The notes below the pieces were generated by a model. The model did not search any database. It was given only the letters and a program-made list of their open reading frames with translations, and was not told the origin of the DNA. Of a stretch of DNA of 64,000 nucleotides, positions 1 through 64,000 are shown piece after piece. The number at the start of each line of letters is the position of its first letter. Positions within the stretch are counted from its first letter, which is position 1. Source of the stretch: Candidatus Binataceae bacterium (GTDB lineage Bacteria > Desulfobacterota > Binatia > Binatales > Binataceae); assembly GCA_050011435.1 (NCBI GenBank), contig JBEKJC010000005.1, positions 45,941 to 109,940 of the forward strand. The letters run 5' to 3'. Made by a program: the position numbers and the translations under genes.

Positions 1-1
1 G

Positions 2-556
2 GTTGCGCTAGAACGGGTCTTCCTGAACCTGATCCGCAATGCTCGCGAGGCGATCGAAGCGGCGAGTGGCGCCGGACCCTCCATGGCGGCGCCGCGCGGA
101 GACACCTTGTCGAGACCGGCGTCCACCGATTCCATGATCCCAAAAGCGGCGGCTCCGCGCGGAACTATCCGGCTGCGCACCGCCATGGAAACGCAGTTCC
201 GCGTCAGCGCCCATGGCAAACGCAGACAGTACCTGCGGGTCGAGGTGAGCGATACCGGCAAGGGGATGTCGGACGCCGATCTGAAGCAATTGTTCACGCC
301 CTTTTACACCACCAAACCGTCGGGTACCGGTCTCGGCCTGGTGCTGAGCCAGCGGATTGTGGCTCTCCACGGCGGCAAACTGTGGGCTGAGCGGGGTGGG
401 ATGCGTCCGCGCGGCGCGCTGCGTCAGGAGCGCGCGCACGCGCGCAGGCGCTCCGATGAGGCCGCGGGCGACGGTGCACTCTATCCGTCCCCGGCGACCG
501 AACCCGAGCCGCGGGGAATGACGTTTTACGTAACGCTGCCGGTTGGCCCGGAGTGA
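2..556 (+). CDS. sensor histidine kinase, C-terminal portion (5' end lies outside the window)
   Basis: The reading frame is open from the window edge. It contains the N-box-like VFLNLIRNAREAIE and the G-boxes DTGKGM and GTGLGL of a HATPase_c domain. A response regulator gene follows 85 bp downstream. There is an unusual Arg-rich insert of about 40 aa before the final beta strand. Confidence 0.8.
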   Translation, partial: VALERVFLNLIRNAREAIEAASGAGPSMAAPRGDTLSRPASTDSMIPKAAAPRGTIRLRTAMETQFRVSAHGKRRQYLRVEVSDTGKGMSDADLKQLFTPFYTTKPSGTGLGLVLSQRIVALHGGKLWAERGGMRPRGALRQERAHARRRSDEAAGDGALYPSPATEPEPRGMTFYVTLPVGPE

Positions 557-640
557 GCATCCGCCTGGCACTAATATACTTGGGCCGGCGCGAATCGAAG
601 CCGGTATATCGCCCCCGACCCGCACGGTGCGCTACGATGG

Positions 641-2155
641 TTGCTTAAGATACGCCGAACGATGCAGCCTGAGAATCGAAACTTGACCGAACCGACCGCC
701 GAAACCGCGCGCGCTTCCGTACTGATCGCTGACGACGATCCGGGCATCCGGCTCGTCCTGCGTCATCGGCTGGAAGCGGACGGCTACCGAGTCGAGGAGG
801 CTGCCGACAGCCAGAGCGCACTGGAAGCGTTGATCGCCAATCGCCACGAGGTTGCGCTGCTCGACATCATGATGCCCGGCGCGGGCGGACTCGAAGTACT
901 CTCGGCGGCGCGCGCACAGTCGAGCCGCACCCCGATCATCGTGATCACGGCCGCCAGCACAATGAACAATGCGGTCGAGGCGATGAAGCGCGGGGCGCAC
1001 GACTACCTGACCAAACCGTTCGAGAATCTCGACCTGGTGGCCGCGGCAGTAGCGCGCGCGATCGATATTGCGGCGCAGGCGGCTGACTTCACGCGCCTTA
1101 AGGACGAGGTCAACCGCCAACTCGTCGGCGGCGAGATCATCGGACGCAGCCCGGCCATGCAGGAGGTTTACAAGCTGATCGGACGGGTGGTGAACAACGA
1201 CGCGACGGTCCTGCTGCGCGGCGAGAGCGGCACGGGCAAGGAGTTGGTCGCGCGGGCGATTCACTTCAAGTCGCAGCGTTGGCGCGGGCCCTTCGTCGCC
1301 GTCAATTGCTCGGCGATTCCGCACGGCTTGCTCGAAAGCGAACTCTTCGGCCATGAGCGCGGCTCGTTTACCGGGGCGACCGAGCGGCGGGCGGGCAAGA
1401 TCGAGCAGGCGTCGGGCGGCACGCTGTTTCTCGACGAGATCGGCGACTTGCCGGTCGATCTGCAACCGAAGCTGCTGCGGGTTCTGCAGGAGCGGGAGTT
1501 TTCGCGCGTCGGCGGATTCGAAACGCTGCGGATGCAGGCGCGAGTGATCGCCGCGACCAACCAGGACCTGGAAGAGGCGGTAGCCGAGAAGAAATTCCGC
1601 GAGGACCTGTACTTTCGGCTGCGCGTGATTCCGATCGATCTGCCGCCGTTACGCGAACGGCGCGAGGACATCGCGGAACTGACCGATTATTTCATCGGCA
1701 AGGCGGTGCGCGAGATGGGCGCGAACTCGCGCTACATCAGCCCCGAGGCGCGCGCCAAGCTCCAGAATTATACGTGGCCAGGCAATGTTCGCGAGCTCGA
1801 GAACGCGGTCTTGCGCGCCGCCCTGCTCGCCCCGGCCAATACCGTGCGCGCCGACGACGTCGAACTCGGCCGCGGCGGTGCACGTCTCGCCGGCGCCAAT
1901 CCGGACAACGGGGCCTCGCTGACCGAGCTCATTGCGCGGCGCATCAGTGAGATGATCGAAAGCAACGGCGAGGAGCCGCGCGACCTCTACCAGAAACTGG
2001 TCGGGGAGCTGGAAAAGCCGTTGATTGAGATCGCGCTCGATCGCGCCGGCGGCAACCAGGTCCATGCCGCGCGCATCCTGGGGCTCAATCGCAACACCCT
2101 GCGCAAGAAGCTCACCGAGCATCGGATCGTGCCGCAAAAGACCCTGCCGCAGTGA
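641..2155 (+). CDS. sigma-54-dependent response regulator, NtrC/AtoC family
   Basis: Receiver domain with a conserved Asp (LLDIMMPG). AAA+ sigma-54 activation domain with GESGTGKE and the GAFTGA-type motif ERGSFTGA. C-terminal Fis-type HTH (HAARILGLNRNTLRKKL). The start is either TTG at 641 or ATG at 662. Confidence 0.9.
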   Translation: MLKIRRTMQPENRNLTEPTAETARASVLIADDDPGIRLVLRHRLEADGYRVEEAADSQSALEALIANRHEVALLDIMMPGAGGLEVLSAARAQSSRTPIIVITAASTMNNAVEAMKRGAHDYLTKPFENLDLVAAAVARAIDIAAQAADFTRLKDEVNRQLVGGEIIGRSPAMQEVYKLIGRVVNNDATVLLRGESGTGKELVARAIHFKSQRWRGPFVAVNCSAIPHGLLESELFGHERGSFTGATERRAGKIEQASGGTLFLDEIGDLPVDLQPKLLRVLQEREFSRVGGFETLRMQARVIAATNQDLEEAVAEKKFREDLYFRLRVIPIDLPPLRERREDIAELTDYFIGKAVREMGANSRYISPEARAKLQNYTWPGNVRELENAVLRAALLAPANTVRADDVELGRGGARLAGANPDNGASLTELIARRISEMIESNGEEPRDLYQKLVGELEKPLIEIALDRAGGNQVHAARILGLNRNTLRKKLTEHRIVPQKTLPQ

Positions 2156-2171
2156 CGCGGCTCGCGCGACC

Positions 2172-2795
2172 ATGCAACTGCCCTCCCGCCTTTATGCGAT
2201 GGTCGATACTGCCGGCGGACACGACCCGGTGGAGCTCGCGCGGATATTACTGGGGGCCGGCGCTCGCATCATACAGTTGCGCCTGAAGGACATGTCCAGC
2301 CGCGATTTCCTGGCCGCCGCGCGTGCGATTGTCGCGCTCTGCCGTGAGCACGGCGCGATGCTGATCGTCAACGACCGCGCCGATATTGCCATGCTCGCGG
2401 GAGCCGACGGGGTTCACGTGGGGCAGGACGATCTGGCGCTCGCCGACGCCCGCGCGATCATGGGTGCGTCGGCGATCATTGGCGTCTCGACCCACAGTGT
2501 CGATCAGGCTCGCGCGGCCGCCGCGGGCGGCGCCGACTATATCGGGTTCGGTGCGATCTATTCCGGCGGCTTGAAGAATATTCGCAACGCCCAGGGGCTC
2601 GAGCGCTTGCGCGCGGTACGGGCAGCGGTGACGCTGCCGATTGTCGCGATCGGCGGCATCACGGAGGCAACCATGGCGCAAGTACTCGCAGCCGGCGCCG
2701 ACGCCGCCGCGATTATCACCGATGTCGTCCGGGCGCCCGATATTCCGGCGAAGGTGCGCGCCTTGCTGGCGGTGTCGCCGAGCGCGCCGACCTAA
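2172..2795 (+). CDS. thiE: thiamine-phosphate synthase
   Basis: Translation matches TMP-TENI family motifs (LYAMVD, IQLRLKD, VNDRADIA, GADGVHVGQDD, IIGVSTHS, ADYIGFGAIY). ATG at 2172 sits inside a longer listed ORF. Confidence 0.85.
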   Translation: MQLPSRLYAMVDTAGGHDPVELARILLGAGARIIQLRLKDMSSRDFLAAARAIVALCREHGAMLIVNDRADIAMLAGADGVHVGQDDLALADARAIMGASAIIGVSTHSVDQARAAAAGGADYIGFGAIYSGGLKNIRNAQGLERLRAVRAAVTLPIVAIGGITEATMAQVLAAGADAAAIITDVVRAPDIPAKVRALLAVSPSAPT

Positions 2796-2912
2796 CGGTA
2801 CCAGCGGCATGGCGTACAATCAGGAAAAGAGCATCTATCAGAATTTTAATTAGTATTCCTGCGCACTGCTGGCGCTGACGTCGAGGGCGACGGCCGAGAG
2901 ATATCACGAAAG

Positions 2913-2928
2913 GCCGGAGCTATCCGGC
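2913..2928 (-). terminator. candidate intrinsic terminator hairpin
   Basis: GCCGGA-gcta-TCCGGC hairpin immediately 3' of the stop of the 2929..3543 gene. On the minus strand it is followed by the pyrimidine/U-rich CUUUCGUGAUAUCUCUC. Confidence 0.25.
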
Positions 2929-3543
2929 TCAGCTGCCGGCCGCGCGGTGACGCTCGGCGAACGAATGCGGTGCGCTGACGGTGACGCCGCGGCGCTTCAT
3001 CGAAATCATGTACGCACCGGCGATGGTCGCAGTGCCAAAGAAAACGATCGCGAGAAAGCCACCGATAAAGTGATGCATCCGATGGCCGTTGAGGATCATC
3101 AAGGCCGCACCGGCAAACGGCACGATCGACGCCACCTCGCAGAGCCACAAGAGGCTGGCGTGGGTCTCGTCCGCGACCGTGCGCAGCAGACTCCCGAGGC
3201 TGAGCATATGATGTTTAGCGGTGACGGGCTCGTGGACGACGGATTCGAGTCCTGAAACCAGTCCCCGCACCGCAAACTGGTACACGATACCAGAGCCGAG
3301 CGCGAAGACGGCGAAGGCCGCGAGCAATCCGAGCGAGCCGAAGTGCAGCGCGATGGGCGCGATTATCGCAACCGAGAACAGCTCGCACAGCCCCCAATAT
3401 TTGGCCAAGGTCCGCAATGCGTCCTCGCTCTGGGCGTCCGGCACGATATAGGCAGACTTGGCCATTGGTGTGGCGAAGAATAGCAATTTGCCATCCGCGG
3501 CCCGGGCAAATAGCCCGTTGGTTTTCAGGAGAGGTAGGCCCAT
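2929..3543 (-). CDS. hypothetical polytopic membrane protein
   Basis: Long ORF with several hydrophobic segments. The start is placed at MGLPLLK. No family recognised. Confidence 0.45.
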   Translation of the reverse strand: MGLPLLKTNGLFARAADGKLLFFATPMAKSAYIVPDAQSEDALRTLAKYWGLCELFSVAIIAPIALHFGSLGLLAAFAVFALGSGIVYQFAVRGLVSGLESVVHEPVTAKHHMLSLGSLLRTVADETHASLLWLCEVASIVPFAGAALMILNGHRMHHFIGGFLAIVFFGTATIAGAYMISMKRRGVTVSAPHSFAERHRAAGS

Positions 3544-3744
3544 CTCGTCGTCCTTCCAGATACGTGAGGATACCCTCACGGCTGTTTGGACTGAACTATA
3601 CACCATTTACTGTGCTAATAGATGTAAAGTTATCGCATGCTGGGTCTATCGGCGAAAATAGTTGCAGTTATGGTGCATGTACCAGCGATTGTTGCATCGA
3701 TGACACAACTGCTCAATTTCGAGGCCACCCCGCCGCGTGGACAC

Positions 3745-4434
3745 CTACTCGAGGGCGTGGATCGGAATGTAGCCTTCCTTGCCGTCCTTCATTCTGATTT
3801 TCACGTAGCTCAGCGCGATCCCGATAGCGTGAACATCGCGTCCGCGATGAACTTCGGCGATCTTCGAGGCCGAATGAGTGGGCGCGCTCAACACCGGGGC
3901 GTCCGCGGTGAGCTTGAACATCTTGTCGGTCGGATTGACCAAAGCAATCGAGGTCAACGGGACATACGCGATCTCGCTGTTCTTCAGCTTCACCTGAGCG
4001 TAGTAGTGCGACGTTCCTATCACATTGACGAACTTGCCAGCCTCGACCGGCTCGATACGGGTGCTCGAACTGGTCGGCCGCTCATAGGCATACGAATTTT
4101 TGATGAGTTTCAGGTGGCCCTGCGCGGGCTCGATCGAACTCCTGTCCACGGGGACGCTCCTGGTGTGGCGAACTGTGCGGTGATGCGTAGTCGTCACCGG
4201 TGTCGGCTCATCGGGACCATAGGGAACAATCGTGGTTTTGGAAGGGCCGCCGCCGCTCGGCGCGGGCGCACTGATCGATCCGGCGCCGCCGCCGGGCAGG
4301 GGGCTGATCCCGCCGCTGCCCGTACCCCCATATTCGATGCCGGTCTGGGCGAAGGCCGGCGTCGCCGAAACGATTGCGCACGCCGCCACCATCGTCAGCG
4401 TGGTCTTCAGGTATATTCCGATTCGCGCATCCAT
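3745..4434 (-). CDS. secreted protein with N-terminal signal peptide, Gly/Pro-rich linker and two SH3b-like repeats
   Basis: MDARIGIYLKTTLTMVAACAIVSATPAFAQ looks like a signal peptide. The C-terminal half contains two similar ~60-aa modules ending in GYVPL/GYIPI, which resemble bacterial SH3 domains. The start is placed at the internal Met. Confidence 0.5.
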   Translation of the reverse strand: MDARIGIYLKTTLTMVAACAIVSATPAFAQTGIEYGGTGSGGISPLPGGGAGSISAPAPSGGGPSKTTIVPYGPDEPTPVTTTHHRTVRHTRSVPVDRSSIEPAQGHLKLIKNSYAYERPTSSSTRIEPVEAGKFVNVIGTSHYYAQVKLKNSEIAYVPLTSIALVNPTDKMFKLTADAPVLSAPTHSASKIAEVHRGRDVHAIGIALSYVKIRMKDGKEGYIPIHALE

Positions 4435-4457
4435 CAACGTCTCCTCCGACGCCCGGC

Positions 4458-6230
4458 TCAGCACGCTCCGCAAACGGTGCAGCGCGTCACGTCGCACGGT
4501 TTGGTTTGATGTTCGTAATGGGCCTTTTTGCGCTCTGAGAGCAGGAACCATTTGTGAATGTGATGGTCGATGAAGTCCCACGGCAGGACCTCGTCGTGGG
4601 TAAACTGCCGTGTCACGTAAAAGTCCGGATTGGGCAGATTGGTAGTGCCCTCGCCCGCTTCGCATTTGATTGCGCGCAGCTCGCGCCAGATGGCGCCCGC
4701 GTCGTCGCATCCGCGTTCACTCAACCGCTCCAGAATCCGCCCAACCCGGCGATCGCCGCGCGAGACCAGCGTCTGAAAGTAGGCTTCACGCGGGGACTCC
4801 GCGTCGAGTTCGATACTGGCGCCGCCGATACGCCCGAGCGCCGCGCGCAGCAGCGCGATCTTGCGCTTAAGGCCGGCGGCATCTTCCATCGGATCCCATT
4901 GGAAGGGCGTCCAGGGCTTCGGCACGAATGGGTTGAGCGAAACGGTGACATGGCCGACGCGCTTCTTCTGCGCGCGTGCACGTTCGAGAATGCGTCCGGT
5001 GAGGTTCGCGATTTCCAGGACGTCCTCCTCGCGCTCCTCGGGCAGTCCGATCATGAAATAGAGCTTGAGGCTTTCGACCCCTCCGCCCACCAGCATCTCG
5101 GCTGCGTTGAGAATTTCAGTCTCGTTCAGATTTTTGTTGATGACTTTGCGCATGCGCTCGCTGCCGGCCTCGGGCGCGACGGTGACGCTGCGCGCACCAT
5201 TGCGAGCCAGCGCGGCGGCCAGTTGCGGCGAGATACAGTCGGCCTTGAGCGACGACGGCGAAAGCCGCCCGCCCTCATCGGCGACCGCCTCCGCGATACG
5301 GGCGACGCCTGGCACACTCGCCATCTCGGCGCCGACCAGGCCGATCACGCTGCGCTCGCGCAACCCGCGTTTGGCCTCGGCGAGAATCTTGTCCGGACTG
5401 CGGTAGCGAATCGGCCGGTACATAAAGCCCGCCGCGCAAAAGCGGCAACCCCATTGGCAGCCGCGGCTGGCCTCGACCAGGAACATGTCGCCGAAAACGG
5501 ATTCCTCGGTGAGAATCAACGACGAGGTGTTGAAGCGATCGAGGTCGCCGAGCAGGCGGCGGGACACCTTCGGTTCGCCCGGTCCGTCATAACTGACGCT
5601 CTCGAGGCGGCCGCGCGAGTCGAGGACCGGCGTGAAGTAGTCGGGCAGATAAGCGCCCTCGACGCGCGCTAGATCGTGCAGGCGCGGGGCCTGATTGCCG
5701 GTACTCGCGCGCGCGTTCTGGTAGGCTGCGAGGAACTCCGGCACCATTTCCTCACCCTCGCCAATCAGAAACAGATCGACGTAGTCGGCGATCGGTTCGG
5801 GGTTGAGGAAAATTGCCGATCCGCCGGCGATGATCAGTGGATAATTCCGCCCAACGCGATCGGCGCGGCGCAGCGGTATCCCCGCCATCCGCAGCATCGT
5901 GACCAGATTGAGATAGTCGGTCTCGAATGAAATCGAGAACGCGAGAATTTCGAAATCCGTGAGCGGGCGTCCACGCTCGAACGAAACCAGCGGCGTCGTG
6001 CGCGCGTGAATCGCCGCACGTTCATCGGCGTCGGGCAGAAAGGCTCGGTCGGCGGCTACGCGCGGGTCGGATTCGAAGATGTGGAAAATGGCCTGGAAAC
6101 CCAGGTTTGCCATCGCGAGGCGATAGATGTTGGCATAGACCACGCATACCCCGATATCGCCGCCGGCGTGGCGCTCGTAGAGCACCTTTTCGTTGGCGAT
6201 GCGCTCGAGCGCGCGTTTGCGTGGGAACAT
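4458..6230 (-). CDS. radical SAM protein, TIGR03960-like (B12-binding-like N-domain plus rSAM core plus C-terminal DUF)
   Basis: 590 aa. CQWGCRFCAAG is the CxxxCxxC-type cluster motif. Domain order is typical of the widespread uncharacterised rSAM family. Cys-rich C-terminus CDVTRCTVCGAC. Confidence 0.8.
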   Translation of the reverse strand: MFPRKRALERIANEKVLYERHAGGDIGVCVVYANIYRLAMANLGFQAIFHIFESDPRVAADRAFLPDADERAAIHARTTPLVSFERGRPLTDFEILAFSISFETDYLNLVTMLRMAGIPLRRADRVGRNYPLIIAGGSAIFLNPEPIADYVDLFLIGEGEEMVPEFLAAYQNARASTGNQAPRLHDLARVEGAYLPDYFTPVLDSRGRLESVSYDGPGEPKVSRRLLGDLDRFNTSSLILTEESVFGDMFLVEASRGCQWGCRFCAAGFMYRPIRYRSPDKILAEAKRGLRERSVIGLVGAEMASVPGVARIAEAVADEGGRLSPSSLKADCISPQLAAALARNGARSVTVAPEAGSERMRKVINKNLNETEILNAAEMLVGGGVESLKLYFMIGLPEEREEDVLEIANLTGRILERARAQKKRVGHVTVSLNPFVPKPWTPFQWDPMEDAAGLKRKIALLRAALGRIGGASIELDAESPREAYFQTLVSRGDRRVGRILERLSERGCDDAGAIWRELRAIKCEAGEGTTNLPNPDFYVTRQFTHDEVLPWDFIDHHIHKWFLLSERKKAHYEHQTKPCDVTRCTVCGAC

Positions 6231-6580
6231 GATCGGAGAGCGGTGTACGATCTCCTAGGTTAACGTCCGGCGGCGTGCAACCACAAGAGGCAGAATTTCA
6301 TCAACCAGTTCAAAGACCACAAGCCCGCGATGAAAATAGAGACCAATTTCCTCAAAAAACCCTATATGAATAAAATCGCCTAGAACCTTGCAGAGGAAAG
6401 CCGTTCGATCTATGGAGCGAGTTGGAATTGGGAAGTCAAAAAGGAAATCCCGGATAAGTAGGCAAAAGCATTCAAAAGCGGGGGTGGCCGCCTGATGGCA
6501 CAGCCTAAAGCAAAAGTGCACGAATTCGCGGAAATCGCGAAATTAGTGCAGTGTACGATTGTGAGTGATTAGAGGGGCGA

Positions 6581-7735
6581 ATGTCGACACGGGCAATAAT
6601 ACAGACAGTAGGACTGTTTCTTGCGCTACTGGTTGCTCCAACATCCGTATTCGGTGAGGAATTCAGCCGCGTCAGCGTTCCCATTCCGGTCGAGATCGAT
6701 GGTCGGCCTATACGTTGTCGGCTTTATATAAAGTGTGAATTGAAGAGGTACAACATTCCCTTTAGCCAGTTTGCAGCAGGCCCTTTGGATAAAGAGCAAA
6801 CGATGTTCGTGACGGCAGTGCAAGCAATTCGCACATCGGATGCGGCAAAGTTTAGAAGCGTCTGGACATCCCCAAATCAAATGAAGGGTCTCGGTACGAC
6901 AATCATAACCTTGGTAGATGACAGTCCCGAGAATTGGATACGTCAGGCTAGAAGCATTTTCGATTTTGATAATTTAAAGATGATCGCCCAAGTCCAGCTT
7001 GGATTGAGAACCATGTTCATCTGGGATTCGATGACCAAGGACGGCGCTCGACGGAATGCGTTTTATGTCGGATTCGACAAGAACAACCAATTGCGGCTGA
7101 GCGTGGTGAGCAGTTCCACTCCGGTAGAAAGCATGATACTGGAGACTTTTTCGGCAGCTCAAACCGAACCAGACGCCTACAAGCCGTTGCCGAACATCAA
7201 TCTGCGTTACGGATATCCGATTCCTGTCGACGGCAAGGCCGGTACCAGCGCGCATCCCGTTTTCCTCGAATTTGACGGATCACCCTTGGATTTCCCGCTC
7301 GGCGACGAGAAGGTAAAGCCCCCCTCTGCATTGCTGGAGTTTTTCCGGAATGCAGCCCTTGCCCATCAGAAGGGCAAGGACGATTTATACGCCGGCAGCT
7401 TTACTCCCAAGAGTGCGGACAAGGTAAGACAATGGCTCGCCTCGATGGAAAGCCGCAGGAAACTGGCAAACCAGCCGCCGCAAATGCCATCGACGTTGGG
7501 GAACGTAAAATTCGTGCTCAACGCTGAACCCATCTTCCTGGTATTTGAGGCTCCGACTCCAGGGAACGACTGGAAACCGGAAAATCTAACGTATTCTTAT
7601 ATTTTGCATGAGGGTGGCGGGTACAAGATTGCGAACTTCTTTTATTCCAGTGATCTTGACGACTTTCTGCAAAACCCGTCTTTCTTTGACAAAGGGGTTT
7701 TGAAATCGGCTCCGACCGCCCCGCCCTCTAAATGA
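6581..7735 (+). CDS. hypothetical secreted protein (lower-GC gene)
   Basis: Signal-peptide-like N-terminus MSTRAIIQTVGLFLALLVAPTSVFGE. AT-richer codon usage than its neighbours. A ~350-bp AT-rich region lies upstream. No recognisable domain. Confidence 0.5.
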   Translation: MSTRAIIQTVGLFLALLVAPTSVFGEEFSRVSVPIPVEIDGRPIRCRLYIKCELKRYNIPFSQFAAGPLDKEQTMFVTAVQAIRTSDAAKFRSVWTSPNQMKGLGTTIITLVDDSPENWIRQARSIFDFDNLKMIAQVQLGLRTMFIWDSMTKDGARRNAFYVGFDKNNQLRLSVVSSSTPVESMILETFSAAQTEPDAYKPLPNINLRYGYPIPVDGKAGTSAHPVFLEFDGSPLDFPLGDEKVKPPSALLEFFRNAALAHQKGKDDLYAGSFTPKSADKVRQWLASMESRRKLANQPPQMPSTLGNVKFVLNAEPIFLVFEAPTPGNDWKPENLTYSYILHEGGGYKIANFFYSSDLDDFLQNPSFFDKGVLKSAPTAPPSK

Positions 7736-7782
7736 AATCAGACTGCGCGAGAGACCGCGAACAGCTCGCGGATGCGCGGGCT

Positions 7783-8283
7783 CTACTTGCGCAGCTTGCG
7801 CAACTGCCGCTGGGTCATCATCCAGAGCAGCTCGGCGGCGCCGGGCTGAATCCGGTTGGCCGGCAATTCAAGCGCGACGCAGCCACCCTTGCGCATCCGC
7901 AAATGCATCGCGTCGGGCTCGCCGGCCAGCAAGATCGAAACCATCGCGCTCAGTTGCGGCTCATGACCTACGATCATTACGCTGTCGTTGCGCCCGTGGG
8001 GCGCAAGCGCCGCGACCGCGTCGGCGGGCGCGATTCCAGTAGCCAACTCCGTTAGCACACGTGGTGTTAACCCGGTGGCATAGACCGTCGCGATAACCTC
8101 GGCAGTCTCGGCCGCGCGCGCCAGCGGACTGGTCAGTATCAGGTCAAATTCGAGCCCCAGCGCCTGCATTCCAGCCGCGGCCTTGAGCGTGCGCTGGCGG
8201 CCCACTTCAGTCAGATGACGCCCTTCGTCGCCGCCGGCAGCGAGATCCTCGGCGAGCGCATGGCGCACAACATAAAGAATCAT
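7783..8283 (-). CDS. sixA: phosphohistidine phosphatase SixA-like (histidine phosphatase superfamily)
   Basis: VVRHALAE (the RHG motif region) and the downstream IVGHEP catalytic His motif. ~165 aa. Overlaps the upstream CHAD gene by 4 nt. Confidence 0.7.
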   Translation of the reverse strand: MILYVVRHALAEDLAAGGDEGRHLTEVGRQRTLKAAAGMQALGLEFDLILTSPLARAAETAEVIATVYATGLTPRVLTELATGIAPADAVAALAPHGRNDSVMIVGHEPQLSAMVSILLAGEPDAMHLRMRKGGCVALELPANRIQPGAAELLWMMTQRQLRKLRK

Positions 8284-9443
8284 CCGTTATCATCCATTGG
8301 TCGGGATGTGGTCGGGGGCGCGACGCTGGGCATCGGCGTCGCCTGGGCGTCATTCGCTGGCGTCATCGGCTGCGCGGCGCCGGACGCCGCCAACGAATCT
8401 TCATCGTGGGCAAGCGCCAGGTTCTCAGCGGCTCGCGCGGCGTTTTCGGGGTCGATACGCGCCGCATTCGCAGCGTCCACCTCAGCTTGACGGGTGGACT
8501 CGCGGCGCTCTTTCGCGACACGTGAGATTTCTTCGAGCGCATCGTCGAGGACATCGGAGCGCACGATTTTCCTCCATCGGCGACACGCGCGCGAAGCGAG
8601 CTTTTGGCGCCGCACGACCAGCGCCTGGAGCATTGCGCCCACCGCCATCAGGGTCTCGGGCGCGACGCCCGTCCCATTCGCAGCGAAGGCGCGCAGCCAC
8701 GCGGCCGTCGCGACCAGGTCCTGATGAACCCCGAGCAACTCCTGCATCTGTTCGAGACGCAACAGCGCCTTGCGCGAACGCTTGCCGCCCATTTCGGCGA
8801 GCATCTCGAGCGCATAGCGCAGCCGCTTGATGCGCACGCGCAGGCGGTGGAAAATCTCGGGCGGCGCCTCGCGCGCGATGCGTTTGCCGGCCTTGCGGAC
8901 GCTTCTAGCGATGGGCGCGATCATGGCCGGCGCCTCGCAACCGGCGGCGATCGCCGGCAGCGCGCGGCGCAGCAGGGGATTGGCGAGCCGCTCGCACATC
9001 CGCGTGTAACGTTGCGTGCGCAACTCCGCGACGAAGCGCGCATGTGCGGTGTCGCGCTCGGCCGCGAGCGCGGTGCAAAGCGGCGTCAGCGCACCGGCGA
9101 GCGCGGGGTCTAATCGTCCTCCACATTCACGAACGAGCGCCTCGATCACGTCGCGTTCGCGCACGGCGCCGGCCGCCTGTCCGAACCACGGGAGGTCGCG
9201 CTTGTAGACGAGCACGCGCGAGCCGTGAATCACGCCGGAAAATAATTGCACTATAGCGCGCAGCCGTCGCGCCGCCACGCGCATCTGATGGAGCGGTTCG
9301 ATTTCGCCGGCAGTCGCCGCCGCCTCGTAATACGTCAGGGCCGCGACCGCGGTGGCGAGCGTCAGCCGTACCGCGTCGCCGAGCGGCAGATCGGGTGCGA
9401 TGACGATGCGAGGGGCCCGCGCTGACGGCACTGGCGCAGCCAT
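8280..9443 (-). CDS. CHAD domain-containing protein (polyphosphate-granule associated) with Ala/Pro-rich C-terminal tail
   Basis: Helical repeats rich in Arg/Leu with conserved RRLR and RIKRLRY motifs typical of CHAD. GGAGG sits 8 nt before ATG 9443. Lies between ppx and sixA in one orientation. Confidence 0.7.
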   Translation of the reverse strand: MAAPVPSARAPRIVIAPDLPLGDAVRLTLATAVAALTYYEAAATAGEIEPLHQMRVAARRLRAIVQLFSGVIHGSRVLVYKRDLPWFGQAAGAVRERDVIEALVRECGGRLDPALAGALTPLCTALAAERDTAHARFVAELRTQRYTRMCERLANPLLRRALPAIAAGCEAPAMIAPIARSVRKAGKRIAREAPPEIFHRLRVRIKRLRYALEMLAEMGGKRSRKALLRLEQMQELLGVHQDLVATAAWLRAFAANGTGVAPETLMAVGAMLQALVVRRQKLASRACRRWRKIVRSDVLDDALEEISRVAKERRESTRQAEVDAANAARIDPENAARAAENLALAHDEDSLAASGAAQPMTPANDAQATPMPSVAPPTTSRPMDDNG

Positions 9444-9529
9444 AGTTAGTTCCTCCGCCCCGATTTTCTGAAGATTGTATTGAGCATCGCCGCCCACTGG
9501 AAATTGATCGTAAGGCTTTCGCGCATCGT

Positions 9530-9549
9530 TTGAAAGCGCGAGCTTTCAA
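9530..9549. promoter_or_regulatory. perfect palindrome TTGAAAGC-gcga-GCTTTCAA in the ppx/CHAD intergenic region
   Basis: 8-4-8 inverted repeat read directly from the sequence. No U-tract follows it, so it is more likely an operator than a terminator. Confidence 0.35.
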
Positions 9550-9645
9550 CCTAAACCAACACACTCGAGCGCGGGCGCCATGCGATTGTTGACAGCGCGC
9601 TCCTCCCGCCGTGGAAATGGCCGACTGGAATCGAGGGAGTACGCG

Positions 9646-11160
9646 CTACTGGCGCAGGATCACGCGGCGGTCGAGCAGCTTCGAGAGCAGGTCGGTGCGC
9701 CGCTCGCCGGTCCACAATTCGAGGTCGGCCTTATCACGATCCGAGGAGACCTCGACGATCATGCGCCCGGGCGAGTAGCGCACGTCGATGTTGCGGACGA
9801 CGCCGAAATGGCTGCGGTCCAGTGCGTCGGCCACGCGCAGGATTGCGGCCATTCCGCGTACGACCCGCCGCTTGCCTACGTTGAGCGCCTGCAATTCGGT
9901 CGAATCGAGGCTCGGCGCCTGCTTGCGATGGCCGCGGGCCGCCTGCGCGATAACCTCGATCTCGGGGGGCGCGAAGCCGAGCAGTTCGGCGTTTTTGATC
10001 AGGTAGTAGGAATGGCGATTGTGGCGGTCGTGATCGATTGCGTGTCCGACATCGTGAAGCAAGGCAGCGTATTCCAGCAGTTCGCGCGCGCTCGGCGGCA
10101 GGCCCAGCACCAAGGCGGTCTCATCGAAGAGCTTGAGGGCGAGCCGTGCGACCTGCTTGCCATGTTCGTTGGCGCCGCAAAACCGCTTGGCCAGCATCAT
10201 TATCGAGCGGCGGCGCGCTTCGGTCGCGGTGCGGCCCGAGGTGTTGCGCGCGAGGCCGAGCAACAAGCCTTCGCGCAGCGCCCAGGTACACGCGGTCAGT
10301 TCGGCGGCGCCCGACTTGCGCATGACGAAATCTGCGAGCATGCTGGCAGCCGGCATCAGGTCGGAGCGCTTGGCATCGATGCCCGGCAGATCGATGCGCA
10401 TGGCGGCGTTGGCCTCGCACAAATCGCGGGCGAGGCGCGCCACCTCGGCGGCCGAGGCACTCGCGCCGTGGAGCCGTCCCAACTCCTCGCCGCGCTGCGC
10501 TCGCGCCATCGCAACCAGCGTGTTGATCGTCCCGGACGTACCGATCGCGCTGACCACTTTGGCCTTGCGCGCCGCCCGCATCAGGTCGCCGATCTCCTCC
10601 TCGAAATGTTTCTCCAAGCGGCGCCGCTGTGCGCTCGTCGGGGGGTCGTCGGTCAGGAATTGTTCGCTCATGCGCGCGGCACCGAGCTTCACCGAATGCA
10701 TCCACAGCCGCCGCCCGTCTTTGACCAGCACCAGTTCGACACTGCCACCGCCGACGTCGACGAGCAAAAATGGACCACCTTCGAGGCCGAGCGCGTGGCG
10801 CGCTGCCTGAAAGATCAGCCGCGCCTCCTCCTGGCCGGAAATCACTTCGACCGGGATGCCGGTTTCTTTGCGGATGCGCCGGATGAACGCGATCCGATTG
10901 CGCGCTTCGCGCACGGCGCTGGTCGCCACCGCGTGCATCTTCTGCACGCGCCGCACCCTCAGCAGGCGCCGAAAGTTCATCAGGGCGCGCACCGCGAGGT
11001 CCATTGATTCTTCGGTGAGGCGTCCGGTGGTGAAGGATTTGCGGCCGAGCCGGACCATCTCCTTCACGCGGTCCACCACTTCGATATGCCCATCGCGATT
11101 CACGTCGGCGATGAGCATGTGGACGGAATTTGAACCGACATCGATCGCGGCAAGCCGCAT
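9646..11160 (-). CDS. ppx: exopolyphosphatase / guanosine pentaphosphate phosphohydrolase (Ppx/GppA family)
   Basis: N-terminal MRLAAIDVGSNSVHMLIA with the ASKHA motifs DVGGGS and EGGPFLLVDVGGGSVEL. C-terminal HD-like domain LLHDVGHAIDHDRHNRHSYYLI. Confidence 0.9.
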   Translation of the reverse strand: MRLAAIDVGSNSVHMLIADVNRDGHIEVVDRVKEMVRLGRKSFTTGRLTEESMDLAVRALMNFRRLLRVRRVQKMHAVATSAVREARNRIAFIRRIRKETGIPVEVISGQEEARLIFQAARHALGLEGGPFLLVDVGGGSVELVLVKDGRRLWMHSVKLGAARMSEQFLTDDPPTSAQRRRLEKHFEEEIGDLMRAARKAKVVSAIGTSGTINTLVAMARAQRGEELGRLHGASASAAEVARLARDLCEANAAMRIDLPGIDAKRSDLMPAASMLADFVMRKSGAAELTACTWALREGLLLGLARNTSGRTATEARRRSIMMLAKRFCGANEHGKQVARLALKLFDETALVLGLPPSARELLEYAALLHDVGHAIDHDRHNRHSYYLIKNAELLGFAPPEIEVIAQAARGHRKQAPSLDSTELQALNVGKRRVVRGMAAILRVADALDRSHFGVVRNIDVRYSPGRMIVEVSSDRDKADLELWTGERRTDLLSKLLDRRVILRQ

Positions 11161-11285
11161 GGCGTTAAGTGTAACCGAGGCTGGTGCCCGAATCATTCAT
11201 ACACTAACCATACCCTAACGAGTTAATTAACAGACGCGCGCGCGATCAATGGGGGAATATTAATAAATTGTTACGCGTGAAGATT

Positions 11286-12581
11286 TCAACCGAGGCGCAG
11301 TGCGATCAGCCAGCCGGCGCCGCAAGCCGCTATCATCGCGAGCGACGAGGCGAGGAAGCGCAGGCCCATCGGTGCGCCGCCGATCACCCACGCCATCGCC
11401 GACTTGAGCACCGTGTTGGAAATGCAGGCGAGTAGAATCGCGGCGATCGCAACCGCCGGCGTGACCATCTGAGCGCTCATGGCGGCGACCGACAGGCTGA
11501 CCGGAGTGGCGTCGACCAGGCCAGAAATTCCGGCCACGAGAAACAGCCCCGAAGCACCGGCCCACGCGCTCGCCGCGCGCGCGGCGACCATGATCACCGT
11601 CAGCATGGACGCGAAGCGAATCGCGGCGCCGAGATCGAGCGGATTGCTGGTCTTAACTTTTTCGCCGCCGGGGGCCGGGGTCTTTCCTTCGTTGCGTCCG
11701 CGGCGCTCGAGCATCAGCGCCGCGGCCGTCGCGACCAGGGTCGCGATTGCGATGGGCCACGCCAGGCGGATGCCGAGCACCGGATTGACCGCGAACACGA
11801 TGAGCATGATTCGCGGCCACATGATCGCGCTCGCGATGGTCGCGCCGGCGGCGAGCAGATTCGGCTCCGCGAGGCCCTGCGCCGCCCGCCGTGCGAGGCT
11901 CAGCGCCACCACGGTTGACGACACCAGTCCGCCGAACAAGCCGGTGACCAGGATGCCGCGCTCGGGGCCCATCAGGCGCGTCGAGAAATAACCGACGTAA
12001 GAGACCGCCGCGACCATCACGACCATCCACCAGATCAGGTACGGATTGATGGCAGACCATGGGCCGTAGCCGCGATTGGGAAGCACCGGGAGCATCACGA
12101 GCGAGATCAGGAGCAGGCGGAAGGTCGCGAGGAGCTCCTCGCGGTCGATTTTGCGGATGAGGCCGTGCAGTTCGGGGCGAAAGCCAAGTAGCGTCGCCAG
12201 CACCACCGCTGAAGAAGAAGCCGCCAGTAGTTCGCCGCTGCCGGCCAGCGCGCCAAGGCTGTAGGTCACCAGCGCGGTGACGGCGGTCGTCAGGCTCAGG
12301 TCGCGGTCGATTTCGGATTCGCGCCAATAGCCCACAGCGACGACCAATCCGAGTGCGATCGCCAGCCCCGCGATCAGCAGGCCGCCGTGAGTTCCGTCGA
12401 GCTGCGCGGTGACGCCGCCGAGCAGTCCAATCGCGCCAAACGTACGCAGACCGGCAGTCCGTTGCGCGGTCGGTAAATCTCGCCGCTCCCATCCGCGCTC
12501 CAAGCCGATCAGCAAGCCTATCGCGAGCGCGACCCCAAGCCGCATCAGGGCCGGCAACTGGTCAATTTGAACGGGCGCCAT
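11286..12581 (-). CDS. MgtC/SapB family plus DUF4010 membrane protein
   Basis: N-terminal LRLGVALAIGLLIGLERGW matches the MgtC signature. About 10 further TM segments. Confidence 0.65.
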   Translation of the reverse strand: MAPVQIDQLPALMRLGVALAIGLLIGLERGWERRDLPTAQRTAGLRTFGAIGLLGGVTAQLDGTHGGLLIAGLAIALGLVVAVGYWRESEIDRDLSLTTAVTALVTYSLGALAGSGELLAASSSAVVLATLLGFRPELHGLIRKIDREELLATFRLLLISLVMLPVLPNRGYGPWSAINPYLIWWMVVMVAAVSYVGYFSTRLMGPERGILVTGLFGGLVSSTVVALSLARRAAQGLAEPNLLAAGATIASAIMWPRIMLIVFAVNPVLGIRLAWPIAIATLVATAAALMLERRGRNEGKTPAPGGEKVKTSNPLDLGAAIRFASMLTVIMVAARAASAWAGASGLFLVAGISGLVDATPVSLSVAAMSAQMVTPAVAIAAILLACISNTVLKSAMAWVIGGAPMGLRFLASSLAMIAACGAGWLIALRLG

Positions 12582-12589
12582 CGCGTCCG

Positions 12590-13387
12590 CTAACGCCCCG
12601 GATAGCGCAAGGCCGGCAGAATTGTGAAGACGAGTTCGAGTAGAATCAGGAAGACGACGGTAATTTCCAGGAGCAGCAGACGGCGATCGCGCGCCACGTC
12701 AACCAGCAGCTCGAGCGATTCCTGAATCGAGCGCAGCTTCAACTCCAACGCCGCGTATCGATCGCGCAAATCGAATTCGCCCCGCAGGTCGTCGTAAATC
12801 CGGTCCATCGCGGGATCGTCCCACGCCTCATCGGGTTTATCGAGCAGGTGCAATACCGACAGCACCTCGGTGCGGGTGCCGATCGCTTCGCCGATGAAGC
12901 GATGCAGCGGGCGGGTGCGAAAGGGCACCGTGCCGCGGCGCTCCATGAAATCGATCAGGCTGCCGGTGCGCGCGAAGAGATCATCGACCAGGTTTTCGTA
13001 GTATTCCATGGCGGCGCTCTGCGCGACCGTCAACGCGACGATGCCGGCGCGGGCGGGCGTGAAGCGGTCGACCCGCAGGACGCCGTCCACGATGCCGATC
13101 TTGAAGGCCGGGTCCTCCGCCACGGTGTAATCTTCGCGCACGACCTTGGCCGTCAACTTGGGCATCGCGGTGTGCAGCCGCTGCAGCTCCGCATCGCGCT
13201 GATCGGGCGGAATGTCGTGAGTAACGATCGCGCCGAAGGGAAAGACATAAACCGCGCCGTTGGGTGCAATCGTATGGCGCAATTCACGCAGTGTCGCCCG
13301 TGCGCCGGGGAAATGCGGCGCGAGCCGCCGGAGGTTGAAATTCTCCTCGAAGGCGATCGCGTTAAACTGATGGAGTTGTGCGGCCAT
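12590..13387 (-). CDS. RMD1/DUF155 family protein with C-terminal TM helix
   Basis: 265 aa with a conserved DUF155-like core and a terminal hydrophobic segment LLLEITVVFLILLELVFTILP. Confidence 0.6.
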   Translation of the reverse strand: MAAQLHQFNAIAFEENFNLRRLAPHFPGARATLRELRHTIAPNGAVYVFPFGAIVTHDIPPDQRDAELQRLHTAMPKLTAKVVREDYTVAEDPAFKIGIVDGVLRVDRFTPARAGIVALTVAQSAAMEYYENLVDDLFARTGSLIDFMERRGTVPFRTRPLHRFIGEAIGTRTEVLSVLHLLDKPDEAWDDPAMDRIYDDLRGEFDLRDRYAALELKLRSIQESLELLVDVARDRRLLLLEITVVFLILLELVFTILPALRYPGR

Positions 13388-13563
13388 ACCAGCCGCAATC
13401 TAGTCGATTGCGGCAGCGCGCCCAAGCGGGTGCTGCGCGATGCGCGCGTCCACGGACAGTCGCGGCATGCGCGCTGCGGTCACGGCAGGCAAAAAAGCAG
13501 CGGGCGCCCAAGTGGACGCCCGCTGCGCTCGTTCAGTTCAGAGACTCGCTCAAGCCAGGGTCA

Positions 13564-15309
13564 TCAATGAAGGGCGAGACCCGGCAGCAGCGGCGTGTGT
13601 TCCACCTGCACGGCCTGCAGATCGTTCGGGTCGAGTCCGAGTGCCTCCAGGATGGTCGGCGCGACCTGGGCTGTCTGCACCGGGGTCGTTACCGTCGAGC
13701 TATGGAAGCTCGGGTTCGACACCAGCATGATTACGTTGACGTCGTCCTTCGCGAAGCCGCCATGCTCCGCGAGTTTCTTCTTACTGCCCGAATAGGTCAC
13801 GCCGATATTGGGAGTGACCAGGATATCCGGCGCGCGCGAATCTCCGGCATTGTAATACAAGGCGAGGGACGGGCCCGAGAAAATCTCGCCGATGCCCGCG
13901 ACGTTGTCGGCCAGCGGCGTCGCGGGAGACGCGGTCTCGAGCGTCGCGACAGCGTCGGCTGTGGTGCAACCCGTAGTTTGCGTGAGCCAGAGCAGGGAAA
14001 CATCGTCCTGAGTCGGTCCGATTGCGCTGTTTTCTGAAGCGTCCAGGCACGAAGTCAGGATTGTTGCGGGATCGGTGGAGATGCCGGGCAATTTCTCCTT
14101 GTTATAGCGGCTGGAATCGACCGGTGACTGCCCGTGTTTAGCGGTGATGATGATCAGGGTCGAATCGATCAGATGCTGCGCCTTCAGTGCTGCGACCATC
14201 TGACCTATCTCAGTATCGACGAACTCGATCTCATTCTTCAGCGAAAGCGATGGCGTTCCGATCGAATCGGTGTAACCGCCGGATTGGCTGTAGCCGGTTG
14301 CGACCGTGCCGTGCTGGTAGATCAACTTCTCGCCGATGCTGACCGCCTGGAAGTTCATGCCGAAGATGGCAGGCACGGGCGCGGCGGCGGTGCCAAGGTG
14401 GTTCTTGCCGTCGATCTCGTTGATGATGGCGTTGGCCTTGAGGCCGTCATAGCACTGGATGTTCTGGAAACTCCCGGTGTAGTCATCGCCCGCGGATACG
14501 GCGAGTTGGTCCGGCAGCGGGTTGCAACCGGGGATGATCAGTTTCGTCGGCGCCTCGGAGGCAAAGTTCGCGGAATCCGAGTTTATTTCCGGCGAATAGT
14601 AGTCGTCAACATTACTATCTGAAGTGGTCCCGGTGGGGCCGCCGACGGACGAATACGACGCATGCTTGTCGGACCACGCCGTGTAACCTTTCGCAGCGTG
14701 GATAACTCCGTAAATGGTGTTCTCGCGGATGAAATTCCACGGATAGACCGGATTGCAATTCTTGTCGCGGACCAGCTTCATCGGATCAATGCCGTTGATT
14801 CCGCCGCCGTTGCCGCTCGTGTCGCCACCGGTGAGCAGCGATTGATTAAGTTCGATGCCCTCGTCGTATTCGGTGGTCGTACCGGACGGGGTTCCTCCAG
14901 CCGTACAAAGGCCGCCCGGGTTACCGTTACCCGACGTGATCTCCGACGGATTGAGCGCACGGTCGTAAGCGACGTCATAGTTGACGCCCATCGTGCGCGG
15001 CGAACCGCCGGTCATCAGTGCCATCAAGCCGGGGAAGGAATCCGACGGCTTCGAGGTTGACGTGTCCAGATAATTGACGCCGTTCGTACCCAGCGCCTTC
15101 AGGTTCGGGCAATAGCCGCCCGCGGCGCAGTTCAGGTAATCGAGCGCATGCATGCCGTCAACGCTGATCAACAGAACGTGACTGATGCCGTGGCCGTGGC
15201 CGAGATGCGGGTCGGCGAACACCTTTGGCGCCGCCCCCACCGCGAGCGCAAGCGCGCCAATCGCGACGCCTGCCCGCAGTTTCCGAGAATGTGATTTTAG
15301 TTTTTTCAC
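13564..15309 (-). CDS. secreted alkaline-phosphatase-superfamily enzyme (nucleotide pyrophosphatase/phosphodiesterase-like) with Gly/Thr/Ser-rich insert
   Basis: Signal peptide MKKLKSHSRKLRAGVAIGALALAVGAA. The NPP-type metal-site motif HVLLISVDGMHALDYL. GTG start at 15309 with GGAGG 9 nt upstream. Confidence 0.7.
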   Translation of the reverse strand: MKKLKSHSRKLRAGVAIGALALAVGAAPKVFADPHLGHGHGISHVLLISVDGMHALDYLNCAAGGYCPNLKALGTNGVNYLDTSTSKPSDSFPGLMALMTGGSPRTMGVNYDVAYDRALNPSEITSGNGNPGGLCTAGGTPSGTTTEYDEGIELNQSLLTGGDTSGNGGGINGIDPMKLVRDKNCNPVYPWNFIRENTIYGVIHAAKGYTAWSDKHASYSSVGGPTGTTSDSNVDDYYSPEINSDSANFASEAPTKLIIPGCNPLPDQLAVSAGDDYTGSFQNIQCYDGLKANAIINEIDGKNHLGTAAAPVPAIFGMNFQAVSIGEKLIYQHGTVATGYSQSGGYTDSIGTPSLSLKNEIEFVDTEIGQMVAALKAQHLIDSTLIIITAKHGQSPVDSSRYNKEKLPGISTDPATILTSCLDASENSAIGPTQDDVSLLWLTQTTGCTTADAVATLETASPATPLADNVAGIGEIFSGPSLALYYNAGDSRAPDILVTPNIGVTYSGSKKKLAEHGGFAKDDVNVIMLVSNPSFHSSTVTTPVQTAQVAPTILEALGLDPNDLQAVQVEHTPLLPGLALH

Positions 15310-15583
15310 CAGTCGAGAGACCTCCTCCCAGAGGATTGAAAAGTTAGTACGACTGCGGAGGCTACCGACTGAATTTGTCCGCACCGGCAACGGCGAGTTA
15401 AAAGGAGATTAATTGCCGCTTATGTGTGTGTTGCGCAAAGGTGATCGCGAATACCGTTGGTGGCGGGCGCGCGGTCATCGGTGCGAGTGACCGCGGGCGT
15501 CGACTTGAGAGGAAGCGAAGTGCAGAAAGATCGTATGCGCCGGGCGGGCGCTCAACCTGATATACCGAAGGCCCGCTCGAGTT

Positions 15584-16681
15584 CTATTTCGTCGATACGC
15601 CGGAGGATTGCGCCGAACCATCGGCAGGCGAAGTTGACGACGTCCCCGATGATGCGTCAGTGGAAGCGGTCGCCGCTACGTCCTTTGCTGCGGCTGCCGC
15701 CGGTTTGGTAACGGCGGATTGCGCGGATTTGGCTCGTGGAGCAGACGTAGGCTTCGGTAAAGCGGCTGGCGCGGGTTTGGACATTGCGATCGAAGCAGGC
15801 CTTGATGCGGAGGTCACGGGCTGCGAGGCCATCCGCGACAGCGGTTTGCTCGGCGCCTTCGATTGCGACTTCACCGGCGGCGGCACGGATTTGGCCGCGG
15901 GCTTCGGCGCGGGCGCGGACTTCGCGGCCGCCTGGTGGGCGTCGCGCCACAAGGCAATTCCACCCAGCAGCCCATCCTCGTTGCTGATAATTCGAACTCC
16001 CGCGGGGAGCTTGAAAGTCACCAATCGACTGTTGCCGCCGCCGATATACAATCGATCGTAATTGAAAGTCGCCTGGAGTTCGGCGATTGCCTCCTGCAGC
16101 AACTTGCTCCATTTCTTGCGCCCCTTCTTCTCGAGCGCACGTTCACCGAGTTCATCCTCATAAGTCTTGCCGTCATGAAACGGATGATGCCCCAGTTCGA
16201 GATGCACCCGCGTGCCGTCGGCGAACAGCACCGAGCCGAACCCGGTTCCGAGCGTGATCACCAACTCAAGACCGTGGCCAGTGGCGCAGCCGAGTCCCTG
16301 GATGTCGGCGTCGTTGGCGAGGCGCACCGGTTTCTTCAGCTTGAGCTCGAGCGCACGGCGGAGATCGAAGCCGACCCAGCCCTTGCCGAGATTGGGAGCG
16401 CTGTAAACCATCCCGTGCTTGACCACCCCGGGAAATCCCATCGAGACGCGGTCGAAACCGGGTTGGGCCTTGGCCAGCTTGCGGACGATTTCGATTATGT
16501 CCTTGGGCCGCGCACGCCTGGGCGTAGCGATACGGGTGCGTTCGTTCAGGGGCTTGCCGGCCGGATCGAGTGTCAGCGCCTTGATTCCGGTGCCACCGAT
16601 ATCGACTGCGAGCGTGCGCGGCGTTTTCACGGATTTCTTGCCGGCGGAATCGACAGCCGGTTTTGCGTTGCTCTTTTTCAT
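15584..16681 (-). CDS. ppgK: ROK-family polyphosphate glucokinase with ~130-aa Ala/Pro/Ser-rich C-terminal extension
   Basis: LAVDIGGTGIK, LANDADIQGLGC and HLELGHHPF are ROK/PPGK motifs. GAGGAG lies 7 nt before ATG 16681. The tail is low-complexity (PAPKPAAKSVPPPVKSQSKAP...). Confidence 0.75.
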   Translation of the reverse strand: MKKSNAKPAVDSAGKKSVKTPRTLAVDIGGTGIKALTLDPAGKPLNERTRIATPRRARPKDIIEIVRKLAKAQPGFDRVSMGFPGVVKHGMVYSAPNLGKGWVGFDLRRALELKLKKPVRLANDADIQGLGCATGHGLELVITLGTGFGSVLFADGTRVHLELGHHPFHDGKTYEDELGERALEKKGRKKWSKLLQEAIAELQATFNYDRLYIGGGNSRLVTFKLPAGVRIISNEDGLLGGIALWRDAHQAAAKSAPAPKPAAKSVPPPVKSQSKAPSKPLSRMASQPVTSASRPASIAMSKPAPAALPKPTSAPRAKSAQSAVTKPAAAAAKDVAATASTDASSGTSSTSPADGSAQSSGVSTK

Positions 16682-16854
16682 GGTGGCGACGCTCCTCTCA
16701 TTGTGGCGGCAAGTCCCCTTCAGCCAGCCGGAAATCGCGCTATCCGTGGCGCGCCATGGGAGCTTCGTTGTACCCCTACCCGGTCCGCCCCGCACGCAAT
16801 CGACTTCAACTGAAATGCGCCCTTTGACCGCAGGCAGTCAATCGGCCTTCATGC

Positions 16855-17679
16855 TCACGCGACGATCCGCTCCGGATGCGTGTAAATGTTGAAGTTGGGC
16901 TCGCGCAGGAATCCCACCAGCGTCATCCCGAGGTCGTCGGCCAACTCGACCGCCAGCGATGACGGCGCCGATACCGCGCACAAAATCGGCACGCCTGCGG
17001 CAGCCGCCTTTTGCACGATCTCGAAACTGAGCCGTCCGCTCACCATCAGGGCGTGACGCGCGAGCGGAAGCAGATCTCGCGCGAGCGCAAAGCCGACCAC
17101 CTTGTCGACCGCATTATGGCGGCCCACGTCCTCACGCAGGACGATCAGCGTTGGCGTGTCCATGCTTTCGAGCGCGAACAGAGCCGCCGCATGCAAGCCG
17201 CCGGTCGCGGCAAAGACCGCCTGCGCCTCGCGCATCATCGCGGGCAGGCGGAGCAGCGCCGGCGGCGCGATTGCGGCCGTGCTGGTGATCGGCGCAATCC
17301 GCCGCTCGATCGCTTCGATACTGGTCTTGCCGCAGATGCCGCAACTCGACGAGACCACGAAGTTGCGCTGCATCCGTTCGCGCAATCCGGCCGCGGGAAC
17401 ATTGAGGATGACGTCGATCGCGTTGGGGTCCGGGGCGCCTTTGGAATCGCGCAAGCGGCGAATCTCGCCGAGTTCGCCACGTGCGTTCACGAAGCCCTCC
17501 GCCATCAGGAAGCCGGCCGCGAGTTCCTCGTCATGGCCGGGCGTGCGCATCGTCAGCGTGAAGCGACGGCCGGCGAGGCGAATTTCGAGCGGCTCCTCGA
17601 CCGCGAGCCGGTCGGCTGCTTCGCACAGGGCGCCATTGCGCCATTTGAAGGCAGGCCGCAGCTTTACGGATTCGCTCAT
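16855..17679 (-). CDS. fdhD: formate dehydrogenase accessory sulfurtransferase FdhD
   Basis: The conserved SSCGICG motif and the overall FdhD layout. Confidence 0.85.
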   Translation of the reverse strand: MSESVKLRPAFKWRNGALCEAADRLAVEEPLEIRLAGRRFTLTMRTPGHDEELAAGFLMAEGFVNARGELGEIRRLRDSKGAPDPNAIDVILNVPAAGLRERMQRNFVVSSSCGICGKTSIEAIERRIAPITSTAAIAPPALLRLPAMMREAQAVFAATGGLHAAALFALESMDTPTLIVLREDVGRHNAVDKVVGFALARDLLPLARHALMVSGRLSFEIVQKAAAAGVPILCAVSAPSSLAVELADDLGMTLVGFLREPNFNIYTHPERIVA

Positions 17680-17688
17680 CGCGACCGG

Positions 17689-18561
17689 CTATGCGATCCA
17701 CGCCTTGGCCATCGTCTCGAGCTCATGCTCGTACTCGTTGGGCCCGAGCTTCTCCGGGAACAGGATCAGCCGATGCGCCCCAGCCTCCTGGTAAGCCGCG
17801 ATCGTCCGCTTCGGATCACCGCCCTGCGTCACGGGCGCATATATCGTGATTTCGAGCTTGCTGAAGTCGCGGCCTGCCTCGGCGCACATCTTCTTGAGCT
17901 TCACGAGCTCCGCCACCAGCTGCTCCGGCGGGACCCCGAGCGGCGCCCAGCCGTCGCCAATCGCGACCGTGTCCCGCAGCGCGCGCTCCATGCTCGGACC
18001 GATGCCGCCCGCGCCGACGTGGACCGGCGGATGCGGTTTGCGCGCGGGCTTGGGATTGCTTTTGACCGCGGGGAACTTGATGAACTCGCCGTCGAACGAG
18101 GCTTCGGGCTTGGTCCACAGCTCCTTCATCGCGTTGACGTACTCACGCGTGATCGCCCAGCGCCGTTTGAAATCGACGCCCATGATTTCGCTTTCATCGC
18201 GCAGCCAGCCCGCACCGATTCCGAAGATGAAGCGGCCGCCCGAGTAATGGTCGAGCGTCGCGATCACTTTCGCCAGGATCAGCGGGCTGCGCTCGGGCAC
18301 GAGGCAGATGCCGGTGCCGAGGCCGATGCGCGTGGTCGCAGCCGCCGCCAGCGTCAGGCCGACGAACGGATCGATCATGTGCGCGTATGGCTCCGGAATC
18401 TCGCCGTCGGGCGACAGCGGATACCGCGTTTTGTGCTTCACCGGCAGAATCGGATGCTCGGGCAGGTAGAAAGATTCGAAGCCGAGCGCCTCGCACTTTT
18501 TGGCGACGGCGGCGGGATCGGCGGTGTAGGTTGCAACGAATGCCAGGACTCCAATTTTCAT
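17689..18561 (-). CDS. LLM-class F420-dependent oxidoreductase (luciferase-like monooxygenase family)
   Basis: MKIGVLAFVATY..., FYLPEHP, GIGAGW and a TIM-barrel LLM signature. Confidence 0.8.
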   Translation of the reverse strand: MKIGVLAFVATYTADPAAVAKKCEALGFESFYLPEHPILPVKHKTRYPLSPDGEIPEPYAHMIDPFVGLTLAAAATTRIGLGTGICLVPERSPLILAKVIATLDHYSGGRFIFGIGAGWLRDESEIMGVDFKRRWAITREYVNAMKELWTKPEASFDGEFIKFPAVKSNPKPARKPHPPVHVGAGGIGPSMERALRDTVAIGDGWAPLGVPPEQLVAELVKLKKMCAEAGRDFSKLEITIYAPVTQGGDPKRTIAAYQEAGAHRLILFPEKLGPNEYEHELETMAKAWIA

Positions 18562-18788
18562 TTTGCATTCCTCTCTGTTTCAGTGATTGACGCTTTTTTC
18601 AGTGCTGGACGCTCGCGATGGCTCGGATAGGGGGCTAAGTTCTGCGGTAACAGAAAGCGCGAGCGATTTGAGACTTGTACGCGGTTTTTTCTCAAATTTC
18701 ACCATCAATCAGTGCGCTGGCGCTCACAGCCCCCGGGGGCTTGGCCGGCTGCCCGAGCATCGCGAGCGTCAATCCCACGATGGGAAGT

Positions 18789-18810
18789 TTGAAACCTTGT
18801 AAGGTTTCAA
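18789..18810. promoter_or_regulatory. palindrome TTGAAACC-N6-GGTTTCAA (copy A), ~230 bp upstream of the LLM start
   Basis: Perfect 8-bp arms. One of three related palindromes upstream of consecutive minus-strand units. Confidence 0.4.
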
Positions 18811-18865
18811 CGCCCGAAAGAAATCATAGTTTTGCGTTCTTCAACAACTCTCTTCTCGCTCTGCC

Positions 18866-19267
18866 TCAGGTCAGGAAGACTTCGCGAATCAGGTTGGTGT
18901 CGTTGTATTCGCGTCCCTCGGCGATCAGGTCGCCCTCGAAACGCAGGAAGAAATTGTAGCGTTGGCGATAGCGGCGCCCGTTCATCGCGGTCGTATCTGC
19001 CTCCGCGGTGGCAGCGACGAAGTCCCCCTCGGCAATCACCGTCTCGAGCCGCAGTTTGAGGCCCTCCGGGAACAGCCGCTTGAGGAGCGTGCATTCGGTC
19101 ATCGCGAAATTCTTGCGCCCCTCGATCGGCGGAAACTCGCGCAGCGCCGAAACGATCTCGAAGCGAAAATTCTCGGCAATCAGATCCTCGAAGACCGCCG
19201 GGTCGACCGCGTTTAGGTTTTCGAGAAATCTGATCGCGCGTAGCTTTTGTTCGGCTAGTGTCACCAT
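18866..19267 (-). CDS. NTF2-like / SnoaL-like small protein
   Basis: ~133 aa with an NTF2-fold-like composition. The start was chosen at MVTLAEQ. An alternative start at 19324 would place the upstream repeat inside the coding sequence. Confidence 0.5.
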   Translation of the reverse strand: MVTLAEQKLRAIRFLENLNAVDPAVFEDLIAENFRFEIVSALREFPPIEGRKNFAMTECTLLKRLFPEGLKLRLETVIAEGDFVAATAEADTTAMNGRRYRQRYNFFLRFEGDLIAEGREYNDTNLIREVFLT

Positions 19268-19375
19268 GATTGACGCTCGCGATGCTCGATACGTGGCTAA
19301 GTCTTGCTTAAGGGTCGCATGCACTTGGCACGGCCGTCGAGATCATATGCGCTCCCTCTTCCAGCAATGGGGAGT

Positions 19376-19397
19376 CTGAAACCTCGTGAGGTTTCAG
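19376..19397. promoter_or_regulatory. palindrome CTGAAACC-N6-GGTTTCAG (copy B), ~110 bp upstream of the NTF2-like gene
   Basis: Perfect 8-bp arms. The surrounding ~85 bp is similar to copy A. Confidence 0.4.
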
Positions 19398-19452
19398 TAA
19401 ACTATAGGTTTTGCGCTCCGCAACCACCCTCCCCGCTCTTTCGGTCCGTGCC

Positions 19453-19929
19453 CTACTTCCAGCCGAAGAAGTCGCGGGCATAAACGAATTTCCCGACGCC
19501 GCCCGCGCGCGCAGCCTGCTCGTCCACTTCCTGATCGCCCACCATCGTCGAGCCCTTGAGATCGACTCCGTGGATCTCCGCCAACTCCAGGATCATGCCG
19601 CCCTTGGGTTTGCGGCATTGGCAGCCGTCGGCATCATCGTGCGGGCAGATTTGCCATCCGGTCAGAATATCGCCCAACTGGCGGTCGAGGTCGAGGATCG
19701 CGGCCTCGACCTGGGCCAATCGAAAGCGCCCGCGCTTGACGCCGGCCTGATTGGTCACGACGAACATCAGATGGTCGTGGATCGGGGCGAGCTTTTCGCG
19801 CACGCCCGGCAGCAGTGTGACGGTTATGTTGCCTTGCGCGTCGATCGGGAGCTGGCGGGTCTCGTCCATCGCGACGAGCGTGCCGGCCAAGTCGAAAAAG
19901 AGCGCGATATTGCCCGCGTCGTGTGGCAT
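19453..19929 (-). CDS. HAD-IIIA hydrolase, D,D-heptose 1,7-bisphosphate phosphatase (GmhB)-like
   Basis: LFFDLAGTLV (DxD-type motif I region), VVTNQAG, the Zn-binding CPHxxxDxCxCRKP motif, and MVGDQEVD. Confidence 0.7.
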   Translation of the reverse strand: MPHDAGNIALFFDLAGTLVAMDETRQLPIDAQGNITVTLLPGVREKLAPIHDHLMFVVTNQAGVKRGRFRLAQVEAAILDLDRQLGDILTGWQICPHDDADGCQCRKPKGGMILELAEIHGVDLKGSTMVGDQEVDEQAARAGGVGKFVYARDFFGWK

Positions 19930-19932
19930 CGC

Positions 19933-21339
19933 TCAGTCACCGTTGCGCCAATCGGCATGGTCGCGCACGTGGGCAAAGACTTCGTCGAGAATCGAGATTC
20001 CGGCGTCGGCCTGCTCCTCGGTGATCACGAGCGGCGGGTTGATGCGCACGCGCGGGAAATAGCCCATGAGCAAGAGCCCGCGCTTGAGCGATTCGGTGAA
20101 GACCAGCTCCATGACCTTGCGGCCCAGCTCGCGCCGGGACTTGCGATCGCGCACGAGGTCGAGACCGATCAACAGGCCGCGTCCGCGTACGTCACCGAGA
20201 AATTCGTATTTCTCTTGCAGCTCAAGCAGCCGCTTGAGCATCACGGCACCGACCTTACGCGAATTCTCGACGAGCTTTTCCCGCTGGATCGTCTTGATTG
20301 TCGTCGCCAACGCCGCGGCCGCGAGCGGATTACCGCCGTAGCTCGAGGACGACGCGCTGGGCTTGGCGAACGGCTCGGCCTTGCCGATTTCATCGCTCAT
20401 GAGCACGCCCGAAATCGGAAAGCCCGAGCCCATGCCCTTGCCGACGGTGACGATATCTGGGGTCACGCCGCTGTGATCGACGCCCCACCATTTGCCGGTT
20501 CGACCAAAGCCGGTGATCATCTCGTCGGCGATCAGCAGTGCGCCGTTATCCCGCGCGACCGACTTGATCGCGGGCAGCCAATCGTCGGGCGGAATCACGT
20601 TACCGGCAGTACCCTGCATCGGTTCGGCGATCACTGCGGCGATCGCGCCGGCGGAGGAATTCTTGATCTGCTTGCGCGCGAATTCGACGCAATAGAGCCC
20701 GCAGTCCGGGTAGGTCATCTTGAACGGGCAGCGGTAACAGTCGGCGTAGGGCACCTGGTAACGACCGCCCGGCAGCGGCCCATAGCCCTGCTTGGATTCA
20801 TCGCCGATAAGCCCGAGCACGCCCATGGTCTTGCCGTGGAAGCCGCCCCAGAAGCTGACCACCTCATCCTTCTTGGTCACGGACCGCGCGAGCCTGAGCG
20901 CCGCTTCGACCGCCTCGGCGCCGCCGCTATACAGATGCGCGCGCTTCAGGTTGGCGGGCGCCACCTCGCTGATCAGCTTGAAGGCCTCGACGCGCTCGCG
21001 CGTCGCGAACGTCCCGACCATCAGGCGCGCCGCTTGTTTGGAAATCGCCTCGGCCAGCGCCGGATGTCCATGACCGAGGCTGGCGACCGCGACGCCAGCG
21101 AAGAAATCGACGTAGGTGTTGCCGTCGGCATCGGTCAAGGTCGCGCCGTTACCGTACTCAAAGGCAACACCCGCGAGCAGCGAGATCCGCTGGCGGCCGG
21201 GCGCGATATAGCGCTGCTCTTCGGCGAAGATCTCGCGCGATTTGGGGCCGGGCACCGGGGTTACGATTTTCGGCAGTTTGGCCTTGGCGGCCGCCCCGTC
21301 GTTAACGCGTTTTGAAGTTGAAACTTGCGCCGTCCTCAT
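19933..21339 (-). CDS. class III (omega-type) aminotransferase, PLP-dependent
   Basis: GGFHGKTMG, LLIADEMITGFGRTGKWWG and TVGKGMGSGFP, with the PLP-binding Lys. ATG 21339 is preceded by GGAG. Confidence 0.85.
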   Translation of the reverse strand: MRTAQVSTSKRVNDGAAAKAKLPKIVTPVPGPKSREIFAEEQRYIAPGRQRISLLAGVAFEYGNGATLTDADGNTYVDFFAGVAVASLGHGHPALAEAISKQAARLMVGTFATRERVEAFKLISEVAPANLKRAHLYSGGAEAVEAALRLARSVTKKDEVVSFWGGFHGKTMGVLGLIGDESKQGYGPLPGGRYQVPYADCYRCPFKMTYPDCGLYCVEFARKQIKNSSAGAIAAVIAEPMQGTAGNVIPPDDWLPAIKSVARDNGALLIADEMITGFGRTGKWWGVDHSGVTPDIVTVGKGMGSGFPISGVLMSDEIGKAEPFAKPSASSSSYGGNPLAAAALATTIKTIQREKLVENSRKVGAVMLKRLLELQEKYEFLGDVRGRGLLIGLDLVRDRKSRRELGRKVMELVFTESLKRGLLLMGYFPRVRINPPLVITEEQADAGISILDEVFAHVRDHADWRNGD

Positions 21340-21545
21340 CTCCTCATCATCCGTATGATCTTCCGCATGGCGCGCCAACCTTTTTTTCCGAAATGCTGGC
21401 GGCGCCGATGACCCGTAAGCACTGTCGTGCAATCGAGCGCAAGTCAAGTAGTGCTTAGGGTTCCGCCAACCGAGGGGGAGCAAGTTCCGGTCACAACGAA
21501 GGGCTCAAAATCGCCAGACGCTGCAAACTCGAAAGCAAGAGGCTC

Positions 21546-21568
21546 TTGAAACCTTTGAAAGGTTTCAA
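21546..21568. promoter_or_regulatory. palindrome TTGAAACC-N7-GGTTTCAA (copy C), ~210 bp upstream of the aminotransferase
   Basis: Perfect 8-bp arms with the same half-site as copies A and B. Confidence 0.4.
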
Positions 21569-21609
21569 ACCTCCCACGGTGAACCGGCGGGGCGCAGGGG
21601 TAGCGCGAT

Positions 21610-22455
21610 TTACACGGTGAGGTCGCGCATCGCCGGATGGCGGCGCAGGTGGCGCAGCGAACGGCGTGAGATCGCGCGGGCCGCCTCGGCGCGTACCCGG
21701 CTGAAGCTCGGCCAGTCGTTGAAGTCGATGATCGAGAAGCTGTCGCCCTTGAAGATCGCGTCGCCGCCCCAGACTTCCAGGCCGAGCGCCGACGCCGCAA
21801 TCGAGGTCGAACGATTGAGCGTACGCGTTTGCGCGTCGGTAAGATGAGCGCCGTTCTCTATAATCGCCGCAAAATATTCGCCGCCGCTCACGCCGTAGAA
21901 CTTGACGACCTCGCCGACCACCTCCTGCTGCACGAAGGCGAGTTGCACCCCGCGACGGTTAAAACGCATCAGGGTGGCCTCGAGGTGTTCGAGTCCCTCG
22001 ACCCGCTGAACGTCGAGCGGACCCAGTGCATGCAAATCGCCGCGCTTGACGTACATCGGGGAAGAAAGATCGATCGTGCGCAATGGCTTCAAGTCCAACG
22101 GCACCGCGGTATGTACGAGGACGCCCTCCGGCACCGGCACTCCGGCGCGCATCAGGCCGGCGCCAAGCAGATCGCGATAGCAGTTGCGGATCGCGAGCGC
22201 GGAGTTGATTACCACCGCACCGGTCTCTTCGGCCGCCGCAAGGCGCGCCAATCCGTGCGGCCCCTGGCACATCGCGAGCACTAGATGGGGCACGGGAAAC
22301 TCCCGCGCGGCAAAGCTGGCAGCGTCCAGCGCCGTCGCCTGCGCACCCGACGCTCGCAAATGATCGAGTACCGAGTCGAGAATCGCGGTGTCGGCCTCGA
22401 CCTTGCCCGGCGAATATTCCGGTTCGCGATAGACTCCCATCACCTGGATTTTCAT
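21610..22455 (-). CDS. ATP-grasp domain protein (RimK/CofF-like ligase fold)
   Basis: ~280 aa with a pre-ATP-grasp N-domain and a central YVKRGD...VQQEV...FYGV layout. RBS GAGGA before ATG 22455. Confidence 0.5.
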   Translation of the reverse strand: MKIQVMGVYREPEYSPGKVEADTAILDSVLDHLRASGAQATALDAASFAAREFPVPHLVLAMCQGPHGLARLAAAEETGAVVINSALAIRNCYRDLLGAGLMRAGVPVPEGVLVHTAVPLDLKPLRTIDLSSPMYVKRGDLHALGPLDVQRVEGLEHLEATLMRFNRRGVQLAFVQQEVVGEVVKFYGVSGGEYFAAIIENGAHLTDAQTRTLNRSTSIAASALGLEVWGGDAIFKGDSFSIIDFNDWPSFSRVRAEAARAISRRSLRHLRRHPAMRDLTV

Positions 22456-22495
22456 CGAATGCTCCGGTCCTCGCAGTGAGCCCGCAACAGCCGCA

Positions 22496-23227
22496 TCAGG
22501 GCCGCCCGCCCTGGTTTGCGACTAATGCGCGCGCCGCGTCGAGATCTGCCGCCTCGTCGACGTCGATCACACCCGTCAGCTCGATCCCGGCAATCCTCAT
22601 GCCTTCACCGATCAGCAGCGCCAGATACCGCCGCAGCGCATCCAGCCCGGCGGATCGGGCCTTGTCGCCGAACGCAAATATCCGCGTCGAGAAAAGGTAA
22701 ATACCCGCGGTCACCAATGCAGTTTCATGCCCCCCGAGACGGCTGATAACGCCATCGGCTGCCACTTCCGCAAACAGCGGATGCCGATCGCCGCGCCATT
22801 TTACCACGCCGAGTGCGCCGTCGAGAGCGCCCGGACGCGCGGGATCGGTAATTTCGAGCGCATGGTTGAGGAAGCGCGTCAATTCTGCCGACGCTATCAC
22901 CGCATCGACGGTCGTCATCAGGAAGCGCCCCGGCGCGAGACGTTCTCCCAGCGCGAGCAAGGATTCCATCGAATTAGCCGTGTCGCGCACGCAGATTTTC
23001 AGGTCGGGCGGCATCACCAGTCCGCGATCGCGAATCATCTGAGCGGTCTCCGAATTGACGATCGCATGCACCGGGCAGGCTCCCAGAGCCGCCAGCGCGA
23101 GTGACTGCCGCACCAGCAGCGTCTCGCCGCCGATCACGACCAACGGCTTGGGCACGCCGCCCGACGCGGCGCGCAGGCGCTCACCTCGCCCGGCTGCGAT
23201 AATCGCGCCGCTTAGTCCCGGTACCAT
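22496..23227 (-). CDS. sugar/alcohol-phosphate nucleotidyltransferase (NTP_transferase family)
   Basis: The N-terminal GAIIAAGRGERL glycine-rich loop typical of nucleotidyltransferases. ~240 aa. Confidence 0.7.
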   Translation of the reverse strand: MVPGLSGAIIAAGRGERLRAASGGVPKPLVVIGGETLLVRQSLALAALGACPVHAIVNSETAQMIRDRGLVMPPDLKICVRDTANSMESLLALGERLAPGRFLMTTVDAVIASAELTRFLNHALEITDPARPGALDGALGVVKWRGDRHPLFAEVAADGVISRLGGHETALVTAGIYLFSTRIFAFGDKARSAGLDALRRYLALLIGEGMRIAGIELTGVIDVDEAADLDAARALVANQGGRP

Positions 23228-23955
23228 TTCAGATGCTCCAACCCCGCCAACGTATCAATCGTGAAATCCGCGACTCCGTCGGCCGCGCCCTCGTTCGCGC
23301 CGTTAGCGTCAGAATGCCCCAGCCAGATCGCCGTGATTCCGAGCTTGCGGGCCGGGACGCAGTCCTTGCTTAACGAATCACCCACCATGGCGGTTTCAGC
23401 CGGCAGCGCACCTAGTTGTTCGAGCGCAGCAATGAAGAGACCCGGCTCGGGCTTGAATATTCCAATTCGGGACGAATCCGCGATCGCGCCGAAGAATCGC
23501 TTCAGATCGGCTTCGGCAAGAATGTTCTCCAGGTTTCCATAAAAATTCGAGACCACCCCCATCCGAAAACGGCCCGAGAGCGCGCCCAGCACCTCGCGGC
23601 TGATAGCGAACCCCTGGCGCGATTCGGCGACGAACGATTGCGTTATCCAGCCCGCGACTTCGTCCAGACGCATCCCACCGGCAGCCGCGGCGAGATTCTC
23701 GCGTAATTCCTCGGAACCGTGGCGCCCCAAAAAGCCGATTTGCAGACGCACCAGGTAATCCACCAGTTCGACCAATCCGTAGCCTGCAAGCGCTCGCGTC
23801 GAACGATAGGCGATGCGCGTCGCGTGGTCGAAGCCGTGGTCGAGTTCGGCGCGGGTCAGGTTGATACCGGCGGCGCGGTAATGCGCCAGAAAGCGGTCAA
23901 GCCAGTGGCGCGGATAGTCCAGCGTGCCGCCGAAATCGAACAGAATCGAGCGCAT
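23212..23955 (-). CDS. HAD-family hydrolase (phosphatase)
   Basis: ILFDFGGTL is motif I (DxG) and MVGDSLSKD is motif IV. Confidence 0.7.
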   Translation of the reverse strand: MRSILFDFGGTLDYPRHWLDRFLAHYRAAGINLTRAELDHGFDHATRIAYRSTRALAGYGLVELVDYLVRLQIGFLGRHGSEELRENLAAAAGGMRLDEVAGWITQSFVAESRQGFAISREVLGALSGRFRMGVVSNFYGNLENILAEADLKRFFGAIADSSRIGIFKPEPGLFIAALEQLGALPAETAMVGDSLSKDCVPARKLGITAIWLGHSDANGANEGAADGVADFTIDTLAGLEHLKWYRD

Positions 23956-24182
23956 CGTCGGCGAGAGTCTAACAGCAAATCGACCGTGGTCTCTACAATC
24001 CGCGGCTGACGATCGCATGCGACGGCGAGGATTAACGGCAACTTAACCTGCTCGCACTGGGGGGTCGTATGTGATTCTATGTACGGGATGCCCACCGGAA
24101 AAACCGTTAGAAAGTTACAGAATTATTGTGGCGTCGTTACATTGACTCAGCGGTCAGAATCACTTAAAAACCTGGTTCTAAA

Positions 24183-25361
24183 TTGACCGACTTGATTGAA
24201 ACCGCATTGATTTGTGCGCCTTCAAGGGCGCATGAAACTATCTTCGGACGCCCGTTACTCGAACGGCTGATGCTGCTTTGTTCGCGGGTCGGCGTTCGCC
24301 GCTTCATCGTCGAAGCGGATGCTTCCGGCAACGAGCACACCCGCGCCGCCCTCGGCAGTTTCGGCTCCAGTCCTCAGGTCACGATTGTCGATTCGATCAT
24401 GGCAGCCGGAAACTGGCGCAATGAAGTGGACCCGTCGGCGCCCTGCGTGGCCTTTCGTGGCAACCTGGTGATGGCGCAGTCGCAACTGCGGCGCGCGCTG
24501 GCGGATTACGGGGAGAATCCCGGCCGCGAATTGCGCGTCGTCAGCACCGACGACGATCATGGCGGCACGATCGAGGTCGGGTCGCTAAGCGCAATTTTGA
24601 ATGGCAATGGAAACGACGACGACGCGATCATCCAATCCCCGTCGGGCTACCTGCCGTTTGCGCTCAACGGCCGGCCCGAGGATCGTCACGAAGCCGAACT
24701 GCGGCTGGCCAAGTCGGTTCGGGTCGAAAGCCTCGAGACCGATGCGGTGCTCGCGCGGCTGCTCGACCGGCGGCTTTCGTGGCGGCTGAGCTATCGGCTG
24801 GCGCGCACCCGCGTGATGCCGAATCACGTGACGCTCGCGAACACCGCATTGGGCTTCGGCTGCGCCGCGATGCTGGCCTCGACCAGCTACTGGATACGGC
24901 TGGTCGGCGCCCTCCTCTTTCTGGTTTCGGTGACCCTCGACGGCGTCGATGGCGAATTGGCGCGGCTGCGTATGGTCGAATCGGAAGCCGGGGCGAAGCT
25001 CGACGTGCTGACCGACAACATCGTGCATGTCGCGATATTTATCGGGCTGATGATCGGCTGCTATCGTGGCAGCCACAGCACGGCATACTTCTACCTCCTG
25101 GCAATACTCCTTGGAGGATTCGGCGTCTCGGCGTTTGTGGTCAATCGCGCCCTGAATTTAAGCGGCGAACATGCGCAAAAGTGGATTGGCGCGGTCGAGC
25201 GGGCTACCGGACGCGATTTTGCCTACCTGGTAGTGGTCCTCGCGCTGTTCAACTGGCTTCCGATCTTCGCGTGGGGAGCCGCATTTGGTTCATGGATATT
25301 TGCGCTCAGCCTCTGGTGGCTGACGAATCGGCGCCGGGGAAACGCTGACGTGCGGGTCTAA
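24183..25361 (+). CDS. CDP-alcohol phosphatidyltransferase-family membrane protein with degenerate nucleotidyltransferase-like N-domain (IPCT/DIPPS-like architecture)
   Basis: The C-terminal membrane domain carries [10 protein letters not shown]...D, the CDP-OH_P_transf motif. The N-terminal ~180 aa are soluble and resemble an NTP-transferase fold but lack the Gly-rich loop. TTG start. Confidence 0.65.
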
Positions 25362-25396
25362 TACCCGTCTCAGCCGGCGCGCAGCAAGGAGGGTTT

Positions 25397-26722
25397 GTGA
25401 AGAAGCCGCGTATTCTTCTGGTTCAACCGACCACCGTTCATCTCGACGGCACCCCGCACAAGACGCGCTGGCGTCTGATTATGGGGTTGATGATTCCCCT
25501 GATGGCGGGCCTGACTCCAGACGACTTCGACGTCACATTGTGCGATGAACGGCTCGAAGATCTCGATTTCGATGGCGGCTGGGAGCTCGTCGGCATGACC
25601 ACGACGATCGGTGCGTCCCTGCGCGCATACCAGCTCGGCGATGAGTTCCGCAAACGCGGGATACCGGTCGTAATGGGGGGCTTTCACGCGACGTTGCAGA
25701 CCGAGGAGGCACTCAAGCATGCCGATGCAGTCGTGCAGGGCGAAGCCGACCTCGTGTGGGAACCGCTACTGCGCGACTGGCAGGACGGCAAACTCAAGCA
25801 GGTCTATAAGGCCGACAAACTCCACGATTTGAAAGGTCTGCCGCGCCCGCGTCACGAGCTGCTCAAACTGAACAAATACCTGTTCAAAGCGGTGCCGGTG
25901 CAGGCCAGCCGCGGCTGCCCTTATCGGTGCTCGTTCTGTGAGATTCCGGTCTTCTACAACGGCAGCTATCGGACGCGTCCGGTCAGCGAGATCGTCGAGG
26001 AAATCAAACAGGTGATGGCGGTGACCGGTTTTCGCCGGTTCCAGTTCATCGACGACCAGATCACCGGCAAGCACAAGTTCGCCAAGGAATTATTCCGCGC
26101 GCTGGCGCCGCTCAATATTCGCTTCTCGTGCCTGTGGACGGTCAACTCCAATCACGACGAAGAGATGCTCGAGCTGGCGGCCAAGGCGGGCGTATTCCAC
26201 GTCAACATCGGGGTCGAATCGATCAGCCAGGACAGCCTGCTGTCGATGAACAAGATTCAGAATCACACCAAGGACTACAAGAAACTGCTCAAGCGCCTCG
26301 AGCATTACGGGATTTACTACTCGCTCAACTTTCTCTTCGGGCTCGAGGACGACCATCCGCAGATTTTCGACGACACGCTTAAATTCCTGCACGAGGTCAA
26401 GGCGCCCGAGGCGTTCTTCAATACGGTGACGCCGCGCAAGGGCACGCCGATGCGCGATCAGCTCGAGGCCGAGGGCCGCGTGATCATCCCCGACGCCGAC
26501 ATGTACACGAACAACTTCCGCTGCATGTTCGTGCCGAAGAACCTCTCACCCCAGCAGGTCGAAGAGGGCGTCTGGCGCTGCACCAAGGAATTCTATTCGT
26601 TCAAATCGATGTTCAAACGGCTGCTGATGCCGCCGGGAAAATTCACCTGGCAGGGCCTAACCGAGAACATGCTGTTCTGGTACGGCGCCAAGCGCCAGGT
26701 CGATCCCGTCGATTACTATTAG
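25397..26722 (+). CDS. B12-binding radical SAM protein (class B rSAM-like)
   Basis: N-terminal cobalamin-binding Rossmann-like domain (ILLVQP...GMTT), then SRGCPYRCSFCEI, the CxxxCxxC motif. GTG start with AAGGAGG upstream. Confidence 0.85.
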   Translation: MKKPRILLVQPTTVHLDGTPHKTRWRLIMGLMIPLMAGLTPDDFDVTLCDERLEDLDFDGGWELVGMTTTIGASLRAYQLGDEFRKRGIPVVMGGFHATLQTEEALKHADAVVQGEADLVWEPLLRDWQDGKLKQVYKADKLHDLKGLPRPRHELLKLNKYLFKAVPVQASRGCPYRCSFCEIPVFYNGSYRTRPVSEIVEEIKQVMAVTGFRRFQFIDDQITGKHKFAKELFRALAPLNIRFSCLWTVNSNHDEEMLELAAKAGVFHVNIGVESISQDSLLSMNKIQNHTKDYKKLLKRLEHYGIYYSLNFLFGLEDDHPQIFDDTLKFLHEVKAPEAFFNTVTPRKGTPMRDQLEAEGRVIIPDADMYTNNFRCMFVPKNLSPQQVEEGVWRCTKEFYSFKSMFKRLLMPPGKFTWQGLTENMLFWYGAKRQVDPVDYY

Positions 26723-26811
26723 GAAATTACCGGTGCGGTTAGCCTGATTGGGCAGCCGCACCGGCGAACAACCTCAGACGCTCGAGCTCAGACTCTCGAG
26801 CCAATTGAGCG

Positions 26812-27186
26812 TCAGCCGGCGTTCGCGAGGCCGAGTTCACGCGGACGGTTGTGCTCGTCAACGTGGATCACGGTGGGTACATGGCGGCGGGCGCGAACCT
26901 CGTCCATCGGCGCGAAGGTCGCGACGATGATGATATCGCCAGCCTTGCCGCGCAGGGCCGCAGCGCCATTGAGTGCGACCTCGCCGGAGCCGGCGGGCGC
27001 CTCGATCGCGTAAGTTTCGAGCCGTTCGCCGTTGGTCACGTTCCAGACGTGAACCATCTCGTTTTCGATAATCCCGGCCGCTGCCAGCAGGTTGGTATCG
27101 ATTGCGATACTGCCCTCGTAGTCAGGGTCCGCGCCGGTCAGGTGCAGGCGATGAAGCTTGGATCGAAGCATGATGCGCATGGCCAA
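26812..27186 (-). CDS. panD: aspartate 1-decarboxylase
   Basis: MLRSKLHRLHLTGADPDYEGSIAID carries the pyruvoyl-forming Gly-Ser site. ~120 aa. Confidence 0.9.
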   Translation of the reverse strand: MAMRIMLRSKLHRLHLTGADPDYEGSIAIDTNLLAAAGIIENEMVHVWNVTNGERLETYAIEAPAGSGEVALNGAAALRGKAGDIIIVATFAPMDEVRARRHVPTVIHVDEHNRPRELGLANAG

Positions 27187-27312
27187 AAATTACTCCTCAC
27201 ATTCTGCACGCCGCATTCAAATCTCGCGGTCGCGCGATTTGTTTGATGAAGAACCCTGCCCTCACCCGCGTTCGCTGCGCGAACTTGCCCTCTCCCTGGA
27301 CAAGGTGAGGGG

Positions 27313-28170
27313 TTAAGACTGGGACGCGGGCGTCAGTACGACGTTGTCGATGAGCCGGGTCTTGCCGACGCGCGCCGCGATTGCGACCACGACCGCCCGA
27401 TCGAGTTTCTCCATCGGCTTAAGCGTTTCCGCATCCACCGCGCCGACGTATTCGATCTCCAGGCCCGGCGTGCGTTCGAGCACCGCCCGCGCGACGTCCG
27501 CGAGCTGCGCTGTGGTTCGTGCGCCTGACCTGACGCATTCATCAGCCGCCCGCAGCGCGCGGCTCAACGCGAGTGCCCGCTGACGCTCTTCTGGCGAGAG
27601 GTAGGCGTTGCGCGAACTCATCGCGAGGCCATCGGCTTCGCGCACCGTCGCTACTGGGACAATCTCCAGGTCGAAATTCAAATCGACCACCATCCGCTGG
27701 ATCGCGCGCAATTGCTGAAAGTCCTTCTCGCCGAACAACGCAAGGTGCGGCTTTACGATATTGAAGAGCTTGGCAACGACCGTCGTGACGCCGCGGAAAT
27801 GGCCCGGGCGATGGTCGCCGCATAGCCCCTTGGTCACCTCAGTCGCCTCGACCCAGGTCTGCGAGCCCGCCGGAAACATCACGTCGGGTTCGGGCGCGAA
27901 CAGCACGTCCACCGGCACCGTGCGCATCAGTTCGCAATCGCCCTCGAAGTTGCGCGGATAGCGCGAAAAGTCCTCGTTGGGGCCGAACTGCGTCGGATTT
28001 ACGAACAGCGAACTTGCAAGGTGACTGGCACGTTTGCGCCCCTCACGCATCAGTGTGAGATGGCCCTCGTGCAGGAAACCCATCGTCGGCACGAACGCGA
28101 GCGTCTCCCCACGCCGACGCGCGTCCTCAGACCAACGCTGCATGTCCGCGGGCGAGCCGATAATCTCCAC
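27313..28170 (-). CDS. panC: pantoate--beta-alanine ligase
   Basis: FVPTMGFLHEGHLTLM is the HIGH motif region. Typical PanC length from the GTG start at 28170. Confidence 0.9.
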   Translation of the reverse strand: MEIIGSPADMQRWSEDARRRGETLAFVPTMGFLHEGHLTLMREGRKRASHLASSLFVNPTQFGPNEDFSRYPRNFEGDCELMRTVPVDVLFAPEPDVMFPAGSQTWVEATEVTKGLCGDHRPGHFRGVTTVVAKLFNIVKPHLALFGEKDFQQLRAIQRMVVDLNFDLEIVPVATVREADGLAMSSRNAYLSPEERQRALALSRALRAADECVRSGARTTAQLADVARAVLERTPGLEIEYVGAVDAETLKPMEKLDRAVVVAIAARVGKTRLIDNVVLTPASQS

Positions 28171-28175
28171 GCCCG

Positions 28176-29006
28176 TCAGACTCCCTTGAGGCCGTAACTG
28201 TGCTCGGGGGTCGGAAAGGTGCGCTCGCGCACTTCGCGGATATAGCTGGTCGCAGCGGCCGATGCATCCTGCCACAGGTTGGCATAGGGTTTGGCGAAGC
28301 GCGGCAGGAACGATTCACTCAGTCCGAGGACGTCGTGCATCACCAGCACCTGACCGTCGCAGCCGACGCCCGCGCCGATTCCAATCGTCGGAATCGCGGC
28401 GCGCTCGGTGATTTCGCGAGCGAGCTCCGCCGGGATGCCCTCCAGCACCATCGCGAATGCGCCCGCCTGCTCGACCGCGGCGGCGTCTTCCAGCAGGCGC
28501 TCGCGGCATCCGGCACTCTTGCCCGATCGGCGCCCCTGCACACGATGGCCACCCATGCGATGGATCGATTGCGGCGTCAGACCAATATGGCCCATTACCG
28601 GAATATCAATGTCGACTACCCGGCGGATGGTCTCGGCCATCGTGATGCCGCCCTCGAGCTTGACCGCCTCGGCGCCGCCTTCCTTGATCAAGCGCCCCGA
28701 ATTGGCGAGCGCCTGCTCCACGCTGACCTGGTAGGTCAGGAACGGCAGGTCAGCGATGACCAGCGCACGCCGGCGCCCCCGCACGACCATGCGAGTGTGG
28801 TAGATGACCTCATCGAGCGTGACGGGCAGCGTGCTGTCAGCGCCCTGCACGACCATGCCCAGGCTGTCGCCCACCAACAGCAGGTCCACGCCCGCGTTGT
28901 CGAAGATGCGCGCGAAGGGAAAGTCGTACGCCGTCAACATTGCGATCGGCGTGCCCTCAGCCTTCATCCGGCCAAGGTCGGTAACGCGTACTTTGTCTTT
29001 CGCCAT
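28176..29006 (-). CDS. panB: 3-methyl-2-oxobutanoate hydroxymethyltransferase
   Basis: MLTAYDFPFA, DLLLVGDSLGMV and IPVMGHIGLTPQ motifs. Confidence 0.9.
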   Translation of the reverse strand: MAKDKVRVTDLGRMKAEGTPIAMLTAYDFPFARIFDNAGVDLLLVGDSLGMVVQGADSTLPVTLDEVIYHTRMVVRGRRRALVIADLPFLTYQVSVEQALANSGRLIKEGGAEAVKLEGGITMAETIRRVVDIDIPVMGHIGLTPQSIHRMGGHRVQGRRSGKSAGCRERLLEDAAAVEQAGAFAMVLEGIPAELAREITERAAIPTIGIGAGVGCDGQVLVMHDVLGLSESFLPRFAKPYANLWQDASAAATSYIREVRERTFPTPEHSYGLKGV

Positions 29007-29283
29007 GGTCCCGGCCACCTGTTCCTCTAACGCGAAAATGCGGAGCCGCCACTAACCGGCAACCCCGCATCGAAAGCGCAAATCCGAACTACGCGCTCAA
29101 GTTCCGCTCGGGGTCCCGGTCCTTGTGCGGATCCAGGCTTGGAGCCCAACCTTATGTCATTCGCCGCAGGCGCTAGCGCCTGAATTTAACCTCGTTCACC
29201 GATCTCGCCGGGCACGCAGCCTCAACGGACGAACCCTTTTAGCGCGAACCAATCATGAGGTAAAGCGCAATTCTGCGATGAAG

Positions 29284-30273
29284 TCAAAAAGGTGCAGTTG
29301 ACAGTGATTGCACTTGCACCGGAACCTGCACCCGGTCGCCATTGCGCACGATGCTCAGATACACGATCTCGCCGGGCTGAACATCGCGCATGCGGTCTTC
29401 AAAATCCAGGTAGTTGACCACGCGCGCCCCGTCAACGCCAATGATCATATCGTAACTGTCGCCGAGGTTGACCTGGTCGAGGATCGGCACCGCCAGCACC
29501 GCCGGTGGAAAGAACAACGAGGCCGCGACCGCGACCGCTGTCACGACAGTGCGCGCGGTGTGCTGGGCCGCACGCAGGCCGCCTTTGGCGGCGGCACTGC
29601 CGTTGCGCACGCCAACGATCGTCAAGCCGTTGGCGATCTCGCCCGAATTGAGCTTGCGCTGGTCCTCGCGCAATTCAACGCCGAGCGGCGAACTCTCATC
29701 GCCCTCGTTGATGAACTCCTGGAGCGAATGCAGTTGCGGATCAATCAATTGCGGATTCTGACGCGCTTGATAGTAGAGCACCTGAGGATCCGTCGCTCGA
29801 TCGATATCGGCGGTGGCGGGTTCCGGCGCACCCATCGATTGTGGGATTTCCGTGGTCGAAGGCGGGACACCTGCACCCTGCTTGACGTACGACGGCGCCG
29901 GCATCGAGGTGGGGACAATCACCGTCTCGGTGGTCACCGGCGGCAGGGGCGGATGCGAAGCGGATGTATCAGATTCTGACGCCGAACTATCATCGGTCCC
30001 AGACGACGTGTCAGCGGCGGACGCCGAAGATGCCCCAGAGGAAGCAGGTAACGTGGCGGGCGCGGTTTTTCCCGTCGCTGAAGCTGCCGGATCCGTCGCG
30101 ACCGGCTCGTACAGCGCGGCAGCGGTAGCCGTGTCCGCGGCAGTCGGGGCATCGGCCGCCCTGGCCGTCGCACCGATCTCACCCAGCGCGAGAAGCATAG
30201 CGGCGCCCACCATCAGCGCCGAATACGCCGCGCGCTGCCTAGTTGAGCCTCCAGCAGTTCTCATGCTCCACAA
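29284..30273 (-). CDS. secreted PDZ-domain protein with Ala/Thr/Ser/Asp-rich low-complexity region
   Basis: Signal-peptide-like N-terminus. The C-terminal ~90 aa are PDZ-like (GLTIVGVRNGSAAAKGGLRA...GDRVQV). The start is uncertain (30273, 30262 or 30213). Confidence 0.55.
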   Translation of the reverse strand: MWSMRTAGGSTRQRAAYSALMVGAAMLLALGEIGATARAADAPTAADTATAAALYEPVATDPAASATGKTAPATLPASSGASSASAADTSSGTDDSSASESDTSASHPPLPPVTTETVIVPTSMPAPSYVKQGAGVPPSTTEIPQSMGAPEPATADIDRATDPQVLYYQARQNPQLIDPQLHSLQEFINEGDESSPLGVELREDQRKLNSGEIANGLTIVGVRNGSAAAKGGLRAAQHTARTVVTAVAVAASLFFPPAVLAVPILDQVNLGDSYDMIIGVDGARVVNYLDFEDRMRDVQPGEIVYLSIVRNGDRVQVPVQVQSLSTAPF

Positions 30274-31114
30274 CCTGATTCTCGTTGCGCAGCTTCCTGA
30301 GATGCGATCGCATCGATTGCGCCGCCGCCTTATGCAGGAACTCGGGTACGTCGGTATAAATGCGCTTCACGATCTCGATCACTTCCAGCGGACCGTCCTG
30401 CAACGCCCCCAACACTTGCTGCTCACGCAACTCGCGATGCGCAATATACTCGCGAATCTTTTTCTTCGCATCGTGTATCACCGGACCATGCGCCGGGTAA
30501 ATCTTCTCGAGATCGAGTTCGAGCAGGCGCCGCAGCGAATCCATGTACTGCCCGAGGTCGCCGGTCTCGTCGGGAATGATCGTGGTGCCGGCGCCGAGTA
30601 TGACGTCGCCGGTGAAGAGCGCTTTTTCTTCCACGAGCAAGTAACAGAGATGGTCGGGCGCATGGCCGGGTGTGAAGACGGCGCGCAGGGTCGCGCCCGC
30701 GGTCGTCACCTCCGCGTCGTGATCGATCGCCGTAATCAAAACGCCCGCGGGATCGTCGTGACCAGCCCACGGTTTCTTGAGCACTTCGAGCCGTCCGAAG
30801 CGCTGAACCGCATCCTTGATGCCGCCGATATGGTCGCCGTGGGCGTGCGTCACCACGATGCGCTCGAGTTCGTCGGCTCGGCAAAGCTCGCGCATCCCCA
30901 CCGGCAGATTCTCGGCCCATTTTCCCACGCCGACGCCGGTATCGAGCAAGAGCGGCCGCGTCCCGGTGCCGATTAAGTAGGTGTTCGTGCCCGGTCCCGT
31001 GAAAGGCCCCGGATTATGACCCAACACTGTCGCTACAAGCGGGGAGAGCCGCGCGTAATCCGGCAGCTTGAGCCCCATCATGTTATCGGTGACGACGCGC
31101 TTGGGCTGTTCCAT
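30239..31114 (-). CDS. MBL-fold metallo-hydrolase
   Basis: The VVTHAHGDH motif (HxHxDH) and downstream His/Asp ligands. Confidence 0.75.
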   Translation of the reverse strand: MEQPKRVVTDNMMGLKLPDYARLSPLVATVLGHNPGPFTGPGTNTYLIGTGTRPLLLDTGVGVGKWAENLPVGMRELCRADELERIVVTHAHGDHIGGIKDAVQRFGRLEVLKKPWAGHDDPAGVLITAIDHDAEVTTAGATLRAVFTPGHAPDHLCYLLVEEKALFTGDVILGAGTTIIPDETGDLGQYMDSLRRLLELDLEKIYPAHGPVIHDAKKKIREYIAHRELREQQVLGALQDGPLEVIEIVKRIYTDVPEFLHKAAAQSMRSHLRKLRNENQVVEHENCWRLN

Positions 31115-31143
31115 CGAGATCTCCTTCCGAGGTTTATTTCCCT

Positions 31144-31917
31144 TCAGAGGCGGCGATTGCGTTCAAATATCAGCCTGAGGCCCTTCAGCGTCAGGAATTC
31201 GTCGACTTCCTCGATTGTTTCCGACTCCGGCGCAATGAGATCGGCCAATCCGCCGGTGGCGATAACCCGGGTCTTTTCGCCGCGCTCGCGCACGATGCGC
31301 TCGACCAGGCCGTCGACCAGCGCGGTATAACCGAAGATCAGTCCCGATTGGATTGCGCCGACGGTGGTGCGGCCGACGACATCGCGCGGACGCGCCAATT
31401 CCACCCGATAGAGCTTCGCCGCGTGCTCGACCAGGGCGTTCATCGAAATCCCGAGCCCTGGCGCGATCGCGCCGCCGACGTACTCGCCACGGCCGGTCAC
31501 ATAGTCAAATGTCGTCGCGGTGCCGAAATCGACCACGATGCACGCGATGCCGAAGCGCTCGTAGGCCGCGACTGCGTTGACGATCCGGTCGGCGCCGACC
31601 TCCTTGGGATTCTCGTAGAGAATCGGCATCCCGGTCTTGATCCCCGGGCCGACCATCAGCGGCTGACAACTGAAGTAGCGCTCGCAGAGCAGCTCGATCG
31701 TCTGGTTGAGCGGCGGGACCACGCAGGCGACCACCACGCCCTCCGGCTTGAGCGGTGTGCTCAGCTCGGCGCCTTGCAGCAGGGCGTTGAGCATCACGCC
31801 ATGCTCGTCAGTGGTGCGCTCGGTATTGGTCGAGATGCGCCAGTGCTGAATCAGGCGCTCGCCCTCGTAAATCCCGATCACCGTGTGGCTGTTACCCACA
31901 TCGATCGTTACCAGCAT
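31144..31917 (-). CDS. coaX: type III pantothenate kinase
   Basis: MLVTIDVGNSHT and DRIVNAVAA...VVDFGTATT are CoaX signatures. Confidence 0.9.
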   Translation of the reverse strand: MLVTIDVGNSHTVIGIYEGERLIQHWRISTNTERTTDEHGVMLNALLQGAELSTPLKPEGVVVACVVPPLNQTIELLCERYFSCQPLMVGPGIKTGMPILYENPKEVGADRIVNAVAAYERFGIACIVVDFGTATTFDYVTGRGEYVGGAIAPGLGISMNALVEHAAKLYRVELARPRDVVGRTTVGAIQSGLIFGYTALVDGLVERIVRERGEKTRVIATGGLADLIAPESETIEEVDEFLTLKGLRLIFERNRRL

Positions 31918-32048
31918 GAGTGGCGTCAGCCTCGGGGAAGCTTGAGGATTTTGGTGATTCCCTTCATTAGGACTCGCCGAGGGTTACTAGATATACCGAA
32001 TGACCCCGAGATGGAAATGGCTCACGACAGCAGGATTGGCTCGACCTC

Positions 32049-32762
32049 CTATCGCGCGCGAATCCACCATCCGCCGGGACTCGGCGGCATATTGTGCGGG
32101 AGCATCGGGCTGGTTGAGCCGACCGCGGTGTTCATCCCGTTACCGCTCGGCAGGGCGATGTTCGGGCCGGATGGATTCGCCGGCACGTAGCCGGGCCCAA
32201 ACGCGGAATTTATCCCTGGGCTCATGCGTCCGGTATTGATTCCATAAAGATTCATATTCCCCTGCGGAATCTGGTTGACATAGCCGCCGGCGACGCCGGC
32301 ATCTTCTTCGTCTTGATAATCGTCGATGCTCCCCACTTGATCGTCTGACGAAGAATTGCCGTCACGTGCTGCCTGACCGGGGTCGCCGGAGGGCTGCGCA
32401 TTGGCAGGGTCAACCACTTGCGGAACCTCGAGGACCTTGTCGCGCGGATTGGCAGTGTCGGTTTCCACATCGCCCGATCGAACCCAGCCCGAACGATCTT
32501 CGGCGGAGTCGTCGGACGCGGAACCGCTCGCGGCCGTCGTTAACGGTGCGATGCCGTCGATTGGTGCATCGGCCGGAGGATCGGCAATGGCAGGAGGCGC
32601 GGCGTCTTCCGCAGCCGGCAGCGCCAGGCTATCGGTGGTGGATTGCGCGAGCGCCGGGGGCACTAATGCGAGCGCCACCGCAATCACCAATATCGGTGCA
32701 ATCGCGGCGAAACCCACGGCAGCGCGATTGCCGCGAATTAATGACAACAAAACCCTGTTCAT
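32049..32762 (-). CDS. hypothetical secreted/anchored Pro/Gly/Asp-rich protein
   Basis: The start is placed at MNRVLLSLIR, followed by the hydrophobic segment GFAAIAPILVIAVALALV. The remainder is low complexity. Confidence 0.4.
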   Translation of the reverse strand: MNRVLLSLIRGNRAAVGFAAIAPILVIAVALALVPPALAQSTTDSLALPAAEDAAPPAIADPPADAPIDGIAPLTTAASGSASDDSAEDRSGWVRSGDVETDTANPRDKVLEVPQVVDPANAQPSGDPGQAARDGNSSSDDQVGSIDDYQDEEDAGVAGGYVNQIPQGNMNLYGINTGRMSPGINSAFGPGYVPANPSGPNIALPSGNGMNTAVGSTSPMLPHNMPPSPGGWWIRAR

Positions 32763-32877
32763 CGACTCGTCGCGCTCCTGGTAAATAGCTAACACCCGCT
32801 GCACCCCTAGCCAAGCGCAAATTTTTCGCTGCCAGCCGACGCCCCTCACCTTTGCAGAAAATCGCCGCCAAGCTAAG

Positions 32878-33630
32878 ATGCGCCCCATGTCAGAAGCGAA
32901 AGTCGCATTGATCACGGGCGCCGGCCGCGGTATTGGCCGCGATATCGCGCTCAGGATGGCTCGGGAAGGATACGCGTGCGGACTGATTGCGCGCACCAAG
33001 TCGCAGCTCGACGAGACCGCCGAGCTGATTCGTCAGGCCGGCGGCAAAGCGGTCGTCACGCCGACTGACGTCTCAAAACGCGATCAGGTGGCTGCCGCCG
33101 TCGCCACAGTGGAGCGCGAACTCGGCCCCATCGCGGTGCTCATCAACAACGCCGGCGCCTACCTGCGCAAGCCGTTTGCTGAAATCACGGAAGAGGATTT
33201 CGACTTCCAACTCAAGGTCAACTGCTACGGCCCGTTCTTCTGCACTCAAGCGGTAGTCGCCGGGATGGCCGAGCGTGGCGCCGGCACCATTATCTTCGTG
33301 CTCGGATCGGAGACGCGCGGCGGCCCCGCGCAGTATGCTGCCTACAACGCGTCGAAGGTGGCGCAGCGCGCGGTCGCCGAATCCGTCGCCTACGAATTTA
33401 TGCATCGCGGCGTCCACGCGGTCGCGCTCGACGTCGATGGGGCGGTTGGACTGCCACGCGTGACCGACGCAGCGCACGACGAGGATCCTGATCACTTCGT
33501 CTCGACTGAAGCAATTTGTAGCGAAATCATACACGTAATCAATCAGCCGCGAAATGCGTGGACCTTCGCCATCGATTTGCGGTCCTTCTTCCAATGGCGT
33601 CCGCGGGTCGCGGCCAAGAAAAAGGCCTGA
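32878..33630 (+). CDS. SDR-family oxidoreductase
   Basis: TGAGRGIGRDIA is the cofactor-binding motif, with a YNASK catalytic motif. Confidence 0.85.
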   Translation: MRPMSEAKVALITGAGRGIGRDIALRMAREGYACGLIARTKSQLDETAELIRQAGGKAVVTPTDVSKRDQVAAAVATVERELGPIAVLINNAGAYLRKPFAEITEEDFDFQLKVNCYGPFFCTQAVVAGMAERGAGTIIFVLGSETRGGPAQYAAYNASKVAQRAVAESVAYEFMHRGVHAVALDVDGAVGLPRVTDAAHDEDPDHFVSTEAICSEIIHVINQPRNAWTFAIDLRSFFQWRPRVAAKKKA

Positions 33631-35036
33631 CGTGCCCCGAGTCCGCCCGCGCATCGATACGCTGACGGTGATATGGTCTTCACCGCTGGCGTGCCGTTAT
33701 ACTTCGGGCGCGTCAGTTGTGATTCGACGCCGTCATTCAGGGTCGGGGTGTGGCGCAGCCTGGTAGCGCACACGCTTGGGGTGCGTGTGGTCGCCGGTTC
33801 AAATCCGGCCACCCCGACCAACAATAAATCCTTTGTTTTCAAGTAGTTAGTGCACTGACCGCGCGGTCGACCGCCCGCAGGTTCCGGCGATTGTGCCCAA
33901 TTTTGTGCCCTCCCCCCCTCGTAGCCAGAAATATCCGTGTTTTTTGCGGTGCGCTCCAGGGTCGCGATGGCCTCGCGCCGGGCTTGCACGCGGATGTGAG
34001 CGTAACGGCCAAGCATCCGGTCGCTCACGTGCCCGGCCAGTTGCCGGATGGTCTCGACCGACACGGTCGCGTTCTCCGCAAGACGGGTGACGAACGTGTG
34101 GCGCGCATCGTAGAAGCGGCACGTGACCGCGACCTTTCGCCGTGCGGTTTCAAATGCGCTTTTGTAGCTCCACTGACCCATGGGGCGATTCAGGTCCACG
34201 TCCCAGATCAAAGATTTACGGCTGTTGCCTGCCAAACCCACCCGATGAAACGGGAAGACGTAGTTGTCGGGCCCGGTCTCGGGAAAGCGCCCACGCCAGA
34301 TGGTAAGCGCTGCGCAGGCGCGCCTGGTGAGAGGAATGACGCGGCCGGTGCCACCCTCGGTCTTGGATCGCGACACCACGATCTCGCCTTCGCTGATTGC
34401 GCCATCCGTCCAGCGCAGGGCCAGGTCACACCAATGGAGCGCCCGGCTCTCGGACGGTCGCAGGCCCGCATCCAGCGACAACACGAAAAACGGATACAGG
34501 ACCGGCGACGGGCTTGCGGCAATGGCCGCGAGCAGCTTGTCTTCCTCTTCGAACGAAAGAGCGCGTCCGGCATCGGTCCTTTCTCGGAGAAACCGAACTC
34601 GACCGCCAAGGGGCGACCAGCAGTCGCAGTGCTTGAGAATCTGCCTCAACGTCGCCACTTCGCAATTTATGCTTCGAGCGGAGAGCCGCTCGCCAAGGCG
34701 TTTCCTCTGCAGTGCCGCGATATCGTTGATCGTAATATCCGACACCAGCCTGCTACCGAACTCGCGCACGAGCTTGCGCGAATATTGTTCGTAATAAACT
34801 CTGCCGAGGGGTGTGAGGGCGCTTTTGGATGCGAGCCACTCCTTGGTGGCCAGCGCGAATAGGGGCAAGCGTTCACGTTTGGAGATGCGGTTGTAACCCA
34901 ATTCGAGGTCGCGTCGGCGCGCCCGTTCCGCTTCGCGCGCGACGGTCTTCGAGTTGGTTTTTGCCGAGTCCCGTATGAGCTGCCCTTGGAAGAGGAACTT
35001 GAACCAATACGTCTCGCCTCGTTTATAAACGCTCAT
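33543..35036 (-). CDS. int: tyrosine-type integrase (phage integrase family); the ORF has no stop until 33543 and runs antisense through tRNA-Pro
   Basis: N-terminal SAM-like domain (MSVYKRGETYWFKF...). Catalytic R...HxxR (ARHTFVTRL)...H (LAGHVS)...Y (LGRYAH) around residue 345. RBS GAGAGAGG before ATG 35036. The functional C-terminus is probably well upstream of 33543. Confidence 0.85.
   Translation of the reverse strand: MSVYKRGETYWFKFLFQGQLIRDSAKTNSKTVAREAERARRRDLELGYNRISKRERLPLFALATKEWLASKSALTPLGRVYYEQYSRKLVREFGSRLVSDITINDIAALQRKRLGERLSARSINCEVATLRQILKHCDCWSPLGGRVRFLRERTDAGRALSFEEEDKLLAAIAASPSPVLYPFFVLSLDAGLRPSESRALHWCDLALRWTDGAISEGEIVVSRSKTEGGTGRVIPLTRRACAALTIWRGRFPETGPDNYVFPFHRVGLAGNSRKSLIWDVDLNRPMGQWSYKSAFETARRKVAVTCRFYDARHTFVTRLAENATVSVETIRQLAGHVSDRMLGRYAHIRVQARREAIATLERTAKNTDISGYEGGRAQNWAQSPEPAGGRPRGQCTNYLKTKDLLLVGVAGFEPATTRTPSVCATRLRHTPTLNDGVESQLTRPKYNGTPAVKTISPSAYRCAGGLGARQAFFLAATRGRHWKKDRKSMAKVHAFRG
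33590..33635. repeat. 3' end of the SDR gene; a second copy lies at 48283-48335
   Basis: CGGGTCGCGGCCAAGAAAAAGGCCT is identical over 25 nt, and the flanking TTCCAATGG...GACGT is also similar. Confidence 0.7.
33744..33820 (+). tRNA. tRNA-Pro (anticodon GGG), 77 nt including CCA
   Basis: Folded manually: 7-bp acceptor CGGGGTG/CACCCCG, D-arm GCGC-AGCCTGGTA-GCGC, anticodon arm CACGC-TTGGGGT-GCGTG, T-arm GCCGG-TTCAAAT-CCGGC. Confidence 0.85.
33891..33911. repeat. arm-type-like direct repeat TGTGCCCAATTTTGTGCCCT just inside the left end of the island; a second copy lies at 61086-61106
   Basis: A 20/21-nt exact repeat found near both island ends in the same orientation. It contains an internal GTGCCC-N6-GTGCCC direct repeat. 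Confidence 0.6.
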
Positions 35037-35067
35037 CGTCTTTCCTCTCTCCGTATCTCACGCCATC

Positions 35068-35278
35068 TCACGCCGCCCGACTGCTCGCCTCGGCCAGGTA
35101 GCGACGAACCTCGGCATCGAGCACAACGACTCGACGCCCCAGGTGAGCCGCGCGCAGCCGGCCACGCTTTACTTCGAGCCGCAGAAAGGGGGACGGACAC
35201 GCCCAAGCTGCGCGCCAGTTCCTCGAGCGTCCAACCGAGCTTCGGGCTGTTCGATTTCATCACCGCCTCGCTTTCCAT
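35068..35278 (-). pseudogene. xis: excisionase/AlpA-like HTH DNA-binding protein, frameshifted at a C5/G5 run (35188-35192)
   Basis: Frame 1 reads MESEAVMKSNSPKLGWTLEELARSLGVSVP. After a -1 shift the frame reads FLRLEVKRGRLRAAHLGRRVVVLDAEVRRYLAE. Together they make a complete excisionase-type HTH. Sits directly upstream of int. Confidence 0.55.
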
Positions 35279-35418
35279 AGCGTTACCGTCCTGGCCGTGC
35301 CACTTCGTTGCGCCGTTGTGAGCCGATTTCATGACCTGCACCTCATAGTTGTTACGTTGCATGCAGTTTTGATAGCACACGTCGGTGCGGCCATGCAAAC
35401 GTCCCGAGTGTGCCCGGT

Positions 35419-36117
35419 TTATATGGCGGATTGGTTCGCGAGGTAGCCGAGCTGGACCAGGCGGACGCCGGCAGCCTCAGCCGAGACGAAGAACGCCTCG
35501 CTGACGCGTTGCTTCAGATCTGTCGCCCTGGTCGATTGGGCCGGCAGGGGTGCAACGTCGATTGTGCCAAGGCAAGCCTCGGCGACCAGCTTCAAACGGC
35601 TGATCGGCATCAGCAGAGCTCCGGCCGCGTAGCTCGCCTGCCATTCCATCCAGTCTACCTTGGGCCGCAGCGCGAGCGTCTCGTCGCCCGTGCAGTGCTG
35701 CTCCTGGCGCCTTGCTATCGCCGCTTTTTGATAAAGCGGATTGTGCACGCAAACGTGCACATATTCGTGGGCCAGCGTGAAACGACAACGATGCACGCCC
35801 CTGGCGTCCTCATGAAGCGCTCGGGCGATTCGGACCTCCGGTTTTCCCGGCGGATCGAAGAAGGTGACGCCCAGCAGCCCCTCCGCGACCTTGGTCAGAT
35901 CGGCGTAGAGGTTGAGTTCCCGGGCGTCGCGCTCGATTAGCTTGATGAGCGCGCCGGTCGGCACCGGCACGGTGATCTGGCCGTAAAGTTCGTTCAGAAA
36001 CTCGAACAGGATACGCTCGCAGCATTCATCGAGGTAGGCTCGCGTATACCAGGGACGGCGGCGGAAGCGCCCGGTTGTGTCGTGTATCCACTCAACCTCG
36101 AGATCTTCCTCGCTCAT
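35419..36117 (-). CDS. ImmA/IrrE-family metallo-endopeptidase
   Basis: TLAHEYVHVCVH is the HEXXH motif. DUF955-like, and paired with an XRE HTH gene. Confidence 0.8.
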   Translation of the reverse strand: MSEEDLEVEWIHDTTGRFRRRPWYTRAYLDECCERILFEFLNELYGQITVPVPTGALIKLIERDARELNLYADLTKVAEGLLGVTFFDPPGKPEVRIARALHEDARGVHRCRFTLAHEYVHVCVHNPLYQKAAIARRQEQHCTGDETLALRPKVDWMEWQASYAAGALLMPISRLKLVAEACLGTIDVAPLPAQSTRATDLKQRVSEAFFVSAEAAGVRLVQLGYLANQSAI

Positions 36118-36440
36118 CGCTTCTTCCCCTTGGCCTTGAGCTCCTTGCGGAAAGCGCGATAGGCGGCGAGTACCTGCTCCTCGCCGGCTTCCTTGGGCTG
36201 GATATCGGACGGCACTTTGCCGGCGACGAAGTAGAGCAGGTCGGCTTCGAGGTCGAGTTCCCTGGCGAACTGCTCGATGAGATAGCCACGCGGCGGATGG
36301 CGCAGATTGTGTTCGAGGTCGTTCAGGTACGGCGCCGATATTGGTCGCCCGTCTTCCATCTTGATGCGCGCCGCGAATTCGCGCTGAGTTAGCTTCGCGC
36401 GCTTGCGTCCCTCCGCAATCAGCTCTCCGAAGGTCTTCAT
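36114..36440 (-). CDS. XRE-family HTH transcriptional regulator (ImmR-like)
   Basis: FGELIAEGRKRAKLTQREFAARI matches a Cro/C1 HTH. Overlaps immA by 4 nt. Confidence 0.8.
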   Translation of the reverse strand: MKTFGELIAEGRKRAKLTQREFAARIKMEDGRPISAPYLNDLEHNLRHPPRGYLIEQFARELDLEADLLYFVAGKVPSDIQPKEAGEEQVLAAYRAFRKELKAKGKKR

Positions 36441-36716
36441 GTCACGTTGTGGTGTTCCGCGCCTCCTGCGATGGATATTATCGTGCCTGCATGTAGATGT
36501 CACGAGCGGAACCGGCCGCACTCCCGGCATTGAAAGAGAAAGCGCACTTTTTCTCGCGCCGCTCTCTCAACCAAACCTGGAGAGCGGCGCGCAGGTTTTG
36601 CGATGCGCGCGTCGCAGCGCTGCAACCGTGACGAGCCTTGCGGCCGGCCCGCCAGGGCCGGCGGCGCGGTTGCCAGCGGAGCGCGCGCCACCAGTTTTGC
36701 ACGGTCTGCGACAGCC

Positions 36717-37154
36717 TCAGGTGACCCACACCACTTTCAGACCGGCGCGATCCGCGGCCTCACGTTGTCGCGCGTCGGCGGTAGCGAAGGGCAGCGGCGC
36801 TCCGGATTCCATCTGGAGTACCAGCGCAGAGGCGATGTGGAGAGCGTCGAGGGTCCTGACCGGCGTCTGCAGGATCAGCCGTTCGGCGCCTTCCAGCACC
36901 CCTGAGCCGAGTTCGACCAGTTCCCAGTAGGAACGGTCGGCGTTCATTCGGGCGACGATCGTGTCGAAATCTGTCCGGGTCACCTCTCCAGCCCGATATC
37001 GGCGGGCAATCGCGGAGACTGCTTCGACTGGTGCGATAACGGACGACAGCAAGCGATAGCGGCGCATCAGCCGCCGGGCATGAGCGGAGCCGGGATCCTC
37101 GACGTAGCGCTTAATCAGAACACTGGTGTCGAAATAAGCTAATGCCTCCGCCAT
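36717..37154 (-). CDS. vapC: PIN-domain toxin VapC
   Basis: YFDTSVLIK (the acidic PIN Asp) and downstream D/E residues. Overlaps the antitoxin gene. Confidence 0.75.
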   Translation of the reverse strand: MAEALAYFDTSVLIKRYVEDPGSAHARRLMRRYRLLSSVIAPVEAVSAIARRYRAGEVTRTDFDTIVARMNADRSYWELVELGSGVLEGAERLILQTPVRTLDALHIASALVLQMESGAPLPFATADARQREAADRAGLKVVWVT

Positions 37155-37447
37155 CAGCGATCCTCCCGCTCGACGCGAACCGTATCCGAGAGTGGGGCTC
37201 CCGAAATCTTGCGGGGTTTCCATAGCGGTAGCGGGCCGGCTTTGGCGGCGCGGCGCACCAGACCCTGATCGTCGAGGCGCCGAAGCAAATCCGCCGTGGT
37301 TTCCGCCTCCGGACCCGCCGGCGCTTCGATCCGTGTAAGCCGGGCGACCGGGCGACCGCGCTCAGTGAGCACTACCTCGGTGCCACGCCGAACGGCCCGT
37401 ATGAGCCGCGAAAAATTTTGATTCGCTTCGCGCAGTCCAACCCGCAT
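37154..37447 (-). CDS. vapB: Phd/YefM-type antitoxin (VapB)
   Basis: MRVGLREANQNFSRLIRAVRRGTEVVLTERGRPVARL fits a Phd/YefM N-domain. Confidence 0.7.
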   Translation of the reverse strand: MRVGLREANQNFSRLIRAVRRGTEVVLTERGRPVARLTRIEAPAGPEAETTADLLRRLDDQGLVRRAAKAGPLPLWKPRKISGAPLSDTVRVEREDR

Positions 37448-37532
37448 TGTTCAATAACTCAACTTGTAGTTACGTCACTACATTAGAGTTGCCGGAGGAA
37501 AACTGCAAGAAAAAAACCACGTCGTGCGGCCG

Positions 37533-40253
37533 TCATCGTCGCAACCCGTGGCCTTGGCAGCGGCGGCGGAGGTTTTGCTCCGCGACGATCCGGACGCCGG
37601 CAAGTGAATTCCTTTGCACGTGTTCCAGAGCCGTGGACTTCTCACGGTTCCGGCTAACAACTTGGCGTAGTCGCTCGTGATCGTCGGTATAAATGCTGAT
37701 GCCGTTCCGGGCGCGGCTGACCGACACGTAGAACTGCTTGCGGTTGATGAGCTCGGCGCTCCGCTCCGTATCGATGTTGACGATGACGCGATCGACAGTC
37801 GTACCCTGGCTTGAGTGGGAGGTCGAGGCGTAGCCGTAGTCGATGTGACGCAGACGCTCAATGGTGGCGTGGATTTCGCGGCCGTCCTCGCCCCGAATCC
37901 TTGCCGTGCGTTCATCGATCGCCAAGATAGTTGCGAACTCACCGTTGGCGAGACCCAGCGTGCGTTCTGGTGCGCGGAACTGAATCCGGTCGCCCGGGGC
38001 GAATTTGCGCTGCTCCGTGCGGAGAACCTCGACCCCGGAAAGCCGCTTCGGTGAATAGTCAAAGCGCCTGCCATCGTTCAGTACCACCGAGAGTCGTCCG
38101 GCGTCGGAGTCCACGCGCTCTACCACCGCGTGAGCGCCCTTCTCTATCCCCAACCTCTTGCTGCCGCGCGTGAATCGCACGATGTCGCCTACGTCGTAAT
38201 TTCGAGCTTGTCCGCGCTGACTGCGGGTCAGGTCGCGATTTACGAACACGGTGTGCAACACCTCGCGGCAATCGATCATCCCGCGTTCCTTCAGCGTCTG
38301 CCGGATGACGGCATTGAGTTGGCGCCGTTCCTCGTTGGCCGGACTTACCACTAAGACGCGTTCCCGCGCACCATGGGCTGCGACGTATTCCGCGGCGATC
38401 GACGCGTAGCGCCTGACGGTATCGCCAAGCTCTCGGATTCGACCGAATCGTTCCAGGATGTCGATCGACTCGGCGATCTCTCCGTTCGCCGCGTGGTTAA
38501 CCGCTTTGCGCAGTTCGGGATCGCGCTGGCGGCGAATCACGTCGAGCCGGGCGACCCGCATGCCGGCCTGCTGCATCTGATAGAGCGGCCGTCCCGCCTC
38601 GATCGCATGATGCTGGCGCTGGTCGCCGACGAAGACAATCCGCACAACGCCCGCGTCGCGAGCCTTGCGCAAGAGGCCGTTCACTTGTCCGGTCCCGAGC
38701 AGGCTCGATTCATCGATGATCCAAAGCTCTTTGCCTTGTGCTTCTGGTATTGGATTCTCGATGAGGCTCGCGACGGTGCGGGCAGAGATCCCCGCGTCGC
38801 CGAGCGCCTTAACGGCACGCGTCGTTGGCGCGAATCCTTGCACGGCATAACCGTAATCCTCGGCGAACTCCCGAATCGCCCCAACCGTAGTGGTCTTCGC
38901 CGCTCCCGCGCGTCCCTCGACCGCACTGATCCAGTCGTTCGCGGTCACTGTTAGCTCCGCGACCTCGGCCTGATCGGAGAGCAGCCCTCGTCGTGCAGCC
39001 CACGCGCGAACCTCGTTTGCACTTGCGATACTTTGCGCGCCATCCCGACCAACCAGCATCAGATCTAGATTCTCGCGTTCAAGCGCCACCATCTGCGGTG
39101 TCGTGAAAGCGCCCTGCGGCGATCTGACGGTGGCGCCAATCTGGATCAGATTGGCGGCTCGTTCCCATCCATCCGCAACACTCCGCACCTGCTCAAGGTC
39201 CGCCCTGCCCATCGCATGCTGGAGTGCGGTCGCCTCGATTGCGCGGCGGTCGATCACCGCTTCGCGTTCGGTGTGGTGCGCGACGCTGTATTCGAGCGCA
39301 TCGTCTATCGAGGCCTTACTTCGCTCTGGCACTGGTTGGAGATTCGTGAGCGGCCGGGCCAGTTCGATTCGATATTCGTGTGCGCGCTCGCGCCATTCCG
39401 CCTTGAGGCTCTCTTCGTCGCGACGGTCCTTGGGGCACCTGGTCTGATGGGCGAGGTTCTGTGCGGCAGCGGCACCGTTTAGTCCCTGACGCGCCATCGC
39501 CGCCTCGATGTCCTGGCGCCGGCGCGAAAATGCCATCACCTGCTCGCGAGTGTATCCCGCAAGCTCCCAGCGGCCATCTGCGCCAGTCACATCGATCCGA
39601 TAGCCGAGATCTTGCACTTTAAGCGCAAGCTCCGAACGGTACACGCTGGTCGCGAAACTCTGCGAGCGGTAGATCTCGATCGGATCGAGCCCGCGCCACG
39701 CGCCGTCTGGGCGCCTCGTCATGTTGGCGATCACGACGTGGGTGTGGAGGTGCGGGTCGGGGCCGTAGCCGTCGTCAGCGCCCTGTGAAGGTCGCGCGGC
39801 GATGTGGTCGAAGCGGGCCGCGACGACGTTTCCGGTGATCACCCATTCGTGCCCGCCGTGCTGGCGCGATAACGCATAGCCCTCAAGTTCGGTAAGAGCG
39901 CGACTCACGGCGTTGCGATGCGCCTCCGCGAGCCGCGCGTCGCTGCCAACCAACGCCTGCACGCTTACCGACTTGGGCGCGTTGAAGGTTGCATCCCATC
40001 CGGCGCGGCGTTCGTCGCTGCCCCTGGCGTTTGGAACCAGCACTTCGCCGGTCGCCGGATTAAGCCCGTGCAATACGGCGCGAAAATCATCTGACGAAAC
40101 CTCTTCCGCGAGTCCGAGCGCTTCCCCTCCTCGACCGCACCACTGTCCGGCAACCCGGTGCTGCTCGGTGTAGTAGTCGTCCTGGGAGTATTTTTCCTGG
40201 TAATAGGTCTCCGCCTGTTTGGCGCTGAGCGCGCCTTTCGACATGACCAGCAT
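37533..40253 (-). CDS. MobF-family conjugative relaxase (TrwC/TraI-like relaxase plus RecD-like helicase)
   Basis: Relaxase N-domain (AETYYQEKY...DYY, with HTHVVIAN as the His triad). C-terminal AAA_30/UvrD-like helicase (GRAGAAKTT, ViVFVGDQRQ). Confidence 0.9.
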   Translation of the reverse strand: MLVMSKGALSAKQAETYYQEKYSQDDYYTEQHRVAGQWCGRGGEALGLAEEVSSDDFRAVLHGLNPATGEVLVPNARGSDERRAGWDATFNAPKSVSVQALVGSDARLAEAHRNAVSRALTELEGYALSRQHGGHEWVITGNVVAARFDHIAARPSQGADDGYGPDPHLHTHVVIANMTRRPDGAWRGLDPIEIYRSQSFATSVYRSELALKVQDLGYRIDVTGADGRWELAGYTREQVMAFSRRRQDIEAAMARQGLNGAAAAQNLAHQTRCPKDRRDEESLKAEWRERAHEYRIELARPLTNLQPVPERSKASIDDALEYSVAHHTEREAVIDRRAIEATALQHAMGRADLEQVRSVADGWERAANLIQIGATVRSPQGAFTTPQMVALERENLDLMLVGRDGAQSIASANEVRAWAARRGLLSDQAEVAELTVTANDWISAVEGRAGAAKTTTVGAIREFAEDYGYAVQGFAPTTRAVKALGDAGISARTVASLIENPIPEAQGKELWIIDESSLLGTGQVNGLLRKARDAGVVRIVFVGDQRQHHAIEAGRPLYQMQQAGMRVARLDVIRRQRDPELRKAVNHAANGEIAESIDILERFGRIRELGDTVRRYASIAAEYVAAHGARERVLVVSPANEERRQLNAVIRQTLKERGMIDCREVLHTVFVNRDLTRSQRGQARNYDVGDIVRFTRGSKRLGIEKGAHAVVERVDSDAGRLSVVLNDGRRFDYSPKRLSGVEVLRTEQRKFAPGDRIQFRAPERTLGLANGEFATILAIDERTARIRGEDGREIHATIERLRHIDYGYASTSHSSQGTTVDRVIVNIDTERSAELINRKQFYVSVSRARNGISIYTDDHERLRQVVSRNREKSTALEHVQRNSLAGVRIVAEQNLRRRCQGHGLRR

Positions 40254-40256
40254 CGC

Positions 40257-42083
40257 TCATGCCCGAAGGCGCCTGCTCGACGGCGCCTGCTGACTGGTGG
40301 GAGCCTTGGTTAGCCGCTCGCCCGGTAACCGGAGATTGCCGGCCGGCATCGACGCTGCGCTTTGATCGCTGGACTGCGCCGCCATCACCCGGCGCATGAA
40401 ACCCGGATGGCGCTTGATCGGGGCGAGATACGGAATCGTGACCCGCGCCCGGTGATGGCCGGTGACGCAGAGATAGCCCTCGAACGGTTGCAGCATCTGA
40501 ATCTCGCTGCCAAGCACGGAGCTCTCGATGATGCGCTGCGGATGAACGGAGAAGCTGTCGCGGTGCTCCTTCAGGCCGGTGTTGCTTCCGATCTGCGAGC
40601 GGCTGATTTCGCGCTCGCCGATCTGCGCGCTCGACCAGCGTGCGGTCTCGGCCTCGCCGGTGCGCAGGATTAGCTTGGTCGCCGGCGCCGCGGCGAGCGT
40701 CGCGGTCTGCTCGTGGCCGTAGATCGCGCGCAGCTGGGTGATCGCCTGAAACCCCAGCACCGCGCACAGTCCGCGCTTGCGCCCGCGCACGACCAACGCT
40801 TCGAACTGGCTCTGGCGTTTCAGTACCGGCAACTCGTCGGCGACGATCCAGACCTGCTCGCGCCGCTCCTGTTCTGCCATCAGCCGGCGCACGATGCAGT
40901 CGAGCCACACGCTCTGCAGCGGCAACGCCGCGTCGCGCGAGTCCTCGGTCGAAGTCAAAAACAGCCATCCCTCCCGCGCCTGCGCCCATTCGAGCGCGCT
41001 CCACGCCCACTCGGTCCCGCTCGGCAGATAGCGGAGCGAGTTGGTCGCGTTGAAGGCCGTCGCGACGATTCCCGCCCCCTGATCGTGCGCACCGGGATCG
41101 ATGAGCGCTTCTGCCGGCGTGCCCCGCAGCGCCTCCTTGAGTTTCGCTCTTGGCAGGGCGAGCAGCTTCGGGATGTCGCCGGGCTCGCGCGACCTGACGC
41201 TCTCAAGCAGCCCGACGATCAGCGTCCGCGCCGATTGCCGAAAGAAGAAGTCGGCGCCGCTCTGGCTGAACATGTTGGACGGGTCAGGGATGAGCGCCGC
41301 CGCCAGCGCCTCGGCGTCCATCGCCTCGCTGCCGGGCTTGAGCTCCCACCACGGCGACCATGCCGGGCAGCGCGCATCGAGCGGGTTCAGGATCAGGTCG
41401 CGGCGCGCGTGCCGGAAGAACTCGGGGAGGTATTCGCACTCCGGGTCGAGCACCACGGCGGTTTCGCCGCGCGCCTCGATCTGCCGTAGCATGCGGCGGA
41501 TGGCGGTGGATTTTCCAGAGCCGGGCGCACCCACGAACATGAAGTGCTGGGGCTCCAACGTCCGCTGGATACGAATGCCGCCGATCTCGACGCCGTTGCC
41601 CTGAAGCTCGTGACGCAGGCGGCGCTGCGGGACAACGTCGGTCCCGCGCACATAGCGGTCGTCGGTATGGTCGCGTCTGGGCCTAAAGAGGATCAGGCCG
41701 ATCCCGACGACGGTAATCGCCGTGACCAGAAAGCCCCACGGCGCATAGTGCCAGAACCAGCCGGGGAACGAACCGCCGGAGTAGTACTTGTAGCAGAGGA
41801 ACGGGTACATGCTCGGGATGGTGTAGCGCCCGCCGCGGTAGGGCACCGAGCCGAACGGCAAAGGGATGATCTCGCTGAAGAACCAGGTCAGAATCCAGAG
41901 TCGGAAGTGACGTTGAGCGGCCGCGCCGCCATAGTAACCGGTCCAGTACCAGACCAGACCGAACGTCAGGGCCGCCCACACCAGCGTCATCACGACCGCG
42001 ACTCGCGCCGCCATCTGCGTCCACAGCGCGAGCGATGCGCCGTCCGACCGCCATCTGATCGCCCGGTAAACACCCGCGCTCAT
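40257..42083 (-). CDS. type IV coupling protein (TraD/TrwB/VirD4 family)
   Basis: N-terminal TM helices. Walker A FVGAPGSGKST. TraD/TraG-like core. Confidence 0.9.
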   Translation of the reverse strand: MSAGVYRAIRWRSDGASLALWTQMAARVAVVMTLVWAALTFGLVWYWTGYYGGAAAQRHFRLWILTWFFSEIIPLPFGSVPYRGGRYTIPSMYPFLCYKYYSGGSFPGWFWHYAPWGFLVTAITVVGIGLILFRPRRDHTDDRYVRGTDVVPQRRLRHELQGNGVEIGGIRIQRTLEPQHFMFVGAPGSGKSTAIRRMLRQIEARGETAVVLDPECEYLPEFFRHARRDLILNPLDARCPAWSPWWELKPGSEAMDAEALAAALIPDPSNMFSQSGADFFFRQSARTLIVGLLESVRSREPGDIPKLLALPRAKLKEALRGTPAEALIDPGAHDQGAGIVATAFNATNSLRYLPSGTEWAWSALEWAQAREGWLFLTSTEDSRDAALPLQSVWLDCIVRRLMAEQERREQVWIVADELPVLKRQSQFEALVVRGRKRGLCAVLGFQAITQLRAIYGHEQTATLAAAPATKLILRTGEAETARWSSAQIGEREISRSQIGSNTGLKEHRDSFSVHPQRIIESSVLGSEIQMLQPFEGYLCVTGHHRARVTIPYLAPIKRHPGFMRRVMAAQSSDQSAASMPAGNLRLPGERLTKAPTSQQAPSSRRLRA

Positions 42084-42487
42084 TGCTTCGCCTCTTGCGC
42101 GCCGTCGAGGTGCGCGAGGTACTGACGAGCGGTCTGCTCCGAGGCTTCGATGATTTCGTCCACCATGTTTGCCCCCACGGTCTGGTCGAGCGAATGGAAA
42201 AGCGCCGAGCGGCTCTTGACCACTTCGAACAGGAGCTGGCCGTAACGCTCGGCCTCCGCCTGCTCCAGGCGCTCGAACCCCTTCCTGAGCGCCTCCAGTT
42301 TTCCGCCGAGCGCAGCGAGGGACGCGGTATCGGCGCCGCCCTGACCGGCGAGATCGAAGTGCTGTGCGATCAGCGATTGAAGCAGGGTGGTCGGCGTTGC
42401 GTTCATGCTCGCCGCGTGGTTCTCGACTTGCGCGGCATATTTCTCCGGGAGCCGGATCGTGTAGGTTTTCTTCGTCTCATCCGCCAT
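42080..42487 (-). CDS. ribbon-helix-helix relaxosome accessory protein (MobC/TraY-like)
   Basis: KKTYTIRLPEKYAAQVENHAASMNATPTTLLQSLI fits an RHH fold. Sits immediately upstream of T4CP and the relaxase, with the repeat region just 5'. Confidence 0.55.
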   Translation of the reverse strand: MADETKKTYTIRLPEKYAAQVENHAASMNATPTTLLQSLIAQHFDLAGQGGADTASLAALGGKLEALRKGFERLEQAEAERYGQLLFEVVKSRSALFHSLDQTVGANMVDEIIEASEQTARQYLAHLDGAQEAKQ

Positions 42488-42505
42488 GTTGCTCAACCTC
42501 CTGCC

Positions 42506-42664
42506 TGCAAGCAGCGCCGAATCGGATGCTTGCATTGAGAAATCAAGGGGTTTTTCATTCCACCGCTGGCTCTCTGACTCTTTGCAAGCACGTCACGAAT
42601 CCGCCTGCTTGCATAATGAAATCGCGGGATTTCCCGCTTTCTGCGCCCGCCGTGCTGCAAGCAG
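42506..42664. promoter_or_regulatory. candidate oriT / mob promoter region with reiterated inverted repeats
   Basis: Two tandem units of TGCAAGCA-N13/15-TGCTTGCAT-(t/a)a(g/t)aAAATC-GGG, plus a further CTGCAAGCAG. They lie immediately upstream of the RHH-T4CP-relaxase operon. Confidence 0.45.
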
Positions 42665-42878
42665 CCTTCATCAAGGGATGAGTGACGTGTCATACATTCC
42701 CCACGTGCGAGGTCCTTAGCCGAGCACGTCCCCGGATGCCTAACACCTCGCCTGAAGCTCGGGCGGTGGCAGAACGGCGTTGCCGCGAAGCTGGATGCTC
42801 TCGGCAATATGTGCCGGGCCCCTCGAGAACTGACTGCCACAGATGACGGGCGCATCGTCGCCGACTCAGAAAATCCCG

Positions 42879-43202
42879 CTAGTACGGGAGCAGGTAGTTG
42901 AGGAGCTTGACCGCTTCGATGGCAGCCGCCATCCCGAGCCCGGCCTTAAACAGCCGACGGCCGAGTTCGCAGTTGCCCAGGATTCCGAAAATGAGGAATG
43001 CGACAGTCAATGCGAAGGCCAGGAACGCGGGCGCAATCGCTCCGCTCAGAAGCGCCGCGATCGTGTTGAGCGGCTGGTCCCAGGGAAGCGCTCCCGGCTG
43101 AACGGGTCCCGCCACAGAGAGCGCTGGCCGAGCGATCACGAGCACCACTGCCAAAGTGCCTTCACCGACATGCCTTGAAAATGGTTTCATCGGTTTTCTC
43201 AC
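42879..43202 (-). CDS. TrbC/VirB2-family conjugative pilin
   Basis: ~105 aa with a leader followed by two hydrophobic helices (AIAPAFLAFALTVAFLIFGILGN...GMAAAIEAVKLLNYLL). Confidence 0.65.
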   Translation of the reverse strand: MRKPMKPFSRHVGEGTLAVVLVIARPALSVAGPVQPGALPWDQPLNTIAALLSGAIAPAFLAFALTVAFLIFGILGNCELGRRLFKAGLGMAAAIEAVKLLNYLLPY

Positions 43203-44182
43203 CGCGCCCAGATTGTGCAGCCGACAAATTGGTCCATCTTGCCCGCCTGCATGTATGCAGTTTTAATAGCAGCCAATCAAAAGCAACGCAAGCAACCCAC
43301 GTGGGATTTTGCGGCGCGTGTCGGCCTTTCGTTCGTTGCTGGACACGCTAGATTTGGTGCACCGATCAATGCGACCGCGGTAAATCTTGCAAGAGCGCCT
43401 GTGGCTATCTTGGCCTGCCCTCCCGAAAACGCCCGCGACTTGAAGTTGAGTCCGTCACTGAGAGAAGACGGACGAATGAAAGGTCGCGAGGCGCTCCCGT
43501 CTTGCGACTCCTGACCGTTGACCCTGGAATGATCACGACCGGACGTGAATGCAAGGGCCCCGCAGACAGCGGAATTGAGATTAGGCCCTCCGTCGCGCTC
43601 GATATGGACCCCTCACGGGCGAGCCCATCCATGATGATTTTAGACTATCGCAGCCTCGTCGCGCCGTACGCTGAGATGTTCTCTGCGCAGCGCGCAGCCA
43701 TGCGATAGACTTCGGGATTTCAAACTGGCGCGGAGGTTCGTCAACGCGATGAATTTGAAAGACAGAAGTAACAAAAGCTCCAGGAAGTATCCCTGTGCGG
43801 GGGCGGTCAGGCTGGCTCTGCGAAGCCGAACAGTTTTTCCTGCGCTCGCCACTCCTGCATCTCGACGCGTTCGGATTCCGTCCAACAGCATTCCGAAAGA
43901 GTTAAAACTGCTGTTTCGTGAACCGATATTCAACCGTCAATCTGATCTGACGAGTCTCCGCGCACCGCTGTGACGCGCTGATTTCAATACAGTCGGCGCC
44001 TTCGGGGTCGTTGCCGACCTTAAATGATCATGGACCAGGAGGTTTATCTGGCAAGTGTCCTCCAGGAGCAGCATTCTGTAGAACGCCTGATAGAAGTGGC
44101 CTCGCAATTTTGAACAGTGCGATAAGTGGAAACTCCGGGCCACAAGTCTGGCCGAAGCAGGCTGGGCAAGAAGGAGTTTGCG

Positions 44183-44500
44183 ATGGTCAAGAAATCCGGG
44201 CGGCGGACACGCCGCACGCACACGGCGGAGTTCAAGGCGCGCGTAGCGTTAGCGGCGTTGCGCGAGGACCAGACGCTGGCCGAGCTGGCTGCGCAGTTTG
44301 AGATTCATCCCAACCAGATTACGGACTGGAAGCGGCAATTGCTCGAACATGCGGCCGAGGTTTTCGGGACCACGCAGCCGGCGCCCGTTGTTCTGGCGCC
44401 GCTACATGCCAAGATCGGGCAGCAGGCGCTGGAGCTGGATTTTTTAGCACGCGCGCTCGCAAAGCGGGCGGGCTGGGCGCCAAGCTATGATCGACCGTAA
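44183..44500 (+). CDS. IS3-family transposase OrfA (HTH)
   Basis: [53 protein letters not shown]. Confidence 0.85.
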
Positions 44501-45317
44501 GCACCGTTTGTCGGTAACGCGCCAAGCCAGCCTGCTGGGCCTCAGCCGGGGGTCGGTGTATTACCTGCCGCAACCCACCAGCGCCGCCGATTTGGCGCTG
44601 ATGCGGCGGCTGGATGAGCTGCATCTGGAGCATCCCTTCATGGGCGCGCGGATGCTGCGCCGCCAGCTCCTGGCCGAGGGCATCCGGGTCGGCCGGCGTC
44701 ACGTACGGACGCTCATGCGGCGCATGGGCATGGAGGCTTTGTGTCCGCAGCCTGGCACCAGCCAGCGCCAGCCGGACCATAAGATCTATCCCTATCTGCT
44801 ACGCCAGTTAGCCATCACCCACGCGAATCAGGTCTGGGCGCTCGACACGACGTACATCCCCATGGCGCGCGGGTTTGTTTACCTCACCGCCGTAGTGGAT
44901 GTAGCCAGCCGCCTGGTGCTGGCGCACAAGGTGGCCATCACGCTGGAGGCGTGCCATGCCAGGGAGATTATCGAACAGGCCTTTGCGTGCTTTGGAGTGC
45001 CCGCGATCGTCAACACCGATCAGGGCAGCCAGTTCACGGCGGAGGAGTTCACCCAGGCCGTGCGCGCTCGCGGCTGCCAGCTCTCCATGGACGGGCGCGG
45101 CGCATGGCGGGACAACGTGTTCATCGAACGCCTGTGGCGCAGCGTGAAATACGAGTGCGTGTACCTCAAGGCCTATGACGGCGTGAGCGCGGCGCGCGCC
45201 GACATCGGCCACTATATGGACTGGTTCAACACCGACCGGGCGCATTCGCGGCTCAATGGCGCCACGCCCCAACAGGCCTATCTGGCCTTGGCGGCAACAC
45301 TGGAGGAGGCCGCCTAG
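44487..45317 (+). CDS. IS3-family transposase OrfB (DDE integrase core)
   Basis: WALDTTYI...[10 protein letters not shown] and [12 protein letters not shown] (rve domain). It overlaps orfA and is probably expressed as an OrfAB fusion by a -1 frameshift. Confidence 0.85.
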
Positions 45318-45451
45318 CATGAAATCCGTGGTGCGCCCCGAGTTGCCCACCGCGGCGGCCGGTCCGTCGCAAGCGCCGCCCGCCGCCGTGGACAACTCTG
45401 CACCTCGCTCAACCCGCCCGGAACCCACTTATAAATCGGGGAAAACTGTTC

Positions 45452-45973
45452 AAAGAACCGGGACCACTTCTGATCGAGCGATCTGCCGATCGCGAATGCG
45501 CCGTGGCCGCGCACCACCACTGAGCACGATTGCCTCAGCGCCGCGGCAATCGCGGTCGGCTCTTCACCGATGCCCAGGCCAAGCACCGTAGTATCCACGA
45601 TGGGAATCCGCTTCAGACCGGCGAGCCCTTCATTATGAATTGGGAGGATGTGGTCATCGCATGAAATCTGAGCAAGTGCGATCGCGTGAATTGGATGTGC
45701 ATGCACGATCGCGAGCGCTTCAGTGGCGTCGTATATTGCACGGTGCAGTGGGCTTTCACACGAGGCCTCGGGGGGTATCGGCAGGCCTTGCGAGATGTCG
45801 ACATGAATGAAATTGGATTCGAGCAGTTGACCGAGGTTGGCGCCAGTCTGTGTGATCAGAAACCGTTCGCCGTCCCGAATGCTGATATTTCCACTTCGCG
45901 TAGTTTGCAGCCGACGGTTATAAAGTTCCTTGCCAACCGCGATTAACTGCGCCGAATATTCGCCATTACTCAC
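45452..45973 (-). pseudogene. class II aldolase/adducin-family gene, 3' end truncated by the IS3 insertion
   Basis: The N-terminal ~167 aa match class II aldolase (VVVRGHGAFAIGRSL). The reading frame then runs into the IS right terminal repeat at ~45451, so the native C-terminus is missing. Confidence 0.5.
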
Positions 45974-46166
45974 GCGGTGATCTCCTACTGCGCTATCATC
46001 TTCAACGCTCAGCGAAACTGATGACCTCGACGGTGTGCTCTGCAGAAAACGACATTTTCATCCGAGCGCGCCGGCCCTGTGCAAGCGTCCCGCACGATTA
46101 ATACATGATTCTGTAGAGTCGGAGCCATTAACATAAAGTTAACCATTACGACCCGCCTCGGAAGAT

Positions 46167-46695
46167 TCACCGCTGACTTGCGCAAATCACGTTTACCGCG
46201 CCGCTCAAATCCGGCACGCGCCAATCAGCCGGATCAGCGTGGTTGTATGGGCGGTCGAGAATTATCGATTTGCAGCCTGCGCTGCTTCCAGCGCACGAGT
46301 CTTTCCACGTGTCGCCAACGATGTACGACGCTTTAAGAGCAAGGTCGTATTTGTGCGCCAATTCGACCAGCATCCCAGGGCTGCGGCTTGCGACAGCGGC
46401 AACCATCATCATTGTCGTGGGGACAGATGCGTACTTCCTCGATCTTGAGAAGGCTTAAAATACGCTCCGTCATCATGCACAGTGATTCTTTCGTCAGGAG
46501 ACCCCGCGCCAGTTCCGGCTGGTTCGTGACCACGAAAAGCTTGAATCCCCCAGTGCTCAGTCGGTCAAGCGCCGGCTCAACTCCTGCTTCGAACTCGAAC
46601 TCCCCGATGTTTCTGGGTGACGTGGGCTTGCCATCTCGATAGATGACTTTGTTGATCACTCCGTCGCGATCCAGAAAGACAGCCGTATTAGGCAT
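46167..46695 (-). pseudogene. second GmhB-like HAD-IIIA heptose-bisphosphate phosphatase, frameshifted at CCC/GGG run 46374-46380
   Basis: The N-terminal part (MPNTAVFLDRDGVIN...CPHDNDDGCRCRKPQP) is in one frame. The C-terminal part (SPGMLVELAHKYDLALKASYIVGDTWKD) is in another. Removing one C restores CRKPQPGML. Confidence 0.55.
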
Positions 46696-46959
46696 CAGAA
46701 TCCGCATTTTCAATGAAATCAGGAGCTCAACAACCATTTGAGGAGTCTGACCGGGGTAGGTCAAGTTAAAATTGCCAAGCGCCGGCAGCCAAGCCCGCGT
46801 GTCGAACCGCGTCGCCCGTTGGCGGATAGTCGCTTTGGGCCGGCACACTCCAAGCAGAGAGGACCAGCGGCGGGGCCAGAATGAGGATGGCGCGATCCCC
46901 GACTATTAATTATTAATGATGATGGAGAGAGATCGTGAACAGGCGGTGGTCCTGAGGCC

Positions 46960-48261
46960 ATGACTCATCGTGGACGAATCCTTGCCGATCGGATCATCGC
47001 GGCTCCGGTCGCTTTTCTGTTCAATGGCGTTGCGCGGATTCTGGGCGCACTAATGCGAAGAGACCATTCAATCGCGCCGTCCAACGTCAACCGGATCGTG
47101 GTCGCGAAACTCATCGGTATGGGAAGCATTCTCCAGGCCACGCCGCTGCTGAAGGCGCTGAAGCATCAATACCCGCATGCCCGATTAACGTTCGTGACAA
47201 TGCGATCGAACCGGGAGTTCCTGGACCGGCTCCCCGCCGTTGACGAAGTACTCACGCTCGACGACCGAAATCTCGTGGTGATGACGATAACGACGCTCCA
47301 GACAATTGTCGGGCTCATTCGGCAGCGTGCTGATCTGTACTTTGATTTAGAGGTATATTCCGCTTTCGCGTCGCTGCTGGCACTTTGGGCAGTGACGCGC
47401 AACCGGCTGGGGTTTTACCGACATAGCGTCGCCTTCAAAAATGGAATCTATACCCACCTGGTGTACTTCAACACTCGGATGCCGGTCCGTCAGTTGTACC
47501 TTCAGTTGGGACGAGTGGCCGGAGTTCCGCCGAGCCAACCGGAGAATATTGGACCGATACACATTGAGGAAGCCGATCGGTCATCTGTTCTCGCGGTTCT
47601 GTCTCAAAATACAGGATGGCACTCAGATCAAGCGTACATAGTGGTCAACCCGAACGCATCGGATCTGTTATTGGAGCGACGATGGCCCGTCGAGTATGTA
47701 GTCGAAGCCGTCACGAAGTTGGTCTCGCTAGGACATCAGGTGGCATTCATTGGAGCGCGCAGCGAGCTTCCGTATGTACAGAGTTTATTCGATCGCTTCC
47801 CGGCGGAGGTGCAAGTGCGCGTGGCAAATACCGCCGGGCGGCTGACACTGGGCGAGATGTTGGCGCTGTTGGACGGGGCCGCGTGCGTGCTTACCAACGA
47901 TAGTGGCCCGATGCACATGGCGGTCGCACTCGAGCGCCCGACAGTATGCCTATTCGGGCCAGCCAACCCCGAGCATTACGGTCAGGAATTGCCCAACGTC
48001 GCAATTTTCTACTCCCCGGTATTTTGCAGTCCGTGCCTTTACGAGGCCGATCAGCCTCCTTGCGGTGGCAACAACATCTGCATGCAGCGAATTAAGCCGG
48101 AGCCGGTAGTGCAATCGGTACTGCGGCTGCTCGGCATCCCGAATGCCGGTGCACAAGTACCTGCGCGGCCGGTTGCTTCCCCAGTCATCAGTGATGCGCC
48201 GGACGGCCGGCCGCTGGGCCTTGTGATTCGCGCGTCGCTGAGAAGCGATAGCAGAGAGTAG
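46960..48261 (+). CDS. glycosyltransferase family 9 (LPS heptosyltransferase-like)
   Basis: IVVAKLIGMGSILQATPLLKALK and TNDSGPMHMAVAL...CLFG are GT9 signatures. Confidence 0.8.
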   Translation: MTHRGRILADRIIAAPVAFLFNGVARILGALMRRDHSIAPSNVNRIVVAKLIGMGSILQATPLLKALKHQYPHARLTFVTMRSNREFLDRLPAVDEVLTLDDRNLVVMTITTLQTIVGLIRQRADLYFDLEVYSAFASLLALWAVTRNRLGFYRHSVAFKNGIYTHLVYFNTRMPVRQLYLQLGRVAGVPPSQPENIGPIHIEEADRSSVLAVLSQNTGWHSDQAYIVVNPNASDLLLERRWPVEYVVEAVTKLVSLGHQVAFIGARSELPYVQSLFDRFPAEVQVRVANTAGRLTLGEMLALLDGAACVLTNDSGPMHMAVALERPTVCLFGPANPEHYGQELPNVAIFYSPVFCSPCLYEADQPPCGGNNICMQRIKPEPVVQSVLRLLGIPNAGAQVPARPVASPVISDAPDGRPLGLVIRASLRSDSRE

Positions 48262-48282
48262 TGCCTCACCGTAGTAATTGTT

Positions 48283-48335
48283 CCAGTCCAATGGGCGGGT
48301 CGCGGCCAAGAAAAAGGCCTCGCCTGACGTTCGGG
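48283..48335. repeat. relic copy of the SDR gene 3' end (pairs with 33590-33635)
   Basis: A 25-nt identical core plus similar flanks. It lies 22 nt after the GT9 stop and marks the junction between the mobility module and the lower-GC cargo. Confidence 0.7.
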
Positions 48336-48344
48336 AAATCGCCC

Positions 48345-49985
48345 CTAACCACCCGCCGATCGCGTGTAAAAGACCCAGTCTTTTATGACCCGTGCCTGAT
48401 GGTATGGAGCCCACGCTCGACGGAAGCCCTCATCCCGCAAGAGAAGCTGCAGGATGTCAAAGCTGCGCCGCAGTTCAAAGGCATAACGGTCGTCGGCTGT
48501 TCGCACAGCAACCACCGCCGGCCTATATCGCTCGAGGTCTTCCTCAACCTGACGGGTCCAGAGTTGCCTAATCTCTTCCGCACGCTTGCGTTCGGCCAGC
48601 TTGCCCAGCGAAAGTCCGACAATTACCGGCACCATCCATTGTGCTGCCGTTCGGGATGACCATTGCGCATTTATCAATGAAACGGTCGGAAGAACAACAT
48701 CAAAGCCCCAGGCTGCGATTGCCAGGAAAGACCGTCCAGTCGCCAATTCAGCGGCGGTACGCGGGAACGGCTGAGCCATAAAATTGGAGCGAGTCCTGAG
48801 ACTCGACGTGAACCACATGGGCAACGTCACAATAACGCCTTGAAAGAGCAGCGCCATCACCAGGACCGCCGCGGCAATTCGTGGGACTTGATGCATTCGG
48901 GCCAGCGACGGCCAAATAGCCAGTGCCAGCAATACCAGAATCATCGACATCAAGATCAATGCTGGAATATTGTGATAATCCCAGCCTTTGTGCTGTGCGA
49001 CGGAGCATATTGACAGAAGTATAGCCGCAAGCGCCAAATAGCGTAAGAAAGAGCGAACTGTTTCGTCTATTTGAGCGAGTTCCCACACCACTGAGGCGGC
49101 TAGCACAAGGCCCAGGGGTGGCCAAAACGCCGCAAGAACAACAATCATCGGTTGGTTGAGAAACTTATAGGTATCGACCGCTAACCTCGCCACAGCGAAC
49201 CATTGCGGAAATACCAAAACGACTGTGCCCAGATATAAGATTGAAATGATGCTGAAGATGATGGCGTCGCGCCCAAAGAAAATGCGCCAACTCTGTTGCT
49301 CTATGCCGCGAGCTATGAGCATTCCGATCGGCAGCAGAACGAAGTAAGGTTTGATTAGAAACCCAACCGCCGCAATAGCGGCCGAACTTACGGAAGAGAA
49401 ACCCGGCAATTCCGAATCGCCATTCTCCTTCAGGGCAAACCGAAACAACCATGGACAAAGTAGAATCATCGCCAGATGTTCTCGCTGTCCAAATTGATAA
49501 CCCGGAAGGAAACATAACAGCACAGTATAAGCCAGCACGGCGATCGCCCCGGCAACTCGCCTCGCTCCAAACAGGTTGAGTAGCGAGCGGGAAACCTGCG
49601 CAATTGACCACAAAATCAGCAGGCAGACCCAAACGCTGAACACTACGTAAGTATCTAGTCCAGTCAGCGTAGAAAATGCGGCGCTCGGTGAAAGCAAGAT
49701 ATAAATAAGCGGCACATTGGGATCGAACACATCGTAATAAATATGTCCGCCGGCGATTAGTCGCTCTGTAGCTAAAAGAAACCAAGCGTTGTCGTGGTTT
49801 GGAACAATAGAAAAGGCATGTAGCCAGAAAGCTGCGAAAACAGTCACAGCTGTTTCACTTATAAGTAAAACCCGCTGAGCGAACGACAATGCAGGCACGG
49901 GCCACGGCGGATCCGAACCTGCCTGTCCCGGCAATGCACTACGAATGTGCTGGTTCACGACTTCCCGCGTACAGTTCGATAGCAC
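48345..49985 (-). CDS. large polytopic membrane protein, GT-C-like (ArnT/PMT-type glycosyltransferase candidate)
   Basis: 546 aa with >10 predicted TM segments. Lower-GC region. The assignment to the GT-C fold is inferred from architecture only. Confidence 0.5.
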   Translation of the reverse strand: MLSNCTREVVNQHIRSALPGQAGSDPPWPVPALSFAQRVLLISETAVTVFAAFWLHAFSIVPNHDNAWFLLATERLIAGGHIYYDVFDPNVPLIYILLSPSAAFSTLTGLDTYVVFSVWVCLLILWSIAQVSRSLLNLFGARRVAGAIAVLAYTVLLCFLPGYQFGQREHLAMILLCPWLFRFALKENGDSELPGFSSVSSAAIAAVGFLIKPYFVLLPIGMLIARGIEQQSWRIFFGRDAIIFSIISILYLGTVVLVFPQWFAVARLAVDTYKFLNQPMIVVLAAFWPPLGLVLAASVVWELAQIDETVRSFLRYLALAAILLSICSVAQHKGWDYHNIPALILMSMILVLLALAIWPSLARMHQVPRIAAAVLVMALLFQGVIVTLPMWFTSSLRTRSNFMAQPFPRTAAELATGRSFLAIAAWGFDVVLPTVSLINAQWSSRTAAQWMVPVIVGLSLGKLAERKRAEEIRQLWTRQVEEDLERYRPAVVAVRTADDRYAFELRRSFDILQLLLRDEGFRRAWAPYHQARVIKDWVFYTRSAGG

Positions 49986-50194
49986 TGGATAATGCTCCAG
50001 GGCTTACAAAACGCATAAAACCTTTCTGCCACCAGAATTCTGTGTTATCGAGTCATACCGGCGCGACCTCGAGCCTGATAAGCGCCCCGCCTTCCAATTC
50101 GCCAATGGCACCGCCCCCCTCCGCCCTCACGCGTTAACGCCGGTCCAGTAATGTCATATAATGTGTGAACCTGCCATAAGAGGCAAGTCGGTTC

Positions 50195-50236
50195 AGCTGG
50201 GTAGTGGGCGGTTTTAAAACCGCCCACTACCCAGCT
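50195..50236. repeat. 42-bp perfect palindrome AGCTGGGTAGTGGGCGGTTTT|AAAACCGCCCACTACCCAGCT
   Basis: Exact 21+21 inverted repeat in the 1.1-kb divergent intergenic region between 49985 and 51130. Confidence 0.9.
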
Positions 50237-50352
50237 ATCCCACACGATTTACGACGGAGGTCTGCGCTGCTAGTCTCGCGGATCGAGTTGGTCGCATGCG
50301 ATGGAGACGGAAGGAGCATTGCAGCCGTCGTTAGGCGGATTAGACTATCGAC

Positions 50353-51030
50353 ATGGTTCGACGCAGTTCCTCTCTCCCAGAAAAGGTCCTCTTCGCGAAC
50401 CCTACCCTATATAAGCTCAAGTGCTTCGTCATCGAGACAGTAATTTGGAAATGGCTCCTATGCGGCGTTTTCCGTCTGAAGCCTCGTCCTCTTACCGATA
50501 CGGAGCAGTTGTTCCGGGGACAGCGGGTGCTGATGGCCGCATGTGGGCCTGGTGACGTGAGCACGGGACCGTCTGTTGACAGCGCCTTCCAGGTGTTGCC
50601 TTGTCTCCACCGACGTTTGTAGAAACGTGCAAAAAAAACCGCCCAACATGGAACGTTTGCGGGGCTGACGCGCTGATGCTGCCCTTCGCTGACGGTGAAT
50701 TTGACATCTCGGTGATCTGCTCCTCCCTGCAACATATCCCAAGCAGCGCCGAACTCGTCTTAGCTGAGAGTTTGTGAATTTTTTGAAAGTGCAAAACATT
50801 CTAACCGAAATTGCTCAGGAAGTTTGGCTAATTCGGTACGTTTTCCGAATAAATTCACAAAAGCTAGTTGGCCAGCGTCACGCGAAGTTGCGTCGTATTT
50901 TCGGAAAGTGTGGTACCAGAAAGAGGGCTACTCCGCGATTGCTTCTGCTTGGTACGCCATCATCGACAGGGACGTGCACTACTACACGCGAGAGGAAGTT
51001 TTAGACAGCGCTGGCAGGCTCGGCTTCTGA
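50353..51030 (+). pseudogene. degraded class I SAM-dependent methyltransferase (three frame-broken segments)
   Basis: Motif I-like QRVLMAACGPGDVS sits in the 50353-50622 frame. A motif II/III-like LMLPFADGEFDISVICSSLQHIP ends at ~50775. A C-terminal segment spans 50824-51030. There is no continuous ORF. Confidence 0.4.
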
Positions 51031-51129
51031 GGTAGAGAGAGTCATGGAGCACGGGCCCGTCGGACACATGATATTCTGTGTGCTTCGCGTTTCTCGCCAG
51101 GTTGGGCAAGTTCGTGGCGCTGCACGAGG

Positions 51130-53064
51130 GTGATACGGAGAACTCCATTGAGTCCAGATTCTGCCGCTCAGCGAACCAACAATATCGGAAACCTCAACGT
51201 ACCGTCGGAGTGGAAAGCTGAAAGTGAGCAGTCGCCAGCTTCCGGGTCCACATCGTGGATCGCGCGTGGACTTATCGTAACCATTGCCAGTGCACTCGCC
51301 TGGTACACGTGGGGGCACTGGGGTGACTTTCAGGTAGATTGCGGGCGCGAGCTTTATGTGCCCGCAGCGATTGTTCACGGGAAGCTGCTGTATCGTGACC
51401 TTTGGTATATGTATGGGCCGCTGGCGCCCTACCTACAAGCATTGGCGTTCCGAATATTTGGAACCAGTCTTACCGTCTTGTACATGATCGGCCTTGCATT
51501 AACCATTGGTTCCGCTCTACTAATCTTCGAGATAACTCGCCAATTCGACTTGCCAGTTCCTGCTACGATTGCTCCTTCGCTATTCTTCCTCTCAGAGGCC
51601 TATCCGCCTTTTATATTTAACTACATGTTTCCATATAGTTACGCGGCGGCTATGGCATCGACGTTTGGCTTCGCTTGCCTTTATTTTGCGCTCCGATATT
51701 TGAGGACGGGCAGACAACTACATTTAGCTTTGACGAGTTTCCTGGCCGGCCTGGCACTGCTCACGAAAATCGAATTTGGCATCGCTTGTCTGGTGTTATT
51801 GGGCTTCTTGCTAGTCGTGCATCTCATCATCGAGCGCTCTTTTCAGTCCGTGAAACAAGATGTGTTTTGCTGCTTCGCTGGACTCTCGCCGGCATTGATG
51901 ATCTACGGATGGTTCATTTGGAAACTTAGCGCGAAGTTCATATTCCTCGACAATTGGATAGCTACCCCTGGAACCTATATGATGCGAACATTCGGCAAAC
52001 GAATGATGGCATTTGTAGGTTTTCGATTCTCATTGTCCGAATGGACCTTTGACGGCTATACGGTTCTGTTCTCAATCGGGTTGTGGTATATCATCGCAGC
52101 CGCTGATGCCGCCGTGATCTCCCGTCTGCAGGTTCGATCGCGATTATATGTGATCACGATAGTGCTTGTTGACCTGCTGCTGGCGTTAATGGTGCGAATG
52201 CACTCCGGCGAAGCCACGAGTGTCGTGACTGCTATCCTTTTCCAGATGATGTGTCCACAGGGACTTTTTCTCCTGGGCGGTTTCTTCCTGCTGCACGGTC
52301 TTTGGAAATGGCGAAGGCAACTGACGTTCAGCTTACCACTTGCTGAGGCTGCGCTCAGTATTTATGCGACGGTGGTCAGCATACGCGTAATGTTGGAAGT
52401 GGGGCCGTGGCGTGGGGGCTATGCAGTATTTTTCAATATTCCGCTGTTTATAATATTCGTAATAGTGACAGTAAGGGTTGTTCGTCGGGCAAGCCTATCA
52501 CTCGACACAACGCGTTCTGAGAGGCTGGTTGGCAGCATGGTCAGCGTGAATATTCTTTTGTTATTTATTATGCTGTTTCCCAAACCCGGGGTATTGTCAA
52601 CCTCGCTGACTACCGAATATGGAACATTCTATACGCACCCGGATATCGCTGTTCTGTATCCCCGGATTATCTCTTTTATGAAGACACACACTCGGAACGG
52701 GAGAGATATCCTGGTCTTGCCCGAACCGCCGAGCCTGTACGTTTTCGCCGGAATGGAGGCCCCGAGCCGCTGGTATTCGTTGCTGCCTGGTTATATCGAT
52801 CCTGCGAAGGAAGGAGAGTTCATTCGTGATCTTGTGGCAAGCAATGTGAGTTACGTTCTGATATCGAATCGCGCGGTAAGCGAATATGGTGTAGACAGCT
52901 TCGGCATTGGTTATGATCAGCCGATTTATAAATGGTTAATGGACAATTACCAGAAGGTCGATCAGTTTGGACCGCTTGCTGACGAAAGTCACGTTCCATA
53001 TATAATGTCGGTTTATGCCAGGAAATCTGCAGTGCTAGGACCATTCCATTACGATATACATTGA
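51130..53064 (+). CDS. large polytopic membrane protein (GT-C-like candidate) with C-terminal soluble domain
   Basis: 644 aa with ~14 TM segments followed by a ~170-aa hydrophilic domain. GTG start. Confidence 0.5.
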   Translation: MIRRTPLSPDSAAQRTNNIGNLNVPSEWKAESEQSPASGSTSWIARGLIVTIASALAWYTWGHWGDFQVDCGRELYVPAAIVHGKLLYRDLWYMYGPLAPYLQALAFRIFGTSLTVLYMIGLALTIGSALLIFEITRQFDLPVPATIAPSLFFLSEAYPPFIFNYMFPYSYAAAMASTFGFACLYFALRYLRTGRQLHLALTSFLAGLALLTKIEFGIACLVLLGFLLVVHLIIERSFQSVKQDVFCCFAGLSPALMIYGWFIWKLSAKFIFLDNWIATPGTYMMRTFGKRMMAFVGFRFSLSEWTFDGYTVLFSIGLWYIIAAADAAVISRLQVRSRLYVITIVLVDLLLALMVRMHSGEATSVVTAILFQMMCPQGLFLLGGFFLLHGLWKWRRQLTFSLPLAEAALSIYATVVSIRVMLEVGPWRGGYAVFFNIPLFIIFVIVTVRVVRRASLSLDTTRSERLVGSMVSVNILLLFIMLFPKPGVLSTSLTTEYGTFYTHPDIAVLYPRIISFMKTHTRNGRDILVLPEPPSLYVFAGMEAPSRWYSLLPGYIDPAKEGEFIRDLVASNVSYVLISNRAVSEYGVDSFGIGYDQPIYKWLMDNYQKVDQFGPLADESHVPYIMSVYARKSAVLGPFHYDIH

Positions 53065-53155
53065 CTCGGGTGCGCGCCCGAGGCGTTCGCGCGCACCTGT
53101 GTGGCTCTTAGTTCGCAGTTCGTAAAGACGTAGAGATCTCCGTAGCCAACATCAA

Positions 53156-53869
53156 TCATGATCGTTTCCGGACCACGGCCTGGATCTGCGCGCGCGCATC
53201 CTTGAGCGTTTGGTTTATCGGAGCGCCGAAACGGTATTCGATCGTTTCCAGAGCGTATTCCATTTTACCAACCCACCGGTTTAGTTCGGATGAAGTTTGG
53301 CTCCTAATGCTACCGCTCAATCCTGCTTTGCGTGCCCGCCTGAATTGAATGAGGAGACGACCGAAAGGAGTAATGTGGTTCCGATTTAGTTCATGGTTGT
53401 ACCCCTCGTCTTGCACGCGAATGTCGACTATATCTGCGCAGGGAAGTTTTTGAAGAACTGTCTTCAGGTCGTAAGAGACCGGCGACCATGTTGAGTGCTT
53501 TCCGAAACGGAAAGTGGCCTTATGGTCTGGATTAAAGATAGACGGCCAGATTCCCTGCTCGTAGAGATCCTCATCCGGAACTACGATAATGAGATGGCCA
53601 TTTGGCTTTACCAATGACCACCATTGTGAGAGCGGCCTGCGCACATCGTTCATATGCTCTGAGCAATTGGAACTATGAACACAATCGTATTGCACTTCGG
53701 TTGAGAGGAATTCCGTGATTCGTTGTGCATCTCCGTGCTCGAAGTCAAACGGTCGGGCATGCGGCACGATCAAATCCGCACCGCACCCGATGTCGAGAAC
53801 AGATCTCGAGAAATATTTCTCATGGAAGTCAGCGCCGCGAAGTCGCCAGGTCTTCGAAGATTCAAACAT
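53156..53869 (-). CDS. class I SAM-dependent methyltransferase
   Basis: VLDIGCGAD (motif I) and downstream acidic motif II/III residues. Confidence 0.7.
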   Translation of the reverse strand: MFESSKTWRLRGADFHEKYFSRSVLDIGCGADLIVPHARPFDFEHGDAQRITEFLSTEVQYDCVHSSNCSEHMNDVRRPLSQWWSLVKPNGHLIIVVPDEDLYEQGIWPSIFNPDHKATFRFGKHSTWSPVSYDLKTVLQKLPCADIVDIRVQDEGYNHELNRNHITPFGRLLIQFRRARKAGLSGSIRSQTSSELNRWVGKMEYALETIEYRFGAPINQTLKDARAQIQAVVRKRS

Positions 53870-54053
53870 TGCAGAACCTCCCTGAGTGCGGGGCTAATCG
53901 AGGCTGCCCTGAATCTGAGCCAAGTGTTGGGCAGCATGCCACAGCCTCTGACCGCTCTGAGAGTTCGCCGATCCCAGCTACCCCGGCGGTCCGATAATAA
54001 ATTGAGCTATCTTGGCACAACCCCTTGAAGGGACCCTCAGCCTGCGGCCTAAT

Positions 54054-56279
54054 TTAACGAATATATGTTGGCGGGTTGCGCTCTCCGACGGCCCGGCTGC
54101 GCACCAGTTCGGCGAGGCCCGGTAATTGATCTCTATCAATCACCATTAAAAGGATCCATTTCCTCGCGTCCGGACTGCTTGTGCTGATTGAGCGGGGCGG
54201 CGATATCTCGACTCTCTTCACCAATATCCGGTACACCGTGGCGAGCCGTTCCACGACTTCTCGAGAGCTGAGCACCCCGATAAGAATTTGCCTGTCGTTG
54301 AACGACTCGAGTACCATGCCGTTTTGCGCAGGCGTGGCGCGGTCATATATCGACACACCCGAAACCCACAACGGTGGTAGAAGCCCAAGCCGCTGCACTT
54401 CAGACGGGCTCAGCCCCGCAGGACTTAGCCCGCGCGCGGTATATTCGCTTGCTGCGTTAATCAAAGCGTCAAGGCGTTCGGTGGCGACAGCTTCTTCCTC
54501 CTTTCGCGGATCATGACTTATGTAACTGCTCAAACGAGATAGCGGCACTTCATAGATGGAAACACCACCCACCTTAATCGGGTTCAAAGCAAGACTCGCG
54601 AAGGTCGCGTTTATCGCTCGCTTCTCGTCCGGTTCGAAATGGCTGCGCTCCGTCGTCGGAGGACCTTGGTCGAAAACCAATCTCCACATGTGCGCTCCCT
54701 CGTCAGCAACGATCACCTTGCTAATATGCTTCTGAACTAAAAACGTCTTCAGTGCCTCATCTGAGTGTGGAATTACCGTTAAATTATACAGACTATCCGT
54801 AATCGCATAACGTGCGAATTCCCTTGGGAGCGGAGTCACGCTAACCCATCCACCTGCCATCCGAAAATACAGATGAGTATTCACCAGCCAAATATCACTA
54901 TTCCCCTCGTCCCCGTATGGAAGCATTAAAACGATCTCACCTGGTGACAGATATTGTTTGTACATATCTGTCGCGAAAAATGCTGGTGTGTCAACGTCAG
55001 TCGTCCAGAAAGCAGCACTGGGGTTAGGTAAATAGCATAATATGATTGCAATCGCGCCAGCGATTCGGACCGTCGGTTGGATTGTTTTGTCGGCCAACCA
55101 GAGACTCGCAATTATCGCGAAAATAAGGAAAGCATACAGAGCAAAACGCGCCGGTAGTACTTCGTCGCTAAGAGGCAGGCGAGAAAGTATTGTCCACGGC
55201 ATCGGTATTGTCAGATGGGTAGTAATGCGAAGTATCGGGCCAAGCGAAGCTAAGAGAATTATAATTAGCAAGGCCAGAAGTAGCCTAGTCTGTGCCACCA
55301 TCCAATGTCTGCGCGAGTAACTCCACACTATGAGGATTAATGGGAACGCAACGTACGCTCCAGTTTCTTGAAGGTTAAATCCACCGCAGAGCTTCCTGGC
55401 AAAGAGGGAGGTGCCGAAACAATTAGTGGGTGAAGGAAAAAACATTCCAGATACATGAATTGAAACAGCTGTGGCCAGGCCAGTTGGAAAGTCCTGAGGT
55501 CCAAACACGAAAAAGTAATATAGATACAGACTAAGCAAGACTGCAGTAATAATATATGCGAACGAAATGGGGAATATTAGAACGATCAGGCGATCGCGCC
55601 ATTGAGGCGCTATCCAGTAGCCGATCGCAAAGGCTGCCCAGCCGAATACTGTTGCAGTAGCGAATACCTCTAGTGAGCATGTGGCTTGAATTGTCAAAAG
55701 AAGGCACAGCATTATTATGAATCGACGGGAAGGCCAGATACCGTCTATTCGGAGCAGTATTACCATTAAAATGATAGGAATCGCGAAAACCATCAATGCG
55801 TGAAGATGGCCCAACATTTGCCCGAGCATGTATGGAGAGAACCCGAAAATATAGCCGCCGACAAAAGCCGACCTTGATGACGACGATAAATACCGACAAA
55901 CAGTGAAGCCGGTCCACGCAGCAATCGCCGGACTTACGAGTATCATCAAATTGTAGGTTGCTAGCGGTCCGAGATACTCGGTCAGCGGAGAGGCTAAGAT
56001 ACCAGCGAGTGGGACGAATGTCGTACGAGCGAGATTTAGTCCACTCGGAGCCCAGACAATGTTCGTAAAAAATGGATTTAAGCGATGAAGTATTGCGTAC
56101 TTCCACCATTCCAAGAAGAAAATGAACAAGCCCGGGTCGGTGCCGATTCCGATGTAGCGGTCCGAAAGATGGCCGACCAGGCCGCGCCCGAAGAACAGAA
56201 AGGAGAGAGCAAGATAGATTGCGAACGCTCCGAGACCGAGGCGGTTACCCAGGCTTTCTTGAATAGTTTTAGATTTCAC
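54054..56279 (-). CDS. large membrane protein, paralog A (N-terminal ~13-TM domain plus C-terminal periplasmic domain)
   Basis: 741 aa. N-terminus LSFLFFGRGLVGHLSDRYIGIGTDPGLFIFFLEWWKY is shared with paralog B (roughly 45% identity overall). Confidence 0.5.
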   Translation of the reverse strand: MKSKTIQESLGNRLGLGAFAIYLALSFLFFGRGLVGHLSDRYIGIGTDPGLFIFFLEWWKYAILHRLNPFFTNIVWAPSGLNLARTTFVPLAGILASPLTEYLGPLATYNLMILVSPAIAAWTGFTVCRYLSSSSRSAFVGGYIFGFSPYMLGQMLGHLHALMVFAIPIILMVILLRIDGIWPSRRFIIMLCLLLTIQATCSLEVFATATVFGWAAFAIGYWIAPQWRDRLIVLIFPISFAYIITAVLLSLYLYYFFVFGPQDFPTGLATAVSIHVSGMFFPSPTNCFGTSLFARKLCGGFNLQETGAYVAFPLILIVWSYSRRHWMVAQTRLLLALLIIILLASLGPILRITTHLTIPMPWTILSRLPLSDEVLPARFALYAFLIFAIIASLWLADKTIQPTVRIAGAIAIILCYLPNPSAAFWTTDVDTPAFFATDMYKQYLSPGEIVLMLPYGDEGNSDIWLVNTHLYFRMAGGWVSVTPLPREFARYAITDSLYNLTVIPHSDEALKTFLVQKHISKVIVADEGAHMWRLVFDQGPPTTERSHFEPDEKRAINATFASLALNPIKVGGVSIYEVPLSRLSSYISHDPRKEEEAVATERLDALINAASEYTARGLSPAGLSPSEVQRLGLLPPLWVSGVSIYDRATPAQNGMVLESFNDRQILIGVLSSREVVERLATVYRILVKRVEISPPRSISTSSPDARKWILLMVIDRDQLPGLAELVRSRAVGERNPPTYIR

Positions 56280-58447
56280 TTCTCGTGCGGTGTCGCGGCT
56301 GCGGAACCCAGACGGGTTGGATCAAACTCCAGCAGTAAAATCCATTGGGTGCTCTCCGCCCAGATCGCTACCGGCATCAGCGGCGAAACTTCGACCTTCT
56401 TCGCGAAAGGCTTGTAGATCGGGGCGACGGCTTCAACTGTATCGCGCGCGCCCATCACTCCGACCAATACATCTCCATTATTGACAGATGAGAGCACCAA
56501 GCCATTTACCAGGGAGGCTCGCGGATCGAGGGCATTGACCCCAGAGGCCCAGTGCGGCGGAAGAAGTTTCAAGCGTTGGGCTTCAACCGGACTCAGGTCA
56601 GATGAAGGATGACCATCTGCAAGATACTTCTGCGCGGCACTGATAAGCGCGCCGAGTTGAACGGCCACCATTCGCCTTTCGAGAACGCGCGGGTCCACGT
56701 TCTTGTAGGCGTCCAGTTTCTCGAGTGGAACCTGGTAGAAAGAGACACCGCCAATATGTATGGGTGCGACGCCCAGCGACGCGAACAACGAACGAATTAC
56801 TATTCTTTCGTCGGTAGTGAACTCGGTACGTTTGGGAAACTGCGGTCCGGGGTCATTGTTCTTTATCCATAAGTGCGCGCCGTCGTCTGCGACGACGATC
56901 GAGTTAACCTTCTTCTGAACCAGAAAGGCCTTGAGCATTTCGCCCGCATAAGGAAAGTCGGCCAAGGTGTAGAAGCCATAGATCGTTGGAAAGTACGGCA
57001 GATACTCCCTTGGAATTGGCGGCTGGCCTACATATCCGCCGGCCATGCGGAAATAAAATCCACTCATAGCCTGCCAGATATCGCCAGTGGCGAATCCGCC
57101 ATAGGGAAGAATCAAAACATTATCGTCGGGCGCAATGTAGCGTCTATATATTCGAGCCGAAAAGAAAGCCGGTGCGTCAACAGGCGTCGTCCAGTAAGAT
57201 GCGCTTAAATTTGGCAGCGTGAAAAATACCACGGCGCCGGCGCCTGCCATTCGGAGAGTCTGCCGGATGGAGCCATCGCTGAGCCAGAGACTCACCACTA
57301 TACCTAGAATCAGAAAGCAGTAAACCGAGAATCGCTCGGGCATAGCTTTGTCTATCAGCGGCAAATGCGCTGCGATTGCCCATGGTAATGGAATTGGTCG
57401 AGATGCCGGGATGCGTAATTCCGATCCAAGCGAAGCAACGGTGACAACCACCAGAAGCATCACGAGAAGTCGCGTGCGCCAATCGTGCCAATGGGCGTGC
57501 GCGAAGGCCACAACAATTAGAAGCAGCGGCAGCGCGATGTATGCTCCGGTCTCGTAAATGTTACTTCCACGGGACAGTTCGTGAACCAGATGGATTGTTC
57601 CAAGCAGAGTAGTGGTCGTCGGAATTAGAAAATTGGAAGGGTAAACCGAAACGAACTGTCTCAATCCACCTGGAAGCGGCAGATGGCCGAATGCGTAAAA
57701 GTAGTAAAGGTACGGACTGAGGATAATCGCACTCGCGACATACGCGCATGAAGTTGGAAGGACGAGACCTTGCAGACGTTCGCGCCATTGGGGCGCCGTC
57801 CACCATGCGATCGCTATCGCAGTGCCGCCAAATAGGGTAGCCGTAGCCACCGCCTCCGGCCAGCACAGGAAGAGAGCGACTATCAAGATGCTCAATGTGA
57901 TCGCGAAGTTGCGTGTGCTGATTTCCTCGTTCAGCCGCCGCAATGTCACTAGTACCATCAAGGGCACCGGAAACATCATCAGTACCGTTAAGTGGCCGAG
58001 TAAGTGACAGAGCATCCACGGAGAAAAGCCGAAAGCATAGCCGCCAACGACAGCCGCCCAGAACGAAGAACATAGATACCGGCAGAGAAGGAAGGCGGTC
58101 CATGCTGCGAGTGCCGGGCAGAGCAGCACCAACAGGTTGAAGGTCGCGATGGGACCCAGGGTTGCAGTGAGCGGGATCGCGGCGATTCCAAAAAGTGGTA
58201 TGAAGGTTACCCAAGCCAGGTTGGCGCCGCTTGGCGCCCATTGCAGATAGGTGAAGAACGGGTTTACGTGATGAGTGAAGACGTATTTCCACCATTCGAG
58301 GTAGAAAATGAAAGCGCCCGGATCCGTACCGATTCCTATGTAACGGTCGGAAAGATGACCCACCAGACCACGGCCAAAGAATAGAAACGAGAGAACCAGA
58401 TAGATAAAAAGTGGACTGACCTTACTATAATCTCGCCTACCACACAT
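56276..58447 (-). CDS. large membrane protein, paralog B
   Basis: 723 aa in tandem with paralog A, overlapping it by 4 nt. Same architecture. Confidence 0.5.
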   Translation of the reverse strand: MCGRRDYSKVSPLFIYLVLSFLFFGRGLVGHLSDRYIGIGTDPGAFIFYLEWWKYVFTHHVNPFFTYLQWAPSGANLAWVTFIPLFGIAAIPLTATLGPIATFNLLVLLCPALAAWTAFLLCRYLCSSFWAAVVGGYAFGFSPWMLCHLLGHLTVLMMFPVPLMVLVTLRRLNEEISTRNFAITLSILIVALFLCWPEAVATATLFGGTAIAIAWWTAPQWRERLQGLVLPTSCAYVASAIILSPYLYYFYAFGHLPLPGGLRQFVSVYPSNFLIPTTTTLLGTIHLVHELSRGSNIYETGAYIALPLLLIVVAFAHAHWHDWRTRLLVMLLVVVTVASLGSELRIPASRPIPLPWAIAAHLPLIDKAMPERFSVYCFLILGIVVSLWLSDGSIRQTLRMAGAGAVVFFTLPNLSASYWTTPVDAPAFFSARIYRRYIAPDDNVLILPYGGFATGDIWQAMSGFYFRMAGGYVGQPPIPREYLPYFPTIYGFYTLADFPYAGEMLKAFLVQKKVNSIVVADDGAHLWIKNNDPGPQFPKRTEFTTDERIVIRSLFASLGVAPIHIGGVSFYQVPLEKLDAYKNVDPRVLERRMVAVQLGALISAAQKYLADGHPSSDLSPVEAQRLKLLPPHWASGVNALDPRASLVNGLVLSSVNNGDVLVGVMGARDTVEAVAPIYKPFAKKVEVSPLMPVAIWAESTQWILLLEFDPTRLGSAAATPHEK

Positions 58448-59230
58448 GGTTGCAGCCCAACTCCCACCACCTCAGGAGCACCATGATGCCAAAGAAACAT
58501 GCCAATGTCAGCGGCGGCACCAGCAGACTGAATGGGCGGTGCCGTCTCGGAAGCCGGCCACGGAGAGGTCGGCAACTGCGCGTCTCTGCATTCGGGCTAT
58601 GCCGAAGCCGTGGCGCTCCTCGATCCCGTATTGGCCGGTCGTGCGACGGCGAGAATCCGCGGAGGGCTTCGTAAATGTGATCCGCTCTCGAAATCACCCG
58701 TCAGGCTTCTACGCTCTCTTTTAAATCTCGTTTACAAATCAGCCGGCCATGTCGAGTGGGATCCCGGCGATTCCAAAAAGTGGTATGAAGGTTGACCAGG
58801 CCAGATTGGCGCCGCTTGGCGCCCATTGCAGATAGGTGAAAAACGGATTTACGTGATGAGTGAAGACGTATTTCCACCATTCGAGGAAGAAAATGAACAA
58901 TCCGGGGTCGGTGCCGATTCCAACGTAGCGATCCGAGAGATGTCCGACCAAGCCACGTCCAAAGAATAGAAACGAGAGAACCAGATAAATAAAAGGCGGA
59001 CTGACCTTACTATAATCTCGTCTACCACACATGCTTGCAGCCCAACTCACGCCACCTCAGGAGCCCCATGATGCCAAAAAAACATGCCAATGTCAGCCCG
59101 GTCGCACCTGCAGATTGAGTGGGCGGTACCATATCGTGAGCTGGCCAAAGAGAGGTCGGCGTCGACCCGGTCCTGCGTGCGGGCTATGCCGAAGCCGTGG
59201 CGCTTCTCGATCCCGTATCGGCCCGGATTG
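58166..59230. repeat. tandem duplication: ~480-bp segment (58166-58645) repeated at 58751-59230, ~90% identical
   Basis: Read directly. It spans the first ~280 nt of paralog B plus ~200 nt of upstream sequence. Confidence 0.75.
58739..59032 (-). pseudogene. 5' fragment of paralog B created by the tandem duplication
   Basis: Encodes MCGRRDYSKVSPPFIYLVLSFLFFGRG...FIPLFGIAG, nearly identical to the first ~90 aa of paralog B. It terminates at the copy boundary. Confidence 0.55.
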
Positions 59231-59336
59231 CCGAGCTATCCCCCTGTCACTCCTAGCGGCCTATGTTTCAGTGTATTGGTTCGCCGCCGACTACGAAACA
59301 ATATGGTTTCTGCATGCGCTGGAAGTTTTCGCCACG

Positions 59337-59678
59337 ATGACAATCTTCGGCCTCATTGCAATTGCGCTGGGCGTGGCGGTGAGCCCGAGTGAGAGCAGAC
59401 GAATCGTGAGTGCGGTACTTCCGCTCGCGATTGGGCACATACTGGCGGCCGTGATCGTGATTTCAACGAGCTATTTCGAGCTGGGCCGGCTTTCTTTCTT
59501 CAAGGCAATCGCGATCAGATTTCCATTCGACCAATTTGAGTCCGATACCTACTTCGGGCCGGTCCTAATCGCGATGGCGGCGCTCTACGCCCGTCGCCAT
59601 TGGCACGGGCCGTTCGCCCGGATGATGATTGCCGCGCTGATCATAATCGCGGTATTCTCGCTTGGCACACCCTCATGA
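59337..59678 (+). CDS. small 4-TM membrane protein (possible GtrA-like flippase component)
   Basis: Four hydrophobic helices. The start is ATG 59337 or GTG 59271. It overlaps the start of the next gene (ATGA). The function is a guess. Confidence 0.35.
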   Translation: MTIFGLIAIALGVAVSPSESRRIVSAVLPLAIGHILAAVIVISTSYFELGRLSFFKAIAIRFPFDQFESDTYFGPVLIAMAALYARRHWHGPFARMMIAALIIIAVFSLGTPS

Positions 59679-60916
59679 AACGGTTAGCGCTCGCCCTGCT
59701 CTGGTCGATGGCCGGCCTCTGGGCGTTGGCTATATTTGGCAACGTCGCTGCGCGCGTGAACCGATGGGACTTTAGTCATTACTATCTGTCGGCGCTGGCA
59801 CTGCGGCAGGGCGCGAATCCATACCTGATCGACCTCAACTCCGTACCAGGCGCAGCGGGAATGGAGCTAGGATTGATCAATCACGCCAGCTACCCACCAA
59901 CCTTCCTGTTGTGCTTCGAGCCGTTTACCCTGATGCCCCCGGTGCCAGCGTACTGGACCTGGTTCGGATTGAACCTGGCGGCTCTCACAGTGGCGTTAGC
60001 GATGCTGCTCGGCGGGCGAAGCGAAATCGATTTTGTCACCGGCGCATCGCTGGTCGCGTTGGCGATTCTATACCCGCCGCTCTCGAACCATTTCAAGTTT
60101 GCACAGACTCAAATCGTGATTCTGCTGCTTCTGGTCGTAGCGATGCGGGCGCTAGCCAGCGGCAATGATCCGCTCGCGGGCCTGATACTGGCTTTCGCCG
60201 GGCTGCTTAAGGTGTTTCCGCTGGTTATGGCTGGATACTTGATCGTGGGCCGGCGGTGGCGAGCGCTCGGATGGATGATCGCGGGTTTGGTGGCCGGGGG
60301 CTGCCTCACCCTAGCCTTGGTTGGTGTAAAGCGGAGCTTCAGTTTCATAGGTCAGGCAAGTTTCCTGACCAGCCGACACTGGTATGACCAAGCTGCAAAC
60401 CTCTCAGTGAGCGCCACCGTGTCGCAGGTGTTTTGGTATACATTTGGAAATTCGCTAAGTTGGCCACTCGATCTTCTCCGTCACACAGCAAGCGCAGCAA
60501 CCGAATTCGGTCTGTTGGCGCTCACCATACGGGCGACCGCGTCGCGCGCGGAGCGTGGACAGGATCCCGATTCGAGCGCATTCGCACTGTGGGTTGTCGC
60601 TATGATCCTGCTGGCACCAACGGCGTGGCTCCACTACCTCGTGCTGCTGTTCATCCCGTTCGCGCAGATCACGATCGCAGTCTGCGGTGAACGCGCAAGC
60701 CGGCGAACGGTCCGCATGATGATCGCGAGCTACATCATTATAATTGTCGGAATGCTCACACTCGGGGCCTTCGAGTCATCCTTCTCCGAGCAGCTGGTGA
60801 TTGCCTTCAGAGAGTTGGCTTTCGTATCGCTCGTAATGGCCTACATTGCGACATACTGGTTCGTGCGCGATGCGCCGGGTGAAATGCAGGCTACGGGTCC
60901 GGCTGCAAGCCGTTGA
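59675..60916 (+). CDS. DUF2029 / GT87-like polyprenol-phosphate-sugar-dependent glycosyltransferase (membrane)
   Basis: ~410 aa with multiple TM segments and the central GLLKVFPLV motif region typical of DUF2029 transferases. Confidence 0.6.
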   Translation: MKRLALALLWSMAGLWALAIFGNVAARVNRWDFSHYYLSALALRQGANPYLIDLNSVPGAAGMELGLINHASYPPTFLLCFEPFTLMPPVPAYWTWFGLNLAALTVALAMLLGGRSEIDFVTGASLVALAILYPPLSNHFKFAQTQIVILLLLVVAMRALASGNDPLAGLILAFAGLLKVFPLVMAGYLIVGRRWRALGWMIAGLVAGGCLTLALVGVKRSFSFIGQASFLTSRHWYDQAANLSVSATVSQVFWYTFGNSLSWPLDLLRHTASAATEFGLLALTIRATASRAERGQDPDSSAFALWVVAMILLAPTAWLHYLVLLFIPFAQITIAVCGERASRRTVRMMIASYIIIIVGMLTLGAFESSFSEQLVIAFRELAFVSLVMAYIATYWFVRDAPGEMQATGPAASR

Positions 60917-61085
60917 TCGATCGGAACCAGAGCAGCTCCCTCAATCGCATTATCCGATAGGGCGGGGCTGCCTATGTCTGATCGCCAACTCTTCGGAGCA
61001 CTCGATCCTGGGACCGCGCCGCGAGTCTCTTCGAAATGAGACCGGCTTTCCCTGCCCGATTCACGCTCACAGGCGGACAATTTAC

Positions 61086-61106
61086 TGTGCCCAATTTTGT
61101 GCCCTA
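61086..61106. repeat. second copy of the arm-type-like repeat CTGTGCCCAATTTTGTGCCCT, ~130 bp inside the right island end
   Basis: Identical to 33891-33911 over 20 nt in the same orientation. Confidence 0.6.
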
Positions 61107-61237
61107 CCTGCATCAAAATTGGTGTCACTCGATACTGCTCCAGAGTTCAAGTCCAAGTGCAGGAAACCCCTCTGCCACAAGGGTTTTCGTGCTACCGAGC
61201 GGTACTGAACGATACCTATGATTCTTCGTCATTTTCG

Positions 61238-61282
61238 TTTGGGGTGCGTGTGGTCGCCGGTTCAAATCCGGCCACCCCGACC
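61238..61282 (+). repeat. 45-nt 3' fragment of tRNA-Pro (anticodon loop to CCA): right attachment-site direct repeat
   Basis: TTGGGGTGCGTGTGGTCGCCGGTTCAAATCCGGCCACCCCGACCA is identical to 33776-33820. Confidence 0.85.
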
Positions 61283-61439
61283 ATTTTTCCTCACTCGTTA
61301 GGCGCTCTGCCTGTTTCGCAGACGCCCAGCGCCGCGCGCCGCCGTTGAGCGTGATTGTTTCAAACCTTGGCGCAATCGCGGTCGTCTCTCTTGATGTGCT
61401 GGTGGCGGCAACCTGGCACCAGCTCTCTCGCGGGTGCGA

Positions 61440-62327
61440 TCAACCCACCGCGACCTGTTGCGCCCGTTCCACCACCGGTCCGAATCGCTTGATCAAATCG
61501 AGCGCCTGTCCGTCGGCCATCGCGATCGCCATCTTTTGCGAGAAAAGTACCACGCGGCTGGCACCGGCTTCGGCGTATTTCTTCAGATCGTCAAGCGAAG
61601 GGCCGCTGTCGCGCGGATCGACCAACGCCGTGATATGCAGCGCGTCGGGCTTGCGACCATGATCCGCGGCAAGTTTCCTCAACGCCACGACATCGCGTTT
61701 CAACGATTCGGGATTCGGCACCAGCGGCATCCACCCGTCGTAGGTCCTGGCCACGCGCTCGAGGACTTTGGGTCCGTGACCGCCCAGGAGAATCGGCGGA
61801 TACGGCTTCTGCAGCGGCTTCGGTTCGCATCTCAGGGCCGGGAAATGAACCAGCTCGCCAGCGTAGGCCGGCTCCCGCTCGGACCACAACACGCGCAGCG
61901 CCTCGACCGTTTCGCGCAAGCGCTTCCAGCGTGTCCCAAAATTTGCGCCCATCGCCTCGGTCTCTTCGCGGAGCCATCCAGCGCCAACCCCTAGAACCAC
62001 ACGGCCTCCCGAATAAAGGTCCAGGGACGCAACGGCCTTGGCCGTTATAATCGGTTCACGCTCGGGCAGCAGACAGATGCCCGTGCAGAGTTTGATGCGC
62101 TTGGTCACCGCCGCGGCAATCGAAAGCGCCACAAAGGGATCGACCCAGCGCCCGTAATGTTCGGGCAGAGGACCGACGCCCCCGGGAACCGGCGTCTTGA
62201 AACCGACCGGAATCACCGGATGTTCGGGAATCCAGAGCGACTCGTAGCCGCCGGCTTCGACCGCCCGCGCGATCGCGTCTATCGCGCCCGTCTGCGCGGT
62301 GGTCGCCACCAGGATGCCTATGTCCAT
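61440..62327 (-). CDS. LLM-class F420-dependent oxidoreductase (second copy)
   Basis: MDIGILVATT, LWIPEHP and LGVGAGW are the LLM signature. Confidence 0.8.
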   Translation of the reverse strand: MDIGILVATTAQTGAIDAIARAVEAGGYESLWIPEHPVIPVGFKTPVPGGVGPLPEHYGRWVDPFVALSIAAAVTKRIKLCTGICLLPEREPIITAKAVASLDLYSGGRVVLGVGAGWLREETEAMGANFGTRWKRLRETVEALRVLWSEREPAYAGELVHFPALRCEPKPLQKPYPPILLGGHGPKVLERVARTYDGWMPLVPNPESLKRDVVALRKLAADHGRKPDALHITALVDPRDSGPSLDDLKKYAEAGASRVVLFSQKMAIAMADGQALDLIKRFGPVVERAQQVAVG

Positions 62328-62558
62328 GGAATCTCTCCTTCACCCGCAATGCCGTCATCTTCGCTGAGCGCGTGTGTCGCTCGACGCCGCTCGCACCATA
62401 CCGCGAATCCTCCCCGAAAATCACGCGAATTTCTCCAGTCTATTCCTACCCGACTCAGCGGTTGACCCCGAAAGCAAGCGATGAGGCGGGCGGTGTTCAA
62501 AGCCCGGTAGGCTAGCGTTCGCATAATCGGTTTTCGACCGCGCGCATCTTCGCGGAAG

Positions 62559-64000
62559 TTAGCGATGCCCCGATCCCGCGTGACCGCCGCCGTGTCCCGC
62601 GCCCATACCCGGATGCGGCGCCGCGATACCGCCATGGAATCCCTGGAACGCATGCATCTCATCCCGATGCTGCCGTTCGAGCGCGCCCACCTGCGCAGCG
62701 TGCTGGCGTGCAAGCTCTCGTTGCTGCAAGATCTGATTGCGCGCGGCGGCCTGCTCCTGTTGCGCGCGTTCCTGCTCGAACCGCTCCAGTTGGGCGTTAT
62801 GGCTGTTCTCAAGCTCCTGCATCTGCGCGGTGTGAGCGCGCTCGACTTGCTCCCAGTCGCTACTGCCGATCGGTTCGTTATTGGCGGATTTTGCACGTTC
62901 GACTTCGAGCGACCGGAGCAGCTCGTTGTTCTCCCGCTCGAGCGCCTGTAACTGCTCATTATGCTTTTGCGCCGCCACCTGCTGCTGCTCGAGGCGCGAG
63001 CGATCGAGTTCCTGCACCTGCTGCGACTGCCGCCGCGCCAGTGCGATCTGACTCTCCTCGTGCTGATGCTCGAGTGATTGCTCCATTTGCTGCGCCCATT
63101 CCGGATGGCGCGCGCGCGCAACGGCCGGCTGCATCTGCGCCCACCAGTTCACATCGCGCCATCGATGTTGCTGGTCGTAATCGCCAACCCATTCGGGATG
63201 ATGCTGCCGCGCCCAAGCGCCATCCCGCTCCATCCACCATTGGTCACTGTGCCACACGCGATGATCGTCGAAGTCGCCCCACCACAGCGGATGATATTGC
63301 TTCACCCAATCCGGGTTATGCGCCCACCACCAGCCAGCCAGCCGCCAGTGGTGATTATCGTCGAAGTCGCCCCACCACTCCGGATGATGCATACGGCACC
63401 ATTCAGGTCGGTTCTGCCACCACCAGCCGGCCGGATACCAGACGCCCTCGTATGGTTCGCCCCACCATTCGGGATAGTTAGTGCTCATCCAATCTGGCTG
63501 GAACTGCCACCACCATCCTGCCGGATACCAGACGCCCTCGTATGAGTCCCCCCACCATTCCGGATGTTCATCGAGCGCCGTCTGTCGCTGAAGGGTCCAC
63601 CACCAACCCGCTGGATACCAGTTATTCTGGTAGTAATCGCCCCACCATTCTGGATGGTGCAGCCGAACCCAGCTCGGGTAGTTCTGGCACCACCAGACCG
63701 CGGGATACCAGGTGTTCTGATAATAGTCGCCCCACCATTCCGGATGATGCGCGCGCGACCAGGCGGGCCGGTTCTGCCACCACCACCATGCCGGACGCCA
63801 TACGCGAGCGTCGTCGAAGTCGCCCCACCATTCAGGGTGATGCTGCCGCAGCCAGTCCTGATGGTTGGTCGCCCACCACGAGGCGTCGTGCCAGACGTGG
63901 CCGTCGTCGTAATCACCCCATACCGGCTCAGGAGGCACGTCACCCCATTGCGCCTGCGTCTGTTTTGCCCCGATTATCAAAATCAGGGGCACCGCCAATA
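62559..64000 (-). CDS. Trp-rich tandem-repeat protein (N-terminus outside the window) with a Gln/Glu-rich coiled coil and a Gly/His-rich tail
   Basis: At least 9 repeats of ~29-30 aa with consensus HHPEWWGD(Y/F)(D/Y)xxxxWxPAGWWWQNRPxWxRx (DNA period 85-94 bp). This is followed by ~130 aa of Q/E/R-rich heptad-like sequence and GGHAGSGHR at the C-terminus. The N-terminus begins in a hydrophobic stretch at the window edge. Confidence 0.6.
   Translation of the reverse strand, partial: LAVPLILIIGAKQTQAQWGDVPPEPVWGDYDDGHVWHDASWWATNHQDWLRQHHPEWWGDFDDARVWRPAWWWWQNRPAWSRAHHPEWWGDYYQNTWYPAVWWCQNYPSWVRLHHPEWWGDYYQNNWYPAGWWWTLQRQTALDEHPEWWGDSYEGVWYPAGWWWQFQPDWMSTNYPEWWGEPYEGVWYPAGWWWQNRPEWCRMHHPEWWGDFDDNHHWRLAGWWWAHNPDWVKQYHPLWWGDFDDHRVWHSDQWWMERDGAWARQHHPEWVGDYDQQHRWRDVNWWAQMQPAVARARHPEWAQQMEQSLEHQHEESQIALARRQSQQVQELDRSRLEQQQVAAQKHNEQLQALERENNELLRSLEVERAKSANNEPIGSSDWEQVERAHTAQMQELENSHNAQLERFEQERAQQEQAAARNQILQQRELARQHAAQVGALERQHRDEMHAFQGFHGGIAAPHPGMGAGHGGGHAGSGHR

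Follow-up and report, generated by a model that had tools for sequence, protein, structure and literature searches.

A probable integrative mobilizable element at tRNA-Pro(GGG) in an uncultured Binataceae bacterium, and covariation of its integrase with putative arm-type sites

Integrative mobilizable elements (IMEs) have been treated in general terms (Guedon et al. 2017, PMC5704250), and IMEs with a MOBF relaxase that reside at tRNA genes have been catalogued in Mesorhizobium (Colombi et al. 2021, PMC8627217). The locus reported here comes from an uncultured soil or peat bacterium of the Binataceae and was analysed within a single stretch of 64 kb, referred to as the window. Positions 33776-61283 very probably represent a 27.5-kb IME, belonging to a family common in uncultured Binataceae, that inserted site-specifically into the 3' part of a tRNA-Pro(GGG) gene. 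Like the Mesorhizobium IMEs, this island combines a tyrosine integrase adjoining a tRNA gene, att repeats, a MOBF relaxase, the lack of a mating pore and variable cargo, and the virD4-like coupling protein present in some Mesorhizobium IMEs is found in the Binataceae island as well. It differs from them in belonging to a different phylum (Binataceae/Binatota, uncultured), in the order of its transfer module, which is trwABC-like rather than traACD, and in having putative ImmA/XRE control, and it is known from sequence alone. Judged by these features, the island is a new element of an already known kind and of ordinary type, set apart by well-supported integrase binding sites. No paper was found that has the mobile elements of Binatota or Binataceae as its subject. 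To our knowledge, the Binataceae are a phylum-level lineage without cultured members.

ARAGORN called a single tRNA gene in the 64-kb window, a tRNA-Pro with anticodon GGG at 33744-33820 on the plus strand, in exact agreement with the preliminary description. The gene is intact after integration and identical in the closest relatives. From tRNA position 33 on, that is from the anticodon loop to the 3' CCA, it forms a 45-nt identity block (attL core, 33776-33820) that is repeated exactly at 61239-61283 (attR core), where a displaced 3' portion of tRNA-Pro lies and where no tRNA was called by ARAGORN. The repeat itself had been described correctly, but the right-hand coordinates first given for it (61238-61282) were one base too far left. 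With one mismatch the repeat grows to 48 nt (33773-33820 and 61236-61283). The two copies are 27,463 nt apart, start to start, which makes the island unit 27,463 bp. As is expected of an IME, the flanking direct repeats derive at both ends from the target site, the 3' part of the tRNA, and the element has its own site-specific recombinase at one end. The exact repeat and the comparison with relatives together uphold the original proposal of a tRNA-Pro(GGG) island bounded by att direct repeats.

The genes flanking the island, an SDR gene on the left and a luciferase-like monooxygenase (LLM) gene on the right (both by Pfam), had been taken for the original neighbours of the tRNA. Of 80 related Binataceae genomes compared, about 70 keep the SDR gene next to tRNA-Pro; the LLM gene stands beside the tRNA in none of the 80, and its place as the original right-hand neighbour is at most putative. 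The empty SDR-tRNA-Pro-LLM site that had been expected in related genomes was not found among these 80 genomes, nor was any unoccupied tRNA-Pro site followed by this right flank. In these relatives the sequence downstream of the tRNA is hypervariable. A homologous integrase (53-80% identity) is present at the same tRNA in 7 of the 80 genomes, and several further relatives have integrase remnants or partial tRNA copies at tRNA-Pro. The tRNA-Pro(GGG) locus is an integration hotspot of hypervariable content in Binataceae genomes.

A scan for the attP and the attB of this exact element gave neither, and its circular junction was not found. Two contigs give information on related configurations. 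Both are short metagenome contigs, and the shared tRNA segment of 45-60 nt could in principle have led an assembler to join sequences wrongly. L092, which carries a related element (Int 78% identical), runs without interruption through P arm, core, P' arm and int, which is the attP configuration and the circular junction predicted for that relative's element. L093 differs from the window at 2 positions in about 5 kb (99.96% identity) between the core and 38767, next to a chromosome flank in which the SDR gene is 67% and the spacer 54% identical. The break in identity between host and element in L093 falls between tRNA position 6 and the 45-nt core block. A C6/A67 mismatch is found in the L093 tRNA only (1 of 73 tRNAs), and it therefore appears that a 5' half from the host was joined to a 3' half from the element. 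The tRNA-Pro(GGG) gene is thus not only occupied by the element but can also be altered by it, as in the C6/A67 chimera.

The integrase ORF (33543-35036, minus strand, 497 aa; Pfam Phage_integrase, E=2.4e-16) has a functional part of about aa 1-367, and its tail crosses an arm site, the att core and the tRNA in antisense. The AlphaFold model of the protein (pLDDT 85.5) matched the Tn1549, lambda and Cre recombinases in Foldseek, and the alignment of the family shows R193, K225, R312, H336 and Y345 to be conserved. The N-terminus is modelled as three strands (residues 2-6, 9-16 and 19-24) and a helix (30-48) with pLDDT 86-89, followed by a flexible linker. Fold searches with this isolated N-domain gave no specific match; for full-length lambda Int chains, the alignments to the 375-residue model extend over 369-373 columns. 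The integrase looks heterobivalent, with predicted arm-type as well as core-type binding, as in the lambda system, where Xis serves as directionality factor. The likeness to lambda Int and its attP lies in a predicted three-domain integrase with an N-terminal sheet-plus-helix domain, in direct-repeat sites in both arms away from the core, and in a small excisionase gene upstream of int. However, one bipartite site was detected per arm instead of the five arm sites of lambda, the core is a 45-nt tRNA segment as opposed to a 15-bp sequence, the P' arm site is contained in the coding tail of int, and Int identity is only about 17%.

The putative arm-type sites are two copies of the 20-mer TGTGCCCAATTTTGTGCCCT, both on the plus strand. 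Even at 3 mismatches these are the only copies in 64 kb, and shuffled sequences give an expectation of 0.00. The P' arm site (33892-33911) falls within the 3' tail of the int ORF, is made up of two TGTGCCC half-sites at a distance of 12 nt and starts 71 nt past the end of the tRNA; the P arm site (61086-61105) is the same 20-mer and ends 133 nt before the repeat. The preliminary description had placed the motif about 70 and 130 bp inside the ends and had read it as integrase arm-type sites, and both statements are sustained, the second by fixed offsets in relatives, by a motif variant that is matched between the arms and by covariation with Int residues. The P' arm site has the same offset in 11 relatives, and relatives bear their own motif variant at the same right-arm (P) position. 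Left and right arms share one variant within the window, L092, L006 and L016. As in the lambda type, repeated sites are therefore present in both arms, apart from the core and at conserved positions.

The covariation was measured as mutual information per column between the alignment of 81 integrase homologues and the motif class, GCCC or GGGG. Residue 13 (K or E) predicts the class with 0.999 of 0.999 bits, followed by residue 20 (0.965 bits) and residue 15 (0.844 bits), all three being located in the predicted N-terminal beta-sheet. The eight best covarying columns all lie in aa 13-39, and outside aa 1-50 none exceeds 0.36. At least 14 switches of motif class were counted on a tree built from integrase aa 60-360. 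DNA motifs read directly at seven loci (four GCCC and three GGGG) obey the residue rule, and at an eighth locus, L075 (E13/R20), TGTGGGG is present in just one of the two half-sites. On this sequence evidence, K13, L/R15 and V/L20 pair almost perfectly with TGTGCCC half-sites and E13 and R20 with TGTGGGG. This covariation points to recognition of the arm sites by the integrase N-domain and, with the fixed offsets in both arms of relatives, indicates that the 20-nt motif is a real arm-type site. It is very unlikely that the motif is instead a site for Xis or a host factor, or that it is conserved merely as coding sequence for the C-terminus of Int. The left-arm motif does lie inside the int ORF throughout the family, where it encodes AQNWAQ or PQNPPQ. 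However, the right-arm copy is outside int and yet matches the left-arm variant within each element, and the motif DNA is conserved in a 97%-identical integrase even though it is read there in another frame (GHKIGHN). Additionally, Xis is equally similar across motif classes (81-84%), whereas Int residues 13, 15 and 20 differ almost perfectly by class.

The gene inventory given in the preliminary description was largely recovered by Pfam, namely the integrase, the Peptidase_M78/ImmA protease with its XRE-type HTH regulator, the vapBC-type pair (PIN and Phd/YefM), the TrwC relaxase, the TrwB-type coupling protein and an IS3 element (rve and HTH_Tnp_1), but the match for TrbC was below threshold and xis proved to be frameshifted. 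The excisionase gene (35071-35260, minus strand) gives two tblastn segments that fall into different frames, because the run GTCCCCCTTT (about 35186-35192) contains one C too many. Pfam finds no HTH_17 domain in the present ORF, which is thus not an intact excisionase gene; the repaired Xis matches HTH_17 with E=1.3e-7 (32.2 bits against a cut-off of 27). Upstream lie, all on the minus strand, an ImmA/IrrE-type metalloprotease that is a putative anti-repressor protease (35419-36117; Pfam Peptidase_M78), an XRE-family HTH regulator that is a candidate ImmR-like repressor (36114-36530; Pfam HTH_3, E=1.8e-4, just under the curated cut-off; start placed by gene callers at about 36440), a PIN-domain toxin (36717-37154; Pfam PIN) and a Phd/YefM antitoxin (37154-37447; Pfam PhdYeFM_antitox). 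The protease and the XRE regulator are conserved in related elements.

In ICEBs1, excision is under ImmR/ImmA control. The island resembles it in having genes for an XRE-type repressor and a Peptidase_M78/ImmA-type protease beside int and xis, conserved in the family. It differs in that some relatives have the ImmA/XRE pair beyond the transfer module, on its other side, and control of excision by this pair is suggested by analogy.

The frameshift in xis raises the question of whether this copy still moves. It is possible, though doubtful, that it is a locked-in and decaying island, with a frameshifted xis, an IS3 insertion and no mating pore, that no longer excises and is inherited only vertically. 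The xis gene is frameshifted in every copy of this lineage, L093 included, as opposed to five relatives in which it is intact (L074, L039, L023, L092 and L102). The failure of the scan to recover an attP or attB fits the same reading, as does the fact that at least 21 contigs from many samples share the host context at 100% identity. Decay is also seen among relatives, with a truncated relaxase and coupling protein in L039 and integrase remnants in L001, L005, L014 and L033. However, L093 has the same frameshifted xis beside a chromosome that is 67% identical, with 2 differences in 5 kb, and therefore the frameshift would be older than a very recent change of host. The frameshifted element thus appears to have changed host recently. 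Additionally, the int, relaxase and coupling-protein genes are full-length, and related elements, of which this family has many, could provide Xis in trans. It has been reported that tRNA-Pro(GGG) and tRNA-Pro(UGG) slip by +1 with particular ease at CCC-C sites (PMC4519876), and a +1 shift on GUC-CCC-C-UUU is exactly what restores the excisionase frame. The level of Xis, and hence excision, could then be set low by slippage of tRNA-Pro(GGG), the element's own target. This is a highly improbable idea, and it gains its main support from the apparent recent change of host by the frameshifted element.

The transfer operon of the IncW plasmid R388 has the order trwA-trwB-trwC. The island has a similar module on the minus strand, with a small RHH-like protein (sub-threshold), a TrwB-type coupling protein and a TrwC relaxase-helicase in the same order, but it lacks the pore genes trwD-N and is chromosomal and linked to an integrase. 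The MOBF relaxase-helicase of TrwC/TraI type (37533-40253; Pfam TrwC, E=2.5e-82, and AAA_30) has its best plasmid relatives in Acidobacteria MobF proteins (38-39% identity, with none above 39% in PLSDB). The TrwB/VirD4-type coupling protein (40257-42083; Pfam TrwB_AAD_bind, E=4.9e-90) has 342 homologues, mainly in Binataceae. Upstream of it are three small conserved genes (42080-43202), encoding a 151-aa protein with an RHH-like N-terminus (a TrwA-like candidate; Pfam RHH_1, E=0.12, sub-threshold), a small ORF and a 107-aa TrbC/VirB2-like membrane protein whose Pfam match is below threshold. They are kept in the same order in L086, L088-L091 and L074. The region upstream of the TrbC-like or RHH gene, at about 43200-43640, is a candidate for oriT.

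No VirB4 or other pore gene was found in any island ORF of at least 80 aa, so the island has a TrwC relaxase and a TrwB coupling protein without a mating-pore system and lacks the complete type IV secretion system of an integrative and conjugative element (ICE). The element would therefore be mobilizable and not conjugative. No helper conjugative element was seen. That the element is instead a degenerate ICE that has lost its type IV secretion genes is very improbable indeed. A TrbC/VirB2-like small protein is encoded upstream of the coupling protein and an IS3 element sits just past the transfer genes. However, L086 and L088-L091, with coupling proteins 69-85% identical, have the same short module (TrbC-like gene, small ORFs, coupling protein and TrwC) and no VirB4 within 10 kb. 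L074 also holds the TrbC-like, 151-aa, coupling-protein and relaxase genes, on a locus that ends about 300 bp past the TrbC-like gene and is too short to show or deny pore genes. The IS3-family element (44092-45471, plus strand; rve and HTH_Tnp_1), with 27-nt imperfect inverted repeats and a 3-bp target duplication (GAT), merely splits an aldolase gene, and its removal restores a 217-aa aldolase ORF. Because the target duplication is intact, this insertion did not cause a deletion.

The remainder of the IME is a lower-GC cargo (45472-60916), a set of sugar and envelope-glycan genes by Pfam. The drop in GC content noted earlier was borne out by the GC profile, in which values of 0.61-0.67 give way to 0.48-0.58 over the stretch of about 46-61 kb. 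The cargo encodes a class II aldolase, a GmhB-like phosphatase, a GT9 heptosyltransferase-like protein, a PMT_2 glycosyltransferase, a methyltransferase and a GT87 glycosyltransferase, in addition to a polytopic membrane protein of 546 aa and two tandem paralogous membrane proteins of 741 and 723 aa with an N-terminal fragment copy. No cargo protein had a PHROGs phage match or a PADLOC defence match; PADLOC gave weak matches to the ImmA/XRE regulators only (capP-like, HTH). A prophage or phage satellite was rejected, as neither Pfam nor PHROGs gave capsid, terminase, tail or phage-type replication genes, and so was an anti-phage defence island, as PADLOC found no known defence-system protein in the cargo. 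An exact 26-nt copy of the 3' end of the SDR gene, at 48295-48320, is unexplained.

The GC profile also bears on whether the island arose in one piece. It is unlikely that the island is a composite of an IME backbone of about 10 kb (33.8-44 kb) and a lower-GC island (about 45-61 kb) of separate acquisition and formerly with boundaries of its own, so that the outer repeats now delimit two historical insertions. The GC step is sharp (0.62-0.67 to 0.48-0.58), the closest relative, L001, has homologues of the 741- and 723-aa proteins adjoining an integrase remnant without a transfer module, tandem partial tRNA copies in other genomes indicate accretion at this site, and the SDR copy at 48295-48320 would also fit. 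However, there is no third att core or arm motif inside the island, and its right end is a true P arm for this family of integrases, sharing 80% identity with the P arm of L092. The cargo therefore sits where the cargo of an IME normally lies. The L001 cargo genes are only about 70% identical and are therefore paralogues rather than the same insertion.

The single IME can be summarized in a model. To judge from the anatomy, the attP of the element would carry a copy of tRNA positions of about 33-77, and crossover would most likely take place within the anticodon loop. Integration would rebuild an intact tRNA at attL and leave a displaced 45-nt 3' fragment at attR. The N-terminal sheet and helix of the integrase (aa 1-48) would read the pairs of TGTGCCC half-sites, one pair per arm; at the core, which derives from the tRNA, the core-binding and catalytic domains would be at work. 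The neighbouring HTH_17 excisionase would normally be required for excision, which the ImmA/XRE pair probably controls. The circular element would then supply its own MOBF relaxase, coupling protein and probable RHH accessory protein and would borrow the mating pore of a co-resident conjugative element. The PIN/Phd pair may stabilise the element, and the lower-GC glycosyltransferase and heptose-related cargo probably modifies the cell envelope.

With this island, a family of mobilizable elements is documented for the Binataceae. The pairing of integrase residues with half-sites, which recurs over many independent switches, is the most reusable result of this study, as it provides a directly testable rule for the reading of DNA by an arm-binding domain and would allow arm sites to be predicted when only the integrase sequence is known. 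To judge from the cargo, genes for cell-envelope glycans may pass horizontally between Binataceae of soil and peat.

The tRNA-Pro(GGG) gene at 33744-33820 is the sole tRNA called by ARAGORN in the window, and this single call bears out the complete tRNA proposed in the preliminary description. The 3' end of the tRNA (33776-33820) is repeated exactly over 45 nt at 61239-61283, or 48 nt if one mismatch is allowed, and the two copies are 27,463 nt apart from start to start. The repeat itself was thus described accurately, though the coordinates of its right copy need to move one base to the right. With up to 3 mismatches tolerated, the 20-mer TGTGCCCAATTTTGTGCCCT has no occurrences other than 33892-33911 and 61086-61105 (0.00 expected from shuffles). 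These share one orientation and lie within the island, 71 nt from its left end and 133 nt from its right end, which agrees with the earlier report of one copy near each end. The exact repeat, the presence of the motif in both arms of related elements and its covariation with the tyrosine integrase (Int) show that the main interpretation, a tRNA-Pro island with att repeats and arm-type motifs, was correct. A further exact repeat of 26 nt, GCGGGTCGCGGCCAAGAAAAAGGCCT, is found at 33603-33628 and 48295-48320, where none is expected from shuffles. The first of these forms the 3' end of the SDR gene, and the second lies inside the island between the convergent GT9 and 546-aa genes. An internal att site or tRNA relic was rejected because alignment found no similarity outside the 26-mer.

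The gene content of the island was assigned by Pfam. From attL, reading leftward on the minus strand, the order is Int, a split HTH_17 excisionase gene (xis), an ImmA-type protease, an XRE regulator, a PIN toxin with a Phd/YefM antitoxin, a TrwC (MOBF) relaxase-helicase and a TrwB-type coupling protein. Three small genes come next, of which one has a ribbon-helix-helix-like N-terminus and another shows a weak resemblance to TrbC. At 44092-45471 lies an IS3-family element bounded by imperfect inverted repeats of 27 nt, whose 3-bp target duplication (GAT) is still intact. It simply interrupts a class II aldolase gene around codon 167, and its removal restores a 217-aa ORF. The cargo, with a GC content of 0.48-0.58 (to 60.9 kb) vs 0.61-0.67 elsewhere, encodes a GmhB-like phosphatase, a GT9 heptosyltransferase-like protein, PMT_2 and GT87 glycosyltransferases, a methyltransferase and three large polytopic membrane proteins. 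Pfam and GC content therefore agree with the earlier account of mobile-element genes and lower-GC cargo, except that xis is not intact. Two of the large membrane proteins are tandem paralogues (741 and 723 aa; 54054-59223) with about nine predicted membrane helices, a soluble tail of ~300 aa and no curated family; a duplicate of the N-terminal 300 nt, 88% identical, lies 585 nt away (58169-58468 and 58754-59053). In L001, the closest relative, ~70%-identical homologues of this pair adjoin an integrase remnant at the same tRNA. The 741-, 723- and 546-aa proteins had no match in Pfam (lenient thresholds), NCBIfam, PHROGs or PADLOC, and no phage or defence family was matched in the island by searches that included PHROGs and PADLOC. 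A perfect 42-nt palindrome, AGCTGGGTAGTGGGCGGTTTT/AAAACCGCCCACTACCCAGCT, is intergenic in the low-GC cargo at 50195-50236. A second GC dip (0.51-0.56) at 6000-8000, around a 384-aa ORF lacking a Pfam match beside a radical SAM gene, is unrelated to the island.

The bipartite motif is present in all related left arms at a fixed offset from the tRNA end, as either TGTGCCC..TTGTGCCC or TGTGGGG..TTGTGGGG, and in related right arms it lies ~130 nt from the core. Both arms share one variant in the window and in three related loci (L092, L006 and L016); the one exception, L025, is a remnant that has no integrase (GGGG left, CCCC right). Across 120 integrase homologues the motif is encoded by the last ~20 codons, as AQNWAQ or PQNPPQ/PQKSPQ, and it is this placement in the integrase tail that makes it possible to test which protein reads the motif. 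In 81 sequences, the mutual information between motif class and Int residue was 0.999 of 0.999 bits for residue 13 (K or E), 0.965 bits for residue 20 (V/L/A or R) and 0.844 for residue 15. The top eight columns all fall at residues 13-39, and beyond aa 1-50 every column stays at or below 0.36. The classes do not form clades: a tree of residues 60-360 requires at least 14 changes of class. Identity within vs between classes is 0.706 vs 0.690 for residues 60-360 and 0.707 vs 0.628 for residues 1-50. Where the DNA motif was read directly, it was GCCC in the window, L074, L023 and L092, all with K13 and L20, and TGTGGGG in L039, L012 and L006, all with E13 and R20; L075 has the same pair of residues as this second group, with TGTGGTG at one half-site of the two. 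In an AlphaFold model (pLDDT 85.5), the N-terminal domain is a sheet plus helix, with residues 13, 15 and 20 on its strands 2 and 3; after it come a flexible linker, the core-binding domain, which is helical, and the catalytic domain. The full-length chain of lambda Int aligns over the whole model, and fold searches limited to the N-domain returned no specific match. Irrespective of motif class, Xis shares 81-84% identity with that of the window, and a 97%-identical integrase translates the same motif DNA in another frame, so that it is the DNA, rather than the peptide, that is constrained. Both observations favour Int as the predicted reader of the motif, and the natural covariation between its putative arm-binding residues and the arm-site sequence is unusually clean.

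The Int ORF has no stop until 33543 on the minus strand (497 aa), and its tail crosses the arm site, the att core, the tRNA in antisense and the end of the SDR gene (33543-33990). After excision, Int would stop at 427 aa (...NENDEES), similar in its end to the tail of the attP-form protein P0126. That the read-through is conserved was rejected, since most homologues are ~391 aa and stop ~25 nt before the core. A sister lineage has C6 instead of C7 at ~33912-33918, and its Int ends at 398 aa.

A search with the SDR protein, using one genome per species, gave 80 loci, all from Binataceae ('Binatia') metagenome-assembled genomes. The tRNA-Pro(GGG) gene follows the SDR gene in ~70 of these 80, and the sequence after the tRNA differs in nearly every genome. 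Since the SDR-tRNA order is conserved and the downstream side is variable, the SDR-tRNA adjacency is ancestral and the downstream side of tRNA-Pro(GGG) is an integration hotspot in Binataceae. The SDR and LLM (luciferase-like monooxygenase) genes had been put forward as the apparent original neighbours; this holds for SDR, but the LLM gene was downstream of the tRNA in none of the 80 genomes, and the right flank of the window was beside the tRNA at none of the 80 loci, a result that did not change with a 7-kb right flank taken from contig L094. The anticipated empty SDR-tRNA-Pro-LLM site was accordingly not found among these species-level loci. A homologous integrase (53-80% identity) occupies the same position in 7 genomes, 2 of which also carry the relaxase and coupling protein. 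Other genomes retain integrase remnants or have additional partial copies of the tRNA, in tandem arrays of up to three; one to three such copies delimit 1-8-kb remnants in L030 (10807-12812), L016, L025, L041, L047, L049 and L051. A sister element (L084, 1-7633), 94% identical in the attL region, also lies at tRNA-Pro(GGG), where the upstream neighbour is not the SDR gene, a third chromosomal context.

Exact look-up of the relaxase and the 723-aa cargo protein led to identical (100%) copies of the window sequence in numerous assemblies from JGI and ENA, and the host context was the same each time; exact look-up of the SDR protein returned no record. One degenerate pattern for attL, attR, attB and attP, run over JGI metagenome contigs, found an attL from a sister lineage and an attR from the same host, each once; neither attB nor attP of the window element was among the hits. 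The predicted circular junction has a counterpart in L092 (1.7 kb), a related element with a 78%-identical Int in which the P arm, core, P' arm and int are contiguous, the arrangement predicted for a circular or tandem junction. A second contig, L093 (5.5 kb), shows 2 differences from the window between the att core and 38767 (99.96% identity), whereas its SDR flank is only 67% identical and its SDR-tRNA spacer 54%, and no reference genome exceeds ~75% identity to this flank. The switch in identity falls within the tRNA, which has C at position 6, as in the C6:G67 type of 18 genomes, yet has the A of the element at 67; among 73 tRNA-Pro genes compared, this C6/A67 chimera is found in L093 only. 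One caveat is that L092 and L093 are short metagenome contigs and may be mis-joined across the 45-60-nt shared segment.

The Xis of relatives reads '...SVSVPFLRLEVKRGRL...' in one frame; in the window, a single additional C in the run GTCCCCCTTT divides it into two segments that differ in frame. The repaired gene passes the HTH_17 threshold in Pfam, and L102, a contig of a sister lineage (95.6% DNA identity), differs by exactly this indel and has an intact xis. The frameshift is also present in L093, so it is older than the apparent change of host. Low-level Xis could be made by +1 slippage, as the site in the window is a CCC-C motif, a type known to be slippery for tRNA-Pro (PMC4519876), but an intact xis is the rule across ~300 homologues and programmed frameshifting is therefore very unlikely. 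Two further explanations remain alongside slippage, that Xis is supplied in trans by related elements or that excision has no strict need for it.

No island ORF encodes VirB4 or another mating-pore protein. Homologues of the coupling protein led to loci with a common module of XRE, ImmA, a TrbC-like gene, small ORFs, the coupling protein and TrwC, joined to different integrases. In L088 and L089 (~15300-16660) the module, with a 72%-identical coupling protein, is joined to an unrelated integrase adjoining a tRNA-SeC gene, and in L089 the ORF of this integrase likewise runs across the tRNA. L074 shares the module, and its locus stops just past the TrbC-like gene. Pore genes are absent within 10 kb of the module in L086 and L088-L091. 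This indicates that the element is an integrative mobilizable element (IME) by design; a decayed, truncated integrative conjugative element was rejected on the same grounds. Among plasmid MobF relaxases, none is more than 39% identical to that of the element, and the nearest are from Acidobacteria. A 2017 review knew of no MobF IME (PMC5704250). A later catalogue from Mesorhizobium (PMC8627217) includes MobF IMEs, some of them carrying virD4-like genes, so the kind is already known. The element is a tRNA-targeting mobilizable island, ordinary in kind and new in its host.

What the first reader, a model, noticed from the sequence alone, without database searches (positions are those of the whole stretch)
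37533..43202. Mobilisation genes without a mating-pair apparatus: decayed ICE or integrative mobilizable element
A MobF relaxase, T4CP, RHH protein and TrbC/VirB2 pilin are present. No VirB4, VirB6, VirB8-11 or other T4SS genes follow. Instead there is ~900 bp of apparently non-coding DNA (43203-44110) and then an IS3 element. Either the T4SS was deleted, or this element is mobilised in trans.
Basis: partly seen in the sequence, partly recalled or inferred. Interest (0 to 1): 0.5.

Follow-up and report, generated by a model that had tools for sequence, protein, structure and literature searches.

The report
Mobilizable island keeping a lone pilin
This is an integrated mobile element that carries the DNA-processing half of a conjugation system plus one pilus-subunit gene but no secretion channel, so it most likely borrows the mating machinery of a related self-transmissible element. 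It belongs to a common, apparently undescribed family in uncultured soil bacteria (Binataceae).

Summary
A MOBF/TrwC relaxase, a TrwB-type coupling protein, an RHH-like protein and a TrbC/VirB2-like pilin lie on the minus strand at 37,533-43,202. No other T4SS gene is found in the island or the window.

The IS3 did not remove a T4SS. It is a clean insertion, with a 5-bp duplication, into a cargo aldolase gene whose 3' end fills part of the "non-coding" gap.

The genes sit in a 27.5-kb island at tRNA-Pro, bounded by a 48-nt direct repeat and encoding an intact tyrosine integrase.

Twenty-five related Binataceae loci share the module pilin-(DUF2274)-oriT-RHH-T4CP-relaxase. Twenty-one lack every other T4SS gene. 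Two copies delimit a ~9-kb element, and a third has a housekeeping gene about 550 bp upstream of the pilin. Four are full ICEs in which the pilin is the last gene of the T4SS operon.

This is therefore an integrative mobilizable element of a family derived from such ICEs, most likely mobilised in trans.

The unusual feature is the pilin. It is retained in every assessable IME, under purifying selection, exchanged like a cassette, and always lacks the 5-residue C-terminal tail present in all ICE pilins.

The parts
33744..33820 (+). tRNA-Pro(GGG), the integration target. Its 3' 48 nt (33773-33820) form attL.
   Evidence: ARAGORN, Rfam tRNA at 64 bits, direct-repeat family D8.
61236..61283 (+). 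attR: a 48-nt copy (47/48) of the tRNA-Pro 3' end, marking the far end of the 27.5-kb island.
   Evidence: 0 of 100 shuffles gave two matches.
33892..33911 (+). 20-nt motif TGTGCCCAATTTTGTGCCCT, repeated exactly at 61086-61105. In the excised circle the two copies would flank the att core. Inferred to be integrase arm-type sites.
33543..35036 (-). Tyrosine integrase. The ORF runs through the att core: 497 aa as integrated, 427 aa in the reconstructed attP form.
   Evidence: Pfam Phage_integrase 2.4e-16. 57-62% identical to the integrases of IMEs L011, L015 and L020. attP reconstruction.
35419..36530 (-). Regulatory pair: Xre-type HTH (36114-36440/36530) and an ImmA/IrrE-type M78 peptidase (35419-36117).
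   Evidence: Pfam. Homologs detected in 20 of the 25 related loci.
36717..37447 (-). Phd/YefM antitoxin (37154-37447) and PIN toxin (36717-37154/37223). Inferred to be a stability module.
   Evidence: Pfam. JGI gene calls.
37533..40253 (-). MOBF (TrwC-type) relaxase-helicase. The YY...YY and HxH motifs and the helicase Walker A/B motifs are intact.
   Evidence: dN/dS 0.15-0.18 against L001-L003.
40257..42083 (-). Type IV coupling protein (TrwB/VirD4 type). Walker A is GAPGSGKST and Walker B is IVADE.
   Evidence: dN/dS 0.16-0.18.
42080..42535 (-). RHH-like relaxosome accessory protein, in the TrwA position.
   Evidence: Sequence. 2 of 5 RHH-position proteins scanned hit RHH_1 and 1 hits NikA-like. 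Homologs detected in 22 of the 25 related loci.
42540..42735 (-). Candidate oriT. It has an inverted repeat ACGTGC...GCACGT (about 42701-42731), then the invariant block GACACGTCACTCA (42679-42691), then four TGCAAGCA/TGCTTGCA motifs.
   Evidence: 12-sequence alignment of IMEs and ICEs in which the 13-nt block is invariant. Sequence. The nic site is inferred, not shown.
42879..43202 (-). Lone TrbC/VirB2-like pilin gene (103-107 aa), followed by a terminator-like hairpin at 42875-42894.
43247..43305 (.). Outermost DNA shared with related IMEs. It includes the palindrome CTGCATGTATGCAG, 45 nt upstream of the pilin start. It may be an operator or promoter, or the old element edge.
   Evidence: blastn against L019, L003 and L001..
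43937..45973 (-). Class II aldolase gene, split by the IS into a 3' part (43937-44091) and a 5' part (45470-45973).
44092..45469 (+). IS3-family element of about 1,378 bp, flanked by the 5-bp duplication CTGAT (44087-44091 and 45470-45474).
   Evidence: Pfam HTH_Tnp_1 and rve. Ends and duplication.
45974..61235 (.). Low-GC (50-58%) variable segment: GT9, PMT_2-like and GT87 glycosyltransferases, a methyltransferase, and two paralogous 723/741-aa proteins. It contains no conjugation genes.
   Evidence: Homologous pieces lie at the same tRNA-Pro locus without mob genes in L034, and are absent in L032.

Best explanation
The region is the mobilisation core of an integrative mobilizable element (IME) inserted at tRNA-Pro. 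It is a member of a Binataceae-wide family that derives from MOBF/MPF-T-like ICEs.

Shown:
- The element has its own integrase and att sites, an Xre/ImmA-type regulatory pair, a toxin-antitoxin pair, a conserved oriT-like region, an RHH accessory protein, a T4CP and a relaxase.
- It has no VirB3-VirB11 genes.

Inferred mechanism:
- After derepression the integrase excises the island as a circle.
- The relaxase, with the RHH protein, nicks at the conserved oriT.
- The element's own T4CP docks the relaxase-DNA complex onto the T4SS channel of a co-resident related ICE, which supplies VirB4, VirB6, VirB8-11 and a TraF-like peptidase.
- In the recipient the element re-integrates at tRNA-Pro.

The lone pilin gene is inherited from the ICE layout, where it is the last T4SS gene, next to oriT. 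It has been kept as a working accessory gene. Its role is not known. The most likely role is to modify or supplement the helper's pilus.
For: Gene identities.

No T4SS genes:
- Pfam on all island ORFs >=100 aa.
- tblastn with T4SS proteins of four related ICEs hits only the pilin in the window.
- In the IME loci the same proteins hit only the pilin and DUF2274: pilin in 20 of 20 assessable loci, DUF2274 in 16.

Island ends: a 48-nt repeat (47/48) of the tRNA-Pro 3' end, plus a 20-nt motif on both arms.

A relative with 82-85% identical flanks has the site without the IME.

Family:
- 25 loci were found. Copies at different genomic sites share only about 7.2-9.0 kb.
- L013 and L014 delimit an 8.97-kb element: HTH-M78-pilin-DUF2274-RHH-T4CP-relaxase-integrase.
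- In L002 ilvD lies about 550 bp upstream of the pilin.
- Several copies occur per MAG.

Related full ICEs:
- L009 carries VirB4, TrbL, VirB8, CagX, TrbI, an S26 peptidase, VirB11, the TrbC pilin, DUF2274, RHH, T4CP and the relaxase. L010 (by homology to these T4SS proteins), L016, L022, L035 and L036 are also full ICEs.
- An IME and an ICE occur in the same MAG twice: L003 with L009, and L007 with L010.

The 13-nt oriT core is identical in IMEs and ICEs.

Purifying selection: T4CP and relaxase omega is 0.15-0.18. Pilin omega is 0.20-0.44 at unsaturated dS.

The IS3 is a clean insertion in a cargo gene.
Against: - No transfer, excision or helper dependence has been observed. All hosts are uncultured.
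- Only 64 kb of this genome is visible, so the presence of a helper ICE in this organism is unknown.
- IME/ICE co-residence rests on MAG binning.
- The identical island, including the IS, is seen on at least 21 metagenome contigs. That shows stable inheritance, not recent movement.
- The outer ends of most related elements could not be fixed by att repeats. T4SS genes more than 10 kb away in those loci are therefore not strictly excluded.
- The pilin of an IME is only about 30-45% identical to the pilin of the co-resident ICE, which may be too divergent for co-assembly.
Confidence: 0.75

Rival explanations
1. It is an immobile fossil: a decayed ICE remnant that no longer excises or transfers, with genes that only look intact.
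For: There is no T4SS. An IS3 sits in the island. The same configuration occurs on at least 21 contigs. Some relatives are clearly decayed: L019 has a truncated T4CP and relaxase and a stop codon in the pilin, L018 has an IS in the relaxase, and L038 is fragmented.
Against: All mob and int ORFs are full length with catalytic motifs. The att repeats are 47/48 identical. dN/dS is 0.15-0.3 for RHH, T4CP and relaxase. The family is multi-copy and sits at many different integration sites (tRNA-Pro, Asn, Arg, SeC, Leu). The IS interrupts cargo, not transfer genes.
Confidence: 0.12
2. This particular element was a full ICE until recently, and its T4SS was deleted next to the pilin by the IS3 or another local event.
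For: The pilin is followed by 734 bp without recognisable genes and then by an IS. In ICE relatives the T4SS lies exactly on that side of the pilin.
Against: The IS has a 5-bp target duplication, and its removal restores the aldolase ORF exactly. No VirB-like remnants with E<1 occur in 43203-46000. The nearest relatives (T4CP 81-84% identical: L001, L002, L003) have no IS3 there and also lack a T4SS upstream of the pilin.
Confidence: 0.03
3. It is an IME mobilised in trans, but the pilin gene is only a linked leftover with no role. It is kept because it lies next to oriT and perhaps carries the promoter.
For: The pilin's position is explained by the ICE gene order. Recently derived mobilizable plasmids are known to retain a few MPF genes (PMC9185392). 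Pilin omega (0.2-0.44) is higher than for T4CP and relaxase. A terminator-like hairpin separates the pilin from the mob genes.
Against: The ORF is detectable in 20 of 20 assessable IME loci across three subfamilies whose synonymous sites are saturated. At least 15 of these ORFs are intact; L019 carries a stop codon, and several others show frameshifts that may be assembly errors. 114 of the 120 best database homologs are of the tail-less form seen in IMEs. Where the neighbouring genes are close (dS 0.6-0.9), the pilin has been replaced by a different but still intact allele (dS 1.5-2.7). Every IME pilin stops at the same position and lacks the tail of the ICE pilins.
Confidence: 0.3
4. The 27.5-kb att-bounded segment is a composite. 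It consists of a ~9.5-kb IME (33.8-43.3 kb) plus an older, unrelated island or chromosomal segment (43.3-61.2 kb) that is not part of the IME proper.
For: Homology to related IMEs ends at 43,305. GC drops from about 62% to 50-58% beyond 46 kb. The aldolase is a chromosomal neighbour of tRNA-Pro in L032. In L034 the big paralogs sit at that locus with only an integrase remnant. A 26-nt copy of the SDR gene end lies inside the island.
Against: No internal att copy or remnant occurs between the pilin and the aldolase. Both ends carry the same 20-nt arm motif matching one integrase system. L034 shares both arms with the window island.
Confidence: 0.35

Closest known systems
Dtr module of plasmid R388 (oriT-trwA-trwB-trwC; MOBF)
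   Same: The order and the proteins match: RHH accessory protein, TrwB-type T4CP and TrwC-type relaxase-helicase, with oriT directly upstream. The relaxase matches TrwC (1omh) at 1.2e-47 and the T4CP matches TrwB (1e9r) at 1.9e-38. The candidate oriT has a hairpin followed by a conserved block, as in MOBF oriTs. That comparison rests on my own knowledge of R388.
   Different: The element is chromosomally integrated with its own integrase. No Trw/VirB channel genes are present. The candidate nic-region sequence (GACACGTCACTCA) is unrelated to that of R388. The closest plasmid relaxases are only 38-39% identical (Acidobacteriaceae plasmids).
IMEs that encode their own relaxase and coupling protein and recruit a helper's MPF (type I of Guedon et al. 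2017, PMC5704250)
   Same: An integrase, a relaxase and a T4CP are present and no MPF is. The predicted dependence on a helper conjugative element is the same. Several copies occur per genome. The element is integrated at a tRNA gene.
   Different: Those IMEs are not reported to carry a pilin. The review lists relaxase, relaxosome proteins, CP, VirB5, VirB6, VirB8 and exclusion proteins as IME-encoded conjugation proteins. Here a VirB2/TrbC gene, and usually a DUF2274 gene, is a constant part of the module. The host phylum (Binatota) has no described conjugative elements in the library searched.
SGI1 and GISul2-type islands that encode a few MPF subunits and reshape the helper's mating apparatus (PMC5389848, PMC5704250)
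   Same: This is a precedent for a mobilizable island carrying its own versions of helper T4SS subunits that replace the helper's.
   Different: The SGI1 subunits are TraN, TraH and TraG (MPF-F type), and GISul2 has TrbJ, K and L. None is the major pilin. SGI1-type islands rely on the helper's T4CP. No replacement has been shown here.
RP4 TrbC pilin and TraF maturation peptidase
   Same: Same Pfam family (TrbC/VirB2): a signal peptide and two hydrophobic helices. The related ICEs encode an S26 TraF-like peptidase just upstream of the pilin.
   Different: IME pilins end at the conserved Pro-Tyr/Phe and lack the 5-residue tail (S/A-P-x-x-F) of the ICE pilins. IMEs encode no TraF. Whether the tail is the part removed during cyclisation, as in RP4, is my inference from general knowledge and was not tested.
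ICEBs1-type ImmR/ImmA regulation
   Same: An Xre-type HTH repressor gene is paired with an M78 (ImmA/IrrE) metallopeptidase gene beside the integrase.
   Different: This is only a domain-level resemblance. Neither function nor inducing signal was tested.

Membership tests
Integrative mobilizable element (IME) | Integrated in the chromosome, bounded by att repeats, with its own site-specific recombinase. | tested here: met
   48-nt repeat (47/48) at 33773-33820 and 61236-61283, with the tyrosine integrase next to tRNA-Pro. A relative with homologous flanks lacks the element.
Integrative mobilizable element (IME) | Carries oriT and/or relaxase (DNA-processing functions). | tested here: met
   TrwC-type relaxase with intact motifs. 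A conserved oriT-like region is present, but the nic site was not demonstrated.
Integrative mobilizable element (IME) | Lacks a complete mating-pair formation system (no VirB4 or channel genes). | tested here: met
   Pfam on island ORFs. tblastn with related ICE T4SS proteins.
Integrative mobilizable element (IME) | Transfer depends on a helper conjugative element. | not testable with these tools
   Only indirect evidence: related ICEs with the same oriT core occur in the same lineage and in the same MAGs.
Integrative conjugative element (ICE) | Encodes VirB4, a T4CP, a relaxase and a set of MPF proteins. | tested here: not met
   Only the T4CP, the relaxase and one MPF protein (the pilin) are present.
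MOBF relaxases (TrwC/TraI) | N-terminal TrwC domain with paired catalytic tyrosines and a histidine triad, plus a C-terminal SF1 helicase. | tested here: met
   Pfam TrwC covers positions 1-285 of 286 at 2.5e-82, with AAA_30 and UvrD_C_2. The motifs ETYYQ...DDYYTE and HLHTH, and Walker A/B, are visible in the sequence. PDB TrwC and TraI hits.
VirD4/TrwB coupling proteins | N-terminal transmembrane segments and a TrwB-type nucleotide-binding domain with Walker A/B. | tested here: met
   TrwB_AAD_bind 4.9e-90 and TraG-D_C. GAPGSGKST and IVADE motifs and a hydrophobic N-terminus.
TrbC/VirB2 T4SS pilins | Sequence membership in PF04956. | tested here: inconclusive
   The window copy scores 23.0 bits against a cut-off of 27.9. 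17 of 17 family members hit at E<=0.01, the best at 7e-14. It is a full-length homolog of an ICE pilin that scores 36.9 bits. The family profile hits PDB 9vf4_c at E 0.004.
TrbC/VirB2 T4SS pilins | Encoded within a T4SS operon and assembled by it. | tested here: not met
   No T4SS genes adjoin it in the window or in 20 IME loci. In the ICE relatives it is the last gene of the operon.
TrbC/VirB2 T4SS pilins | C-terminal extension removed at maturation (RP4-type, TraF-dependent). | tested here: not met
   The IME pilins stop at ...LLPY...APF or ...VP. The ICE pilins continue with S/A-P-x-x-F. That this tail is the processed part is an inference.
IS3 family | Overlapping orfA (HTH) and orfB (DDE rve), terminal inverted repeats, and a 3-5 bp target duplication. 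| tested here: met
   HTH_Tnp_1 and rve/rve_3. Imperfect inverted repeats AAGTGG...TTTGAACAG. CTGAT duplication and exact restoration of the target ORF.

The most novel reading that the evidence does not exclude
The tail-less pilin is an active piracy factor. IMEs of this family carry an exchangeable pilin cassette whose product enters or replaces the pilus of the helper ICE's T4SS. Because it is already 'trimmed', it would do so without the helper's TraF-type maturation step. The effect would be to change mating specificity, escape exclusion or pilus-targeting phages, or favour IME transfer over ICE transfer. This would be the first case of a mobilizable element supplying the major pilin to a helper's conjugation machine.
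Probability: 0.25. Interest if true: 0.65.

Novelty: new variant of a known kind. Interest (0 to 1): 0.45.

Why it matters
IMEs are thought to outnumber ICEs but are poorly catalogued, and nothing is described for the soil phylum Binatota. The library search found a single paper holding both 'Binatota' and 'conjugative'.

This family gives a clean natural series: a full ICE, then a ~9-kb IME, then an IME with cargo. The cargo includes envelope glycosylation-type genes here, and a mer operon and RHS toxins in relatives.

The series shows which parts of a conjugation system a parasite keeps: oriT, accessory protein, relaxase, T4CP and, unexpectedly, the pilin.

The strict link between 'no T4SS' and 'pilin without C-terminal tail' is a concrete, testable lead on pilin maturation and on how mobilizable elements manipulate their helpers.

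For annotation pipelines it is a caution. A lone VirB2 hit beside a relaxase and a T4CP is not evidence of a broken ICE.

Tried and rejected
- VirB remnants in 43203-46000. tblastn with all T4SS proteins of L009, L010, L016 and L022 gave only chance-level hits (E>1), apart from the pilin.
- Internal att remnant between the pilin and the aldolase. Local alignment against attL and attR found nothing beyond 16-23 nt chance matches.
- att repeats in the relatives. No 16-mers of the tRNA were found elsewhere in the loci, and no shared 10-mers at the homology break-points. Element ends there rest on homology break-points only.
- First reading of the IS ends (TGAACAG...CTGTTCA, 44111-45452) gave no target duplication and suggested a deletion. 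This was wrong. Aldolase homologs showed that the IS is longer and has a CTGAT duplication.
- Pfam extension test of three possible aldolase C-termini was inconclusive: 117-120 bits for all three.
- Exact-sequence look-up of the flanking SDR protein found nothing on record.
- orf121 (35033-35398) as an excisionase: no Pfam hit and no similarity to the HTH_17 genes upstream of the integrases in L039 and L040.
- Rfam on the island found only the tRNA.
- The Pfam survey of 96 flanking ORFs of the IME loci lists only the top 25 families. It was therefore backed up by tblastn with ICE T4SS proteins.
- A weak TrbI-like tblastn hit outside the island (22781-23197, E 3.8e-4) was not pursued.


Full report
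**What is there.** On the minus strand the window encodes the following:
- A 107-aa TrbC/VirB2-like protein at 42879-43202.
- A 340-bp spacer.
- A 151-aa RHH-like protein at 42080-42535.
- A 608-aa TrwB-type coupling protein at 40257-42083.
- A 906-aa TrwC-type relaxase-helicase at 37533-40253.

The relaxase has the paired tyrosines, the HLHTH histidine motif and helicase Walker motifs. It matches TrwC and TraI structures. The T4CP has Walker A/B and matches TrwB.

The window's pilin scores below Pfam's cut-off: 23 bits against 27.9. It is nevertheless a full-length homolog of pilins that pass the cut-off. All 17 family members hit TrbC, and the family profile finds a solved TrbC/VirB2 protein.

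Downstream lie a Phd/PIN pair, an Xre-HTH/M78-peptidase pair, a small ORF and a tyrosine integrase.

**Island limits.** The integrase abuts tRNA-Pro(GGG) at 33744-33820. The last 48 nt of the tRNA recur, 47/48 identical, at 61236-61283. A 20-nt motif occurs once inside each end. In a circle the two copies would flank the core like arm-type sites; that is an inference.

The genes therefore sit at one end of a 27.5-kb att-bounded island. The rest of the island, 45.3-61.2 kb, has lower GC. It encodes glycosyltransferase-like proteins (GT9, PMT_2, GT87), a methyltransferase and two paralogous ~730-aa proteins. It has no conjugation genes.

A related genome (L032) has flanks 82-85% identical to the window's. 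There the order is luciferase-like gene, aldolase, tRNA-Pro, SDR, with no IME and no glycosylation segment. Another relative (L034) has the big paralogs, both island arms and a 220-nt integrase remnant, but no mob genes. The locus is a hotspot.

How the aldolase came to lie inside the att-bounded segment in the window is unexplained.

**The gap and the IS3.** My first reading of the IS ends gave no target duplication. Full-length aldolase homologs (217 aa) then showed that the gene's last 51 codons lie left of the IS, at 43937-44089.

Deleting 1,383 bp (44092-45474) restores a 217-aa ORF that is 208/217 identical to an uninterrupted homolog. The IS is flanked by the duplication CTGAT. The IS3 is therefore a simple insertion into a cargo gene and deleted nothing.

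The remaining 734-bp intergenic stretch has no similarity (E<1) to any T4SS protein of related ICEs. It also has no att remnant.

**Relatives.** A scan of one genome per species found 25 loci, all in Binataceae MAGs, encoding T4CPs 40-84% identical to the window's.

The module pilin-(DUF2274)-oriT-RHH-T4CP-relaxase is conserved. Four loci (L009, L010, L016, L022) carry a full T4SS immediately upstream. L009 has VirB4, VirB6/TrbL, VirB8, VirB9/CagX, VirB10/TrbI, a TraF-like S26 peptidase and VirB11. Its TrbC pilin is the last gene, overlapping the virB11 stop, and is followed by DUF2274, RHH, T4CP and relaxase.

The T4SS proteins of these ICEs hit only each other. In the other 21 loci only the pilin and DUF2274 are found: pilin in 20 of 20 assessable loci, DUF2274 in 16.

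Evidence that the T4SS-less loci are compact elements:
- Copies at different genomic sites share only about 7.2-9.0 kb.
- L013 and L014 delimit an 8.97-kb element: HTH-M78-pilin-DUF2274-RHH-T4CP-relaxase-integrase.
- In L002 (T4CP 83% identical to the window's) the housekeeping gene ilvD lies about 550 bp upstream of the pilin.
- Elements sit next to tRNA-Asn, Arg, SeC, Leu or Pro.
- Up to three copies occur in one MAG.
- In two MAGs an IME and an ICE of the family co-occur: L003 with L009, and L007 with L010. This depends on binning.

In neighbour-joining trees without bootstrap support, ICE L009 nests among the IMEs. This hints at more than one ICE-to-IME transition, or at module exchange.

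**oriT.** The spacer between the pilin and the RHH gene holds a hairpin (ACGTGC...GCACGT). It is followed by a 13-nt block, GACACGTCACTCA (window 42679-42691), that is invariant in all 12 aligned IMEs and ICEs. Four TGCAAGCA/TGCTTGCA motifs follow. I take this as the oriT. The nic position and the protein-binding sites are inferred.

**The pilin.**
- *Selection.* IME pilin ORFs are intact in at least 15 loci, with omega 0.20-0.44 where dS is unsaturated. A few others carry a stop codon or apparent frameshifts, some of which may be assembly errors.
- *Cassette-like exchange.* In the window's subfamily the RHH, T4CP and relaxase genes differ by dS 0.4-0.9 (omega 0.15-0.31). The pilin differs by dS 1.5-2.7 and dN 0.5-0.7. 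DNA homology between L002 and L003 starts just after the pilin gene. The pilin allele has been swapped rather than left to decay.
- *The C-terminal tail.* Every pilin in a T4SS context ends ...FPY-(S/A)-P-x-x-F. This covers L009, L010, two L016 paralogs and six database proteins. Two of those proteins were checked and sit in full T4SS operons with TraF (L035, L036). Every IME pilin stops at the conserved Pro or one residue after it. This covers the intact pilins of 15 IME loci and 114 of the 120 best database homologs. Three of those homologs were checked and sit in T4SS-less IMEs (L038-L040).
- *A possible origin of the stop.* In the window the stop codon TAG replaces a GAG seen in the decayed relative L019, whose reading continues as PYEPAFL.

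By analogy with RP4 TrbC/TraF (my own knowledge), the tail may be the piece removed at cyclisation. That would make IME pilins independent of TraF processing, or unable to undergo it. This is a hypothesis.

**Mechanism.**
- *Shown:* gene content, homologies, att sites, absence of a T4SS, family structure, and the existence of related ICEs with the same oriT core.
- *Inferred:* derepression through the Xre/ImmA-type pair. Excision by the integrase. Nicking by the relaxase with the RHH protein. Delivery by the element's own T4CP to a helper ICE's channel. Re-integration at tRNA-Pro. An accessory role for the pilin.

**Comparison with what is known.** The Dtr module works like R388 trwA-trwB-trwC and meets the MOBF and VirD4 criteria tested. 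The element meets the testable IME criteria and fails the ICE criterion.

IMEs with their own relaxase and T4CP are known, as are islands carrying a few MPF subunits such as SGI1 and GISul2. The 2017 review's list of IME-encoded conjugation proteins does not include the pilin. Loss of MPF genes as the route from conjugative to mobilizable elements is established for plasmids (PMC9185392).

The nearest sequenced plasmid relaxases (Acidobacteriaceae) are 38-39% identical.

I therefore rate this a new variant of a known kind.

**Caveats.** No function was tested. The hosts are uncultured. Several MAG loci carry frameshifts that may be assembly errors. The trees lack support values. Only 64 kb of this genome is visible.

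Noticed in passing
window 33543-35036 (-) with 33773-33820 and 61236-61283: The integrase ORF reads through the att core and the tRNA. It is 497 aa as integrated but 427 aa in the reconstructed circular (attP) form, so integration changes the C-terminus of the integrase.
   Followed up: partly
window 33603-33628 and 48295-48320: An exact 26-nt copy (about 45 nt with gaps) of the 3' end of the chromosomal SDR gene next to tRNA-Pro lies inside the island, just after the GT9 gene. No tRNA copy follows it. It suggests an earlier rearrangement or an imprecise excision at this locus.
   Followed up: partly
window 43937-45973, compared with L032, L033 and L034: The aldolase is a chromosomal neighbour of tRNA-Pro in relatives: luciferase-aldolase-tRNA in L032 and Hexapep-aldolase-island in L034. 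In the window it lies inside the att-bounded segment, between the cargo and the pilin. No single insertion explains this order.
   Followed up: partly
window 54054-56279, 56276-58447, 58739-59050 (-): Two paralogous 741- and 723-aa proteins without Pfam hits, plus a truncated third copy. Their N-terminal 300 nt are 60-88% identical. A homolog in L034 carries DUF6311. They are probably envelope or glycosylation-related membrane proteins.
   Followed up: no
window 62559-63998 (-), repeats at 63096-63878: A 479-aa ORF without Pfam hits contains 90/93-nt tandem repeats, a W/P-rich repeat protein. It lies just outside the island.
   Followed up: no
window 22496-23227 (-): A weak tblastn similarity (29% over 152 aa, E 3.8e-4) to the TrbI/VirB10 of ICE L022, outside the island. 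It is probably compositional.
   Followed up: no
L040:4500-8600, L039:1-8267, L015:1-7395: IMEs of the same family lie directly beside a mercury-resistance operon (MerR, MerC-like, mercuric-reductase-like and HMA proteins) or beside giant RHS-repeat toxin genes. This suggests that variable cargo is commonly attached on the HTH/pilin side.
   Followed up: no
L016:7829-9218: ICE L016 carries three tandem pilin-like genes (118, 119 and 133 aa) around its DUF2274 gene. Two of them have the PYSPxxF tail.
   Followed up: no
L010:7894-9123 and L023:1494-2672: A 93%-identical transposase-like ORF (about 293-410 aa) is inserted between DUF2274 and oriT in an ICE (L010) and in an IME (L023) from different MAGs.
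   Followed up: no
window 43411-43483: A 76-nt stretch in the pilin-aldolase intergenic region is 79% identical to L013:520-593, far from that locus's IME. It may be a small dispersed repeat.
   Followed up: no

What the first reader, a model, noticed from the sequence alone, without database searches (positions are those of the whole stretch)
42506..42664. Candidate oriT with reiterated inverted repeats upstream of the RHH-T4CP-relaxase operon
Two tandem units, each built of TGCAAGCA-N13-15-TGCTTGCAT followed by a conserved AAATC-GGG tail, plus a third CTGCAAGCAG. They sit in the 5' leader of the mobilisation operon. This is the usual layout for a MobF oriT that overlaps the mob promoter and is bound by the RHH accessory protein.
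Basis: partly seen in the sequence, partly recalled or inferred. Interest (0 to 1): 0.55.

Follow-up and report, generated by a model that had tools for sequence, protein, structure and literature searches.

The report
Transfer origin of a mobilizable island
The flagged repeats are real and conserved, and most likely are docking sites for a small DNA-binding helper protein inside the transfer origin of a mobile island in a soil bacterium (Binatota), with the predicted DNA cutting site just outside the flagged interval; it is an ordinary design in an unstudied lineage.

Summary
TGCAAGCA/TGCTTGCA occurs five times in 42506-42663, as two inverted-repeat units plus one single copy, and only twice more in the other 64 kb. 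The mob operon is on the minus strand: a 135-aa RHH-like protein, a TrwB-type coupling protein and a TrwC/MobF relaxase.

About 70 related loci, mostly Binataceae MAGs and soil metagenomes, keep this architecture. The best-conserved block is not the flagged repeats. It is 42653-42692: box 3, a 5-bp hairpin with a compensatory change, and an invariant GAGTGACGTGTC. This block sits on the antisense strand and reads away from the operon, as IR2-nic does in IncW plasmids. I predict nic at about 42691^42692 on the + strand.

The 8-bp boxes track the RHH protein. Loci with a different predicted DNA-reading strand have different repeats in the same layout, while the nic block is unchanged. The boxes are therefore most likely TrwA-like accessory or operator sites.

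No promoter was found, and no nicking, binding or transfer has been tested. The element is a roughly 27.5-kb island between tRNA-Pro att repeats, and no mating-pore genes were detected in it.

Verdict: a new member of a known kind (MOBF-type oriT), of modest interest.

The parts
37533..40253 (-). MobF/TrwC-type relaxase-helicase, 906 aa
   Evidence: Pfam TrwC 2.5e-82 plus AAA_30. NCBIfam MobF 1.6e-76, above its cutoff. The N-terminal 300 aa match the TrwC structure 1omh at E=1e-48, with the YY..DDYY tyrosines and the HLHTH histidine motif aligned.
40257..42083 (-). TrwB/TraD-type coupling protein (T4CP), 608 aa
   Evidence: Pfam TrwB_AAD_bind 4.9e-90 and TraG-D_C. Its start overlaps the RHH stop by 4 nt.
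42080..42487 (-). 135-aa RHH-like relaxosome accessory protein. The strand KTYTIRLP and two helices are followed by a long helical hairpin.
   Evidence: Translation. No Pfam or NCBIfam hit. AlphaFold model with pLDDT 81. All top Foldseek PDB hits are RHH proteins (AmrZ, PutA, Arc, CopG, ParG, NikA) with TM 0.7-0.88 normalised to the target, but E is only 0.25 or weaker. 86 homologue clusters, mostly unnamed, a few labelled Binataceae/Binatus.
42497..42502 (-). Ribosome-binding site AGGAGG, 9 nt before the ATG at 42487
   Evidence: Read directly from the sequence. Conserved as RGAGG in relatives.
42506..42534 (.). Unit B inverted repeat, TGCAAGCA-N13-TGCTTGCA. The proximal box lies 3 nt from the RBS. 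Predicted RHH operator or accessory site.
   Evidence: The RBS-proximal box is nearly universal in relatives. The distal arm decays without compensation.
42538..42555 (+). IHF-like site, or -35-like TTGATT on the minus strand.
   Evidence: The invariant columns AATCA..TT in alignment A2 fall on the specified positions of WATCAANNNNTTR (consensus from my own knowledge). The R7K IR3 reads GAAAATCAACGACTTA, and PMC4814116 names IR3 as the IHF site. No -10 element follows it.
42583..42613 (.). Unit A inverted repeat, TGCAAGCA-N15-TGCTTGCA. Its spacer holds CACGTCAC (42589-96), an inverted copy of the nic-core octamer.
   Evidence: (I5, I24). The core TTCGTGACGTG is conserved across relatives. Three of the 8 pairs change on both sides between lineages.
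42655..42664 (+). Box 3, CTGCAAGCAG, a single copy abutting the nic hairpin. It is the most conserved of the boxes.
   Evidence: Mean column conservation is 0.98 over 42655-64. The columns are invariant in A2. The box is replaced in loci with a divergent RHH.
42668..42681 (+). Hairpin TCATC-AAGG-GATGA lying 5' of the predicted nic (IR2 analogue)
   Evidence: 99.6% of cells are paired. The fifth pair is T-A in 35 sequences and C-G in 12, a compensatory change.
42680..42692 (+). Invariant nic core GAGTGACGTGTCA. Predicted nic at 42691^42692, plausible range 42689-42696.
   Evidence: Invariant in 47 aligned loci, with variable sequence immediately 3'. It is kept even where the RHH is only 30-35% identical. 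It has the same strand, orientation and distance from the accessory gene as GTATTGTCT/ATAG in R7K. It shares TGTC/AT with Granulicella, Blastomonas, Xanthomonas and R7K. It is unique in the window.
42703..42729 (+). Hairpin IR0, ACGTGC-loop-GCACGT, 10-11 nt 3' of the nic core. In relatives it is a GCGAAGC-type DNA mini-hairpin.
   Evidence: The spacing is constant. The stems are ACGCGC/GCGCGT in 16 loci and ACGTGC/GCACGT in 14, a compensatory change. The loop is either GAA or a 15-19 nt insert. The same element occurs in Granulicella, Blastomonas and Sphingopyxis plasmids. GCGNAGC is described as an exceptionally stable DNA mini-hairpin in PMC13037366.
42879..43202 (-). 107-aa TrbC/VirB2 pilin-like ORF upstream of the oriT, with a terminator-like hairpin over its stop codon
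   Evidence: Pfam TrbC 9.3e-5, below the cutoff, for the window copy. 1.1e-12, above the cutoff, for the homologue in L001. Terminator-like hairpin at 42889..42874.

Best explanation
Window 42488-42730 is the origin of transfer and control region of the Dtr (mob) operon of an integrated element. It is built like the oriT of IncW plasmid R388/R7K.

On the + strand, reading away from the operon, a small hairpin (42668-81) is followed by an invariant GAGTGACGTGTC. The TrwC-like relaxase is predicted to bind there and cut at about 42691^42692. The operon would then enter the recipient last.

One box abuts the nic hairpin, two form unit A, and two form unit B next to the ribosome-binding site.

The arms of a unit sit 21-23 bp apart, centre to centre, which is two helical turns. 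This suits a dimer of dimers. Binding next to nic would help assemble the relaxosome, and binding at the RBS-proximal unit would autoregulate the operon. An IHF-like site (42541-53) may bend the DNA between the units.

Shown: the sequence architecture, its conservation, the covariation, and the protein homologies. Inferred: nicking, the exact nic position, RHH binding, autoregulation and the IHF role.
For: - Operon identity. The operon is RHH-like, TrwB-type T4CP and TrwC/MobF relaxase, with the catalytic Tyr and His motifs aligned to TrwC.
- Non-random boxes. Five of 7 octamers in 64 kb fall within 158 bp.
- Conservation. 47 distinct upstream regions from MAGs and metagenomes keep the architecture, and conservation peaks at 42653-42692.
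- Hairpin covariation. The nic hairpin has a compensatory T-A to C-G change, 35 versus 12 sequences.
- Geometry. In R7K the nic GTATTGTCT/ATAG is on the strand antisense to trwA, about 155 bp upstream, with IR2 between nic and trwA. The window has the same arrangement, about 200 bp upstream. PMC4814116 states that TrwC binds IR2 plus nic with 8 nt between them, that TrwA binds IR4 and that IHF binds IR3.
- Reiterated boxes in the model system. R7K has GGGACCACA three times plus an inverted copy between nic and trwA.
- Family resemblance of the nic region. A hairpin followed by ..GTGTC/AT.. occurs in MOBF plasmids of Granulicella, Blastomonas, Sphingopyxis, Xanthomonas and R7K.
- A natural swap. 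In loci where the RHH is 30-35% identical (strand SISTRVP) and the relaxase domain is still 73% identical, the nic block and IR0 are kept. The TGCWWGCA boxes are absent (0 of 12 loci) and are replaced by two units of CGTAAACA/GTCTACAG. All 48 loci with the strand T[YFS]TIR have at least one TGCWWGCA box. L016 (strand SFNIRVP) has GCTAGC boxes.
Against: - No experiment supports nicking, binding or transfer.
- The similarity of the nic core to R388 is short (TGTC/AT). The 8-nt rule, motif anchoring and the MAFFT alignment place nic at 42689/90, 42691/92 and 42695/96 respectively.
- The RHH assignment rests on fold hits with weak E-values. There is no Pfam hit, and the hhalign comparison with TrwA is not significant.
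- The link between box sequence and RHH strand rests on only about three independent lineage changes.
- Units A and B decay in distant lineages without full compensation.
- No promoter was found.
- A second conserved hairpin (IR0) 3' of nic, and an inverted copy of GTGACGTG inside unit A, are not explained by the R388 model.
- The island shows no mating-pore genes, and an IS3 element sits 1.2 kb away, so this copy may be inactive.
Confidence: 0.72

Rival explanations
1. The flagged repeats are only a transcriptional operator array for autoregulation of the mob operon. They play no part in DNA processing, and the functional oriT is elsewhere in the island.
For: The proximal box lies 3 nt from the RBS. 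RHH proteins are classic repressors, and the top fold hits are Arc, CopG and AmrZ. Units A and B are less conserved than the nic block.
Against: One box directly abuts the hairpin and invariant block, and it is the best-conserved box. The MOBF-like nic architecture lies within 30 nt of it. No second copy of the nic block exists in the window. In R388 the TrwA sites serve both roles.
Confidence: 0.1
2. The nick is on the minus (sense) strand, 3' of hairpin IR0 (42729-42703 read on the minus strand). Transfer would then run in the opposite direction, with the mob operon entering first.
For: IR0 is a conserved hairpin with covariation and constant spacing to the invariant block. On the minus strand the order is hairpin, about 10 nt, then the invariant block.
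Against: The nucleotides between IR0 and the invariant block are variable, whereas relaxases read the bases between the hairpin and nic. The GAA loop that makes the stable GCGAAGC mini-hairpin is on the + strand, and the minus strand would carry a TTC loop. R7K has the opposite polarity relative to trwA.
Confidence: 0.1
3. The inverted repeats act as RNA structures in the 5' leader of the mob mRNA, giving translational or stability control, rather than as protein-binding DNA.
For: Unit B lies just upstream of the RBS. The 246-nt region folds better than shuffled sequence, z = -2.6, though it was folded as DNA.
Against: The same octamer recurs in both orientations and also as a single copy. Unit B shows no compensatory changes, and in some lineages one arm is deleted. 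There is no Rfam match. The transcription start is unknown.
Confidence: 0.03
4. This copy is a non-functional relic. The sequence is a real oriT by descent, but this island can no longer transfer.
For: No VirB4 or other mating-pore genes were detected by Pfam in the island ORFs tested. An IS3-family element lies at 44126-45317. The pilin-like ORF scores below the Pfam cutoff here.
Against: The RHH, T4CP and relaxase ORFs are intact and translationally coupled. All conserved cis elements are intact. Compact relatives with the same gene set lie next to tRNA genes in other genomes, which fits a working mobilizable-element family.
Confidence: 0.15

Closest known systems
oriT and trwABC Dtr module of IncW plasmids R388/R7K (MOBF11)
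   Same: The gene order is RHH accessory, T4CP, relaxase. The oriT lies immediately upstream. The nic region is on the strand antisense to the accessory gene, with a hairpin 5' of nic. A short box is reiterated in inverted and direct copies between nic and the start codon. A GAAAATCAA..TT block resembles the IR3/IHF site.
   Different: The relaxase domain is only about 39% identical. The RHH shows no significant sequence similarity to TrwA. The nic core is GAGTGACGTGTC/A rather than GCGTATTGTCT/A. The hairpin has 5 bp rather than 7, with about 10 nt rather than 8 to the predicted nic. There is an extra conserved hairpin 3' of nic. The element is integrated in a chromosome and shows no T4SS.
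MOBF conjugative plasmids of Granulicella tundricola (pACIX903/905), Blastomonas pBSY18_2 and Sphingopyxis pMC4
   Same: These carry the closest plasmid relaxases, 38-42% identical, with the same three-gene operon. Their upstream regions carry hairpin, (G)AGTGTC/AT or GGTGTGT/AT, about 10-17 nt, then a GCGNAGC mini-hairpin on the same strand.
   Different: No DNA similarity is detectable by BLAST. Their repeats differ. They are plasmids, most with an MPF_T system. To my knowledge none of these oriTs has been characterised experimentally.
F-like TraY/TraM and R64 NikA relaxosome accessory proteins
   Same: These are small RHH-type proteins that bind reiterated sites in oriT, and some also regulate the adjacent promoter. 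NikA appears among the fold hits.
   Different: They belong to different relaxase subfamilies (MOBF12, MOBP), with different gene order and different site sequences.

Membership tests
MOBF (TrwC/TraI-type) Dtr module with cognate oriT | Relaxase with a TrwC-type HUH domain, paired catalytic tyrosines, a histidine triad and a C-terminal SF1B helicase | tested here: met
   Pfam TrwC 2.5e-82 plus AAA_30. NCBIfam MobF is above its cutoff. The alignment to TrwC 1omh has E=1e-48, with the YY/DDYY and HLHTH motifs conserved.
MOBF (TrwC/TraI-type) Dtr module with cognate oriT | Operon order accessory protein, T4CP, relaxase, with the oriT in the upstream intergenic region | tested here: met
   The same order is annotated in R7K and in the Granulicella, Blastomonas, Xanthomonas and Sphingopyxis plasmids.
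MOBF (TrwC/TraI-type) Dtr module with cognate oriT | A nic site 3' of an inverted repeat on the strand that leaves the Dtr genes to enter last, with about 8 nt between the proximal arm and nic | tested here: inconclusive
   The hairpin 42668-81 and the invariant core lie on the expected strand and in the expected orientation. The distance to the TGTC/A junction is 10 nt rather than 8, and nic itself is not mapped.
MOBF (TrwC/TraI-type) Dtr module with cognate oriT | Sequence similarity of the nic core to a mapped MOBF nic (R388 GTATTGTCT/ATAG) | tested here: inconclusive
   Only TGTC/AT and a G/T-rich 5' side are shared. Granulicella and Blastomonas sequences bridge the two, but their nic sites are not mapped either.
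MOBF (TrwC/TraI-type) Dtr module with cognate oriT | Reiterated accessory-protein binding sites between nic and the accessory gene | tested here: met
   At the sequence level only. There are five TGCWWGCA boxes. R7K has GGGACCACA three times plus an inverted copy. Box sequence co-varies with the RHH strand. Binding was not tested.
MOBF (TrwC/TraI-type) Dtr module with cognate oriT | Site- and strand-specific nicking, and mobilisation in cis | not testable with these tools
   This needs relaxase cleavage assays and mating assays.
Ribbon-helix-helix (Arc/MetJ/CopG) superfamily, for the 135-aa protein | An N-terminal strand-helix-helix of about 45 residues that pairs into a dimer with an antiparallel ribbon | tested here: inconclusive
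   In the AlphaFold monomer, residues 6-50 superpose on RHH proteins with TM 0.7-0.88 normalised to the target and probability 0.9 or more, and RHH proteins dominate the top 50 hits. The best E-value is 0.25. DSSP assigns residues 1-14 no secondary structure, so the predicted strand is not modelled as a strand. The profile hit to CopG has E=0.47. There is no Pfam hit. The dimer was not modelled.
Integrative mobilizable element (IME) | An integrase with flanking att repeats at a tRNA gene | tested here: met
   The Phage_integrase ORF is at 35036..33543. tRNA-Pro is at 33744-33820. Its 3' 45 nt are repeated exactly at 61239-61283.
Integrative mobilizable element (IME) | Own oriT and relaxase (with or without T4CP) but no mating-pore (MPF) genes | tested here: inconclusive
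   None of the larger island ORFs scanned shows a VirB4, VirB6, VirB9 or VirB10 family. The only hint is a VirB2-like ORF. Three large ORFs have no Pfam hit, and not every ORF was scanned. Compact relatives of about 9.5 kb also lack MPF genes.

The most novel reading that the evidence does not exclude
This may be the oriT of a previously undescribed family of compact, tRNA-integrating mobilizable elements in Binatota. They carry a MobF relaxase, their own coupling protein, an unannotated RHH family and an orphan VirB2-like pilin gene. A 2017 review stated that no known canonical IME encoded a MobF relaxase (PMC5704250).

The oriT may also carry a functional element that has not been described. 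This is a GCGNAGC-type ultra-stable DNA mini-hairpin placed 10-11 nt 3' of nic on the transferred strand. It is shared with MOBF plasmids of Acidobacteriota and Sphingomonadales. It could protect or mark the 5' end of the T-strand, or take part in termination.
Probability: 0.3. Interest if true: 0.5.

Novelty: new member of a known kind. Interest (0 to 1): 0.35.

Why it matters
Conjugation in candidate phyla such as Binatota is essentially uncharacterised. This locus gives a concrete, testable oriT: a predicted nic within ±4 nt, named accessory boxes, and a natural RHH/box swap that predicts specificity. It could be used to build transfer tools or to trace gene flow in soil communities. It also points to a conserved DNA mini-hairpin next to nic in a MOBF subgroup. 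The overall design repeats the well-known R388 model, so it would not surprise a conjugation specialist.

Tried and rejected
- Plasmid searches. Megablast and blastn of the region against 72,556 plasmids gave no match. A tblastn search with the RHH against plasmids also gave no match. The relaxase domain finds only plasmid relatives of 42% identity or less.
- Protein families. Pfam and NCBIfam gave nothing for the RHH. The hhalign comparison of the RHH profile with R7K TrwA was not significant, E=0.1. The profile search against PDB sequences gave only a marginal CopG hit, E=0.47.
- Promoter. The sigma-70 scan of 42300-43300 found none. I considered TTGATT (42541-46, minus strand) as a -35 element and set it aside. 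The -10 position is not conserved, and an 11-nt deletion in several lineages removes it.
- Rfam. A permissive E-value scan gave no match.
- Short T-strand fold. Folding 42640-42740 as DNA gave z = 0.09, so free energy alone does not support the small hairpins. The support for them comes from covariation.
- IR0 alignment. MAFFT misaligns the short-loop and long-loop forms of IR0, so I analysed it with a custom script instead.
- Distant-lineage unit A. I considered GTAAACG..CGTGTAC as a register-shifted compensated repeat. At 6 of 8 matches this could be chance, so I treat it as weak.
- A second nic block in the window. None was found.

Full report
**Observation.** The sequence and the repeat finder confirm the pattern.
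- TGCAAGCA is at 42506-13, 42583-90 and 42656-63.
- TGCTTGCA is at 42527-34 and 42606-13. This gives two inverted-repeat units with 13-nt and 15-nt spacers.
- A 27-nt tail is 78% identical between the two units.
- CTGCAAGCAGC is an exact 11-nt direct repeat 150 bp apart.
- Five of the seven octamers in the 64-kb window lie in these 158 bp. Shuffles give 2.5 for the whole window. The cluster has a probability of about 3e-11.

**Genes.** The operon is on the minus strand.
- A 135-aa protein (42487..42080) has a KTYTIRLP strand followed by two helices.
- A 608-aa TrwB/TraD-type coupling protein (42083..40257) follows.
- A 906-aa TrwC/MobF relaxase-helicase (40253..37533) follows that.
- The relaxase domain aligns to the TrwC structure at E=1e-48, with the tyrosine pairs and the histidine motif in place.
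- The small protein has no Pfam or NCBIfam hit. Its AlphaFold model (pLDDT 81) finds almost only RHH proteins in the PDB, namely AmrZ, PutA, Arc, CopG, ParG and NikA. The target-normalised TM scores are 0.7-0.88, but the E-values are weak.
- Upstream on the same strand is a VirB2/TrbC-like 107-aa ORF with a terminator-like hairpin over its stop codon.

**Wider context.**
- The 3' 45 nt of tRNA-Pro (33744-33820) are repeated exactly at 61239-61283.
- Between these repeats lie a tyrosine integrase, an IrrE-like peptidase, a PIN protein, the mob operon, an IS3-family element and glycosyltransferase cargo.
- To the left of the tRNA are panB, panC and coaX.
- No mating-pore genes were detected. This is a chromosomal island of about 27.5 kb that looks mobilizable rather than self-transmissible.
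- RHH homologues come almost only from soil metagenomes and from MAGs labelled Binataceae, Binatus or 'delta proteobacterium'.
- In one MAG the element is a compact module of about 9.5 kb next to tRNA-Arg: pilin-like gene, oriT, RHH, T4CP, MobF, small ORFs, integrase. In another MAG it lies next to tRNA-SeC.

**Comparative anatomy.** I aligned 47 distinct upstream regions. On the window's + strand, reading away from the operon, the order is:
1. RBS.
2. Unit B (42506-34).
3. A conserved GAAAATCAAGGGTTT block (42538-55).
4. Unit A (42583-613), with a conserved core CACGTCACGAA.
5. A partly conserved AAATCGCGGG tail.
6. Box 3, CTGCAAGCAG (42655-64).
7. A 5-bp hairpin, TCATC-AAGG-GATGA (42668-81).
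8. An invariant GAGTGACGTGTC(A) (42680-92).
9. 10-11 variable nucleotides.
10. Hairpin IR0 (42703-29).

Conservation peaks at 42653-42692, which is at and beyond the right edge of the flagged interval.

The small hairpin is paired in 99.6% of cells. Its fifth pair is T-A in 35 sequences and C-G in 12.

IR0 always starts 10-11 nt after GTGTC. Its stem is ACGCGC/GCGCGT in 16 loci and ACGTGC/GCACGT in 14. Its loop is either GAA or a 15-19-nt insert. A fixed stem with a variable loop size argues for a hairpin in single-stranded DNA rather than a site for a dimeric protein on duplex DNA.

**Where is nic?** In IncW R7K, which I treat as R388-like, trwA starts at locus position 2572. The mapped R388-type nic GTATTGTCT/ATAG is on the opposite strand at 2411-2423, and IR2 lies between nic and trwA. 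PMC4814116 states that TrwC binds IR2 plus nic with eight nucleotides between the proximal arm and nic, that TrwA binds IR4 and that IHF binds IR3.

The window has the same polarity and a similar distance, about 200 bp against about 155 bp. The table lists the upstream regions of the closest plasmid relaxases, read on the same strand.

| Source | Sequence around the predicted or mapped nic |
|---|---|
| R7K | GGTGCGTATTGTCT/ATAG |
| Xanthomonas | GGGTGCGTATGGTGTATGG |
| Granulicella pACIX905 | AGGGATGGAGTGTCATCC..ATGTGCGCAGCACAT |
| Granulicella pACIX903 | AGGGATGGAGTGTCTCC..GGTGCGAAGCGCC |
| Blastomonas | GCGTGAGGTGTGTATCC..GATGCGAAGCATC |
| Sphingopyxis | as Blastomonas, but with GCGTAGC |
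| Window | GGGATGAGTGACGTGTCATAC..ACGTGCGAGG..GCACGT |

Anchoring on TGTC/AT puts nic at 42691^42692. The 8-nt rule gives 42689/90, and the MAFFT alignment to R7K gives 42695/96. Conservation that ends abruptly after GTGTC(A) fits a relaxase that reads the 5' side of nic.

**Who binds the boxes?** Two observations point to the RHH protein.
- The layout copies R7K, where GGGACCACA occurs three times plus once inverted between nic and trwA.
- There is a natural swap. In loci such as L020 and L059 the RHH is 30-35% identical and the T4CP 57%, while the relaxase domain is still 73% identical.
  - These loci keep the nic block, the small hairpin and IR0. They have no TGCWWGCA box (0 of 12 loci).
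  - Instead they carry two tandem units of CGTAAACA/GTCTACAG, and the proximal unit again abuts the RBS.
- All 48 loci whose RHH strand reads T[YFS]TIR have at least one TGCWWGCA box. L016, with strand SFNIRVP, has GCTAGC boxes.
- So the nic block tracks the relaxase, and the boxes track the predicted DNA-reading strand of the RHH.
- This is correlation over about three lineage changes. It is suggestive, not proof.
- Each box is a near-palindrome (TGC-AA-GCA), which suits one RHH dimer. The arm spacing of 21-23 bp puts two boxes on the same face of the helix, which suits a dimer of dimers. The long C-terminal helical hairpin in the model could mediate that association, as proposed for TrwA (my own knowledge).

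**Other elements.**
- The invariant columns AATCA..TT coincide with the specified positions of the IHF consensus WATCAANNNNTTR (my own knowledge). R7K's IR3/IHF site reads GAAAATCAACGACTTA.
- GCGNAGC is a documented ultra-stable DNA mini-hairpin (PMC13037366). Its GAA loop is on the predicted transferred strand.
- Unexplained: an inverted copy of the nic-core octamer lies inside unit A (42589-96 against 42682-89). It is conserved in the main group. A DNA fold pairs 42589-42613 with 42656-42689 (z=-2.6).

**Mechanism proposed.**
1. RHH dimers occupy box 3 and unit A next to the nic hairpin. Possibly with an IHF-type bend, they help melt the DNA and present the + strand.
2. The relaxase binds the hairpin plus GAGTGACGTGTC. 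It cuts near 42691/92 and stays attached to the 5' end.
3. The element's own coupling protein delivers the complex to a helper T4SS.
4. RHH bound at unit B, next to the RBS, limits expression of the operon.

All four steps are inferred.

**Rivals.** I also weighed four alternatives:
- an operator-only role for the boxes
- a nick on the other strand beside IR0
- an RNA leader structure
- a dead relic

Each is listed in the Rival explanations section with its evidence. None fits the conservation pattern as well.

**Comparison and novelty.** This works like, and is built like, the R388/R7K oriT-trwABC module. The sequences are far apart.
- The relaxase domain is about 39% identical to the IncW one.
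- The RHH has no detectable similarity to TrwA.
- The region has no DNA match among 72,556 plasmids.

It is a new member of a known kind. Three minor points go beyond that.
- The MobF relaxase sits in a mobilizable island. A 2017 review knew of none among canonical IMEs.
- A mini-hairpin lies next to nic and is shared with Acidobacteriota and Sphingomonadales plasmids.
- The natural RHH/box swap predicts binding specificity.

Noticed in passing
window 33744-33820 and 61239-61283: The 3' 45 nt of tRNA-Pro(ggg) are repeated exactly 27.5 kb downstream. These look like attL/attR of an integrated island that holds the integrase, the mob module, an IS3 element and glycosyltransferase cargo. panB, panC and coaX lie just outside.
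   Followed up: partly
window 33543-35036 (-): The 497-aa integrase ORF runs across the tRNA-Pro gene on the opposite strand. Its Pfam domain ends at residue 349, so the last ~150 codons overlap the tRNA/att site or are spurious.
   Followed up: no
window 42879-43202 (-): An orphan TrbC/VirB2 pilin-like ORF lies directly upstream of the oriT, with no other mating-pore genes nearby. The same gene is kept in compact relatives (L001, L073). Other relatives have a DUF2274 gene at that position instead (L009, L075).
   Followed up: partly
window 42703-42729; L009 3771-3795; L072, L076, L077, L079: A GCGNAGC-type DNA mini-hairpin sits 10-17 nt 3' of the predicted nic, on the predicted transferred strand. 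It is shared by Binatia elements and by MOBF plasmids of Granulicella, Blastomonas and Sphingopyxis. Cupriavidus and Denitratisoma have a 10-bp hairpin there instead.
   Followed up: partly
window 42589-42596 vs 42682-42689: The nic-core octamer GTGACGTG recurs in inverted orientation inside the spacer of unit A and is conserved across relatives. Together with the adjacent boxes it forms a long imperfect inverted repeat (42589-42613 / 42656-42689). Its function is unknown.
   Followed up: partly
L020, L021, L058-L064 (RHH start about 4001-4007 in L020/L059): A natural module swap. The RHH is 30-35% identical and the T4CP 57%, but the relaxase domain is 73% identical and the nic block is identical. 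The upstream boxes are replaced by CGTAAACA/GTCTACAG units.
   Followed up: yes
L065, about 150-200 nt upstream of the RHH start: A 26-nt tandem duplication (CGATTTTATTATGCAAGCAGCCAACA) adds one more TGCAAGCA box, so box copy number varies between close relatives.
   Followed up: no
window 44126-45317 (+): An IS3-family insertion sequence, with orfA at 44126-44500 and an rve-domain orfB at 44487-45317, lies 1.2 kb beyond the pilin-like gene. It may separate the mob module from the cargo or from a lost segment.
   Followed up: no
window 35419-37223 (-): An IrrE/M78 peptidase-like ORF and a PIN-domain ORF lie between the integrase and the relaxase. An M78 peptidase and an HTH gene recur in relatives (L009, L073). 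This may be a regulatory switch for excision or transfer.
   Followed up: no
window 48345-49985, 54054-56279 and 56276-58447 (-): Three large ORFs (546, 741 and 723 aa) inside the island have no Pfam hit.
   Followed up: no
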